DNA of 64,000 nucleotides from NCBI RefSeq assembly GCF_964194025.1, contig NC_134478.1, positions 34,038,001 to 34,102,000 on the forward strand, in the 5' to 3' direction. Positions within the stretch are counted from its first letter, which is position 1. The number at the start of each line of letters is the position of its first letter. Source of the DNA: Convolutriloba macropyga (Eukaryota). The position numbers and the translations under genes were made by a program. Below are positions 1 to 64,000 of this stretch, one piece after another. The notes below the pieces were generated by a model. That model was not told the origin of the DNA, searched no databases, and saw only the letters and a list, made by a program, of their open reading frames with translations.

Positions 1-10928: not shown

Positions 10929-13900
10929 TGTGCCCCTGTGTCAGTCCAGTTTCAGTTATAAAGTTTTTTCCATTTGTTGCAATTGTCACATCTGCAAATT
11001 ATACGCCAAGAGCATTGGTTTGTTAGGCTGAATTGAGTTGTGAAAAAGTGCCAGTATGCTTCGGTGATAGTGTGTTTGTTTATGTTGCCTCCAAATTTTT
11101 GAATACTTCTATTTACAACGTTGTAGAGTTGTTTCTTTCGGTGGAATAAGTTTTCATCTGATTTGACAAGTCGGTTATTTTCGATTTTCAATTCACCTCT
11201 ACAGTGTTGCCTTGTCCTCTCGTCTTCATGGGTTTTAAAAGTTGTCGGAATGTCAAATTCATTGTGTGTAATAGCTAGGAAGAGAAGAAGATCGTGCAGT
11301 TCAACGTAGTGACAGAGTGGGAGGAATTTCAGGCTAATGAGACGTTCGTTGTAACTTTGAAGTGAAATTCCTAGAACCCATTTAGTGGCCATGATCTGCT
11401 TTTTTTCAATTTTGTACATGTTAGTGCGGATTGGCGACTAAACTTGTGAGTAGTACGTCAGTATTGGAACAATATAACCAGTATAGCAGTTCATTTTGGT
11501 TGACGTGGAGCTGATGGCTGACATATTTCTTTTTATTTGGAAAAAGCACTAGTCGTTATTTGCACTCTGTGGTTGCAGTTGCCTTGCCATGAGAGATTTG
11601 ATGTAATTATTAATCCAAGGTCCTTTTGGGATTCAATTGGTTTTATTTCCTGGCCACACATAGATGTCGTGAGATTACTCCTAACATTTAACACCTTTCA
11701 TTTGTTCGCATTTAACTCCATTCCATTCTCTCGGCACCAGTTTTCAATATTTTTTTGCGCTTCTGTCCAGTTTTACCTGATCATGAATTATGAATTTATA
11801 GTCGTCTGGAAATCCAAAACCTTCAATATTGGGGTTTGCATCTAGCAAGTCATTTAAAAAAATTAAGAACAGTAGTGGTCTAAGTATGGAACTTTGTGGG
11901 ACTCTACTTGTTACGTTCTCCAAACTTGAACAACAATTTCCAATTTTGATAAATTGTTTTCTATCTTGAAAGTATGAGTGCAAGAGTAATAATATATTCC
12001 CTCCTACATCAAAAGAGTTGACTAATGAGAAGGTGATGTGGTACTTTAACAAATGCTTTTGAAAAATCTAAGTGGAGGATATTAATGTCGTCCGATGAAA
12101 AGGTGTCAAATTTGCGATATACTATGTCGAGAAACAGTAGAAGTTGAGTGGTTGCCGATCTCTTCTTTCGAAAGCCGAATTGATTTTCGTTTAATCTGTG
12201 ACGACAATGAGAATTATGTTACCAAAGTTATCGGGTCCATTTGACTTGTTGAGTTGTATATTTGTTATCAATTTTTCTGTTATATGCAGAGAATTAAATT
12301 TTCTCCTCAAGACTGTTGGTTTGTAATCAACTTAGTTACTGTACACTTTTTGGAAGAATGAGTTGAAAAGTTCTGCTTTCTTTTGATCGGTTCTAGCGCT
12401 CGTGTTTTCATAATTTACAATGGGTGGTATGGAAGGGCTCTTTCTTATTGCCGTGAGATATTTCTGTATATTACTGAACTGTCGCCCTGCGAAAATTTCG
12501 GATTCAAAATTTGATTGATCTTTCTCCATTTCAATTGATATATGTTTCGCAAGTTTCTTTAATTTGAGGATCCTGCTCAGATTCATTGTCTGCAATCGTT
12601 TCTTTTTAGTTTCCAGTTTCTTGATTAGATGGGATGTTGATGGTGCTACCTACGGGGGAAGTGAGACGCGATGTCGCGTGACTTTAGGAATGTTTGCTTC
12701 GAGGATCTTGTCAGAGCAGGGTTTTTGATTTGTGGGGTATTTAGAAAAAAGATTTTTGTCCAGCTCGCAGCCTTTTTTTGGGTCGAGGTTGTTGACTAGG
12801 ACTACATCAAATTGTCTCTTAGCAATGTTTAAAAAATTTAATCCAAACATATTTTCAATGAATGCATTCTCAAAATCATCACTTGCGCTCATTGATTCCC
12901 ATTCAGTTTTGGAAAAATTTATGTCTCCCGTCAGTATCGTGTTTTCAAAGATCTGATTTGAGCGTATTAATTCAATTTGATAAAGTAGGTTTGATAGTTG
13001 TCCAGGTGACCATATGAATGGACTTCCAGTGGGTGGATTGTAGACACAGCAGATTAATATAGGTTTTGGTTTATTGTAGTTTTTGATTGCCACATAATCG
13101 TCATGTACTATGCTTAGGTTTACTTGCTCATGCTCAATCTGATTTCGGATTCCTATTAGAACACCGCCATGTTTAGAAGTGAACATATCTGGGTCCATAT
13201 TTTTTCGATATATGCTGTAATTTGGCAAGAACAATGCAGTACTTGGCACATGTGGTGTGAGCCAGGTTTCTGTCAGACAAAGGGGATCGTATTTCAGAGT
13301 TGCGATTGCGAATACAACTCTTCGAATTGTTTGAGAATACAACTCTTCTTTCTAGGCTTAGAAGGCTTCTGACGCTAAACGTTAGCATTTTGATTGAGGT
13401 TAGTCAAGACCCATCTCCATCTTCTGAGGAAGAGTTTTCAGTGTTTGCGTTGGAGTTGGTGTTGGTTACCCATGCAACATTTACCTTTACTTCCACTCTT
13501 AGATTTCGAATACGAATTTCTTTGCGATCAAATTTATTTTCGTCTATGGTTTTCGGCGGGTTTTCAGATATTCGTTTTTTTTAGCATCAACTGGTGACAA
13601 ATAAGGGCTCACGAAAGCTTGCTTGTTGAAATCCTTAAAGCGATAAGCAGACATCAGTACTAGGTTTTTGCTGATTGGGTTTTCTAGATGTATCAGAATC
13701 GTGCCTGGGAATGACTTTGTGGATTCGTATCATCCAATGCGTTGAATTTTGCTAAATTTCTTGTCTTCAATGTTGAGAAAGTCCAGCATCTCTTCTATAG
13801 CCGCCACCTCGGCGTGAATTTGTTCATCGGCCGATTTTGACGTGAGCTCAGGTGCTCCACGGACGCAAACATCAAAACCGTCATTTAATTTTGTGTTATG

Positions 13901-14066
13901 AAATGCTGGTTTAGTCGCAGCTTTTGTTACATTTCCAAGGGACTGGGCGTAGTTTTTTGGTTTTTTCAGTTCACTGAGGTCAAATTTTACGGTCTCTATC
14001 ATGTGGTTTGATTTTTCGAGTTTTTGTGCAAACATTTTCGATTGCTCCTTGATTTCAATGAGCTTC
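10929..14066 (-). mobile_element. Internally deleted, 5'-truncated CR1/L2-type LINE (same family as 25450-30240)
   Basis: Colinear with ~25480-28995, with deletions near 12210 and 12708; APE motifs LTETWL, HGGV, GDIN; frameshifted RT fragments. Confidence 0.88.
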
Positions 14067-14510
14067 ATGCTCTAGGAATGTTTGCTTCGAGGATCTTGTC
14101 AGAGCAGGGTTTTTGATTTGTGGGGTATTTAGAAAAAAGATTTTTGTCCAGGTCGCAGCCTTTTTTTTGGGTCGAGGTTGTTGACTAGGATTACATCAAA
14201 TTGTCTCTTAGCAATGTTTGAAAAATTTAATTCAAACATATTTTCAATGAATGCATTCTCAAAATCATCACTTGAGCTCATTGATTCCCATTCAGTTTTG
14301 GAAAAATTTATGTCTCCCGTCAGTATCGTGTTTTCAAAGATCTGATTTGAGCGTATTAATTCAATTTACATTTCCAAGGGACTGGGCGTAGTTTTTTGGT
14401 TTTTTCAGTTCACTGGGGTCAAATTTTACGGTCTCTATCATGTGGTTTGATTTTTCGAATTTTTGTGCAAACATTTTCGATTGTTCCTTGATTTCAATGA
14501 GCTTCATGCT

Positions 14511-14916
14511 CTAGATTCGAACGACAAACATAAATCCAGATCAACAGAAACGCGGCAAAATGAAAACTTCGAGGTTCCTTTTAACAGGATGAAGAAGACC
14601 GATACATATTTTTGGACACGGACTGCGCGACTTATGAACATCTTAAACCAGCAACCAGCACATACCTGAGAATGAGTTACCAAAATCACGACTGATAAAG
14701 GTGTATCACGAATTCATCGATAGGAGCTACAATTGACACCACGAGAATTATAATATAAAAAGGACCGTGTACACCATCCGGCAACGACGGATGTAGGTCG
14801 GAACAAAAGGGATGATGAGTAGCACTTAGACGGATGCTGCACTCTAAGTTGTTCCCCTCCAGACAGTGTAAAGACGGCCCAGTCACAAAAATATATAACA
14901 AGTGGAGAGGAAAGCA

Positions 14917-14958
<42 letters not shown>
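14511..14958 (+). mobile_element. 3' fragment of another CR1/L2-type LINE ending in (TA)n (duplicate of 21307-21746)
   Basis: ENFEVPFNRMKKTDTYFWTRTARLMNIL resembles LINE ORF2 C-termini; (TA)n at ~14920-14958. Confidence 0.6.
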
Positions 14959-14959
<1 letters not shown>

Positions 14960-14962
<3 letters not shown>

Positions 14963-15172
14963 GCACACATAAGGAACTGGTAAGGAAGGATTAAAATAAA
15001 AATAGGACATCAAGGAAGGAGCAAAGAAACAAAGTTAAGCAGCTCTATACTCAGTGCAGCCTTCCCTCCTCCACAACGGAGCTAACTGAAGTCTCACTGA
15101 GAACAGGAGGCTTGAGGGCGCGACATCCCTTCAATCAGAGAGAACAGCTCCTCAGAACTGCGAAGCTGATTT
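14960..15172 (-). mobile_element. Duplicated 3' end of CRE-like element
   Basis: Near-identical to ~21750-21962. Confidence 0.8.
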
Positions 15173-18100
15173 TCGATGAAAAGGTGTCAAATTTGCGATA
15201 TACTATGTCGAGAAACAGTAGAAGTTGAGTGGTTGCCGATCTCTTCTTTCGAAAGCCGAATTGATTTTCGTTTAATCTGTGACGACAATGAGAATTATGT
15301 TACCAAAGTTATCGGGTCCGTTTGACTTGTTGAGTTGTATATTTGATATCAATTTTTCTGTTATATGCAGAGAATTAAATTTTCTCCTCAAGACTGTTGG
15401 TTTGTAATCAACTTAGTTACTGTACACTTTTTGGAAGAATGAGTTGAAAAGTTCTGCTTTCTTTTGATCGGTTCTAGCGCTCCTGTTTTCATAATTTACA
15501 ATGGGTGGTATGGAAGGGCTCTTTCTTATTGCCGTGAGATATTTCTGTATATTACTGAACTGTCGCCCTGCGAAAATTTCGGATTCAAAATTTGATTGAT
15601 CTTTCTCCATTTCAATTGATATATGTTTCGCAAGTTTCTTTAATTTGAGGATCCTGCTCAGATTCATTGTCTGCAATCGTTTCGTTTTAGTTTCAAGTTT
15701 CTTGATTAGATGGGATGTTGATGGTGCTACCTACGGGGGAAGTGAGACGCGATGTCGCGTGACTTTAGGAATGTTTGCTTCGAGGATCTTGTCAGAGCAG
15801 GGTTTTTGATTTGTGGGGTATTTAGAAAAAAGATTTTTGTCCAGCTCGCAGCCTTTTTTTGGGTCGAGGTTGTTGACTAGGACTACATCAAATTGTCTCT
15901 TAGCAATGTTTAAAAAATTTAATTCAAACATATTTTCAATGAATGCATTCTCAAAATCATCACTTGCGCTCATTGATTCCCATTCAGTTTTGGAAAAATT
16001 TATGTCTCCCGTCAGTATCGTGTTTTCAAAGATCTGATTTGAGCGTATTAATTCAATTTGATAAAGTAGGTTTGATAGTTGTCCAGATGACCATATGAAT
16101 GGACTTCCAGTGGGTGGATTGTAGACACAGCAGATTAATATAGGTTTTGGTTTATTGTAGATTTTGATTGCCACATAATCGTCATGTACTATGCTTAGGT
16201 TTACTTGCTCATGCTCAATCTGATTTCGGATTCCTATTAGAACACCGCCATGTTTAGAAGTGAACATATCTGGGTCCACATTTTTTCGATATATGCTGTA
16301 ATTTGGCAAGAACAATGCAGTACTTGGCACATGTGGTGTGAGCCAGGTTTCTGTCAGACAAAGGGGATCGTATTTCAGAGTTGCGATTGCGAATACAACT
16401 CTTCGAATTGTTTTAGAATACAACTCTTCTTTCTAGGCTTAGAAGGCTTCTGACGTTAAACGTTAGCATTTTGATTGAGGTTAGTCAAGACCCATCTCCA
16501 TCTTCTGAGGAAGAGTCTTCAGTGTTTGCGTTGGAGTTGGTGTTGGTTACCCATGCAACATTTACCTTTACTTCCACTCTTAGATTTCGAATACGAATTT
16601 CTTTGCGATCAAATTTATTTTCGTCTATGGTTTTCGGCGGGTTTTCAGATATTCGTTTTTGTTAGCATCGACTGGTGACAAATAAGGGCTCACGAAAGCT
16701 TGCTTGTTGAAATCCTTTAAGCGATAAGCAGACATCAGTACTGGGTTTTTGCTGATTGGGTTTTCTAGATGTATCAGAATCGTGCCTGGGAATGACTTTG
16801 TGGATTCGTATCAACCAATGCGTTGAATTTTGCTAAATTTCTTGTCTTCAATGTTGAGAAAGTCCAGTATCTCTTCTATAGCCGCCACCTCAGCGTGAAT
16901 TTGTTCATCGGCCGATTTTGACGTGAGCTCAGGTGCTCCACGGACGCAAACATCAAAACCGTCATTTAATTTTGTGCTATGAAATGCTGGTTTAGTCGCA
17001 GCTTTTGTTACATTTCCAAGGGACTGGGCGTAGTTTTTTGGTTTTTTCAGTTCACTGAGGTCAAATTTTACGGTCTCTATCATGTGGTTTGATTTTTCGA
17101 GTTTTTGTGCAAACATTTTCGATTGTTCCTTGATTTCAATGAGCTTCATGCTCTAGGAATGTTTGCTTCGAGGATCTTGTCAGAGCAGGGTTTTTGATTT
17201 GTGGGGTATTTAGAAAAAAGATTTTTGTCCAGGTCGCAGCCTTTTTTTGGGTCGAGGTTGTTGACTAGGACTACATCAAATTGTCTCTTAGCAATGTTTA
17301 AAAAATTTAATTCAAACATATTTTCAATGAATGCATTCTCAAAATCATCACTTGAGCTCATTGATTCCCATTCAGTTTTGGAAAAATTTATGTCTCCCGT
17401 CAGTATCGTGTTTTCAAAGATCTGATTTGAGCGTATTAATTCAATTTGATAAAGTAGGTTTGATAGTTGTCCAGATGACCATATGAATGGACTTCCAGTG
17501 GGTGGATTGTAGACACAGCAGATTAATATAGGTTTTGGTTTATTGTAGATTTTGATTGCCACATAATCGTCATGTACTATGCTTAGGTTTACTTGCTCAT
17601 GCTCAATCTGATTTCGGATTCCTATTAGAACACCGCCATGTTTAGAAGTGAACATATCTGGGTCCATATTTTTTCGATATATGCTGTAATTTGGCAAGAA
17701 CAATGCAGTACTTGGCACATGTGGTGTGAGCCAGGTTTCTGTCAGACAAAGGGGATCGTATTTCAGAGTTGCGATTGCGAATACAACTCTTCGAATTGTT
17801 TGAGAATACAACTCTTCTTTCTAGGCTTAGAAGGCTTCTGACGTTAAACGTTAGCATTTTGATTGAGGTTAGTCAAGACCCATCTCCATCTTCTGAGGAA
17901 GAGTCTTCAGTGTCTGCGTTGGAGTTGGTGTTGGTTACCCATGCAACATTTACCTTTACTTCCACTCTTAGATTTCGAATACGAATTTCTTTGCGATCAA
18001 ATTTATTTTCGTCTATGGTTTTCGGCGGGTTTTCAGATATTCGTTTTTTTAGCATCGACTGGTGACAAATAAGGGCTCACGAAAGCTTGCTTGTTGAAAT

Positions 18101-21100
18101 CCTTTAAGCGATAAGCAGACATCAGTACTAGGTTTTTGCTGATTGGGTTTTCTAGATGTATCAGAATCGTGCCTGGGAATGACTTTGTGGATTCGTATCA
18201 TCCAATGCGTTGAATTTTGCTAAATTTCTTGTCTTCAATGTTGAGAAAGTCCAGCATCTCTTCTATAGCCGCCACCTCAGCGTGAATTTGTTCATCGGCT
18301 GATTTTGACTTGAGCTCAGGTGCTCCACGGACGCAAACATTAAAACCGTCATTTAATTTTGTGCTATGAAATGCTGGTTTAGTCGCAGCTTTTGTTACAT
18401 TTCCAAGGGACTGGGCGTAGTTTTTTGGTTTTTTCAGTTCACTGAGGTCAAATTTTACGATCTCTATCATGTGGTTTGATTTTTCGAGTTTTTGTGCAAA
18501 CATTTTCGATTGCTCCTTGATTTCAATGAGCTTCATGCTCTAGGAATGTTTGCTTCGAGGATCTTGTCAGAGCAGGGTTTTTGATTTGTGGGGTATTTAG
18601 AAAAAAGATTTTTGTCCAGGCCGCAGCCTTTTTTTGGGTCGAGGTTGTTGACTAGGACTACATCAAATTGTCTCTTAGCAATGTTTAAAAAATTTAATTC
18701 AAAGATATTTTCAATGAATGCATTCTCAAAATCATCACTTGAGCTCATTGATTCCCATTCAGTTTTGGAAAAATTTATGTCTCCCGTCAGTGTCGTGTTT
18801 TCAAAGATCTGATTTGAGCGTATTAATTCAATTTGATAAAGTAGGTTTGATAGTTGTCCAGATGACCATATGAATGGACTTCCAGTGGGTGGATTGTAGA
18901 CACAGCAGATTAATATAGGTTTTGGTTTATTGTAGATTTTGATTGCCACATAATCGTCATGTACTATGCTTAGGTTTACTTGCTCATGCTCAATCTGATT
19001 TCGGATTCCTATTAGAACACCGCCATGTTTAGAAGTGAACATATCTGGGTCCATATTTTTTCGATATATGCTGTAATTTGGCAAGAACAATGCAGTACTT
19101 GGCACATGTGGTGTGAGCCAGGTTTCTGTCAGACAAAGGGGATCGTATTTCAGAGTTGCGATTGCGAATACAACTCTTCGAATTGTTTGAGAATACAACT
19201 CTTCTTTCTAGGCTTAGAAGGCTTCTGACGTTAAACGTTAGCATTTTGATTGAGGTTAGTCAAGACCCATCTCCATCTTCTGAGGAAGAGTCTTCAGTGT
19301 TTACGTTGGAGTTGGTGTTGGTTACCCATGCAACATTTACCTTTACTTCCACTCTTAGATTTCGAACACGAATTTCTTTGCGATCAAATTTATTTTTGTC
19401 TATGGTTTTCGGCGGGTTTTCAGATATTCGTTTTTTTTAGCATCGAGTGGTGACAAATAAGGGCTCACGAAAGCTTGCTTGTTGAAATCCTTTAAGCGAT
19501 AAGCAGACATCAGTACTAGGTTTTTGCTGATTGGGTTTTCTAGATGTATCAGAATCGTGCCTGGGAATGACTTTGTGGATTCGTATCATCCAATGCGTTG
19601 AATTTTGCTAAATTTCTTGTCTTCAATGTTGAGAAAGTCCAGAATCTCTTCTATAGCCGCCACCTCAGCGTGAATTTGTTCATCGGCCGATTTTGACTTG
19701 AGCTCAGGTGCTCCACGGACGCAAACATCAAAACCGTCATTTATTTTGTGCTATGAAATGCTGGTTTAGTCGCAGCTTTTGTTACATTTCCAAAGGACTG
19801 GGCGTAGTTTTTTGGTTTTTTCAGTTCACTGAGGTCAAATTTTACAGTCTCTATCATGTGGTTTGATTTTTCGAGTTTTTGTGCAAACATTTTTGATTGC
19901 TCCTTGATTTCAATGAGCTTCATGCTCTAGGAATGTTTGCTTCGAGGATCTTGTCAGAGCAGGGTTTTTGATTTGTGGAGTATTTAGAAAAAAGATTTTT
20001 GTCCAGGTCGCAGCCTTTTTTTGGGTCGAGGTTGTTGACTAGGACTACATCAAATTGTCTCTTAGCAATGTTTAAAAAATTTAATTCAAACATATTTTCA
20101 ATGAATGCATTCTCAAAATCATCACTTGAGCTCATTGATTCCCATTCAGTTTTGGAAAAATTTATGTCTCCCGTCAGTATCGTGTTTTCAAAGATCTGAT
20201 TTGAGCGTATTAATTCAATTTGATAAAGTAGGTTTGATAGTTGTCCAGATGACCATATGAATGGACTTCCAGTGGGTGGATTGTAGACACAGCAGATTAA
20301 TATAGGTTTTGGTTTATTGTAGATTTTGATTGCCACATAATCGTCATGTACTATGCTTAGGTTTACTTGCTCATGCTCAATCTGATTTCGGATTCCTATT
20401 AGAACACCGCCATGTTTAGAAGTGAACATATCAGGGTCCATATTTTTTCGATATATGCTGTAATTTGGCAAGAACAATGCAGTACTTGGCACATGTGGTG
20501 TGAGCCAGGTTTCTGTCAGACAAAGGGGATCGTATTTCAGAGTTGCGATTGCGAATACAACTCTTCGAATTGTTTGAGAATACAACTCTTCTTTCTAGGC
20601 TTAGAAGGCTTCTGACGTTAAACGTTAGCATTTTGATTGAGGTTAGTCAAGACCCATCTCCATCTTCTGAGGAAGAGTCTTCAGTGTCTGCGTTGGAGTT
20701 GGTGTTGGTTACCCATGCAACATTTACCTTTACTTCCACTCTTAGATTTCGAATACGAATTTCTTTGCGATCAAATTTATTTTCGTCTATGGTTTTCGGC
20801 GGGTTTTCAGATATTCGTTTTTTTTAGCATCGACTGGTGACAAATAAGGGCTCACGAAAGCTTGCTTGTTGAAATCCTTTAAGCGATAAGCAGACATCAG
20901 TACTAGGTTTTTGCTGATTGGGTTTTTTAGATGTATCAGAATCGTGCCTGGGAATGACTTTGTGGATTCGTATCATCCAATGCGTTGAATTTTGCTAAAT
21001 TTCTTGTCTTCAATGTTGAGAAAGTCCAGCATCTCTTCTATAGCCGCCACCTCAGCGTGAATTTGTTCATCGGCCGATTTTGACTTGAGCTCAGGTGCTC

Positions 21101-21306
21101 CACGGACGCAAACATCAAAACCGTCATTTATTTTGTGCTATGAAATGCTGGTTTAGTCGCAGCTTTTGTTACATTTCCAAGGGACTGGGCGTAGTTTTTT
21201 AGTTCACTGAGGTCAAATTTTACGGTCTCTATCATGTGGTTTGATTTTTCGAGTTTTGTGCAAACATTTTCGATTGTTCCTTGATTTCAATGAGCTTCAT
21301 GCTCTA

Positions 21307-21709
21307 GATTCGAACAACAAACATAAATCCAGATCAACAGAAACGCGGCAAAACGAAAACTTCGAGGTTCCTTTTAACAGGATGAAGAAGACCGATACAT
21401 ATTTTTCGACACGGACTGCGCGACTTATGAACATCTTAAACCAGCAACCAGCACATACCTGAGAATGAGTTACCAAAATCACGACTGATAAAGGTGTATC
21501 ACGAATTCATCGATAGGAGCTACAATTGACACCACGAGAATTATAATATAAAAAGGACCGTGTACACCATCCGGCAACGACGGATGTAGGTCGGAACAAA
21601 AGGGATGATGAGTAGCACTTAGACGGATGCTGCACTCCAAGCTGTTCCCCTCCAGACAGTGTAAAGACGGCCCAGTCACAAAAATATATAACAAGTGGAG
21701 AGGAAAGCA

Positions 21710-21746
<37 letters not shown>
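21307..21746 (+). mobile_element. 3' fragment of CR1/L2-type LINE ending in (TA)n
   Basis: Same sequence as 14511-14958; (TA)n at ~21713-21746. Confidence 0.6.
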
Positions 21747-21749
<3 letters not shown>

Positions 21750-21751
<2 letters not shown>

Positions 21752-24700
21752 GCACACATAAGGAACTGGTAAGGAAGGATTAAAATAAAAATAGGACATC
21801 AAGGAAGGAGCAAAGAAACAAAGTTAAGCAGCCCTACACTCAGTGCAGCCTTCCCTCCTCCACAACGGAGCTAACTGAAGTCTCACTGAGAACAGGAGGC
21901 TTGAGGGCGCGACATCCCCGCAATCAGAGAGAACAGCTCCTCAGTACTGCGAAGCTGATTTTCGATCGTTCGGATGTAGCTTATAGTGTCGGCGTACGGC
22001 TCTCCGCGTTTTTCGCTGGTTTTAGTTGCGAGTTGTTTCATAACGCGCGATGCTGATGGCCCAGCACCGCCCGAGCAAGCACAAACCATTGCTTTGAAAG
22101 TGCTGTGTTCGGTTTCGCGGATTCGGTCTTCGTATTTATTTCGCTTGATGCTCTCGTGATGTTTGTATGCATCTGTTATGGGCTTAGGGCAGCTCTTCGC
22201 GTGAGGGTTGAAAATCTTCACATCGAAGAAAGTGCGATTATAGCGGGAGCCCCACAGTCCGTTTGCCTTGATGTCCAGTCGAGCGTCATCATCAGTAGTG
22301 GTAAAATTACTCGAGAAAAATTCTCCATCGAACGACTGATGTTTTGGCTCTATCTGGACATCGTGGCAAACGTCATCCATCAGGTTTTATTTCGTTGTGA
22401 CGTAGGTGCGTACACCCGCTTTTGGCGCAATGAAGGGCATGGGTGAGGCTAAATTCTTTCCCGTATGGGCATATAGCTGGCGTGTTCTTCGCTTCCCAGT
22501 AGCGAAGTGCTATTCCATCACGGAACTCAGTCTTCGTGAGGTCAAAACCATGTTTTGATAACGGAAGCGCGTTAAGCCAGCTAGATGCTTCTTTCTCCGA
22601 GGCCAGCTGGGTGGTATACTTCATTTCTGGTAGATTGTTTTCGATTCTGGATTTTTTCGAGATGAGTTCACGTTGCATGTCTGCTTTCTGTCTGAGACTG
22701 ATATTGGTTTGTTCTAATTCACATTGTTGAATGAATGAATCATTATTAAATGACGCCAACGGAGTTGAGAGTTCAATTGATTTCTCAAGACTTTTATGAA
22801 GATCATGTGGGAGGGCGATTTTAAGCCCACCCATTCTGAGAGAGAGAAAAAAGTTCTCTTTCTTCTTGGATTATTTCTTTGCCGACGTTATTCGGTATGA
22901 CTCGGCCCAGCCGCCCCTCTAACTTGTCCAGAACCCCGTCCATTGAGGGTGTAGCACGCGAGAGGAAGCTCAACTTCTGTTGCACCCCCTTTGTCAAACA
23001 TGCATAGGTATTCTGCGGAGAGGTGAGAGCAAATTGACCAAGTGCAAATTTTTTGTGTATTTAAATTCTGCATCTTTCAGAAAATTTTTACTGGCCTCAG
23101 AGCTACCGATTACTGATCCCAGGACTCGAGTGCCCTGCGTGATTTCCACATTTGTGCCTTCAAACTCAATTGACACTTGGCGCTCGCCTCTTGGCTTAAT
23201 TATCAACTGACACTTCGGAGGATTGACAAGATATCCGTACTTGGGACCAATCTGAGTGAGCTTGTCAAAGAGTGCCCTGATATCTTTCAACTTTCCGAGG
23301 ACGCTACCATCATCAGCATACCATTTTTGTGTCAAGGAGTCATTGTGAAGTCTTGATATTAGGGGTAGGATTCCAATTCCATACATTGCCATTGCAAGGG
23401 GATCAACATGTGTCGTACCTTCCTGAGACAGAATGGTCGACATATCGATGTAGAGATGAGACGGATGGCTATAGGAATTCTGTAGGGCAACATGCAATGA
23501 TGGGCATAAGGCTTTCACGTTCTCTAATGCTGTTTGTCTATTGAGCACATTAAATGCGTTTTTGGCATCAATTAGTAGAATTGCTTCCTTTTTGGGTTCA
23601 TCAAAACTGTGGCGGAGCGAATGTATGGCGTGTTCTATGCCGCATTTTTGGCCCAGGCACAACTGCATGTTTCCACCGAGGGATGTTAGATCTTGCCTGA
23701 TGCAGTCGACGATTATGCGTCCGGTGATGCGACGCATTACTTTACCAATACCAAAAGGTCTCACACCTGGACATTTATCCAGAGCCACTAGTCGACCACC
23801 ATTGTATGCAATCAAATCATCTGGTGGTATGATGGACGTGGCCAGCCTATTAGCAAACTTGACAACAAGCTTGCACAGGTTCGTGGATGTCTGCCCGAAA
23901 GCAGAAAGTAGTCTACGCCAGTCATCGGCATCAAGACCTGAAGGCCCGGCACTGCCATGAGTCTTCATTGCATGCTTTTGGACAAGCCTAGCACTGATTT
24001 TGTCGAAAACAGCGGGGTGGTAGGGAAACGTGCGTGGATGTTAGCTCTCAATGCAGTTGCGCTCCAAGGGTTGCCCTTCAGGATGTTTGTCGCGTAAAAT
24101 CTCGTTGACCCGTCTACCGTCTATGAGAGCTGTAGGTGTCAGTACGCCGCTTTTATGCTCATCCAAAAAAACACGAATAGTTGTACTGATCTTACCAAGA
24201 GACATGAAATCGTTGAACATCTTGAGGTCAGAGTGTTGCTTTTTGCTCCTTGAATTAATTCTCATTTGGATTGTCTTCGCTTCACAGAGCAGTCCTGAGA
24301 AATTGCAGCTGTGCCATGCACGCAGTCTACACTTGATGGTCTTATTGTTCGATCCATCGTCCCTGTTCTTTGTTCGACTGAGAATTAAGTGCGGAAGTAT
24401 CATACAGAGGGTCAGAGATATATCGGATCTATCCGTGTCTGCGGCAATCGGGGAAAGGACACTGTGAAGGGCTTCGGCGAATTGTTCCCCTGTCTTGTTC
24501 TTACTGAGCGTGAAGAACGAGGGCTTCCATGTGACAATCTCGCGGTATATTTCGCGCACTGTTACCGCGTGATGAGGTTGGAAGTTATCCCAAAAAACTA
24601 TCCGATGGTGCGGCGACGGAACGTTCGGGGGGGGGGGGGTGCGATGTTGCAGGATCTATGAGTGAATTTCCGTAACGGTCAAATCAATGTGTGGTGCGGG

Positions 24701-24890
24701 CGTTGCGATTGCTGTTTCGGTGGCTGCGGTGGCCTCAGAGCAGCTTTTGCAGCTGAAGTTTTCGGTCCACTCTTTCGCTGCGGCTAGGCCACATATTTCA
24801 CGTGGAAATATTTATAGCACATATGACACCAGACGCCTCTTCTACGTATGGGACCTTGCAGAGTGGACAATGGGTTTGATCAGCCATCAG
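21750..24890 (-). mobile_element. Decayed CRE-like non-LTR retrotransposon (RT plus restriction-like endonuclease)
   Basis: RT: SAGPSG, LVALDKCPGVRPFGIG, IDAKNAFN, WYADD. C-terminal CPxG..HALHC knuckle, RHNEI, and RLDI..FFDVK PD-(D/E)xK-type nuclease; several frameshifts. Confidence 0.85.
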
Positions 24891-25374
24891 GCTACGGGCT
24901 AGGAGTCGGGAAAGCTGCACTTAGGGGACTAGATTAAGTTAATTACAGGAGAGTAATAGCAGCAACGATATTTAAAGTAATGAATGATGTTAAACAGAAT
25001 AATAGTGAAAACATGGTTTCCATGAAAGGAGAAGTGCACGGTGTCTTTACAGAACAGGTTAGGTTCAAGAAGATTCCTAAATGAGGGTGAAACAATAAAC
25101 AGCTTTAAGTTACAAGAATCAATATAATTAAAAAAAGCTTAGTTAAGGGCACTGATTTTCTTATTTATGAGGCGATTACAGCTGGTGGGTATAACTTTGG
25201 GAACAATCAAATTATTTGGGCTAAATTTAACAATAATGAGCTGAATGAGGAATTTCCAATGCTCTATGAAAGTTTCAATACTACTACGGTGATCATTGAA
25301 GCCAGCGATTACTACAACAGTGTTCAGTTTCTGATTTGGATATTGATTGATAACATCACTGAGATCTAGCAGTT

Positions 25375-25449
<75 letters not shown>
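25375..25449 (+). repeat. (TAG)n tract = (CTA)n 3' tail of the minus-strand CR1/L2-type LINE
   Basis: Perfect tract ~55 nt past the ORF2 stop at 25505. Confidence 0.9.
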
Positions 25450-28347
25450 AGAATTCGGGTATGTTTCCCGGGGCTTCAATTTGTGCCCATTAGTCAGTCC
25501 AGTTTCAAATGTCAATTTTTTTCAAATTGTTACAATTGTCACATCTGCAAATTATACGCCAAGAGCCTTTGTTTGTCAGGCTTAAATGATTTGTGAAAAA
25601 GTGCCAGTATGCTTCGGTGATAGTGTGTTTGTTTATGTTGCCTCCAAATTTTTGAATATTTCTATTTACAACATTGTACAGTTGTTTCGTTCGGTGGAAG
25701 AAGTTTTCATCAGATTTGACTAGTCGGTTATTTTCGATTTTCAGTTCACCTCTACAGTGTTGCCTTGTCCTCTCGTCTTCAAGGGTTTTAAAAATTGTCG
25801 GAATGTCAAATTCATTACGTGAAATAGCTAGGAAGAGAAAAAGATCATGCAGTTCAACGTAGTGACAGAGTGGGAGGAGTTTTGGGCTAATGAGACGTTC
25901 TTTGTAACTTTGAAGTGAGTTTCCTAGAATCCATTTAGTAGCCATGATCTGCACTTTTTCAATATTGTACATGTTGGTGCGGTTTGGCAACCATGCTTGT
26001 GAGCAGTACGTCAAAATGGGAACAATATAACCAGTATAGCAGTTCATTTTGGTTGACGTTGAGCTGATTGTTGACATATTTCGTTTTATTTGGAAAAAAG
26101 CACTGGTCGCTTTTTTTACTCTCTGGTCGCATTTGCCTTGCCATGAGAGAATTGATGTTATTATTAAACCAAAGTCTTTTTGGGATTCAGTTGGTTTTAC
26201 TTCCTGGCCACACATAGATGTCGTGAGATTACCTCTAACATTTAACAACTTGCATTTGTTTGCATTTAACTCCATTCCATTCTTTCGGCACCAGTCTTTA
26301 ATATTTTTTTGCGCTTCTGTCCAGTTTTACCTGATCATGAACTATGAAATTATAGTCGTCTGGAAATTCAAAACCTTCAATATTGGGGTTTGCATCTAGC
26401 AAGTCATTTAAAAAAAATTAAGAACAGTAGTGGTCTAAGTATGGAACTTTGTGGGACTCTACTTGTTACGTTCTCCAAACTTGAACAACAATTTCCAATT
26501 TTGATAAATTGTTTTCTATCTTGAAATTATGAGTGCAAGAGTAAAAATATATTCCCTCCTACATCAAAACTTTCGAGTTTACTAATGAGAAGGTGATGTG
26601 GTACTTTAACAAAAGCTTTTGAAAAATCTAAGTAGAGGATACTAATGTCGTCCGACGAAATTGTATCAAATTTGCTATATACTGTGTCGAGAAACAGTAG
26701 AAGTTGAGTGGTTTCCGATCTATTCTTTCGAAAGCCGAATTGATTTTCGTTTAAACTGTGACCACAATGATAATATATTTCGTCAAAAATTACTTTTTCA
26801 AAAATTTTGGACACACAACAGAGTAAACTAATGGGTCTGTAGCAATTCACTTCTGCTTTGCTTCCCTCCTTATAGATGGGAGTTATTTGACTTTTTTTCC
26901 AGATAGAAGGGAATTTTCCTTTATTGGACATTGTTTGAAAAAGAAGGACGAGTGACTTGCTCAAAGTTGCTGAGCAAAATTTAAAAATTATGTTACCAAA
27001 GTTATCGGGTCCGTTTGACTTGTTGAGTTGTAGTTTCCTTGATATATCTGTTATCAGTTTTTCTGTTATATGCAGAGAACTAAGTTTTCTCCTCAAGACT
27101 GCTGGTTTGTAATCAACTTTGTTACTGTACACTTTTTGGAAGAATGAGTTAAAAAATTCTGCTTTGTGTTGATCGGTTCTAGCGCTCGTGTTTGCATAGT
27201 TTACAATGGGTGGTATGGAAGGACTCTTTCTTATTGCTCGGAGATGTTTCTGTATATTACTGAACCGTCGCCCTGCGAAAACTTCGGATTCAAAATTAGA
27301 CTGATCTTTCTCCATTTCAATTGATATTTTTTTCAAGTTTCTTTATTTTGAGGCTCCTGCTCAGGTTCATTACCTGCCATCATTTCTTTTTAGTTTCCAG
27401 TTTCTTGATTAGATGGGATGCTGATGGTGTTACCCACGGGGGAAGTGAGGCTCGATGCCGCGTGACTTTAGGAATGTTTGCTTCGAGGATCTTGTTTATC
27501 CATTTGTACCATTTTTGAACCAGGACGTTCACATTGCTGTAGCAGTACGGATCAAAAAGTGATTTCATTATTTGCTCATTTAGGTGCTCCCAGTTTGCTC
27601 TTTTGAAAGCAAATTTGGCATCTCTAGCAGATGCGCGGGGATGGATGAACGTGCTCAAGTAAGTGCAGATTGGGATGTGATCAGAGCAAGGTTTTTGATT
27701 TGTGGAGTATTTAGAAGAAAGATTATTGTCTAAGTCGCAGCTTATAATTGGGTCGAGGGTGTTGACTAGGACTACATCAAGTTGTCTCTTAGCAATGTTT
27801 GAAAAATTTAATTCAAACAACTTTTCAATGAATGCATTCTCATAATCATCACTTGAGCTCATTGATTCCCAGTCAGTTTTGGAAAAATTTATGTCTGTAT
27901 CAAGTTTTCACATATCTGATTTGAGCGTGTTAATTCAATTTGATAAAGTAGGTTTGATAGTTGTGCAGATGACCATAGGAATGGACTTCCAGTGGGTGGA
28001 TTGTAGACACAGCAGATTAGTATAGGTTTTGGTTTAGTGTAGATTTTGAATGCAACATAATCGTTATGTACTATGCTTAGTTTTAATTGCTCATGTTCAA
28101 TCGAATTTCGGATTCCTGTTAGAACACCGCCATGTTTAGAAGTGAACATATCTGGGTCCCTATTGTTTCTATATATGCTGTAATTTGCCAAGAACAAGGC
28201 AGTATTTGGCACATGAGGTGTGAGCCAAGTTTCTGTCAGACAAAGGAGATGGTATTTTAAAGTTGCGATTGCGTTTGAGAATACCATTCTTCTTTCTAGG
28301 CTTAGAAGGCTTTTGACGTTAAAGGTTAGCATTTTGACTGAGGTTAG

Positions 28348-29230
28348 TCAAGACCCATCTTCATCTTCTGAGGAAGAGTCTTCAGAGTTTGTGTTGGAGT
28401 CGGTGTTGGTCACCCATGCACCATTTATCTTTACTTCGACTGTTAGATTTCGAATACGAATTTCTTTGGGATCAAATTTATTTTCGTCTATTAGTTTTTG
28501 GCGGGTTTTCAGGCATTCGTTTTCTTCTTTAGCATCGACTGGTGACAACTCAGGGCTCACGAAGACTTGCTTGTTGAAATCCTTTAAGCGATAAGCAGAT
28601 TTCAGTACTAGGTCTTTGCTGATTGGGTTTTCTAGATGTATCAGAAGGGTGCGTGGGACTGTCTTCCAATGCGGTGAATTTTGCTAAGTTTCTTGTTTTC
28701 GATGTTGAGAAAGTCGAGCATCTCTTCTACAGCCGCCAACTCAGCGTGAATTCGTTCATCAGCCGATTTTGACGTGAGCTCTGGTACTCCACGGACGCGA
28801 ATACCAAGTCCGTCATTTGATTTTGTACTATAAAATGCTGTTTTAATCACACCTTTTGTTACATTTCCAAGGGACTGGGCGTAACTTTTTGGCTTCTTCA
28901 GTTCACTGAGGTCAAGTTTTACGGTCTCTATCATTTGGTTTGATTTTTCGATACTTTGTGCAAACATTTTCATTTGTTCCTTGATTTCAATGAGTTGATC
29001 ATCAATTTTAGAGGTTTTTTGTCGATGGCATTGTCTTTGTTATCTTTGCAGTAATTGCAGATGTGAAGGAGATTTTTATCTAATTTGATCAGGACGTCAA
29101 TGTCGGTCTTATCGAAACCCGTGCATTTAGAAGTCATATGCATAACTTTGTGGCAAAATAAGCACGTGAATTTATGCTTTTTCAGTTTCTCATTGCAGGA
29201 ATTACAAAATTGTGATTCCCTGGGTGACAT
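28348..29230 (-). pseudogene. LINE ORF1 with N-terminal PHD finger (frameshifted)
   Basis: CNSC..CLFC..H..C..CNYC followed by coiled-coil and IRVRGVPE segment. Confidence 0.8.
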
Positions 29231-29314
29231 TTTGGGTAAGCACTGTATAAATTTTTTGGGGTTTGCAGTGAACTCAGTAAAATAGATGGACAACGCATAT
29301 TTTTTTAATGTACT

Positions 29315-29750
29315 GCCTATGGGACCAATACTGGCACCGCCGGCAGACAGCAACTATAAATTTACAAAGTATACAAACTGCTAGTGCCTATGGAACCAAT
29401 TCTGGCACCGACGACAACGAAAAGAGGAAGTGTAATGAAGAATGAAAAACCAAAAGTAAAGGAGCCTATGGAACCAATGCTGGCACCGACGGCACGCTCA
29501 GCAAATGATTTTATTTAATAAGTAGCCTATGGAACTAATACTGGCACCGACGGCTTTAGTAGGTGAAACGAGTAGTTGTCTATGGAACCAATACTGGCAC
29601 CGACGACAAAGGAAAGGAAAGGATGAAGGTGATGGAGAATGAAAACCAAGAGTTAAGGAGCCTATGGAACCAATGCTGGCACCGACGGCAAGCTTAACAA
29701 ATGATTTTATTTAATAAGTAGCCTATGGAACCAACACTGGCACCGACGGC
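29315..29750. repeat. Seven copies of a 30-nt motif GCCTATGGAACCAATRCTGGCACCGACGRC with variable spacers
   Basis: Copies at 29315, 29386, 29464, 29525, 29578, 29660, 29721; degenerate eighth copy near 30195. Confidence 0.92.
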
Positions 29751-30131
29751 TTAAGTAGATAAAAAAAACGTTACCTTGAATTTGTTAGTAGTTTGTGTCC
29801 GCTTTTTGTTATCAGAGGAATCTCCCCGATTCGGTACATACACTTTTTTATTTGCAAGCGGAACTAGCTCGTTTGCTAGATTATTGAGTTCCTCGGCTAC
29901 TTCGTGAGGTTCTTGGGTTGACGGTAAATCGCCTTTGAATAGGTCGTTGCCGCCAATGAAGATAACTATTCGGTCGTAGGATTGGGCTGGTGGGAAAAAC
30001 TCTGAAAGGTGGCGAATTTGAGCACCGGGTAGTGACAAAATATTGAAGTTTGGGAAGTTGAGATGTTTTATTTGGGAGTCTCCGAGAATTATGTTTTTTG
30101 AGGCCGAACTCTTGAAGACGTGATAGCGCAT
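29751..30131 (-). CDS. SGNH/GDSL esterase-like ORF (C-terminally truncated)
   Basis: Block I IILGDSQ, block II SLPGA, block III IFIGGNDL; no DxxH block visible. Confidence 0.75.
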   Translation of the reverse strand: MRYHVFKSSASKNIILGDSQIKHLNFPNFNILSLPGAQIRHLSEFFPPAQSYDRIVIFIGGNDLFKGDLPSTQEPHEVAEELNNLANELVPLANKKVYVPNRGDSSDNKKRTQTTNKFKVTFFLST

Positions 30132-30814
30132 CTGGGGATATACAGCAACAAAAAGTGCCCGTCAAGCTAGGAACGACGGGTCTTTGGAATATAAACCTGT
30201 GCAACCAATGCTGGCACCAGCGGATATGTTTTTTTTTCAAGTCCCTAGCTCAATTTGATCTATTTAATAAGCTTATTAAGTTTAAGTTTAGCACCTCGAT
30301 AGGAGTGTACACAACCCTGTACTTGACCCTCGTCTATATATTTGGTACGAGAAGTACCCAAGACCAAGTCCGAGCAGCTGGAGGGAAGAGGGTTGGCATC
30401 AAAACGTCCCATTCACGGAGCCTGCTAACATTCAAAACACAAGAAATTGCTCTAAAAATGAAATCAGTTAGAATGGTACGACCTGATGTGATGAGTCGGG
30501 GTGGAAGATTGGTTCACTCGCCTACGGCTGGGGTGGCGAGGCTTGGAAAGGTGTAGGTTTGATTCAGCCCAGCGCGCATACGTATTTGAAAATACAGCGG
30601 AGGTAAATTTGTTCGGGGGTTCTATTTAATAAGTTTATCACAACAATTAGGCTATTTAATAAGTTTATCGCAACAATTAAGCTACAATGAGTTGGAACCC
30701 TATACCTGGCGAATTCTCTGTCTCTGTGGCTCCTGTAACCAAGAAAATTGTGCCGGCTGAAAACTAAAGGTGGATTTTCACCCCTGGTCTCGTCCTAAAG
30801 CCTATCTACTACAT

Positions 30815-30940
30815 TGAAATGTTGAGATAAAGCCTTAAATACGAGATAAATACGAAGATTTGGAATGTTGAGATGAATCCTTAAATACAAGGATGTTCTA
30901 AAATTGAAATGTTGAGATTAATCCTCAAATACGAGAATAT
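30815..30940. repeat. Three ~44-bp tandem repeats (TTGAAATGTTGAGAT...AAATAC)
   Basis: Copies near 30815, 30861 and 30904. Confidence 0.7.
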
Positions 30941-32261
30941 GGAAGCTTCTCATAATTGCTGTTTTAGATTGCAACATGGAGGCGGGAAAGCCTGACAGTG
31001 CAGATATTATATCCGAGACCTCGATTTTATGTGTTATGCATTTGTCATTTGGTGAAAGCTTGTGCGAATTGAAAGGCAGAAGCTGACGTACTGGAGGAGT
31101 GACTCACTGTTGTTCGTCTTTAATTGATTCTATATTTTGTTTATCTGTTGAAATGTCTCCAATTGTTGAGGGTCGGAACGGTTACTCATTAGACGCAAAT
31201 GCCTTGCCCCATCTCAGCGTCAGAGGCAATGAAGGGTTCTTTCTTTATTCAACATCTGCTTTGCCCGAGCAACAATTGGCACCACCTATTCATCTGGACA
31301 GGTAGTAAAGAGCTTTATCAACATTTTTTCAAGCTGACTATTAATCAAACATTTGTTGGGTCTTTCCCATTATAGCTCGTAGCCCCCCCCAGCTTAGTGG
31401 TCAGGAAACCTATACCCCCCAACATGGTAATTATACCATAATGGAGGGGGGCTATAATGGGAAAAACCCCATTTGTTAACCATTGTATTATATAAAAGTA
31501 CGATTTTGATAAACAATTTACTTTTCAAGAATTGTGGCATATTGTCTCGAGTACAAATATAAAGTTTTTAGATTGCAGGTTTTTTAGATTAAAAACTTGA
31601 TAACAGCTGCAATTTAGCAGCTTTGGGAGACATATGTTATTTTTTGCTTATGATATTATTTTGTTTTGTCAATATTAAAACACCAGTTTCATCTTTTATG
31701 AGGCTATGCAAACGATGGCAAATGCAAGTAGGCCAGGCAAAATCTCTTTCACTTGAGCTTTTGAAAACAGATAATTTGACGTTGAAAGACTGTCCCTGCT
31801 CAATGCAATGATGTTGTCGTGAGTCTTAAGTATTGTCACGTTGTCAATTTGTAGGTCTATAATGCCCGGAAACAGGCCTGAACAATATTAAAAGCAAAAT
31901 TATTCTCTTTAGGTGCCTCGTCTCATTGTTGGTAATGTGTCTCACGGGGTTTATATTGTACACTAATCTGTCCCTTTTGGTTGTTATGGGGTCCCGTAGT
32001 TTCCCATGATGGATCATCGTAATTTAAACTCTGTAATCTAAACTGCTCGCAAAAACATCAATAGATCATGGTAAAATCGAAGATATGATGGAGGTAGTGC
32101 ATTCATTCATTATTAATTGCTCTTGAACGAAGTTCATAGCAATTATTGTAAACGTGTTGGTCTTTTTTATGCAAATTTTTCCCTTGACCATTTTGCGCTT
32201 TTCTTCTAGAACATTCTTTGACTTCTCAAGTGACTTTTTCCAGCTTTCATTCTTCATTTTT

Positions 32262-35200
32262 GAGAGAGAGAGAGAGAGAAAGACTTAATTCTCAAAGAGA
32301 AACCAAAAGTATTAGCATATGCTCTTCATAACAACACAATTTGAACAAGTACATACAACATAATAGGTACAGATTAAGTCAACGCAAAACGTTTTTTTAA
32401 TCAAGAAATCTTTGACAGCATTTATGTCACTCTTTCTGAATCCGGTAATAATCTTATGACGAAAGAGATAATTAGCCATAACTGTACTCCGTGAGAAGAA
32501 TGATTTTGAGTTGCTAAATTTGGGGTCAATTACAAATAAGCTGGAGGAGCAGACACGTTTTTCACTTTTGTTAGCATTGAAGGTGATAAATTGATCGTAG
32601 TCAAGATTGTATTTATTGTCCATGAGTTGTGCTAGAAAAACAAAGGTCCGGAATTCGATAAGATGACACATCGGTAGAATGGAATGCTTTTTGAGTAGTG
32701 ATTGATATGGCGTTTTTGTCCCAAAAATCCATTTGAAGCATTGCATTTGAAACTTTTCCATTGATTTCAGACGCGTTATGTCAGGAGACCAAGATCGTAT
32801 TCCATAGAGAAGTACAGATAACACTAAGGATGAATACAGTTCATACTTCTTCCATGACGGCGTTTGCCATGGAATTTTCTGTTTCAAAGCGTGAAAGCTT
32901 CTCGTAGCATTATTCAACTTTGTTAACACGTGCTCTGTCCATTTGAGGTTATTGCTAACGATTATTCCAAGATCCTTTATATGAGCAACATTATCTAAGA
33001 GATGGCGATTCATTTCAACCGAGGAAGACCCTTTCAAATTAAGACACTTTGTTTTATCGAGATTAGCGATCATTCCGTTTGCAATGTTCCAGTTGTAGAG
33101 CCGCGAAAGATCATTATGAAAATTCAAAGACGTGAAAAGGAGTTTAAGGTCATCTGCAAACATCCAGGCTAGACAGTCTAAAAAAATACTTGGAAGGTCA
33201 TTAATAAAGATGAGAAACAAAAACGGGCCAAGTACGGAACCTTGTGGTACTCCACTAGTGACCAAATTCGGATCAGAAAAATAACCATCCAGATTAACCA
33301 TCCAGTTTGCCTATTAGAATTTCATGCGGAACTTTGTCAAAGGCCTTTTGATAGTCCAAGTAAATCGTAAAAAGGGTATGAGATTTATTGCTGTACAATG
33401 TCTCCAAATAGTCGATTAATTGCAGAACTGCATTTTTTCGTGACTGAAAGCCGAACTGTTTGGGATGGATCTGGTGTTTAGATTATTCATAAAGATAATT
33501 GAAAAGTAAGCGTTCAAAAATCAAAGAGACTATTGGCAGTAAACTGATAGGGCGGTAGTTTTCGATGTTGGATTTGGAAAGCTTTTTGTGCAAGGGCCTA
33601 ACATAGGCTACTTTCCAATTAGCGGGAAAAGATTGAGATTCAGCAATTGAGTAAAAGAGATAAGATAGTAAATCTGCAAACAGATGTGGAGTTAGTTTAA
33701 GGAGAGAACACGGGAAGAAATCATTCGTTAGGTAAGTTGATGTTTTTGTTTTCATTATCTCATCTAAGATCAAATCAGGTCTTATGGACGAACTGAAAAA
33801 CTTAAGTCTGATTGACTCGGCTGGAGCAAGTGGATTGCGGACATATGAGCTTGCGTTGAAGTTTTTTTCAAAGAAATTGTTGAAGCAGTTTGCGATAGCT
33901 ATAGGATCTTCAAGCGCTTAGTTTTTATAGAACATTTGTTTGGGATAAGATGAAGTTTTCAGGCTACGTAGTAAAGCAAAACAATCGGGTAGACATGTGG
34001 TCATTGAACCGTTAATAAAGCAAATCTTATCCATTTCGGAAAACGCTTCAAACTCAGAGGCTAGTCGAGATAGTTGAGATCGATTGCTTTTCGTTGGTTC
34101 CTGGCAGCTCGTTTACGCGCCGTATTCAATTGGTTTAAAGTGTGCATAGTTAACGAGCTATAATAGAATGGATTTGCTTTGCGTTTTGATCGCTTACGCT
34201 GGAAGTTAGTTCGGATGCTGTTCCACAGAAAATCATAGAAAGTTGTTACGTCGTTGCTGGTCAACGAGGCATCAAAAATGAAATAAGTCCAAGATTCAAC
34301 AAAATTTATTGAGATTTGTTGCCTGATTAAAGCAGTATTGCGTCGGTAAGATAGGGTTAGTAAGTAAAATTCTGGTGTCAACCAAAACTTCGATTGGAAA
34401 GTGATCGCTAATCAGGAGATCCCTGCGAACTTGGCAGCTAGTAGAGGCTGCCGCTGAGCCTGCATCGATTAAAACATTATCAAGAGTGCCTCCTCTATGA
34501 TGTGTAGGAGTGTCATGGATGAGTGGTTCCAGGGAGTGACTTATTAGGATATTTAGAATTTCTTGTTCTTGATGGCTAGGGCTAGTCATAAGCTTCCAGT
34601 TGCAAGCGGGTAGATTGAAGTCACCAAGAAGAAATGGGGATACACTGAACTTCTCTTTTGGATACCTATGATTCATGTTTTTGAGGCAGCTATCAATAAA
34701 TAATTCAAGTTGCTCAGGCGGTACTCTGTATTTGCTTGAGGACGGTGGTAGATATACGCACATGAAAACAAGAGCTTCAGACGAATTGTCTACCGCGAAG
34801 GCAGTTCCAAAGTCATTTTTGAGAAAGTTAAGTTGTCGTGTTACTAAGTCACTTGAAGTTTTACGTAGAACAGCAACTCCACCATGTTGACCCTTGAGTC
34901 TGTCAACTCTCGATACTAGCTCATACTGACCAAAAAGGTTGAAGTTATTACTCATTGTGGAGGAATCGAGCCAGGTTTCTGTCAGAATTGCCATTTCTAT
35001 TTCGTTGAGTGTGAGGTAATTCAGTAAAGTTGATTGTTTTTTTTTCCATAGAGTTAATTGATTGAACATTAAGGAGTAGTATGCGTGACCTCAAGGATTG
35101 TCATTCGTTTGGCACAGTTGTGGTTACCGAATTTGGCGATGATTTGTGTTTCTCAGACAAGAGATATAGGTCGTCCAATTCAGCAGAGTCAATCTGTATG

Positions 35201-35990
35201 CCGTTATGAAATAACTTAAGATCTCTGAGTCTGAGCAAGTCCCGATCTATTCCAAGCTGAATCAATTCAAATCGTTTGTGAAGCAGATCTTTTTCTATGA
35301 GGCGATCTTTCCAGCAGAGTTTTGGTTTAGCAAAAACTTTAGTGCCCTTAAGTAAGTGACAGTTGGATAAAGTTATACGGCGATCGTAGCTCGAGGCTAG
35401 CTGGATTTCCACTGGGCGAGGCCTAGCTGATGCCTCCGGTTTGCGTTTGCCAAGGCGGACAATGTTCTTTTTTTTCGGGAACAATTTTGAGCTTATTGCA
35501 TAAAGTTTGTACATTAGAATCATCTTGGGAGGACGTGGTTTCGGCAATGTTGAATAGAACAATAGTCTCTTCAGCTTTGATGTCATAATCGCGCTCATCG
35601 AGGGTTCTTTTGACGGCATCGGCATAGTTGGTGTGTTGACTGGAGCTCAGGCCTTGATGATTCAGGGCACCCGGTTCAATATTCACAAGTTTTCTTTCAA
35701 TGGATTTGACTGCTTGAGCAGTTTCTGAGATGATTCCACTAGATGTTTCCAATTTATTTTTACAGTCATTCAATTGCGACAGTGTTTCACGAAGCAAACA
35801 TTCCAGGGTACTCTTTTTAGCTTTTGATGTGAAATTCGATAATTCATTTGGGGCAGCGGCTAGGAGTTCGCTAATTGTGGGGTAATAGTCTGTACTAGAG
35901 GTTAAGCGGTTACGGTGTTCAGTCATTTTTATAGGGGTATAAAACCTGAGCCTGTGGCACCTACTAGAGGAGACCTTTGAGTGATCTCTA
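32262..35990 (-). mobile_element. Second CR1/L2-type LINE with (TC)n tail
   Basis: ORF1 pieces 35926-35101; APE LTETWL, YLPP, GDFN, SDH; [23 protein letters not shown]; (GA)n at 32262-32279. The 5' end is approximate. Confidence 0.87.
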
Positions 35991-36054
35991 TTGCTCTCAC
36001 TCCGAAGTAAAGCTTGTTGCTAATATAAACTCGGTTGCAGCGAAGAACAATGAT

Positions 36055-36128
36055 GGGCCAAGTAGCACAGTTGGTAGTGCATATGTTTATGAAGCGGGAG
36101 GGCAATGGTTCGAATCACGATGGGGTTA
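36055..36128 (+). pseudogene. Degenerate tRNA-like sequence (tRNA pseudogene or SINE head)
   Basis: A box TAGCACAGTTGG and B box GGTTCGAATC at tRNA spacing; acceptor and anticodon stems pair poorly. Confidence 0.5.
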
Positions 36129-37959
36129 AATGTTTTCCACCCGCCCGTCGTTCGAGAGCAATTCTTCCGACATTAGTCGGTTTATGTTTGTCAAATGATT
36201 TGAGCAATAAGTCATCATTTAGCAATAGCTGTTGGTCATTTGAGATGAGAAATATCTTCGAGCTTCTTATTAAGTTCGAAAGGCCATTTTACTATGGGAT
36301 TGAGAAAAACTCAGGTGGGATTTAAGACGAGATGTAACTGTTGTTTGTGTATTGCGATTTCGAAGCTATTCTATCCTATCTATGATGTTACATTGAAGGG
36401 TTCTATGTAACAAGGAGGCTAGGTAATAAGAAGCATATAATGTTCTGACCGCATCTCATCACATTTTTTCAAAAGAAAACAGAAGTTGATCTTTCGAAAC
36501 AGAAGAAGGATTATTTCGTAGTCTGTAAACGGATTAGCTCCTGAGCAGTAAAAACATTAATTAAATTTTTAGTGGCCACGAAGTGATAGCAAGGTTATAT
36601 TATTTGTCTGATCTCGGTTTCTCTTAAATCCAAATGGTTTGGATAATACTGGGGTGCTTCTTTTTAAAATTTTTTCGAAGATTTGTGAGAAGTAAAAAAA
36701 TTCGAGCAGTGATTTCTGGACGTTTGAGTAGTAAAAACCCTAAAAGCTAATATTTTATAAGGTTGAGTTTTTTAAAACTATTTCTAAAGTGCAGTGAGAA
36801 ATAAGTTTGTGCGATTTTTTGCTGTTTAAGCAAAAATTTAAGCGGCAATTTAACTTCTGTTTTCGCTCTTTTCTCATCCTCATGTCCTTCACGAATGCTA
36901 TTTAGTGGGAATATATGTGATGTAGTGGTTCGTAATTATTACTTTTTGTGCCTTCAAAGGGAAGCTCATGGTTTTTAAGATTTTGCCACTATTTGTTTTC
37001 ATAAAAGAATAAGCGAATCTTTAGAATTTAACGGTTTATGTTGTTGTTTTTGAAAGTTTAACTCTTAGTTTTAAAATTGACAGGTCATATTTTTGAGCAA
37101 TAAATGATTTATTTTAGGTCTTTTAATTGATAGCAACATTTATTACTTCTCCACTTGTTTTCACTAATTTTTTTGGTTTTGTGGGTTTTATCAGTACTTG
37201 TCCTTTTTTGTCATGTTGCGTAGTCAAACTAATGATTGATCTTATGGCTTCCATTAATGTATAAAAGAAATATTTTAGATGTTTTAGATAAACATATGAT
37301 AGATAATGGTTTTAATGACTCATGCTTTTTGTATTAATAAAATAAATAATTGTGTTTCTTGCTGGTAATTGTAGTTATTTTTGATGAGCTGTCACTTAAT
37401 CTCATTAATGGCGGGTGTCATCGGGTCTCTGATGATGCGTACTTGGACCCATTAAAGTGTTTAGTTCTAGCTGTTGTTTTTCTTGACTCAGATCATCTTT
37501 ATTTAACAAAGTTTTGGAATTTTTGGGCTTTGCTCATCCTTGTTACAATTCAAAGAATTTGAATTGTATTGGTGCGCTGTTTTTTTTTTAAGATTTGTTC
37601 ACACATTTTTCAATGACTTTGATCTTTCGAAACGGGATAAACAGGTAAAGCCCAGCGGGCATTAAGATTCATTAGAGGCCCAAAGTGGGCTTTAGTAGTC
37701 CTTCAAGTGCGTATAGTAGTGCAGCTGCTGGGATGGCCTTAATTTAAGGTTAAAAGGTCATTTTTAGGAGTTTTGTTTGATTAGTCTTAGGTTGAAAATT
37801 TTAAAAGCTGATGAAGGCCTTTTGCGAGACAAAATTGCTTGTTATGACCATTTTATGAGCTATATGTCGTGGTACTACAAACACAAACACACAAAAGGAT
37901 ACTAATTTTTTAAATTTTTTTCAGGTTTTTTGAAAATTTTTGTCATTTTTTGAGTTTTT

Positions 37960-39050
37960 TAGCCCTAGGTGTCACAAAAACTCCTCTAGGGTTTGATAAA
38001 GGGTTGGGTGATAGGTTACTGCACAGTTTCTAGTGGTAATGGAACGGTTTTCAACTTTTTGACATCATGAATTTTAGCATTTTTTGACAAAAGTTGCAAA
38101 TTTTTATGTTTTTTGACATATTTATTGTCATCCTTCAAGTGGTTTGAGTCACAGGGGCAAGAAACCCATATTAGAGGTTGGATAAAAAGTTACTGAAAAA
38201 TTTTTAGTTGCCATGGAGTAGGTTTCAACTTTTGAATATCACAAATTTTAGCAATTTTTTTGAACAAATTTGCATTTTTCAGGTTTTTGAAAATTTTCCC
38301 ATTTTGTCAGTTTTTCCAGTTTCAGGGACCAGGCAATCTGTTTTAAATTTTGTTAGTAGGTAACTGCATAGTCTCTAGTAACAATGGAATGCTTTTTAAC
38401 TTTTTAATGTCTCGATTTTTAGCATTTTTTTGATAAGAACTGCAATTTTAATGTTTCCTAAAGTTTTTGTCAGTTTTTGATATTCGTCCACTCTCAAGTG
38501 CAAGAAAACCTATTCCGCGTTTTGATAAAAAGTTACTGCATGGTTTTTAGTTTCAATGGATTTGTTTTCAACAATTTAACCTTTCGACTTTTAGAAATTG
38601 TTTGATAGAATTTGCAATTTTTTTCAAGTTTTTTTTTTAAAACATGTATTTTATTTTTTTCTTGCCTCAATTGCCAGGTAAACGCATCCAGGGTTTGACA
38701 GTATTTTATTAAATAGTTGCTAGGGGGAAATTGAATGGCTTTCAACATTTTAATAGAAGGAATTTCTATTTTGAAGTTTGAAATTTTTTCTAAAAATTAT
38801 TGCCTATCGATCTATGAGCCAATGATTTTTTTAATGCTTGGAATTGGGTTACTGGATAGCCTCTAGAGACACAGAAATGATTCTGAAGATATTTATATCA
38901 CGATTTTCAGCAACAATTTCTTATAATTTGCAATTGATTTCTTTTTTCTTTTAATTTTTTAGTCATTTTCGAGTTAATCGATCTTCAAGGTCCAATGAAT
39001 ATTTTTCAGGTCTTGCAGATACAATACTGGACCGATTTCAGAAACAAAAA
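37960..39050. repeat. Degenerate ~172-bp tandem repeat
   Basis: GTTACTG...ATGG...TTTCAAC anchor at 38015, 38189, 38360 and 38532; weaker copies near 38848 and 39022. Confidence 0.65.
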
Positions 39051-42000
39051 TTGTTTTTGAACATATTTTTGTAATAGGTGTTTTTAAAGGCAAAAAATTT
39101 TTTGCTCAGGTTTAAAATCTTCAAGAGTTTTAGCAATGAGTTTGTTTTTGTTTAGTTTTGATTCTTTTAGTTTCTCAATTCTTTGGTGATTTTTGTGTTC
39201 TGGCTGGCATTGTTCAATTGATCTGCTGTTCAGGTAGAGTGCGTCAGAGTTTTTCATTCAATTCTTTGAATTGTATTTCAGGACTTGTCCTGCTATGTTT
39301 TTTTTATTATTGTCTTGTCACTCGCTGATTTTTATAAGGTCTTCGTTTTTATAATTAGGCATAATTCCAAATAATTCAGTTTTTTTGCGATTTCAAATTT
39401 TGATTGTTTTGACAGCATTTTTGGCAGTTTTACAAATTTGAGCCTCATTCGTTTCTGAAAACTGGTATGTGTTTTAATTTGGTGATTTGCTCAATTGGGG
39501 TACTGGTTTTTACGCAGTTACGTCTTTCATTTATTTTGATGCTTCTTGCTTTTAAAGACATTAGTGACATTTGTTTTGAAGATTATATTGATAATCTCAT
39601 TTTTTCAAACTTCATTTTTGTCCTTTTACTTTGTCCTTTGTCTTCATTGGTTTTTATAATTTGTTGTGTATTTTCTAGAGACCCGTAAAGTGAATGGAAT
39701 GTACAATGAAGGACCCGTGATTTTTGATTCACGGTAGCGGTCAGTGGCTTTCTGAAAAAAGCGCATTTATTTAGATTTATTTTCGTTTTTCTTTGCGTAA
39801 ATTGAGGTTTATGCTTCCTCGGCTATCAAAAGCTGTTGCTGTTATTTCCCTGGGCTAAAATTTCTTAATATCTTTTGATTATAAATCAGTCCTCTCCAAT
39901 AAGTTTCATTAATGACAGGTGCAGCTGGCTTTCCATGGAGGCGTGAAAGAAGTTAATCACTTTTCAGTCGATAGAAATTGTTTTTCGATTTCATTCGTTT
40001 TTAAGCAATTTTAACTTGTTGTTTTCCTATGAAAAATCTTTGGTTAATTACTTTAAACTTTAGTTAATGTTTTTAAAACTCTTACGCTTTGTTCAAAAAA
40101 ATCTCATGTGATGTTTGTTTTGCTCTTACTAGCTTTTTGGTTTCTCTCTTGATCTCAATAACAACAGGTCCCATCGTTTAATATTCACTGATTGTTTTCA
40201 AAACTGTCGTTAACAGGCATATGAATATGTACTAAATGACTAAGAACTTTAAAAAGTAGTTGAAAAAATGTAATTAAAAAGTAGTTATTATGCAAATACA
40301 TGAATAGAAGTGTCTTTAAGAAACCAACATTTACTGCCATTGGATTTTTCTATTGTGGCAAAGGATAGAGGAGATTGGTTACAGAAAAGATTTTGCAGAA
40401 CAAACAGATGAAATGAGAAATTTTGGAATATTGATTGAGAAAATAATTTGAATTGGAAGAGTTAGCAAAATTTTCTAGACTTAGCTACAGTTCAAACAAA
40501 AATTACCGTATTCGTTGATTGGACAAAGTTTTTTGAAGAAAATTGTAAAATTTGGAGCGAATTTTTTCAAAAAATCTTTACAGTTTACAGTTGTTACAGA
40601 CGATTAAAAATAATGGTTAATGCAAGTCTCTTTGTAAGGCAAGAAAAAGTCTCTTTCTTGATAGAAACTTGATACAAACTCTGACAAAAATTTCGAATTT
40701 TTGCCGAAAACGGTAAAAAGGAATACAAAAATAAAATAGACTAAAACTAATGAAGTAAGACTAAAAACCTAGGATTTGTGCATTGACAATAGTGTTCAAG
40801 AAGACCAATGTTTCTTTGTGTTCCTGACAAAGTTTGGCGGTAATTCAAAAAGCCTGTAATAACGCTGTGATACAAACAGGGTAGCAAAAACAGTTGTGTA
40901 AGTACAGATAAACTAAATATATATATATATATATATTTTTGCCAAAAATAAGCAGAAAATCATTAGACGTTATTGTTACGCACTGATTTTTATAGTGTTC
41001 CTCGTGGTGTTATTGAGGTTTATATTAGGAGTAATTAACTCGGATAATTGGCATTTTACAAGGACTTATTTGGTGTTTCACAGTGCGGTTTTTAGCAGAT
41101 ATATTTTGAATAAAATTAGCTAGTAATAGCCTTTTATTGAGCGGTTCAGATGCGTGATATATCCACTAGTTTGCCTTGCATTTTAGTGTTAAGTTAGTCG
41201 CTATTTCTTCTGTAACTTAGTTTATCAAACTTGGAGGTTTTTCAAGAGAATTTCCAGTTCAATCTTTAATTATTTTAGCAAGAATTGTTTAATAATTTTA
41301 ACAAGAAGTTTCTCAAGTTTTATCCAGTTTTTATGAGATGTTAGGCAACTGATTGTCAGGCTGGCTCTCCGGTGTTCTCCTGATAGTGGGTTCCGAAGGA
41401 CTGTGCCTTCAGTTGTATTGGTCCTTCGCAAATATTTACTGATTTACAAGTTGGGCAATTTCCGGCTTTTGTACGTCTCTTGGTGTTTGTTCAGTACATA
41501 TACAATTCCGTATTAGCACCTACTTCATCAGAATAATTACTTCACCAAGTACATAATCTCTCATGAAGTTATTTACTGATTATGTGAATTTATCATCAAG
41601 AAACTCAAAAAAGTAAATATTGAGGCTTTTAGGCACTTGAAGTGTTTGCTAGTAAAACTGTCAATCTGCGGTTGTTTTTCATAAACATAAACAAATTAGG
41701 GGTTACAGGCCTAGATGGAAATACTGGCTATATATGGCCTTGAAACTAACTGAATATGAACTAAATTATAGCACTTATTTATGGATATTTAAAGGAAAAT
41801 CATCACGTAACTATAAGGAACGAAATAGGGGCGTGACACTACCCGACTTTATGAAAATTTTCCATGAAAATTTTGAGAATGAACTGGGTTTTTACAATTT
41901 TTTCTATAAAACATATAATCTGCACAAGTATAAGGTTATACACATATTTTTGTTGGAGCCACCCAATTTATGTTTTCTTAGAAAAGAGTTTGGAACGAAA

Positions 42001-42404
42001 GCATTTAAGTTAAAGCCAATGAAAGAAGATAAGAGAAATAAAGTTTAAGTTAGGACAAGGTTAAAATAAAGAGGGTTAAGACACAATTAAGGGTTTTGAA
42101 GGAACAGTAAGGATGTCAAAATGCGCTAATGTTGAGGAAATAGTGAGAATAGAAGGTAGAGTTAGGGTTTAGAGAACACATTAAGATTAGCACTGAAATT
42201 TATCATGGTTATTTCACTGAATAATAGCTCTAAACTTTGAAAACATTTGAACTGGCTGAATAAGTGGTTAACAGCTCTGGTTAATTTCTAGGGTTGGAGT
42301 ACTGATTTATTGGTTTAAATCACTTATGATTAGAACTTAATGAATGAAGGGATACTGAATCATTTAAAGGGTTAATACTTGAACTATTTAAGACTTTCAT
42401 GAAC

Positions 42405-44704
42405 TTAAAGAATACTTTCATCTCGGGGTTGAGCTTGATGGTCCAGATCATCGTCTGTGTTGAACCGGTCCATGGTGTTGAGTGACATGGTAGAAGTTGC
42501 AGGCATGGAATTTCGCCGTTGTCGCTTGAGGGTTCCAAGTTCTTCTGGGGAAATGACTGTTGGTGGTTGCTTGAGTTGTTTGGCTAGAGTTGTGACTACA
42601 TATGCTTTCAGATGTTTGGGTACGGAAACTACTGGGTTTAGCGGTACATTGGTTCCGTTAAGCTTCATGAAATTTGGTACCATTCGTCGTACAAAAGCTA
42701 CTTTATGGTATAAGAACATGAAGAGAATATGTAGGGCTAGATTTCCGATAAAGACAATGATTGTTAACGAGAGAGAAAGTTTGATCGGAACGTAAGATTC
42801 AAGTTTGTCAATTAGTGCCGGTTTAAATGACTTCATTTCGGTGGTAATTGGCTTTGCTATAGCATCTAGTGACTCTGTTGATAACTTTCTATTCGAGTAA
42901 ATAAATTCGGTTTTAACTTTCTTCAATAAATCGAGGTTTGCTTCAGTACAGGAATCATATTTCGGAAGGTCGTTTATGTTAGGTACTGAGTCAATTAAGT
43001 GCGCAAGTGGATCTGGTAATTTTACATTAATTCTCGTTGCTGGAAGGTACTGACAACTTTGTAAATCAGCTCGAATTTTAATGTGGTCACTGAACATTGT
43101 ATGTCCACATTTTAATGTGATTAAACAGATGTTACAACCTTTATGAGGAACATTGATGTGTCGGCCATTTTCATCCGTACCAATCTCCCTAAGGGTATAA
43201 TCACTTGAAGCTGATGTTAGAAGCCAAATTCCGTATCCAAGGTTCTGTGCTCGTTCTGGGTTGGGTAACACAACCTTCTCTGTATCACATACTTTCAATG
43301 CTGAGATTGTGTGGTGAAACTTGAGGGTTGCTAGACACGAGGAGAATCCAAGGTGAGTTTCCATTGTCTCATGACAGATTCGGTATCGTGGCGATCCAAG
43401 ACAGTTGTCATACTGAGCTTTCGTCAGTACTGTAGTTTCCATCTGTCCTTCTGAGATTGCTAAGTATTCTCCCTCTATTACATATCTTAAGGCGTCTATG
43501 GAGTCCTTCTGAGGCATAGGGATTACTATTGCACGATAAACTTCAAACACTGTCTGGCTAGAGGCTAGGGGAATGGCTAGTGTCAGTAAAAGTCCATCTT
43601 CAACTGTCGAAATCTCTTGTACTAATTTCGCATCGTAGTACGAAAGTATATCAGTCATGGGTATTGCCAAAGTTAGACGATCTGGGGCGTTCTTTTGGCT
43701 ATCATGGACTGCATCAAGGATCTTTATCAAAGATTTACGAGGTACTAAAGAGATTGGAAGACGTTTGTCAAGTAATGTAGGAATGGCATTTAGAACATTA
43801 ATTCGAAAGGAATATAAGGCTGCTCTATAACTTTTGATATCTGCATGATTGATTTAGTAAGAATTAATGATGCTGCTGTGTCAAAGTTAAAGTTCAATTG
43901 TTGTTGTGATAATTGTATTTCCATACAGGAGGCTAGTGCATTCAGATTATGATCTATAATTGCAAACTGTTCCTCTACTAGTTTCCAGTTTCTGTTCTGG
44001 TTTTCTTGCATTTCGTTTTGAACTTTGTAAACTTTTGCAAGTTCGTCAGCAACTAGGAAAAATTTCTCGTCGGTTTGTGCTCCGATTTCCATGACATAGT
44101 CGTTGAGGCTATTGAAACTGTTAGCTAAGCGATCGATATTTTCAGCGTTTTGAGACGTTCTCTGACAAGATCCGAAAATTCCTGTGATTCCACCGCATCC
44201 TCCGCTGCTCATTGCTATTCCTGGACCGAAAAGTCCAATTCCAGCGACTGCGGCTGCGATTGCAAGCGGGGCGGCTCGTTTTTGTCGATTGTGAGGGTCT
44301 TCTTCGACTCTGGTAAGGAGTTTTTCAGTGTCGTTGCGTAATTTAAGGACTTCAATTTCGGCTTCTATTGTTTCATTGAGTATCTTTGTGTAAAGCCAAT
44401 CAACATTGAAGGCGTCTGTTCGATTCCGATATGTAGTGCTGTATGTCAGGTCGCAAAACTCTGATTGCGTGATCCACTTTTTGGAGAGTTCATTAAGTAG
44501 AGTCTCTACTTGTTGTCTGATCGTGAAATTATAACGAGGAAACGGTACTAAAAAGTCCACGTTAATGAACTTTTCGGTAATTAGGATCTTTCCGTCCTTA
44601 TGGAAGATGATTCCTTTATCCAGAGCTGCTTCTGTGTTAATCGGATTCTCAAAAGTGGGGCCGAAAAGTACGAGATTCAATAGAAATGTAAGTAATATTT
44701 TCGT
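42405..44704 (-). pseudogene. env: F-type (class I fusion) envelope glycoprotein, one frameshift near 43850
   Basis: Signal peptide (ACG)KILLTFLLNLVLFG; furin site RQKR followed by fusion peptide AAPLAIAAAVAGIGLFG; heptad region; Cys-rich ectodomain; C-terminal TM LSLSLTIIVFIGNLALHILFMFLY and cytoplasmic tail. Confidence 0.85.
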
Positions 44705-44957
44705 GTTTCAATAATACCAACTATGTTTCAGGACAATCTTCTACTGATGTTGCTCTTCTAAGTGTTTCAACTGGTTCTATTTGGTCTTCCGGTGTTTATT
44801 TGTTCATTTATGTACGTTACTCGGGCTTTTAGTTCTAACTTTCTCAATATGGCACTTGTTTATGTGATGTTTATTCATTTCAGGTGTACTCTACTTTTGG
44901 GTCATGTGTGTTGATGTGTGTATTTATTGATATTACTACTAAATATGGTGTTTAAAC

Positions 44958-45398
44958 ATGTTGAAGTGTGGTTATCTGGTTGAATGGTGGGTGTGTGATA
45001 ATGGGGATAGTGGTTGGGGGGGGGGGTCGAATTATGCAGTCTTTACATGTTTTTTCGAGTTTTTCAGATTATTTTGCCCACAATATTGCACCATGTGCTT
45101 TAATATCACTGTTTCTTCGCTAATTATTGGATGTTGCACAAATGGGACCAGGTTTGTCGGAAGGAACGATGTTCACTGGTCGAGACTGATCCATCCGAAA
45201 TGCAATATGACAGCGGTAGATAATGTAGTTATTGACAGTGGGAGTGGTGGTGGGACTGAGTGGTGGATTATTATTATATTAGTGTTCTTTTTATTATTAT
45301 CATTAGTATCTGGATTGTTGGGAGTGTGGGCAAATCGAAGGAGGAGGAGGAGTGAAGTGGGAAGATCAGAGGAGGCTGTCGAAGAAGATTCAGTGTGA
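44958..45398 (+). CDS. Small putative membrane protein, antisense to the Gypsy genes
   Basis: Hydrophobic stretch WWIIIILVFFLLLSLVSGLLGVW followed by RRRRR stop-transfer; start uncertain. Confidence 0.45.
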   Translation: MLKCGYLVEWWVCDNGDSGWGGGSNYAVFTCFFEFFRLFCPQYCTMCFNITVSSLIIGCCTNGTRFVGRNDVHWSRLIHPKCNMTAVDNVVIDSGSGGGTEWWIIIILVFFLLLSLVSGLLGVWANRRRRRSEVGRSEEAVEEDSV

Positions 45399-45537
45399 CT
45401 TATTATTTATTTTTATTTTATTTAACTATATTAATAGTTGTAATATTATGTAATATTAATATTAATATAACTGTGTTGCCCAGTATGAGAATTTTCTGAC
45501 TTTCTTGCGAAGCAAGTCGTTGTCTCAGTCTGAATGG

Positions 45538-46287
45538 ATGTATCCATCATTTGTTCGAACATCTGAGGAGCGACGAGCTTATCGAGACAAAGCGGAGCAT
45601 ATGGTACTGGGAACAAAGAATGTGGGGACTTCAGAGTTGGCTGTAAATCGGGAGGTGTTGATGTATAATGTGGAAGTGAAGGTGGGCAGCGAGATACAAG
45701 TTCAGGAGAAGGAAATTCCAACTCAGCAGATGGTGTCTCAGGAGTTGGCTTCGCTTCATGTCGGGTTCAGTGCCTCTGCAAAGCACATAACTCGTGTGAG
45801 GTCACAAGTCGATCGCCTGAAAGCTGCTGGGTTCTTCTTTCCACGTTCAATGGGGGGATTGCAAGCCGCTGTTGAAAGGTAATTGCATATGTTTATAATA
45901 TTTATTTATATTTTTATTTGGTTTTCTTTAGTTTGTTACATGTATTAGTAGTTGTGAAGTGGTGTATGCTTATTGTTTAGAGCTAGTCGTGAATGTGTGC
46001 CATGTTTCGTGAAGAAGATGCACGGCAAAGAGGTGCAGTGCACTTTTTTCCGTGCAAATCTTCGTGCAAACTTGTGTGCAGAATTGGGGTACGAGTTTTA
46101 CAATGACTTTTATGCTGAGTATGTGGACATAGTGTCATTTAAAACTCCAAAGTTGCTTGGTGCGGCTGGTGTGAGGGCCGAAGTTGGTGGTCTGTGTGCT
46201 CTCAGTGCTCTGTACTACACTTTAACTGGTCGGAAGTCAGGAATTTGTTGTGTTTTGTTGCAATTTTCAGTAAGTTTATTACTGTAA
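45538..46287 (+). CDS. Spliced antisense ORF (exons 45538-45878 and 45981-46287), unknown function
   Basis: GTAATT...TTTAG intron 45879-45980 joins two track ORFs in frame; CVPC-x5-H-x5-C motif; further GTAAGT..TTACAG candidate intron at 46270-46311. Confidence 0.5.
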
Positions 46288-46563
46288 TTCACATTTGTTC
46301 GGTGTGTTACAGACAAGAAGGTTTCCAAGCATAATGTTCGCGCTCTACGCTTGGCTATTGTGGCCAGGATGCGTTCGCCTGGGTTCTCTGAACTTGTAAA
46401 GGACCAGTTAGGGTACTTTGTGTCGGAGTATGAGATTGCTGAGAGTGAAGATAATGGGTCGTTGGCCGAGTTCTGGGTAAAGTTTCCTGTTTATACTTGG
46501 TAATCCTGGTACGTGCATTTGTAGGTAGATATTATCTGAGGTTTTGCTATTTAGTTTGTCGGT

Positions 46564-46953
46564 ATGGCTTATTTCCTCGGATGCAACGTCAACATCTATT
46601 GGCAGTATACTGAGGAAATGGGGGGCGGCTGGGTGTGTTACAGGCATTCGATCAATGCTAAAGCCACCGCTCCTGCTGTACTGATCCAGTGCATCGGGAA
46701 ATTCATCGACAATGAGTATCGATACCATTGTGAGCCAATCGTAGACTTTCCAAAGTGAGTATTTAACTGTTTTTGTAAAGATCTATCGTGTTTTTCATAT
46801 AATTTTGAGGCTTTTTGTTCATTATAATGACATTTAAACAGGTTGGACGATGCTGAGCGGTACTTGACTCGTTCTACTAGGACAAGGGGTCAGTCCGGTC
46901 AGTGTACTAGTGGTGGTGGTACCGTAGCTGAGGATAGCGCCGATGAGAATTGA
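46564..46953 (+). CDS. Spliced antisense ORF (exons 46564-46754 and 46842-46953), unknown function
   Basis: GTGAGT...AAACAG intron 46755-46841 removes the stop and extends the frame (..DFPK-LDDAERYL..DEN*). Confidence 0.5.
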
Positions 46954-47683
46954 CTAGTGTCGGTGCAATTATATTCATCATGTAGTTTAATTTCATCTAT
47001 AGGTGAGTTTTTACTTTTTATTTGTCAATTGTAGCTTTGACAATTGGTTTTGACTGTTGGTACGAGCAGCTGTGAAGTGTGTGAGCATGTGGTAATATTT
47101 TAATTACAGTGTGTGACTTTATAATGACATATTTATGAAAGTGAAATTCTGGTGACATAACGAATTTTTTTTGATTTTCTGCTGTACTGATCCAGTGCAT
47201 CGGGAAATTCATCGACAATGAGTATCGATACCATTGTGAGCCAATCGTAGACTTTCCAAAGTGAGTATTTAACTGTTTTTGTAAAGATCTATCGTGTTTT
47301 TCATATAATTTTGAGGCTTTTTGTTCATTATAATGACATTTAAACAGGTTGGACGATGCTGAGCGGTACGTGACTCGTTCTACTAGGACAAGGGGTCAGT
47401 CCGGTCAGTGTACTAGTGGTGGTGGTACCGTAGCTGAGGATAGCGCCGATGAGAATTGACTAGTGTCGGTGCAATTATATTCATCATATAGTTTAATTTC
47501 ATCTATAGGTGAGTTTTTACTTATTATTTGTCAATTGTAGCTTTGATAATTGGTTTTGACTGTTGGTACGAGCAGCTGTGAAGTGTGTGAGCATGTGGTA
47601 ATATTTTAATTACAGTGTGTGACTTTATAATGACATATTTATGAAAGTGAAATTCTGGTGACATAACGAATTTTTTTGATTTT
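46673..47683. repeat. ~507-bp tandem duplication
   Basis: CTGCTGTACTGATCCAG... at 46673 recurs at ~47179. Confidence 0.88.
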
Positions 47684-50594
47684 TGAGCATTAACTTTAAT
47701 TTACTTGTAAATTATTGATCATGGACTGGTTCTAATGGTTCTAGATGCTTATTCTGGTTGTTAGCAGCACTTGTGTGTAATTGGAACTGGTTTAGAAGAG
47801 TATTTGGTACTAATTTTCACATGTAATTTTTTCGTAATTTTGGCCATTTTTCCGCATCAGGGCTGGTGTTGCATATATGTGAATTTTTCAATTTTTATTA
47901 AATTTTGTGCAAATTTTTTTGCTTAGCCCACTCAGTAGACATTGGTGGGGAATAACTATGCTATAAATTCAGGTTTTTCGGCACTTTTTGGTTAACTTTT
48001 TCACTAATGTATGAAAAACCGAAAAATGCGAAAAATTGAGGGCTCCAGTGTCACTCAATTTTTAAATTGCTCCAATTGGGCTCAAAATTGGTAGGTCGCT
48101 TCAGGGGCTCAAAAAACGCTGCAGCGCAAAAATTTGGCGCAATTTGAGCATTTTTCGCAAAGATATGATTGTTTTCGTGATCTGAACCTGGCTATTTTTG
48201 AATCATGAATTTTCGGTCTGAATAAGTCGTCACTGCTCATACATTATCGGTATTGAATGGTTAAAATGGTACTGTCTGTGCTTGGTACTAATGTATATTA
48301 TAGTGAATTATAGGGTTTGAAGCTATTTATTGGGTCAGAACATTGATTTTTGCGTCCAAAATGCTAATTTTCAGGCATGATTTTTCCACTAATTGAGCTT
48401 CGTCGAGACATGTGTCAGTCTGGTGTTTCTCTAGTGGCCTAAGTCAGGTGCTAACTGTTAGTACCGATATCTGTGGCTATCAGGGGTAGCTTTTTGGTAG
48501 GTTTGAAGTTGAATAATATGTGTTTTGTGCCGGTTTTTCTGTGAAATTTACTAGATTTTTACTTGTGAAGCATCATGTTTTGTGCATAAGTTGACATAGA
48601 TTGGAGATAATTGATTTTTGACAGTAATTGTGAGTCATACTAGTGAGTACTATGTTGGTAGCAACTATTGGTGCAGTTTGGTGCATGATTTGACTTTTTT
48701 ATGTGGAGTTTTTCACTTTAGAATTTTGGGCTAAATTTGATCAGATATGTGCAATTTTCGATTTTTTCACTTTTTTCAACTTTTATGATTTTCTATGAGA
48801 TTGTATGGGTTTATTGGGCTTTGACAACTACTAGGGAGACTGAATATTGGATATGGGCTCATAATTCGGCTATTTGATACTATTTTTCTGGTATAAATCT
48901 GGCTCTAGTTTGGCAAATTTGAGAAGAGTTTGGTAGGCTTCAGTTTTTTTCTATTATATCAACATTTTACTTAACAATTTTCAATATTTTTGATATGGGC
49001 GTGTAGAGCTTGAGCATGCGGATGTTTTAAGCTAATATCGGATTTTCGATCAATATTTCGGATTTTATGAACATGTTCGTAAATTTTCAAAAAGTCTCCA
49101 AAATTGAGGGGCCCAGCGTCACTCAATTTTTAAAATGCTTCGATTGAGCTGAAAATTGGTGAATCGCTTTATCGGCTCAAAAAACCCTGCAGCGCAAAAA
49201 TTTGGGCAGTTTCAACTATTTTTTCACGAGTTATAACGTTTTTGCTGCAGTGAACCTGGGTTTTTTGAAAAGGCTCAGATAGGGGATAGGTTATTGGCTA
49301 TGAGGCTATGAAAAACTCGTTCAGAATGATTGATATTGCTATGGTTGGACTGCTCATGAGTAGGGCTAACTGAATTCACAATAAAATTGGGCATATTCAG
49401 GTATTAAGATGCATTTTGGATCACTTTTTCTGGTAATTTCACTTAAATTTTTGTGATTTTCATTATTTTGGAAGTGTTTTCTCAGCTTGTATTGGCACTA
49501 GGGGGCTGGGAGTGCATATTCTGAGAGCTATAGATGTGGGCGTGCTGATGGTATGGTTAATTGCTGTCAGAAGTGAATAATGTTGACTCTAGCTGGAAAT
49601 AACTGAATTTTACCTGACAAAATTGTGGCGATTTCAGAGCTTATTTGGTTTTAAGTCTTCATGGTTGATACTGGAATGAACTGGGACTGGTTTTTATGGT
49701 ACTGCGAGGCTAGTGGGGGGTTGCAATAGGGTTGTAGGGGGTATAGGTGGCTTCAATCGGGTCATGTGGGAAATAAAATGACAAAATTTTTGAAGCGGAG
49801 GATTGAAGCAGAAGCGCGATTTTCGTTTTTTCATTTTTCAACATATACTTAGAAATATTGGGTTTTAACGGTTGTTTGAGGTTGTACCATGTGGGTGGCA
49901 GCTGGGAGTAGCTGCTGGAGGCATTTGGGTCAGTTGGGGGTATAATTTACACTACATTTTAATCAATTTTAGCACACTTTGATAGGGTTCGGTATTTTTG
50001 TCATAACTCAACTTTTATTGATTTTTGACGGGATTTTTGGGTACTGAGATGTCAAGCGCGAGCAGTAGGGTGATCTAGGGCTATAAAATGGGTCAATTGG
50101 AGGTTTTTTGTGGGAGTTATCATTGAATTCGAGCGGATTCGAAAAGTGTCAAAAATTGAGGGCTCCAGCGTCACTCAATTTTTAAAGTTCTCCAAATCCC
50201 TTCAAAATTTGCACGTCGGTTCCTCGGCTTGAAAAATGCTGCAGCGCAAAAGTTTGGGGTGATCGGGGCATTTTTCACAATTTTATGACTATTTTTCTGA
50301 AGTGAACCTAGGATTTTCGGAAGGGTCAATTTTAGGCTAATTTTTTGGTACTTAGAATGGGTCGAATGGGTCAATAATAGCTGGAATCGCTTCTACTGGA
50401 TAAGGGCTTTTCAGAACAATAGGTTACTCCAGGTTCAGACAAGTAGTTCTGGAGATATAACAAAATAACTAGGATTTGAGGTCAAAATTTTTCGAATTTT
50501 TTCGATTTTTGGACTTTAGGGTTAAGTTGCTCAGGCTTGTTGGGCTTTTGGGGCAAATGAAGGGTGCTGCTAGACTGTACTGGGTCTGTACATG

Positions 50595-52858
50595 CTAATG
50601 GATATAGATGGTTATGGGTAGAGGGTCGAAGACTTGACATATAAGCTCAAAAATGATGTTAAAATCCAATTTATCATAGCCACTGGCGAGTTTTGGAAGA
50701 CTTAAGTGTGAAATTCCTGCATCTATTACTATTTCTCTCAGTTCATAGAGACTTGCTAATACGGATTCGTATGTGGGTTTGTGGTAGTATCTAAACTTGG
50801 TAACTAAACTGAAGATATAACGTTCAGAAATGGGGTCGAAGTAAATTAAAACTGAGCCAATATCAGGTGGATATCTAAGTCTAATTGCACTTGGGGCTGC
50901 TGGGTACCAGCTTTTGACTTGTCGGGCTAATCCCTTTGCCATTGCAAGGTCTGCTGATACACAGTGTGCAAAAGAGTATGGTGAATATAAGATATCTGTT
51001 GGAGAACTTAGATATGTTGCATTTATTTCTTGACTAAAATGGTTTAAAGTTTGATTAGATGAGCCTGGTGAAGATTTTTTCGATTGAGATCTAGTTACTG
51101 GTTTGTTTGCTGAACTGATTGGCTTTTTCCCTGAATATTTTGCTATACTTGCTCTAACTTGATCTAGTTTTGTCTCTCTACTTGGTGTATTTGACTGTTG
51201 TGCTGCTTGTGCTGATGCTTTTATTGCTTCACGTTTTTCTTCTTGTTCCAGTCTGGCACGTGCGTTTTTTGGTCTAGGACTGCCTGATCTTCTAACTTGG
51301 TTGGTTAGGTAAGGGTTTGTTCTATCTTCATCGTGTAACCATATTTGTCTAGTTATTTTAAATCCTTGGACATTTTTCTTCTGTTGGTATTTTGGTGATT
51401 TGAAAGCACTTTTTTCTGGTTGTCGTTTAGGGTGATAAGGTCGGGCTCTTAATTTTCTATCAGTTAACGCAAATTGTTCTTCATGTGTTTCTGGAGGCGA
51501 GTCACTATCGAATGGTTCTATTGACGGGCGAGGCTGTTGAGCTGGTAGGAACATTTCATCATCTGATGAAGATGATACAAGAGGAACACGAACTTCTGGT
51601 TCTTGATGTCTAATTTCGTCAGCAATTAACGGATTAACTGGTATTCGGGCAATTTGTTCTGCATCCAGATTTAGGTCAGCTAAATTTTTGTCTGAACTAC
51701 TATTTTTGTCAAAAAGATTTGGAATTGCTTCATCTGAACTTGAGGAGTCAAATACTGGAAGATGAACTGGGGCAGTTCGCGGTCTAACTGCTGGTGCTAC
51801 TACCCTCGGTGGGGCTGCTGGAGGTGCTGCTACTGCTGGTCCTGCTAATGGTCCACATAGGGGAACATTTATGGTCACTCTGACTGGATCTTGTTTCTCT
51901 TTTGTAGCTTGTTTTATTTCCTTTTCTTGTTCATTTATCAGATCTGGAATGTGTTTATCAAAAAGCTCTGGCTCCATGTGTTGTCTTCTAGATGGATCAG
52001 GTTGAAAGTTTGCCGGGTTGATAACTTCGAGATCTTCAGGAGTTTCACTTGGATTAATTGGCTTCAATCTGATGCGATGAACACATTGGGTGTAGTTCGT
52101 ATTTACTTTTCGAATGATGTAATTAGAATCAGTAAGGACTTTTTCCACTTTATATAGCGGTAGCCATTTCTGAACTTGGGAAGCTATTACTGTTGATTGT
52201 TCTAATAGCTTAGGGTTTAAAAGTAAACAGAATGATTTTTCTGGAATTGGTTTTGCTGATGCTTTTTGATCATAATACTTCTTGTACTTCAAGTATGCGG
52301 TCGTCAGTTTTTCTTTGTTTTCTCCAAACTTTTGCATCATGGCGTCTTGCAGTTCATTTACAAAGTCAGAGTTTACTGCTACTGCATCCATTACTTTTCT
52401 GGAGAACCTAATGTCGAGGGGTTTTATGGGTTCTCTGCCATGGAATAAAGTTGAAGGACAACAATTTGTCGCTGAATGGTATGACGTATTATGAATAAAA
52501 GTTGTAAAGAGGAACATATTTGTGCCAGTCTTTCCATTGTTCCTCAGTATTGAGTTTTAAAATTCGTTTCAGTGGTCCGTGAGATCGTTCTACTGCTCCA
52601 ATAGTTTGAGGGTGCTTTAGTGAGGCATGTTTTAACTTTACTTCTAATAAACTTGCTAATTCTGACATTAATTCAGAAGTAAAATTGGTTCCTAAGTCAC
52701 TAAGTATTGTTTGAGGAATGTAGCTATGTTGGAAGAACACCTTTACTAATTCTCTAGCTACTGTATCAGCATATCCATTTGTTAATGGAACTGCGAATAG
52801 GTACTTTGTGAAAACATCTATTCCACTCAGAACATACTTATATTGTGATGACTTTAGG
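50595..52858 (-). pseudogene. Duplicated integrase C-terminal half, linker and TARG1-like macrodomain
   Basis: Copy of 55972-58234. Confidence 0.88.
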
Positions 52859-55800
52859 TAGTTTAATTATATAGTTTAATTTCATCTATAGGTGAGTTTT
52901 TACTTATTATTTGTCAATTGTAGCTTTGATAATTGGTTTTGACTGTTGGTACGAGCAGCTGTGAAGTGTGTGAGCATGTGGTAATATTTTAATTACAGTG
53001 TGTGACTTTATAATGACATATTTATGAAAGTGAAATTCTGGTGACATAACGAATTTTTTTGATTTTTGAGCATTAACTTTAATTTACTTGTAAGTTATTG
53101 ATCATGGACTGGTTCTAATGGTTCTAGATGCTTATTCTGGTTGTTAGCAGCACTTGTGTGTAATTTGAACTGGTTTAGAAGAGTATTTGGTACTAATTTT
53201 CACATGTAATTTTTTCGTAATTTTGGCCATTTTTCCGCATCAGGGCTGGTGTTGCATATGTGAATTTTTCAATTTTTATTAAATTTTGTGCAAATTTTTT
53301 TTGCTTAGCCCACTCAGTAGACATTGGTGGGGAATAACTATGCTATAAATTCAGGTTTTTCGGCACTTTTTGGTCAACTTTTTCACTAATGTATGAAAAA
53401 CCGAAAAATGCGAAAAATTGAGGGCTCCAGTTTCACTCAATTTTTAAATTGCTCCAATTGGGCTCAAAATTGGTAGGTCGCTTCAGGGGCTCAAAAAACG
53501 CTGCAGCGCAAAAATTTGGCGCAATTTGAGCATTTTTCGCAAAGATATGATTGTTTTCGTGATCTGAACCTGGCTATTTTTGAATCATGAAATTTCGGTC
53601 TGAATAAGTTGTCACTGCTCATACATTATCGGTATTGAATGGTTAAAATGGTACTGTCTGTGCTTGGTACTAATGTATATTAGTGAATTATAGGGTTTGA
53701 AGCTATTTATCGGGTCAGAACATTGATTTTTGCGTCCAAAATGCTAATTTTCAGGCATGATTTTTCCACTAATTGAGCTTCGTCGAGACATGTGTCAGTC
53801 TGGTGTTTCTCTAGTGGCCTAAGTCAGGTGCTAACTGTTAGTACCGATATCTGTGGCTATCAGGGGTAGCTTTTTGGTAGGTTTGAAGTTGAATAATATG
53901 TGTTTTGTGCCGGTTTTTCTGTGAAATTTACTAGATTTTTACTTGTGAAGCATCATGTTTTGTGCATAAGTTGACATAGATTGGAGATAATTGATTTTTG
54001 ACAGTAATTGTGAGTCATACTAGTGAGTACTATGTTGGTAGCAACTATTGGTGCAGTTTGGTGCATGATTTGACTTTTTTATGTGGAGTTTTTCACTTTA
54101 GAATTTTGGGCTAAATTTGATCAGATATGTGCAATTTTCGATTTTTTCACTTTTTTCAACTTTTATGATTTTCTATGAGATTGTATGGGTTTATTGGGCT
54201 TTGACAACTACTAGGGAGACTGAATATTGGATATGGGCTCATAATTCGGCTATTTGATACTATTTTTCTGGTATAAATCTGGCTCTATTTTGGCAAATTT
54301 GAGAAGAGTTTGGTAGGCTTCAGTTTTTTTCTATTATATCAACATTTTACTTAACAATTTTCAATATTTTTGATATGGGCGTGTAGAGCTTGAGCATGCG
54401 GATGTTTTAAGCTAATAATATCGGATTTTCGACCAATATTTCGGATTTTATGAACATGTTCGTAAATTTTCAAAAAGTCTCCAAAATTGAGGGGCCCAGC
54501 GTCACTCAATTTTTAAAATGCTTCGATTGAGCTGAAAATTGGTGAATCGCTTTATCGGCTCAAAAAACCCTGCAGCGCAAAAATTTGGGCAGTTTCAACT
54601 ATTTTTTCACGAGTTATAACGTTTTTGCTGCAGTGAACCTGGGTTTTTTGAAAAGGCTCAGATAGGGGATAGGTTATTGGCTATGAGGCTATGAAAAACT
54701 TGTTCAGAATGATTGATATTGCTATGGTTGGACTGCTCATGAGTAGGGCTAACTGAATTCACAATAAAATTGGGCATATTCAGGTATTAAGATGCATTTT
54801 TGATCACTTTTTCTGGTAATTTCACTTAAATTTTTGTGATTTTCATTATTTTGGAAGTGTTTTCTCAGCTTGTATTGGCACTAGGGGGCTGGGAGTGCAT
54901 ATTCTGAGAGCTATAGATGTGGGCGTGCTGATGGTATGGTTAATTGCTGTCAGAAGTGAATAATGTTGACTCTAGCTGGAAATAACTGAATTTTACCTGA
55001 CAAAATTGTGTCGATTTCAGAGCTTATTTGGTTTTAAGTCTTCATGGTTGATACTGGAATGAACTGGGACTGGTTTTTATGGTACTGCGAGGCTAGTGGT
55101 GGGTTGCAATAGGGTTGTAGGGGGTATAGGTGGCTTCAATCGGGTCATGTGGGAAATAAAATGACAAAATTTTTGAAGCGGAGGATTGAAGCAGAAGCGC
55201 GATTTTCGTTTTTTCATCATTTTTCAACATATACTTAGAAATATTGGGTTTTAACGATTGTTTGAGGTTGTACCATGTGGGTGGCAGCTGGGAGTAGCTG
55301 CTGGAGGCGTTTGGGTCAGTTGGAGGTATAATTTACACTACATTTTAATCAATTTTAGCACACTTTGATAGGGTTCGGTATTTTTGTCATAACTCAACTT
55401 TTATTGATTTTTGACGGGATTTTTGGGTACTGAGATGTCAAGCGTGAGCAGTAGGTTGATCTAGGGCTATAAAATGGGTCAATTGGAGGTTTTTTGTGGG
55501 AGTTATCATTGAATTCGAGCGGATTCGAAAAGTGTCAAAAATTGAGGGCTCCAGCGTCACTCAATTTTTAAGGTTCTCCAAATCCCTTCAAAATTTGCAC
55601 GTCGGTTCCTCGGCTTGAAAAATGCTGCAGCGCAAAAGTTTGGGGTGATCGGGGCATTTTTCACAATTTTATGACTATTTTTCTGAAGTGAACCTAGGAT
55701 TTTCGGAAGGGTCAATTTTAGGCTAATTTTTTGGTACTTAGAATGGGTCAATAATAGCTGGAATCGCTTCTACTGGATAAGGGCTTTTCAGAAGAATAGG

Positions 55801-55971
55801 TTAATCCAGGTTCAGACAAGTAGTTCTGGAGATATAACAAAATAACTAGGATTTGAGGTCAAAATTTTTCGAATTTTTTCGATTTTTGGACTTTAGGGTT
55901 AAGTTGCTCAGGCTTGTTGGGCTGTTGGGGCAAATGAAGGGTGCTGCTAGACTGGACTGGGTCTGTACATG

Positions 55972-57894
55972 CTAATGGATATAGATGTTTATGGGTAGAG
56001 GGTCGAAGACTTGACATATAAGCTCAAAAATGATGTTAAAATCCAATTTATCATAGCCACTGGCGAGTTTTGGAAGACTTAAGTGTGAAATTCCTGCATC
56101 TATTACTATTTCTCTCAGTTCATAGAGACTTGCTAATACGGATTCGTATGTGGGTTTGTGGTAGTATCTAAACTTGGTAACTAAACTGAAGATATAACGT
56201 TCAGAAATGGGGTCGAAGTAAATTAAAACTGAGCCAATATCAGGTGGATATCTAAGTCTAATTGCACTTGGGGCTGCTGGGTACCAGCTTTTGACTTGTC
56301 GGGCTAATCCCTTTGCCATTGCAAGGTCTGCTGATATACAGTGTACAAAAGAGTATGGTGAATATAAGATTTCTGTTGGAGAACTTAGATATGTTGCATT
56401 TGTTTCTTGACTAAAATGGTTTAAAGTTTGATTAGATGAGCCTGGTGAAGATTTTTTCGATTGAGATCTAGTTACTGGTTTGTTTGCTGAACTGATTGGC
56501 TTTTTCCCTGAATATTTTGCTATACTTGCTCTAACTTGATCTAGTTTTGTCTCTCTACTTGGTGTATTTGACTGTTGTGCTGCTTGTGCTGATGCTTTTA
56601 TTGCTTCACGTTTTTCTTCATGTTCCAGTCTGGCACTTGCGTTTTTTGGTCTAGGACTGCCTGATCTTCTAACTTGGTTGGTTAGGTAAGGGTTTGTTCT
56701 ATCTTCATCGTGTAACCATATTTGTCTAGTTATTTTAAATCCTTGGACATTTTTCTTCTGTTGGTATTTTGGTGATTTGAAAGCACTTTTTTCTGGTTGT
56801 CGTTTAGGGTGATAAGGTCGGGCTCTTAATTTTCTATCAGTTAACGCAAATTGTTCTTCATGTGTTTCTGGAGGCGAGTCACTATCGAATGGTTCTATTG
56901 ACGGGCGAGGCTGTTGAGCTGGTAGGAACATTTCATCATCTGATGAAGATGATACAAGAGGAACACGAACTTCTGGTTCTTGATGTCTAATTTCGTCAGC
57001 AATTAACGGATTAACTGGTATTCGGGCAATTTGTTCTGCATACAGATTTAGGTCAGCTAAATTTTTGTCTGAACTACTATTTTTGTCAAAAAGATTTGGA
57101 ATTGCTTCATCTGAACTTGAGGAGTCAAATACTGGAAGATGAACTGGGGCAGTTCGCGGTCTAACTGCTGGTGCTACTACCCTTGGTGGGGCCGGTGGGG
57201 CTGCTGGAGGTGCTGGTCCTGCTAATGGTCCACATAGGGGAACATTTATGGTCACTCTGACTGGATCTTGTTTCTCTTTTGTAGCTTGTTTTATTTCCTT
57301 TTCTTGTTCATTTATCAGATCTGGAATGTGTTTATCAAAAAGCTCTGGCTCCATGTGTTGTCTTCTAGATGGATCAGGTTGAAAGTTTGCCGGGTTGATA
57401 ACTTCGAGATCTTCAGGAGTTTCACTTGGATTAATTGGCTTCAATCTGATGCGATGAACACATTGGGTGTAGTTCGTATTTACTTTTCGAATGATGTAAT
57501 TAGAATCAGTAAGGACTTTTTCCACTTTATATAGCGGTAGCCATTTCTGAACTTGGGAAGCTATTACTGTTGATTCTTCTAATAGCTTAGGGTTTAAAAG
57601 TAAACAGAATGATTTTTCTGGAATTGGTTTTGCTGATGCTTTTTGATCATAATACTTCTTGTACTTCAAGTATGCGGTCGTCAGTTTTTCTTTGTTTTCT
57701 CCAAACTTTTGCATCATGGCGTCTTGCAGTTCATTTACAAAGTCAGAGTTTACTGCTACTGCATCCATTACTTTTCTGGAGAACCTAATGTCGAGGGGTT
57801 TTATGGGTTCTCTGCCATGGAATAAAGTTGAAGGACAACAATTTGTCGCTGAATGGTATGACGTATTATGAATAAAAGTTGTAAAGAGGAACAT
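55972..57894 (-). CDS. Integrase C-terminus, Pro/Ser-rich linker and TARG1/OARD1 (Poa1p-like) macrodomain; frameshifted continuation of pol
   Basis: HNTSYHS..PSTLFHGR and YKVEK..NY..VHRIRLKP are Gypsy integrase C-terminal motifs. HCISADLAMAKGLA, RYIFSLVTK, KPTYE and LSLPKLASGYDKL match the TARG1 macrodomain signature. Confidence 0.88.
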   Translation of the reverse strand: MFLFTTFIHNTSYHSATNCCPSTLFHGREPIKPLDIRFSRKVMDAVAVNSDFVNELQDAMMQKFGENKEKLTTAYLKYKKYYDQKASAKPIPEKSFCLLLNPKLLEESTVIASQVQKWLPLYKVEKVLTDSNYIIRKVNTNYTQCVHRIRLKPINPSETPEDLEVINPANFQPDPSRRQHMEPELFDKHIPDLINEQEKEIKQATKEKQDPVRVTINVPLCGPLAGPAPPAAPPAPPRVVAPAVRPRTAPVHLPVFDSSSSDEAIPNLFDKNSSSDKNLADLNLYAEQIARIPVNPLIADEIRHQEPEVRVPLVSSSSDDEMFLPAQQPRPSIEPFDSDSPPETHEEQFALTDRKLRARPYHPKRQPEKSAFKSPKYQQKKNVQGFKITRQIWLHDEDRTNPYLTNQVRRSGSPRPKNASARLEHEEKREAIKASAQAAQQSNTPSRETKLDQVRASIAKYSGKKPISSANKPVTRSQSKKSSPGSSNQTLNHFSQETNATYLSSPTEILYSPYSFVHCISADLAMAKGLARQVKSWYPAAPSAIRLRYPPDIGSVLIYFDPISERYIFSLVTKFRYYHKPTYESVLASLYELREIVIDAGISHLSLPKLASGYDKLDFNIIFELICQVFDPLPINIYIH

Positions 57895-60800
57895 TTTTGT
57901 GCCAGTCTTTCCATTGTTCCTCAGTATTGAGTTTTAATATTCGTTTCAGTGGTCCGTGAGATCGTTCTACTGCTCCAATAGTTTGAGGGTGCTTTAGTGA
58001 GGCATGTTTTAACTTTACTTCTAATAAACTTGCTAATTCTGACATTAATTCAGAAGTAAAATTGGTTCCTAAGTCACTAAGTATTGTTTGAGGAATGTAG
58101 CTATGTTGGAAGAACACCTTTACTAATTCTTTAGCTACTGTATCAGCATATCCATTTGTTAATGGAACTGCGAATAGGTACTTTGTGAAAACATCTATTC
58201 CACTCAGAACATACTTATATTGTGATGACTTTAGGGGGCCTACTAAATCGATTTGTAGCATATCTCCTGGATATGATTGTAGAGAACTAACTGGTTGTAA
58301 CTTTGCTGTAATATGGCTTTTTGGTACTCTGTTCAATTGGAGACAAGTAAGGCAGTTTTTGATGAAGCTAATGAAATGTTCGGTGAAGCCTGGATAATAA
58401 AATCGCTTTCTAAATTCCTGAATTGTTGCTTTGATACCTAAGTGACCTGCTGTTTGTGAATTATGGAGCCTATATATAGTCTCTTTCCACAAATGTTTAG
58501 GTACACAGAATTGTTTATGAAGTACATTTCCAGTATCATCATAAAAATTCCGGTATAAGACATTCCCTTCAAGAATTAATCTATTTAAATGTTTTTGATA
58601 CTTTTTTAAGTTGGTTGTAGCATACTTTAAGTCTGGTTGTTGATTGTTTTGTTGAATCCAGCTTATTACTATTCTAATATCTGCATCTTTTTGCTGCTCA
58701 TCTGCTAAGTTAAGGCTAATTAAGTTGTCTGTAAGGTCTGGGAACTCATCTAATGGATTTGGGTACTCAATTGAATTTATTTCGTGTTTTCGTTTAAGTT
58801 TTAATAGCCCTTGAATTTCTGTAATTGGAACATTATTTTGTCGTTTTTTGTAATCCTCATAAACTCCTAGTTTTTTAAGAAAGTTAACTTCGTCTTCGTT
58901 TATTTCGTCACCGAGGCCTTCAGTATCAAATAACACATTTAGTTCTACATCAGGGTTTTGTGCTTCTGTGTCAATTTCTATTTCTTTAACTGGAATTCTG
59001 TCTGTTAACTTTAAAGACATTGTTGCTGTTTTGTCATTCTCCATTCGGGAGAGAAAATCCGCTGCGTAATTAGCGCGTCCAGGAATGTGAGCAATTACTA
59101 TGTTAAATGCGAGTATTCTGTCTAAACAATTCCAGAGTGATGGTGGTATTACTTTTGACTGAAAGAATTGTGTGAGGCTTTTGTTGTCAGTGAGTATAAT
59201 TACTTGTTTACTTGATCCCCAAATGTAGTGTGAAAAGTAGTCCAGCGCGTAGTACAAAGCTAGGAACTCTTTGTAGTATATTGAGAACTTAAATTGTGTG
59301 GCATTAAACAAATGCGATCCAAACGAAACGGGAGCGTATGTTTTCTTTTCTTTCTTTCCTGTTTCATTTACGTAGTCTTCCACCATTAGTACAAAACCTG
59401 CACCGTGGTAACTAGCGTCACAAAGAATTACATACTGTAGCCCTGGTTTTGGCAATCGCAAAGTTACATTCGTTGCTTCCATTAGATCCTTTTTTATTAC
59501 TTCTAATGCTTTTACATGTTCTTCTGTGGTTTCTATTACTGCATCCTTCTTCAGGAGCTTGTAAGAGGACATTAGTTTCTCACCTAGATTAGGTATGTAA
59601 TTACGGAAGAATTGCGTGAAGCCAATTAGTCGTTTTACTTGCTTTGTTGTTTTCGGCATTTTAAATTTATCAAGAAATTTCGTTATTTTTGATTTTTCTG
59701 GTGATATTCCTTCTGCACTGATGTTATTTCCAAGGAATTTTATTGTATCGGTTGCTATTTCACAATTTTCGGGCGACAGTTTCAGTCCCGATTGACGTAT
59801 ACATGTAAAGATTTCTCGTAAAGAAGGTACCAATTGTTCAAAATTTGTTACTGCATTTCCGATATCATCCATAAACTGGGTACAATTTCCTGATGCTAAG
59901 CATGGGTCCAAGTAATGTCTAATAGAGGAACTAACTCCTGTTACTGACTTATTCAATCCTTGTGCAAGACATTTATATGCATAAGTTCTCGAAGCAAAGT
60001 TAAATGCTGGCAGTTGCACTGATACATCGTCTGCCATTTGCACGCAATGATATGCTTGAGAACAGTCAAGTTTTGTGAACAATTTTTTTCCAGCAAAGTA
60101 ATTTATTGCGTCGCTCATGTTTGAAATCGGGAAATTCGTATTTACGTAGTCATTTTTCAGCAAGTGGTTTACTTTTCTCAAGTCAATTAATAGTCTAAGT
60201 CTTCCTGAATTCTTTCGTTGTGCGAAAAGTGGACTACTATATCTTGATTGAGACAAAGTTGTTATCAGTCCGTAATAATGCATTAGTGCGAGCTCTATTT
60301 GTAACTCATTTCTTAAATGGAAGGGCGTTGGAGGGCCTTGTTCGTAAGTTGGTATGCTTCTTTCTGGAGTTAACTTTATTTTTAAATATGTATTATATCC
60401 AACGTCAAATCTGTGTTTCGCAAAGATATCACTGAATTCAACTAGTAGTTCACCTACTACTGCTTTTTGCTCATCATTGAGGGCTGATTTTTCCCACGGA
60501 AACTTGCTCAAAAAGGTTATTTTATCCTGATTATTACCCTTTGGATCTAATTTCTCCATTTCTTGCAGTTTTAGCAGTTGCTCATAGACATCTCTCTGCA
60601 AGGGCGACAAATTTGTCGGATCTGGGCACGTTTCAGGCGTTGGGAACCATAGTTTTTCATATTCTGGCGCTGGTTTCGCTGGTTGAGATTTTCTTTTCGG
60701 GGTGTCTGTAACTTGAATTAATTGATTTATTTCTGTTAAGTAATTTTCGCTCATTTTTGCAACATTTATTAATTGAGGATCTACTTCTAACAACTTTTCT

Positions 60801-61773
60801 GCTTGGTCTGATGTTAAGAATGAGAATTTGGCTATTTCTTCGTCTTTATTTATGGTAATTGGGTGGTCAGTAATGTTCAGGACATAGATGTAGAGAATGT
60901 TATTTTCAGCAACTTTACTTAGAGATGATGTTAATATTACTTCACTATCTTTTTCAAAGATTTCGTTTGGAATTATTACTCCACAAAGGTCAGTGAATGA
61001 TTCTAGTTTATCATAGAGCTTACATTCTAATACTGCTTGTTGACTCGGCTGTAACACTTGCTTTTTCTGTGTATAAACTCCAAATTTTTTGCATTTTACC
61101 ACTCTTCTAGGTTGCTTTTCTGGCTTTATTTCATTTATTTGTAATGTTTGATCAGGGAATTTAATGTAACTTTGTCCTGGGCAGATGCTAACTTTGTGTT
61201 TAACGAAGAATGGGTTGCCTAATATTACAGGAGTTGTGACAATTAAAACAAGGAAATCTTCTGTAAATGTTTGTGTGCCCAATTTAAATGTAATTTTAAT
61301 TGCTTTATCAATTTTAACTATATTGCCGTTTGCCATTTTAACTTTATCTAGATCTGACTTGTCTATTTCTGTTATTGAATTGATATTTGTGTTAATTAGT
61401 TCCTTGTAAAACTCACGACTTATCACATTTGCAAATGCTCCTGTATCAACTAGTGCGCGTCTGTCTAATTCTCCATTAAATTCAACTTAACATAGGACAA
61501 TGTTCTGCCTAAAAGTGGGACAATGCTAAATAATTGCTGAACATGTGGTGTTGGCTTTGGTGTGGATTTAGGTACTTGTGTTGGGAGTTGCACAGATTTA
61601 TTCACTTTACATTTATTATTATTACTTTTGCGTTTTCTACGCTTTTTGTTACTTTTATTTTAAACTGGCTCTATTACTTTATCTAAACTAGGACTAGACG
61701 TGCTTTCGTTATAATGGTTAACTGAGTTTTTATAATTTTTATTTTGTTTTTTAAAGTTGGGTGGCTTTATTAG
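57866..61773 (-). CDS. pol: Ty3/Gypsy pol (PR-RT-RNase H-IN), N-terminal part with one stop and one frameshift
   Basis: Protease ALVDTGA near 61440; RT LIDLRKVN, KLDCSQAYH, FMDD; RNase H CDAS, KEFLAL, TDNKSL; integrase H-H-C-C and D,D,E (IDLVG, SDLG, VER). Confidence 0.93.
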
Positions 61774-63021
61774 TTTTTTTGTTGATTAAATGGGAAATTC
61801 ATACCTCTCATATTTCTACTTTGGAGTGCACCAGCACGACTAAATTCTTTTGCTTTTTGCATACCATATCGGTCTTGTGCTGGACTATCGTAAACTATAC
61901 CCTGTCTAAGAAGGTTTTGAGGGGTATTTTTTGTTGGGAACCGATAAACTGGTCTATTAACATAAGCTGGATGAACAAATGGGGGACTGTCTGAAGGTTC
62001 GGTCCAATAATTACGAGTTTGTGGCTGTTCGTTATAATGAAACGGTCTAGGGGCATTAAATTGTGGTCTAAACTCTCGGTAATTATTAGCACGAGGGGCA
62101 TACTGTTGCTGGGGCCGATAGTTATGCTGAACTGGACGATAATTAGGCTGATATTGAGGGTAATTTGGTCGATAATTTTGATATTGGGGGCGGAAATTTT
62201 GTCTAGAACTTTGTTTGTAGACTTGTTGTGGGTAATGTGGTGTGAAAATGTTTACTGGGCCTTGTTCTGATGGCTCATTTTTAGGTGCTGTTCTCTGTTC
62301 AAGTTTCTGCTCAAGTTCTTTTTGATTATTTGAAATAGTAGTTATTGCTTTTAACATTTTATCAGTATTTGTTTCCGTTATTTCATTAAACCCGTCGTCG
62401 AAGTACTCTTCTCTGTTGCACATCTCCCTAATTGCAATTTGTTGGCTAGCTAAGGTGCATAACTGATCTATTGTATCTGTTTCTGGCCTTTCTAAGAGCT
62501 TAGGCTTAAGCCAGTTTGGCATAGACTTAATAAAGAAGCGCTTTATTTGCTCATTTTTTCGATTTTCTGACATCTGAAGGGCAGAATCTCTTGCTGCTGT
62601 CTCTTTCGAATCTACGAGCTTCTGGGTCACCTGCTCCTGCTGGCGCTACTACTGTTTCAGGTGGTGGATATGCTTTATTGGCTTCAGTTCTTAACTTTAC
62701 TAAGATATTTTTAACAGTGTCTGTTTTTGGATTAAACTTTTGATTCTCTAACTTTATAAATCTGATCTCTCTCAAGTCATCCTGTGTGAATCTGTGTCTT
62801 AGAGCTGTTATACTGTCTTCAAAAACTAGTCTGGTAGCCTCTGGTAGGGTTAAGAAGTATCGTAAAGCGTCTCCTTTTAAATGTAATTGCAGAAAGTTCG
62901 CTTGTTGCGCGTTTGCGATTGGTGCAACTCCGATTGCACCTGTTATTAGTTGTTCAAACTCGTTAAAATTGTCCGTTTCTGATCCGGAAAAAGGCGTGAT
63001 GTTGATCTTCGCGTGTGCCAT
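61770..63021 (-). pseudogene. gag: Gypsy gag, frameshift near 62610
   Basis: ITPFSG..FLQLHLKGDALRYF retrotransposon-gag pattern, Q/R/P/Y-rich C-terminus, position upstream of pol. Confidence 0.82.
61773..61779 (-). promoter_or_regulatory. -1 ribosomal frameshift slippery heptamer A AAA AAC at gag end
   Basis: CAA AAA AAC TAA; the -1 frame runs ~95 codons toward the protease with a single stop. Confidence 0.6.
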
Positions 63022-63528
63022 TTTGCTTTTTACCCGATTAGATTATATACTTTTCGTTCAATCAGTCTTACTTTCGTTCTAAAGTATTAAATAGCACACT
63101 TAACTTAACTTAATGGAGAGATTAAGGGTTTTTAAGAGATGAAAACAGTTAAGTGAGTAGCACAAGAATATCAGAAAGGAAAACTTCTGAAACCATTCGT
63201 TCAGAAAATAATAAAGATGGGCTACTTATAAACCTATTCCTAAAGCTCCGGTCGAATCGTTAGACTTATATCGTTGAAGCCGTATGGGCCGCCGAAGTCT
63301 CACCTCTAAAGAGTGCCCCTTAGTCTAGGAAAATTCGTGGGGACCACGACCGCACAGGCCTTGTGGAAGCTGCACTCAGATAGGCAACAGCATAATTGAC
63401 CGAAGTCACTGTTTGATTCATTAACCTCCGGAGCTGGGCGGGGAAATAGAATATAATTGTTTTATTTTGTTTAATTTTGTTTTGCCCTCTTTTAGTTAAT
63501 ATTTAAGTGATGGTTTCAGTAATTTAGC

Positions 63529-63861
63529 TTATTCTGATGTTATCTGATAATCAGTAATGATGTTGTCAAGGTTATTATCTCTGTCAGATTGAAGTTTGTT
63601 ACGAATAAGGCCAAATTTGCGAGCTTTTTGATTTAGACTTTTTGCGGTCCAATAAATTGCAACACGTTTATCATCTTTATCTAGCACATAAATAACGATG
63701 GATTTATAAGCTGAAGAGGAAAAAGCGCTTACTATCTGAGGTTGTGTTTTATTGCTGTTATGGGTGTAGTTGATGTTATTGCCTTCGATATGTTCAACAA
63801 AATTGGGGGAAGCGCGACAATTATTAATAGCGGGGAGAATTTGTTCTTTATAAATTGACAT
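63529..63861 (-). CDS. Unknown 110-aa ORF upstream of gag, same strand
   Basis: ATG-initiated ORF in AT-rich leader; no recognisable motif. Confidence 0.3.
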   Translation of the reverse strand: MSIYKEQILPAINNCRASPNFVEHIEGNNINYTHNSNKTQPQIVSAFSSSAYKSIVIYVLDKDDKRVAIYWTAKSLNQKARKFGLIRNKLQSDRDNNLDNIITDYQITSE

Positions 63862-64000
63862 AAATAAAGCACCAAAATTAATTTTACAAATTCATTTACT
63901 CACAATATCCTCGTTTGCAAATACCCTGTGTTGTTTTTGTCCGTTGTGGTGGCTGTGGTTGAGTTTGTTCCAGTTATTGTTCACTCAAACACTTTTGGAT

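What the first reader, a model, noticed from the sequence alone, without database searches (positions are those of the whole stretch)
42405..64000. Complex-retrovirus-like Gypsy element: gag-pol-macro, antisense accessory genes and F-type env
Seen: one strand carries gag, a slippery site, pol with macrodomain and, ~6 kb further on, env. The interval holds spliced opposite-strand ORFs and three ~1.06-kb repeats. Discounting the two duplications, the unit is still over 15 kb, far larger than typical Gypsy elements. Inference: an endogenous enveloped virus-like lineage with accessory genes. That all parts belong to one element is not proven because no LTR pair is visible.
Basis: partly seen in the sequence, partly recalled or inferred. 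Interest (0 to 1): 0.8.

Follow-up and report, generated by a model that had tools for sequence, protein, structure and literature searches.

The report
Enveloped retrotransposon with antisense deubiquitinase gene
A large virus-like jumping gene in an animal genome carries, on its opposite strand, an intron-containing gene that folds like a ubiquitin-removing enzyme and a small membrane-protein gene, both kept across many distant families, which suggests counter-defence genes of a kind better known from RNA viruses.

Summary
The unit is real and is one element. An 865-bp LTR pair (860/865 identical, TG..CA, 5-bp target duplication, tRNA-Leu primer site) encloses gag, a -1 slippery site, pol ending in a TARG1-like macrodomain, a spacer of three ~1.06-kb units, an antisense block and an F-like env. 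The family measures 18.75 kb without rearrangements; this broken copy spans 24.1 kb.

New here: the antisense block holds two genes. Gene B has five exons. Its predicted fold is an OTU deubiquitinase (top 27 structural matches all OTU, best Z 10.1) behind an integrase-like HHCC domain. Gene A encodes a small Cys-rich type I membrane protein. Both recur between pol and env in families only 22-38% identical in gene B: antisense in 20 of 20 loci, with both pol and env in 18. dN/dS is about 0.3.

Not shown: splicing, expression, enzyme activity, infectivity. Copies lacking env and/or gene B also multiplied. F-env Ty3/Gypsy elements are known; I found no report of this cassette in 10 searches.

The parts
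40974..41838 (-). 3' LTR (865 bp, TG..CA). Its partner 5' LTR lies beyond the window at G000:C11:34102254-34103118, followed by a tRNA-Leu primer-binding site with one mismatch in this copy; 5-bp target duplication ATAAC
42405..44700 (-). env, F-like class I fusion protein (hydrophobic N-terminus, RQKR cleavage motif then hydrophobic fusion-peptide-like stretch, C-terminal TM); split into two frames near 43790-43850 and without its start codon in this copy
   Evidence: Baculo_F: E 0.006 here; best family member 3.3e-6; the one score shown, 18.4 bits, is under the 24.1 cut-off
44849..45398 (+). antisense gene A: exon 44849-44883, intron, exon 45068-45398; signal peptide, Cys-rich ectodomain with N-glycosylation sequons, TM, basic tail; two divergent alleles in the family
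   Evidence: (read from sequence)
45476..46953 (+). antisense gene B, five exons (45476-45878, 45981-46240, 46313-46476, 46555-46754, 46842-46953): HHCC integrase-like N-terminal domain plus OTU deubiquitinase fold; in this copy the 5' end is deleted (~440 bp) and the intron-2 donor is not canonical
46673..47683 (.). 506-bp tandem duplication specific to this copy
47480..52858 (.). 5.4-kb tandem duplicate of 52863-58235 (spacer, macrodomain, 3' half of integrase), specific to this copy
52863..55971 (.). non-coding spacer of three degenerate ~1.06-kb units with ~170-bp cores (53402-53584, 54483-54652, 55526-55695); found only in this and sister families
55975..56418 (-). TARG1/OARD1-like macrodomain at the C-terminus of pol (duplicate at 50598-51041)
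55972..61770 (-). pol: protease, RT, RNase H, integrase (H2C2, rve, p58_C-like), long linker, macrodomain; broken upstream of protease and near 57870-57930 in this copy
61773..61779 (-). A-AAA-AAC -1 frameshift heptamer at the gag stop, also at the gag end in distant families; no downstream hairpin found
61770..63021 (-). gag (~420 aa in the family), split into two frames near 62550-62645 in this copy
63022..64000 (-). 5' leader, continuing about 250 bp beyond the window to the primer site and 5' LTR

Best explanation
An env-carrying Ty3/Gypsy (errantivirus-like) element with a conserved accessory cassette on the opposite strand. Shown: LTR-bounded architecture, tRNA-Leu-complementary primer site, recent transposition, the two antisense genes, their conservation and selection, and the predicted OTU fold. 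Inferred: genomic RNA from the 5' LTR gives Gag and Gag-Pol by -1 frameshift. Env and gene A start head to head about 150 bp apart, so an internal two-way promoter may drive env one way and A and B the other, with B made by splicing to the acceptor in front of its start. The introns survive retrotransposition because they lie antisense to the RNA that is copied. Gene B most likely is a cysteine deubiquitinase that removes ubiquitin or a ubiquitin-like tag from element or host proteins, its HHCC domain possibly docking it on integrase or DNA. The TARG1-like domain removes ADP-ribose. Gene A is a cell-surface or particle protein. The cassette works in trans, since copies without it still spread.
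For: One unit: (11 of 11 copies with both LTRs have a 5-bp duplication; LTR pairs 98.6-99.9%). Gene B exons: GT-AG at 4 of 4 introns in 5 of 5 other copies aligned; exon mismatch 3.6% against intron 7.1%. Conservation: antisense in 20 of 20 gene-B-picked loci, 18 with both pol and env. 25 of 40 RT-picked copies have a gene B hit on the expected side (read by eye; a lower bound, as those lists were capped). dN/dS 0.28 and 0.34, like gag 0.27 and env 0.36. Gene B identity tracks integrase identity across 12 families (Mantel 0.64, p 0.001). Fold: top 27 VIA rows all OTU, best OTUD3 Z 10.1, rmsd 3.0, 120 residues, first non-OTU Z 4.6; all 32 Foldseek PDB rows shown are OTU. Cys kept in 11 of 12 and His in 12 of 12 families, aligned to the Cys and His columns of host OTUs. 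One relative scores 20.8 bits on a host OTU profile against 0.5 for the best of 30 shuffles. Gene A-like ORFs in 13 of 18 intervals.
Against: No RNA evidence of expression or splicing. No Pfam OTU hit for any gene B piece. Profile-profile E only 0.003-0.06 with probability under 10%. The window's own row does not beat its shuffles on the OTU profile (6 of 30 as high). Foldseek E is 0.04 or worse. The model was folded with introns read through (mean pLDDT 59; the stretch around the Cys mostly under 50-77), so active-site geometry is unverified. The OTU WGG motif is altered. The HHCC match is weak (Ty3 integrase Z 4.2, rank 30). Of 13 RT-picked copies without a listed gene B hit, 6 also lack env. 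Gene-B-bearing families are not one clade against public relatives whose neighbourhoods I could not see. Every family copy whose ORFs were listed has a break in gag, pol or env.
Confidence: 0.72

Rival explanations
1. Gene B keeps the OTU fold but is catalytically dead or has another substrate; it acts as a ubiquitin-binding scaffold or adaptor.
For: WGG motif altered and no Pfam OTU hit; one family copy has Ser at the Cys position and two lack the acidic third residue.
Against: Cys in 11 of 12 and His in 12 of 12 families at 22-38% overall identity is what an active site looks like.
Confidence: 0.14
2. The antisense cassette restrains the element rather than the host: the HHCC domain poisons integrase multimers, gene A blocks re-entry, and antisense RNA feeds silencing, which limits copy number.
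For: Copies lacking B, or A and B, have multiplied with shared junctions; B has an HHCC-like domain and no DDE core.
Against: Gene B has stayed with many distant families and tracks integrase divergence; 25 of 40 RT-picked copies still carry it. A purely inhibitory cassette should be lost faster (inference).
Confidence: 0.09
3. Gene B is a passive relic of a Ginger1-type DNA transposon (HHCC, OTU, introns) that inserted once and hitch-hikes.
For: Ginger1 transposases carry YPYY, H2C2, DDE and OTU and have 1-4 introns (PMC2836005).
Against: dN/dS about 0.3, introns diverge twice as fast as exons, no DDE in 20 of 20 loci, same exon order in all families. Ginger may be the donor, but the gene is not passive.
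Confidence: 0.03
4. The region is a chance composite of nested elements or an assembly artefact.
For: This copy has two tandem duplications and several frame breaks; tandem duplications are common in this assembly.
Against: Same order inside one LTR pair with target duplications on different contigs.
Confidence: 0.01

Closest known systems
Env-carrying Ty3/Gypsy 'ancient errantiviruses' with F-type env (Chary and Hayashi, PMC13524379; abstract, sections 5, 8, 14, term searches of text and 7 supplements)
   Same: gag-pol-env order, F-like env, LTRs, tRNA primer site, multicopy and recent
   Different: 2-6 kb between pol and env holding antisense spliced genes; macrodomain on pol. The paper's main text has no hit for macro, antisense, accessory or OTU and its supplements none for OTU or antisense. 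Its first filter allowed up to 1,000 nt between pol and env, with 3-5 kb extensions for some taxa, so such elements could be missed. Placement in its clades not tested.
Ginger1 DNA transposons (Bao et al., PMC2836005; passages)
   Same: Integrase-type H2C2 finger and C-terminal OTU domain in one intron-containing gene
   Different: Gene B has no DDE core, lies antisense inside an LTR element and is carried by it
Viral OTU proteases of nairoviruses and tymoviruses; human OTUD1/OTUD3 (PDB titles)
   Same: Predicted fold (Z 8-10 for OTUD and nairovirus OTUs, 5.6 for the tymovirus protease), Cys and His positions
   Different: 10-21% identity; separate spliced gene with HHCC domain, not part of a polymerase; activity untested
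TARG1/OARD1 (C6orf130) macrodomain; macro ORFs in fish epsilon-like ERVs (PMC4977317, passage citing Basta 2009)
   Same: E 6.5e-15; the Lys and Asp that I recall as TARG1's catalytic pair are kept in the alignment; macro domains in retroelements have precedent
   Different: Fused to the end of a Gypsy pol after integrase; degenerate or absent in several gene-B families
Burro and Ogre giant Gypsy elements (Arkhipova and Yushenova, PMC6431247; passages; author names recalled)
   Same: Large Gypsy elements with extra ORFs; Burro has env homology and ubiquitination- and apoptosis-related domains
   Different: Burro's extras are mostly in one polyprotein; no OTU or antisense spliced gene is mentioned for them in the passages seen
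sORF2/FAST-like small TM proteins of MDG1-group elements (PMC11952523; abstract and outline only)
   Same: Small single-pass membrane protein as an accessory gene of an LTR element
   Different: Gene A has a signal peptide and a Cys-rich glycosylated ectodomain, is antisense, and coexists with env

Membership tests
Ty3/Gypsy (Metaviridae) | LTR pair with TG..CA ends, target-site duplication, tRNA primer site | tested here: met
Ty3/Gypsy (Metaviridae) | pol order PR-RT-RH-IN with Gypsy-type integrase | tested here: met
   (Asp_protease_2, RVT_1, RT_RNaseH, Integrase_H2C2, rve above cut-off; p58_C below)
Errantivirus-like (env-carrying Ty3/Gypsy, F-type) | Third ORF after pol encoding an F-type fusion glycoprotein | tested here: inconclusive
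   Baculo_F in 3 of 17 env pieces, best E 3.3e-6, 18.4 bits against a 24.1 cut-off for one whole env; cleavage motif, fusion-peptide-like stretch and TM present; no structure predicted
Errantivirus-like (env-carrying Ty3/Gypsy, F-type) | RT placement among described errantivirus clades | not testable with these tools
   The 120 pol relatives listed carry no informative name; the tree has no named reference
Retroviridae (complex retroviruses) | Retroviral RT clade and pol organisation | not tested
   No named retroviral references were held; the Pfam profile is Gypsy-like. The likeness is by analogy only
OTU deubiquitinases | OTU fold | tested here: met
   top 27 rows OTU, Z 10.1, rmsd 3.0 over 120 residues, on a predicted model
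OTU deubiquitinases | Catalytic Cys and His (plus acidic or Asn third residue) | tested here: met
   Cys 11 of 12, His 12 of 12, Glu two after His 10 of 12; in register with host OTU columns; spatial contact not checked
OTU deubiquitinases | Score above the Pfam PF02338 cut-off | tested here: not met
   No OTU hit (single exons or intron read-through, which lowers scores)
OTU deubiquitinases | Isopeptidase activity | not testable with these tools
   Needs an assay
TARG1/OARD1 macrodomains | Sequence similarity and catalytic Lys/Asp | tested here: met
   which residues are catalytic is recalled
Ginger1 transposons | DDE catalytic core in the same gene | tested here: not met
   No integrase-core hit on the gene B strand within any gene B in 20 loci; the CxxC is followed directly by the OTU region
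Ginger1 transposons | H2C2 finger, OTU and introns | tested here: inconclusive
   Invariant P, H, H in exon 1 and CxxC opening exon 2; structural match to Ty3 integrase only Z 4.2; OTU and introns present
Ginger1 transposons | Terminal inverted repeats and 4-bp target duplication | not tested
   No search for inverted repeats around gene B was run
FAST/sORF2-like fusogens (gene A) | Small single-pass TM protein with basic tail and cell-cell fusion activity | tested here: inconclusive
   TM and basic tail present; atlas hits all 0.85 or lower; signal peptide and Cys ectodomain differ from my recollection of FAST proteins; activity untested

The most novel reading that the evidence does not exclude
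A whole invertebrate Ty3/Gypsy clade has become a 'complex' enveloped retroelement independently of retroviruses. It spreads between cells and carries a separately transcribed, spliced antisense cassette with an active deubiquitinase and a surface glycoprotein, plus an ADP-ribose eraser on pol: the same anti-ubiquitin and anti-ADP-ribose pair that RNA viruses use against innate immunity. The deubiquitinase gene was captured from a Ginger1-type DNA transposon with its introns.
Probability: 0.4. Interest if true: 0.92.

Novelty: new variant of a known kind. Interest (0 to 1): 0.8.

Why it matters
Accessory counter-defence genes are seen as a mark of complex retroviruses and RNA viruses, while invertebrate errantiviruses are described as gag-pol-env only. 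A conserved, selected, intron-containing OTU gene plus a macrodomain would show that an LTR element faces ubiquitin- and ADP-ribose-based defence in an animal host, and it names the enzymes to assay. It also shows how a retroelement can keep introns (antisense orientation), and it suggests that surveys with short pol-env gap limits miss a class of elements. Natural variants with and without env, gene A and gene B in one genome give a built-in comparison.

Tried and rejected
RNA: no RNA holder listed. The four runs laid were contigs with library not on record, covered introns and exons alike, and gave no clean GT-AG joint among the 15 joints shown of 51; no evidence either way.

Sequence searches for gene B's family that found nothing: Pfam, PDB by sequence or profile, longer public homologues. 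Single-sequence folding failed (pLDDT 40). The 34 public representatives found are single-exon or intron read-through fragments from unnamed ENA or Logan contigs (8 looked up); several match this genome at only 35-39%, which hints at other hosts but shows no context.

No relative in JGI metagenomes (gene B exon 4) or IMG/VR (env). Env against PDB: nothing significant. Rfam: no match. The spacer core does not fold better than shuffles (z 0.52) and has stops in all frames, so a coding role was rejected. No hairpin after the slippery site (z -0.51). Gene A in the atlas: leads only; gene B was not tested there.

All four gene B introns in this copy are multiples of three, but this does not hold in several other families; treated as chance. 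One wrong-frame row (L004) and P0022 were dropped, and P0002 and P0005 added, before folding. No earlier findings of this scan.

Literature: searches gave 0 papers; some searches gave only unrelated listings; some searches gave the papers cited. PMC7947760 (lokiretroviruses, passages) has no macrodomain mention. Subscription papers, Repbase and bioRxiv supplements were not searchable, so a prior note on this cassette may exist.
Full report
Setting. The window is G000:C11:34038001-34102000 in a 1.18-Gb genome of 4,694 contigs.

Boundaries. Window 40974-41838 matches a stretch 254 bp beyond the window end. The two are 865 bp long, 860 identical, begin TGT, end ACA and are flanked by ATAAC on both sides. 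The sequence after the 5' LTR is complementary to the 3' end of tRNA genes: the pattern has 183 matches against 0 for the reversed control, and ARAGORN calls the genes at two such loci tRNA-Leu. I fetched 13 other copies picked by env. All 13 carry pol in the same order. In the 11 with both LTRs inside the fetched DNA, each has its own 5-bp duplication and LTR pairs are 98.6-99.9% alike. Spans are 13.2-20.9 kb, and 18,750-18,751 bp in the two copies without large rearrangement. This copy spans 24.1 kb owing to duplications of 5.4 kb and 0.5 kb, less a ~440-bp deletion.

Sense genes. Pol has protease, RT, RNase H and integrase in Gypsy order. Gag ends on A-AAA-AAC with pol in the -1 frame, and the same heptamer closes gag in several distant families. 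No stimulatory hairpin was found. The last ~150 residues of pol match human TARG1/C6orf130 at E 6.5e-15, keeping the Lys and Asp that I recall as catalytic. Nine of 120 public pol relatives have a similar tail. Those long enough for the tree fall with this family in one RT branch of 23 rows (support 100/99); one further macro-like row, labelled by eye, lies outside. Env has a hydrophobic N-terminus, an RQKR site, a fusion-peptide-like stretch and a TM segment. Its only family match is Baculo_F, in 3 of 17 pieces, best E 3.3e-6; PDB searches found nothing. So 'F-type' is probable, not proven. Every family copy whose ORFs were listed is broken somewhere in gag, pol or env; with LTRs this young, part of that may be assembly error.

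Gene B. Five GC-rich exons (47-54% GC) are separated by four 72-102-bp introns (23-35% GC). All four are GT-AG in 5 of 5 other copies aligned, and mismatches are 3.6% in exons against 7.1% in introns. A search with exon 2 scored 150 of 212 candidates, from 100% down to 27% identity. I fetched 20 loci picked for gene B at low or middling identity. In all 20 it lies opposite to the gag/pol/env strand: 18 have both pol and env, one env only, one pol only, and none has a DDE core of its own. Read by eye, intron positions and phases agree in three distant families, with one donor and one acceptor unclear. dN/dS against two sister families is 0.34 and 0.28, beside gag 0.27, env 0.36 (248 codons aligned), macrodomain 0.31, RT 0.18 and integrase 0.12. 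The sense strand under these exons has no continuous open frame. Across 12 families, gene B identity correlates with integrase identity (0.64, p 0.001) and env identity (0.55, p 0.004), which fits long co-inheritance. The 13 gene-B rows do not form one clade among 48 public relatives, whose flanks I could not see.

What gene B is. Sequence libraries were blank. Comparison with host OTU domains put the exon-2 Cys and the exon-4 His on the OTU catalytic columns, but at E 0.06, 0.03 and 0.003 only. One distant relative scored 20.8 bits against 0.5 for the best shuffle, while the window's own row did not beat its shuffles. A model from a 33-row alignment, folded with introns read through, reached pLDDT 80-92 in the exon 3-4 core and 59 overall. 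Against 48,161 chains the top 27 matches are all OTU proteases, led by OTUD3 (Z 10.1, rmsd 3.0, 120 residues), OTUD1 (9.9) and nairovirus OTUs (8.2-9.5); the first unrelated row is 4.6. Foldseek listed only OTUs, at E 0.04 or worse. Cys is kept in 11 of 12 families and His in 12 of 12. Exon 1 has invariant Pro, His, His and exon 2 opens with CxxC; that part matches Ty3 integrase residues 62-130 weakly (Z 4.2). The intron-free protein was not modelled, so active-site geometry stays open.

Gene A. It lies between env and gene B and starts about 150 bp from env, head to head. It encodes a signal peptide, a C-x-CC-x-NG(S/T)..W..C ectodomain, a TM helix and a basic tail. Similar ORFs occur in 13 of 18 intervals examined, often without an intron. 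Two alleles within the family differ strongly, with dN/dS 0.22 on 80 codons and near-saturated dS. No family was identified.

Results against a fixed cassette. Among the 13 env-picked copies, gene B is whole in 5. Five share a 150-bp replacement that starts at gene A's acceptor and removes A exon 2 and B. Three keep A but lose most of B. Among 40 RT-picked copies, 25 have a gene B hit nearby (by eye). Of the other 15, two are env-positive copies already fetched. Of 13 newly fetched, 3 have full env, 2 partial env, 6 lack env yet end in the same LTR, and 2 gave no internal sequence in the 8 kb taken. So env-less and B-less derivatives have multiplied; the cassette is not needed in cis.

Spacer. 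The three units align at 59% with 76-78% cores. They occur in sister families (three cores in L060, four in L064) and not in nine distant loci tested. They have stops in all frames and show no Rfam match or unusual folding. Their role is unexplained.

Mechanism. Shown: one recently mobile LTR element with a selected antisense cassette. Inferred: -1 frameshifting; an internal promoter for env, A and B; intron survival because splicing of the genomic RNA cannot see antisense introns (established logic); a deubiquitinase and an ADP-ribose eraser acting against host modification-based defence, supplied in trans. My odds: one unit 0.98, OTU fold 0.9, active deubiquitinase about 0.65.

Comparison and novelty. 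F-env Ty3/Gypsy elements are widespread (PMC13524379). That survey mentions no macro, antisense, accessory or OTU in its main text and limited the pol-env gap. H2C2 plus OTU with introns is the Ginger1 layout minus DDE (PMC2836005), which makes Ginger1 a plausible donor; this is untested. OTU is also known from Helitrons, and extra ORFs between pol and env have precedent (PMC6431247). Macro ORFs occur in fish ERVs (PMC4977317). Searches joining OTU or macrodomain with LTR retrotransposons found no relevant paper. Verdict: a new variant of a known kind, interest 0.8.

Noticed in passing
L120, L122, L123, L125, L130 (G000 C13, C16, C7, C6): A derivative that lacks env, gene A exon 2 and gene B, with the same 150-bp replacement, has multiplied inside the family's LTRs.
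   Followed up: partly
L012:2555-2704 and equivalents in L015, L019, L021, L027, L127: The 150-bp replacement begins exactly at gene A's splice acceptor (window 45067) and puts a stop right after exon 1; looks like a null allele, origin unknown.
   Followed up: partly
window 52863-55971: The non-coding spacer is about 80% identical to sister families whose synonymous sites are only 61-69% identical; may be constrained, though AT-richness inflates identity.
   Followed up: partly
window 12093-21307; also L004/L005, L012, L019, L064, L068, L115, L118: Head-to-tail duplications of 0.5-5 kb are frequent, including a LINE fragment repeated at ~1.39-kb period in the window. A genome-wide process or an assembly trait.
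   Followed up: no
L070-L075 (G000 C2, C4, C10, C807): OTU domains inside open frames of ~2,500 codons, several clustered on C10 at 43.2-43.6 Mb; nature of these genes not examined; their His-x-Glu-Pro motif resembles gene B's.
   Followed up: partly
G000:C1:80.69-80.73 Mb and C11:45.16-45.22 Mb: Long tandem arrays matching the tRNA-Leu 3' end, with ~615-bp and ~345-bp spacing.
   Followed up: no
window 5393-8938: An open 1,181-aa RTE-like LINE ORF with C2H2-like zinc fingers inserted after the RT region (family from recall).
   Followed up: no
window 37500-39300: An AT-rich non-coding repeat next to the element, also found beside the C1 copy and in L001, L002 and L006.
   Followed up: no
P0150; P0061, P0074, P0076, P0077: One public pol relative carries a dUTPase domain; several carry degenerate macrodomain tails.
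   Followed up: no
L031:4644-4946: This copy has gene B but matches neither gene A exon-2 allele; a deletion or a third allele.
   Followed up: no

What the first reader, a model, noticed from the sequence alone, without database searches (positions are those of the whole stretch)
44958..46953. Cluster of intron-containing antisense ORFs between pol and env
Seen: a TM-containing ORF and two ORF pairs joined in frame by canonical GT-AG introns (45879-45980, 46755-46841). A third candidate intron (46270-46311) would join a CGWC..CSQC frame to a ~60-codon exon, though that frame has an upstream stop. Inference: introns can persist in a retroelement when antisense to the genomic RNA, as here, so these may be accessory genes comparable in layout to HTLV-1 HBZ. 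Alternatively they are a captured host or DNA-transposon fragment.
Basis: partly seen in the sequence, partly recalled or inferred. Interest (0 to 1): 0.7.

Follow-up and report, generated by a model that had tools for sequence, protein, structure and literature searches.

The report
Retrotransposon hides captured antisense protease gene
A virus-like jumping gene of this animal-type genome carries, backwards between its polymerase and envelope genes, two extra genes kept under selection: a five-exon gene for a predicted OTU-type protease that likely derives from a cut-down Ginger DNA transposon, and a small membrane-protein gene; the protease likely helps the element against ubiquitin-based host control.

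Summary
The block is real, but it is not several ORF pairs. It is an antisense cassette of an env-bearing Gypsy element: a ~101-aa single-pass membrane ORF and ONE five-exon gene (381 aa, four introns). Across 40 copies splice sites are kept (38-40 of 40) and shared variants are mostly synonymous (N/S ratio about 0.12, against 0.8 for private ones). Homologues at 24-52% identity lie antisense at the same place in nine further cassette types; all 40 diverged loci fetched adjoin env or pol. The protein matches both ends of Ginger1-type transposases: integrase-like N-terminal H2C2 domain (E 2e-6) and OTU cysteine protease (E 4e-11), without the DDE core; Cys, His and Glu are kept. The cassette is dispensable (49 of 125 env loci lack it) and has been swapped between backbones. 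Splicing, expression and enzyme activity are untested; no RNA data were available. Antisense extra genes are known in plant and fungal elements, and this scan found spliced ones in fungi before; a transposon-derived OTU gene in an env-bearing element was not found in my searches.

The parts
40974..41838 (-). 3' LTR, 865 bp, TG...CA; 99.4% identical to the 5' LTR just beyond the window (64254-65118 in extended coordinates); 5-bp target duplication on both flanks
42408..44707 (-). env-like gene, frameshifted in this copy (two ORFs); weak Baculo_F match (E 0.006, below cut-off); shared-variant N/S ratio 0.05-0.07 in the family
45093..45398 (+). small single-pass membrane protein ORF, 101 aa (Cys-rich ectodomain with N-glycosylation sequons, hydrophobic helix, Arg run, acidic tail); a second, 115-aa type in other copies; an acceptor-like TTTCAG lies about 25 nt upstream
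   Evidence: shared-variant ratio 0.15, 24 copies; counterparts in 7 of 10 cassette types
45474..45878 (+). exon 1 of the long gene (YPYY-like and H2C2-like integrase N-terminal domain); about 440 bp that hold the start codon and upstream acceptor are deleted at ~45474 in this copy only
45879..45980 (+). intron 1 (102 nt, phase 2), predicted
   Evidence: same place and phase in types B, C, D
45981..46240 (+). exon 2: CxxC of the zinc domain, pre-OTU helix, and the OTU Cys motif (Cys209 of the spliced product)
46241..46312 (+). intron 2 (72 nt, phase 1), predicted; donor non-canonical in this copy only
46313..46476 (+). exon 3: helical part of the OTU-like domain
46555..46754 (+). exon 4: beta sheet of the OTU-like domain with His336 and Glu338
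46755..46841 (+). intron 4 (87 nt, phase 2), predicted
46842..46953 (+). exon 5: short tail, little constraint (dN/dS 0.82), stop kept in 40 of 40
46673..47683 (.). 506-bp tandem duplication that repeats the gene's 3' end in this copy
47480..58235 (.). 5.4-kb tandem duplication of the non-coding spacer and the 3' part of pol in this copy
55975..61486 (-). pol (protease, RT, RNase H, H2C2, rve), frameshifted in this copy
61773..63042 (-). gag-position ORFs (two frames); no Pfam match, assigned by position

Best explanation
The stretch is an antisense accessory cassette of an env-bearing Gypsy retrotransposon clade, holding a selected five-exon gene whose predicted product joins an integrase-type zinc-binding domain to an OTU-like cysteine protease, likely captured once as a Ginger1 DNA transposon that lost its DDE core, and likely used as a ubiquitin-removing counter-defence enzyme. 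Steps: (1, shown) the cassette lies antisense between pol and env and is under purifying selection. (2, inferred) The integrated element is transcribed on the opposite strand and spliced; the introns survive retrotransposition because the packaged genomic RNA is the other strand; an acceptor-like AG 4-25 nt before each ATG suggests each ORF is reached by splicing from a leader. (3, shown as similarity, inferred as history) The protein is colinear with both ends of Ginger1-type transposases and lacks the ~350 columns between. (4, inferred) The N-terminal domain would dock the protease on integrase or chromatin, where it would cut ubiquitin or a ubiquitin-like tag from element proteins or chromatin and so blunt host degradation or silencing. 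(5, inferred) It acts in trans, so deleted lineages still spread; cassettes are exchanged by recombination, as expected of a gene in conflict with the host. The small membrane protein is likely a second accessory factor at the cell or particle membrane.
For: Splice sites kept in 38-40 of 40 copies; 13 of 40 give an open 381-aa frame as they stand. dN/dS 0.25 over all pairs; variants in four or more copies N 27.5 / S 72.5 against private N 308 / S 117; 1 of 26 exonic but 10 of 21 intronic indel events are shared. Same four intron positions and phases (2,1,0,2) in one copy each of types B and D, same sites in C, at 24-45% identity. 40 of 40 diverged loci adjoin env or pol on the other strand, 34 both. 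Profile search: of 41 long hits scanned, 40 carry Pfam OTU, among them rve+OTU, H2C2+OTU and Helitron proteins. Against Ginger-type transposases: N-terminus prob 89.7%, E 1.9e-6; OTU part prob 97%, E 3.8e-11, template columns 1-137 and 491-642 only; alignment gaps fall on predicted introns 2 and 3. Folds: exon-1 model (pLDDT 77.5) ranks Ty3 and foamy-virus integrases first in both searches; OTU-region model gives OTU domains in 29 of 31 listed rows and OTUD1 as best VIA hit, Z 5.5, rmsd 5.2, 104 aligned. Cys209 39/40, His336 37/40, Glu338 40/40. Types C and I are 92-96% identical in DNA on both sides but unalignable over the cassette. Ginger1 architecture and introns: PMC2836005.
Against: No RNA evidence: splicing and expression are predictions. 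No direct Pfam or PDB-sequence hit for any exon or the read-through. All fold matches are weak (no Foldseek E <= 0.001; Z 4.5-5.5; OTU model pLDDT 43). In the alignment the Asp of the usual GDGNC loop and the Trp of the W-A/G motif are replaced, so ubiquitin may not be the substrate. The OTU tree puts the four cassette proteins on one long branch outside both Ginger and Helitron OTUs, so it does not name the donor; Helitron-type OTUs score nearly as well (E 1.4e-11 against 5.7e-15). No terminal inverted repeats and no free Ginger-OTU donor among the 84 of 10,819 candidates scored. 49 of 125 env loci lack the gene, and so do six of six sister-family loci.
Confidence: 0.62

Rival explanations
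1. Same gene and origin, but it is a brake, not a counter-defence: the integrase-like N-terminal domain poisons or sequesters integrase multimers and the OTU fold is a binding module or has another substrate; the antisense RNA also pairs with genomic RNA and limits copy number.
For: Altered OTU loop and Trp motif; deletion lineages that lack the gene have spread (two shared deletions in 6 and 5 of 14 loci fetched); antisense-RNA regulation is discussed in PMC7264820.
Against: Cys, His and the His+2 residue are kept in type A copies and at the same places in the other types; a pure brake would not be expected to be kept and exchanged across ten cassette types.
Confidence: 0.2
2. Two-step chimera: the N-terminal domain came from a YPYY-type Gypsy integrase and the OTU from a Helitron or host gene, joined inside the element.
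For: The OTU tree does not place the cassette proteins inside Ginger OTUs, and Helitron-type OTUs match well; YPYY also occurs in some Gypsy integrases (PMC2836005).
Against: Both ends are colinear with a single transposase type from residue 1; the clade's own integrase N-termini match poorly (E 0.1); one internal deletion is simpler than two captures, and Ginger1 genes carry introns (PMC2836005).
Confidence: 0.12
3. Passenger: a DNA transposon or host fragment nested in the element and copied without function.
For: Dispensable in many copies; the window's own copy is broken.
Against: Shared-variant N/S ratio about 0.12 against 0.8 for private variants, while shifted frames give 1.4-1.7; same position and exon breaks at 24-52% identity; no DDE core or terminal repeats.
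Confidence: 0.03

Closest known systems
Antisense additional ORFs of plant and fungal Ty3/Gypsy elements (maize Grande gene23, rice RIRE2, Silene Retand, Botrytis Boty brtn)
   Same: Antisense to gag-pol, downstream of pol, kept in most copies, own promoter shown for Grande (PMC7264820, parts 1-2 of 3 read; brtn seen only as passages in PMC7264820 and PMC8365987, the original paper not read).
   Different: Those elements are described without env at this place and their ORFs have no clear homologues; the review says a TE origin is unsupported. Here the cassette lies between pol and an env gene, has four conserved introns, a recognisable OTU-like protease and a traceable transposon architecture.
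Ginger1 DNA transposons with C-terminal OTU (Bao, Kapitonov, Jurka 2010, PMC2836005, parts 1-3 of 5 read)
   Same: YPYY-like region, H2C2 zinc domain, OTU domain at the C-terminus, GT-AG introns.
   Different: No DDE core, no GPY/F region, no terminal inverted repeats; moves only as part of an LTR element; OTU loop and Trp motif altered.
Viral OTU deubiquitinases of nairoviruses, arteriviruses and tymoviruses (PMC3968130, passages read)
   Same: OTU fold with Cys and His carried by a parasite, with departures from the cellular active site.
   Different: Those are polyprotein domains of RNA viruses with shown activity; this is a spliced antisense gene with no activity tested.
HTLV-1 antisense gene HBZ
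   Same: Antisense coding unit in a retrovirus-like genome (antisense promoter in the 3' LTR: passage in PMC7264820).
   Different: No sequence or domain relation seen; HBZ as a spliced bZIP protein is recalled, not checked; promoter position here is unknown.
Env-bearing invertebrate LTR elements with extra ORFs (Oikopleura Tor, PMC4402516; bdelloid ORF3s, PMC5408684; passages read)
   Same: Env or extra ORF after pol; internal promoters; modular gain and loss of extra ORFs.
   Different: The passages read describe no antisense, intron-containing coding cassette and no OTU.

Membership tests
Ty3/Gypsy LTR element with env-like gene | Paired LTRs with TG...CA and target-site duplication | tested here: met
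Ty3/Gypsy LTR element with env-like gene | pol order protease-RT-RNase H-integrase | tested here: met
Ty3/Gypsy LTR element with env-like gene | env-like fusion glycoprotein ORF in sense after pol | tested here: inconclusive
   765-aa ORF under selection, Baculo_F E 0.006 below cut-off
Antisense additional ORF (aORF-3R) of LTR elements | Antisense, between pol and 3' LTR, present and constrained in many copies | tested here: met
Antisense additional ORF (aORF-3R) of LTR elements | Transcribed from its own antisense promoter | not testable with these tools
   no RNA data obtained
OTU cysteine protease (PF02338) | Profile or fold similarity over the domain | tested here: met
   profile-profile E 4e-11 to 6e-15 against OTU-bearing transposases; 40 of 41 long hits carry OTU; no direct Pfam hit; weak fold hits
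OTU cysteine protease (PF02338) | Catalytic Cys, His and His+2 acidic or amide residue | tested here: met
OTU cysteine protease (PF02338) | Canonical DGNC loop and W-G/A motif | tested here: not met
   Asp and Trp replaced in the alignment with Ginger OTUs; so filed as OTU-like, not as a canonical deubiquitinase
OTU cysteine protease (PF02338) | Cleaves ubiquitin or ubiquitin-like conjugates | not testable with these tools
   needs an assay
Ginger1 DNA transposon | YPYY region and H2C2 zinc domain at the N-terminus | tested here: met
   two His invariant in 12 rows, CxxC at start of exon 2
Ginger1 DNA transposon | DDE core and GPY/F motif | tested here: not met
   template columns 138-490 have no counterpart
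Ginger1 DNA transposon | Terminal inverted repeats of 40-270 bp and 4-bp target duplication | tested here: not met
   no inverted repeat above 27 nt and 74% in four loci
Ginger1 DNA transposon | OTU domain nests among Ginger1 OTUs | tested here: inconclusive
   long separate branch in a quick tree of 29 rows

The most novel reading that the evidence does not exclude
A whole clade of endogenous, env-bearing animal retroelements domesticated a DNA transposon of another class: the Ginger1 transposase gene, introns included, was trimmed to an integrase-docking domain plus an active OTU protease and now serves, with a small membrane glycoprotein, as an exchangeable antisense counter-defence module, the first deubiquitinase-type accessory gene of a retrovirus-like element.
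Probability: 0.4. Interest if true: 0.85.

Novelty: new variant of a known kind. Interest (0 to 1): 0.72.

Why it matters
The origin and job of antisense extra genes in LTR elements are open (PMC7264820 says their origin is mostly unknown and that no TE similarity had been found). Here one has a readable origin and a testable enzyme. It shows how an intron-containing gene can cross from a DNA transposon into a retrovirus-like genome (only backwards), gives an invertebrate-type parallel to the accessory genes of complex retroviruses, and offers a direct test of the idea that transposon-borne OTU domains act on the ubiquitin system (raised in PMC2836005). Ten diverged, swappable versions point to conflict with a host factor that could be found by pull-down.

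Tried and rejected
RNA check: no sequencing runs could be obtained, so junctions are untested. Pfam on single exons and on read-throughs: nothing significant. PDB by sequence: nothing. Word-based homologue searches with exon 1 and its alignment among longer proteins: none, weak evidence. H2C2 profile from the clade's own integrases: not significant (E 0.1). OTU profile from six long-ORF OTUs of the same genome did not score type A (0.3 bits), though B, C, D beat all 500 shuffles each. Alignments A4 (fragments misplaced) and A5 (wrong coordinates) were discarded. Free Ginger donor in the genome: not among 84 scored of 10,819 candidates, so not excluded. No further coding signal in the ~3-kb spacer towards pol. 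Atlas look-alikes of one membrane ORF all below 0.9: no family assigned. Nucleotide-level splice sites in types E-J were not checked; only the exon breaks on the profile were seen. Literature searches for an OTU or Ginger capture by an LTR element (listings only unless named) showed none; Repbase and subscription journals were not searchable, and no supplements were opened (the alignments of PMC2836005 could hold Ginger intron positions).

Full report
1. Setting. The window lies in a 1.18-Gb eukaryotic genome; an invertebrate animal host is my inference from the element types and was not established. The finding sits in a Gypsy element on the minus strand: gag-position ORFs 61773-63042, pol 55975-61486 with protease, RT, RNase H and integrase domains, an env-like gene 42408-44707 (weak Baculo_F match), LTRs of 865 bp at 99.4% identity and a 5-bp target duplication. 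This copy has private damage: frameshifts in gag, pol and env, tandem duplications of 506 bp and 5.4 kb, and a deletion of about 440 bp at 45474 that none of the 39 other copies fetched shares.

2. What the block is. Aligning 40 copies (the window and the 39 best other DNA matches of 290 candidates) gives one gene of five exons, 1,146 nt, 381 aa. Donors are GT in 40, 39, 39 and 38 of 40 copies, acceptors AG in 40, 40, 38 and 40, the stop in 40, the ATG in 37; 13 of 40 copies give an open spliced frame as they stand. As a control, only 15 of 52 GT/AG dinucleotides inside the introns are kept that well. Its third is not: that GT occurs in 20 of 40 copies, whereas the donor at 46241 is canonical everywhere but in the window. 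A fourth intron (46477-46554) was missed. The membrane ORF starts at 45093 and has two types of 101 and 115 aa.

3. Selection. Over all pairs dN/dS is 0.25 (exons 1-4: 0.16-0.37; exon 5: 0.82); shifted frames give 1.36 and 1.72; of the reverse frames two give 1.15 and 1.79 and the mirror frame that shares third positions 0.29. Variants private to one copy are near neutral (N 308, S 117, on 871 and 269 sites, ratio about 0.8); variants in four or more copies are mostly silent (N 27.5, S 72.5, about 0.12). That is decay after insertion over constraint during replication. Env shows the same pattern (0.05-0.07) and the type I membrane ORF 0.15 on few variants (N 7, S 14). One of 26 exonic indel events is shared among copies (a 1-nt deletion in five), against 10 of 21 intronic ones.

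4. Depth. Exon searches found diverged homologues. Of 40 such loci fetched, all adjoin env or pol on the opposite strand and 34 have both within 10 kb. By eye they fall into ten cassette types, A-J, at 24-52% protein identity. In one copy each of B and D the four introns lie at the same residues with phases 2, 1, 0, 2 and an open frame; in C the same sites are present in a copy with a 1-nt lesion. For E-J only the breaks of exon ORFs on the profile were seen. A small membrane ORF precedes the gene in 7 of 10 types, with a signal-peptide-like start in five, and an acceptor-like AG lies 5-17 nt before the long gene's ATG in 11 of 12 loci examined.

5. What the protein is. Pfam and PDB sequence searches saw nothing directly. 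A profile of exons 2-4 found 103 proteins at E <= 0.001 among 1.84 billion. I scanned 46 of them: 40 of 41 long ones carry Pfam OTU, five short ones nothing; the short top hits look like exon pieces of these same elements. The long hits include rve+OTU, H2C2+OTU and Helitron proteins. Following one gave full H2C2-rve-OTU transposases, the Ginger1 layout of PMC2836005. Exon 1 matches their N-terminus from residue 1 (prob 89.7%, E 1.9e-6); the spliced products match template columns 1-137 and 491-642 of 656 and nothing between (E 1.2e-4 and 3.8e-11); four types score 18-36 bits against at most 2.8 for 300 shuffles each. With intron-derived residues left in, the alignment opens gaps just at introns 2 and 3, support for the splice model that does not rest on copy comparison. 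Models built without any OTU or integrase sequence point the same way, weakly: exon 1 (pLDDT 77.5) ranks Ty3 and foamy-virus integrases first (E 0.1, Z 4.5), and exons 2-4 (pLDDT 43) list OTU domains in 29 of 31 rows and OTUD1 first by VIA. Cys209, His336 and Glu338 are kept in 39, 37 and 40 of 40 copies, the zinc ligands in 38-40. The usual loop Asp and the Trp motif are replaced. A quick tree leaves the cassette OTUs on their own long branch, so the Ginger origin rests on architecture, not on nesting.

6. Accessory and modular. Choosing loci by env instead, 76 of 125 have an exon-2 or exon-4 match within 9 kb and 49 do not (both lists capped at 150 scored). Of 14 of those 49 fetched, six share one deletion that removes exons 1-4, five share another that removes both genes, three have other deletions; six of six loci of sister families lack the long gene, four keep a membrane-ORF homologue. 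Types C and I are 92-96% identical in DNA through env and pol but unalignable across the 2.2-kb cassette, which is best read as a swap. Cassette identity still tracks env (rho 0.64, Mantel p 0.004) and integrase (0.56, p 0.02), less tightly than these track each other (0.92).

7. How it likely works. Shown: position, gene structure by comparison, constraint, domain similarity, loss and exchange. Inferred: antisense transcription and splicing from the integrated copy; survival of introns because the genomic RNA is the other strand; capture from Ginger1 with loss of the DDE core; a protease that, guided by its integrase-type domain, removes ubiquitin-like marks that the host uses against the element, acting in trans. 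My odds: real selected spliced gene 0.93; Ginger1-derived 0.8; active protease 0.65; counter-defence role about 0.5.

8. Known and new. Antisense extra ORFs after pol are known in plants and in Botrytis (PMC7264820), and earlier notes of this scan report spliced ones in fungal elements (unchecked); none for this genome or sequence. OTU domains are known in Ginger1, Helitrons and RNA viruses (PMC2836005, PMC6431247 passages, PMC3968130 passages). I found no report of an OTU gene, or of a domesticated Ginger gene, inside an LTR element, within the limits of the library. Verdict: new variant of a known kind, interest 0.72.

Noticed in passing
window 55975-56460 and 50598-51080 (minus), end of pol: pol ends in a ~150-aa domain after a long linker that looks like a macro (ADP-ribose) domain from recalled motifs; no Pfam match; strongly constrained (ratio 0.02).
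   Followed up: partly
window 47000-50600: About 3 kb of non-coding spacer between the cassette and pol, kept in all copies, with three or four diverged ~170-bp repeats about 1.05 kb apart; no codon signal. Could be a packaging or promoter element.
   Followed up: partly
window 44946-44958 and the deleted stretch (L002 about 1337-1349): A similar 13-nt motif with a donor-like GT lies 110-140 nt upstream of the acceptor before each of the two antisense ORFs; one recurrent deletion starts at it.
   Followed up: partly
window 45093-45398 and other copies: The membrane ORF exists as two very different types within one young family (22 and 9 of 40 copies classed), a second sign of module exchange.
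   Followed up: partly
L091-L097: ORFs of about 2,500 aa with canonical OTU domains in the same genome, Helitron-like by size only.
   Followed up: no
L074, L081, L087, L114; G000:C4:31835316-31841944, C11:44713066-44724326: Tandem duplications of parts of the cassette in several copies.
   Followed up: no
window 12093-21307: Tandem array of a 1,387-bp unit from a LINE-like element (endonuclease-like ORF repeated).
   Followed up: no
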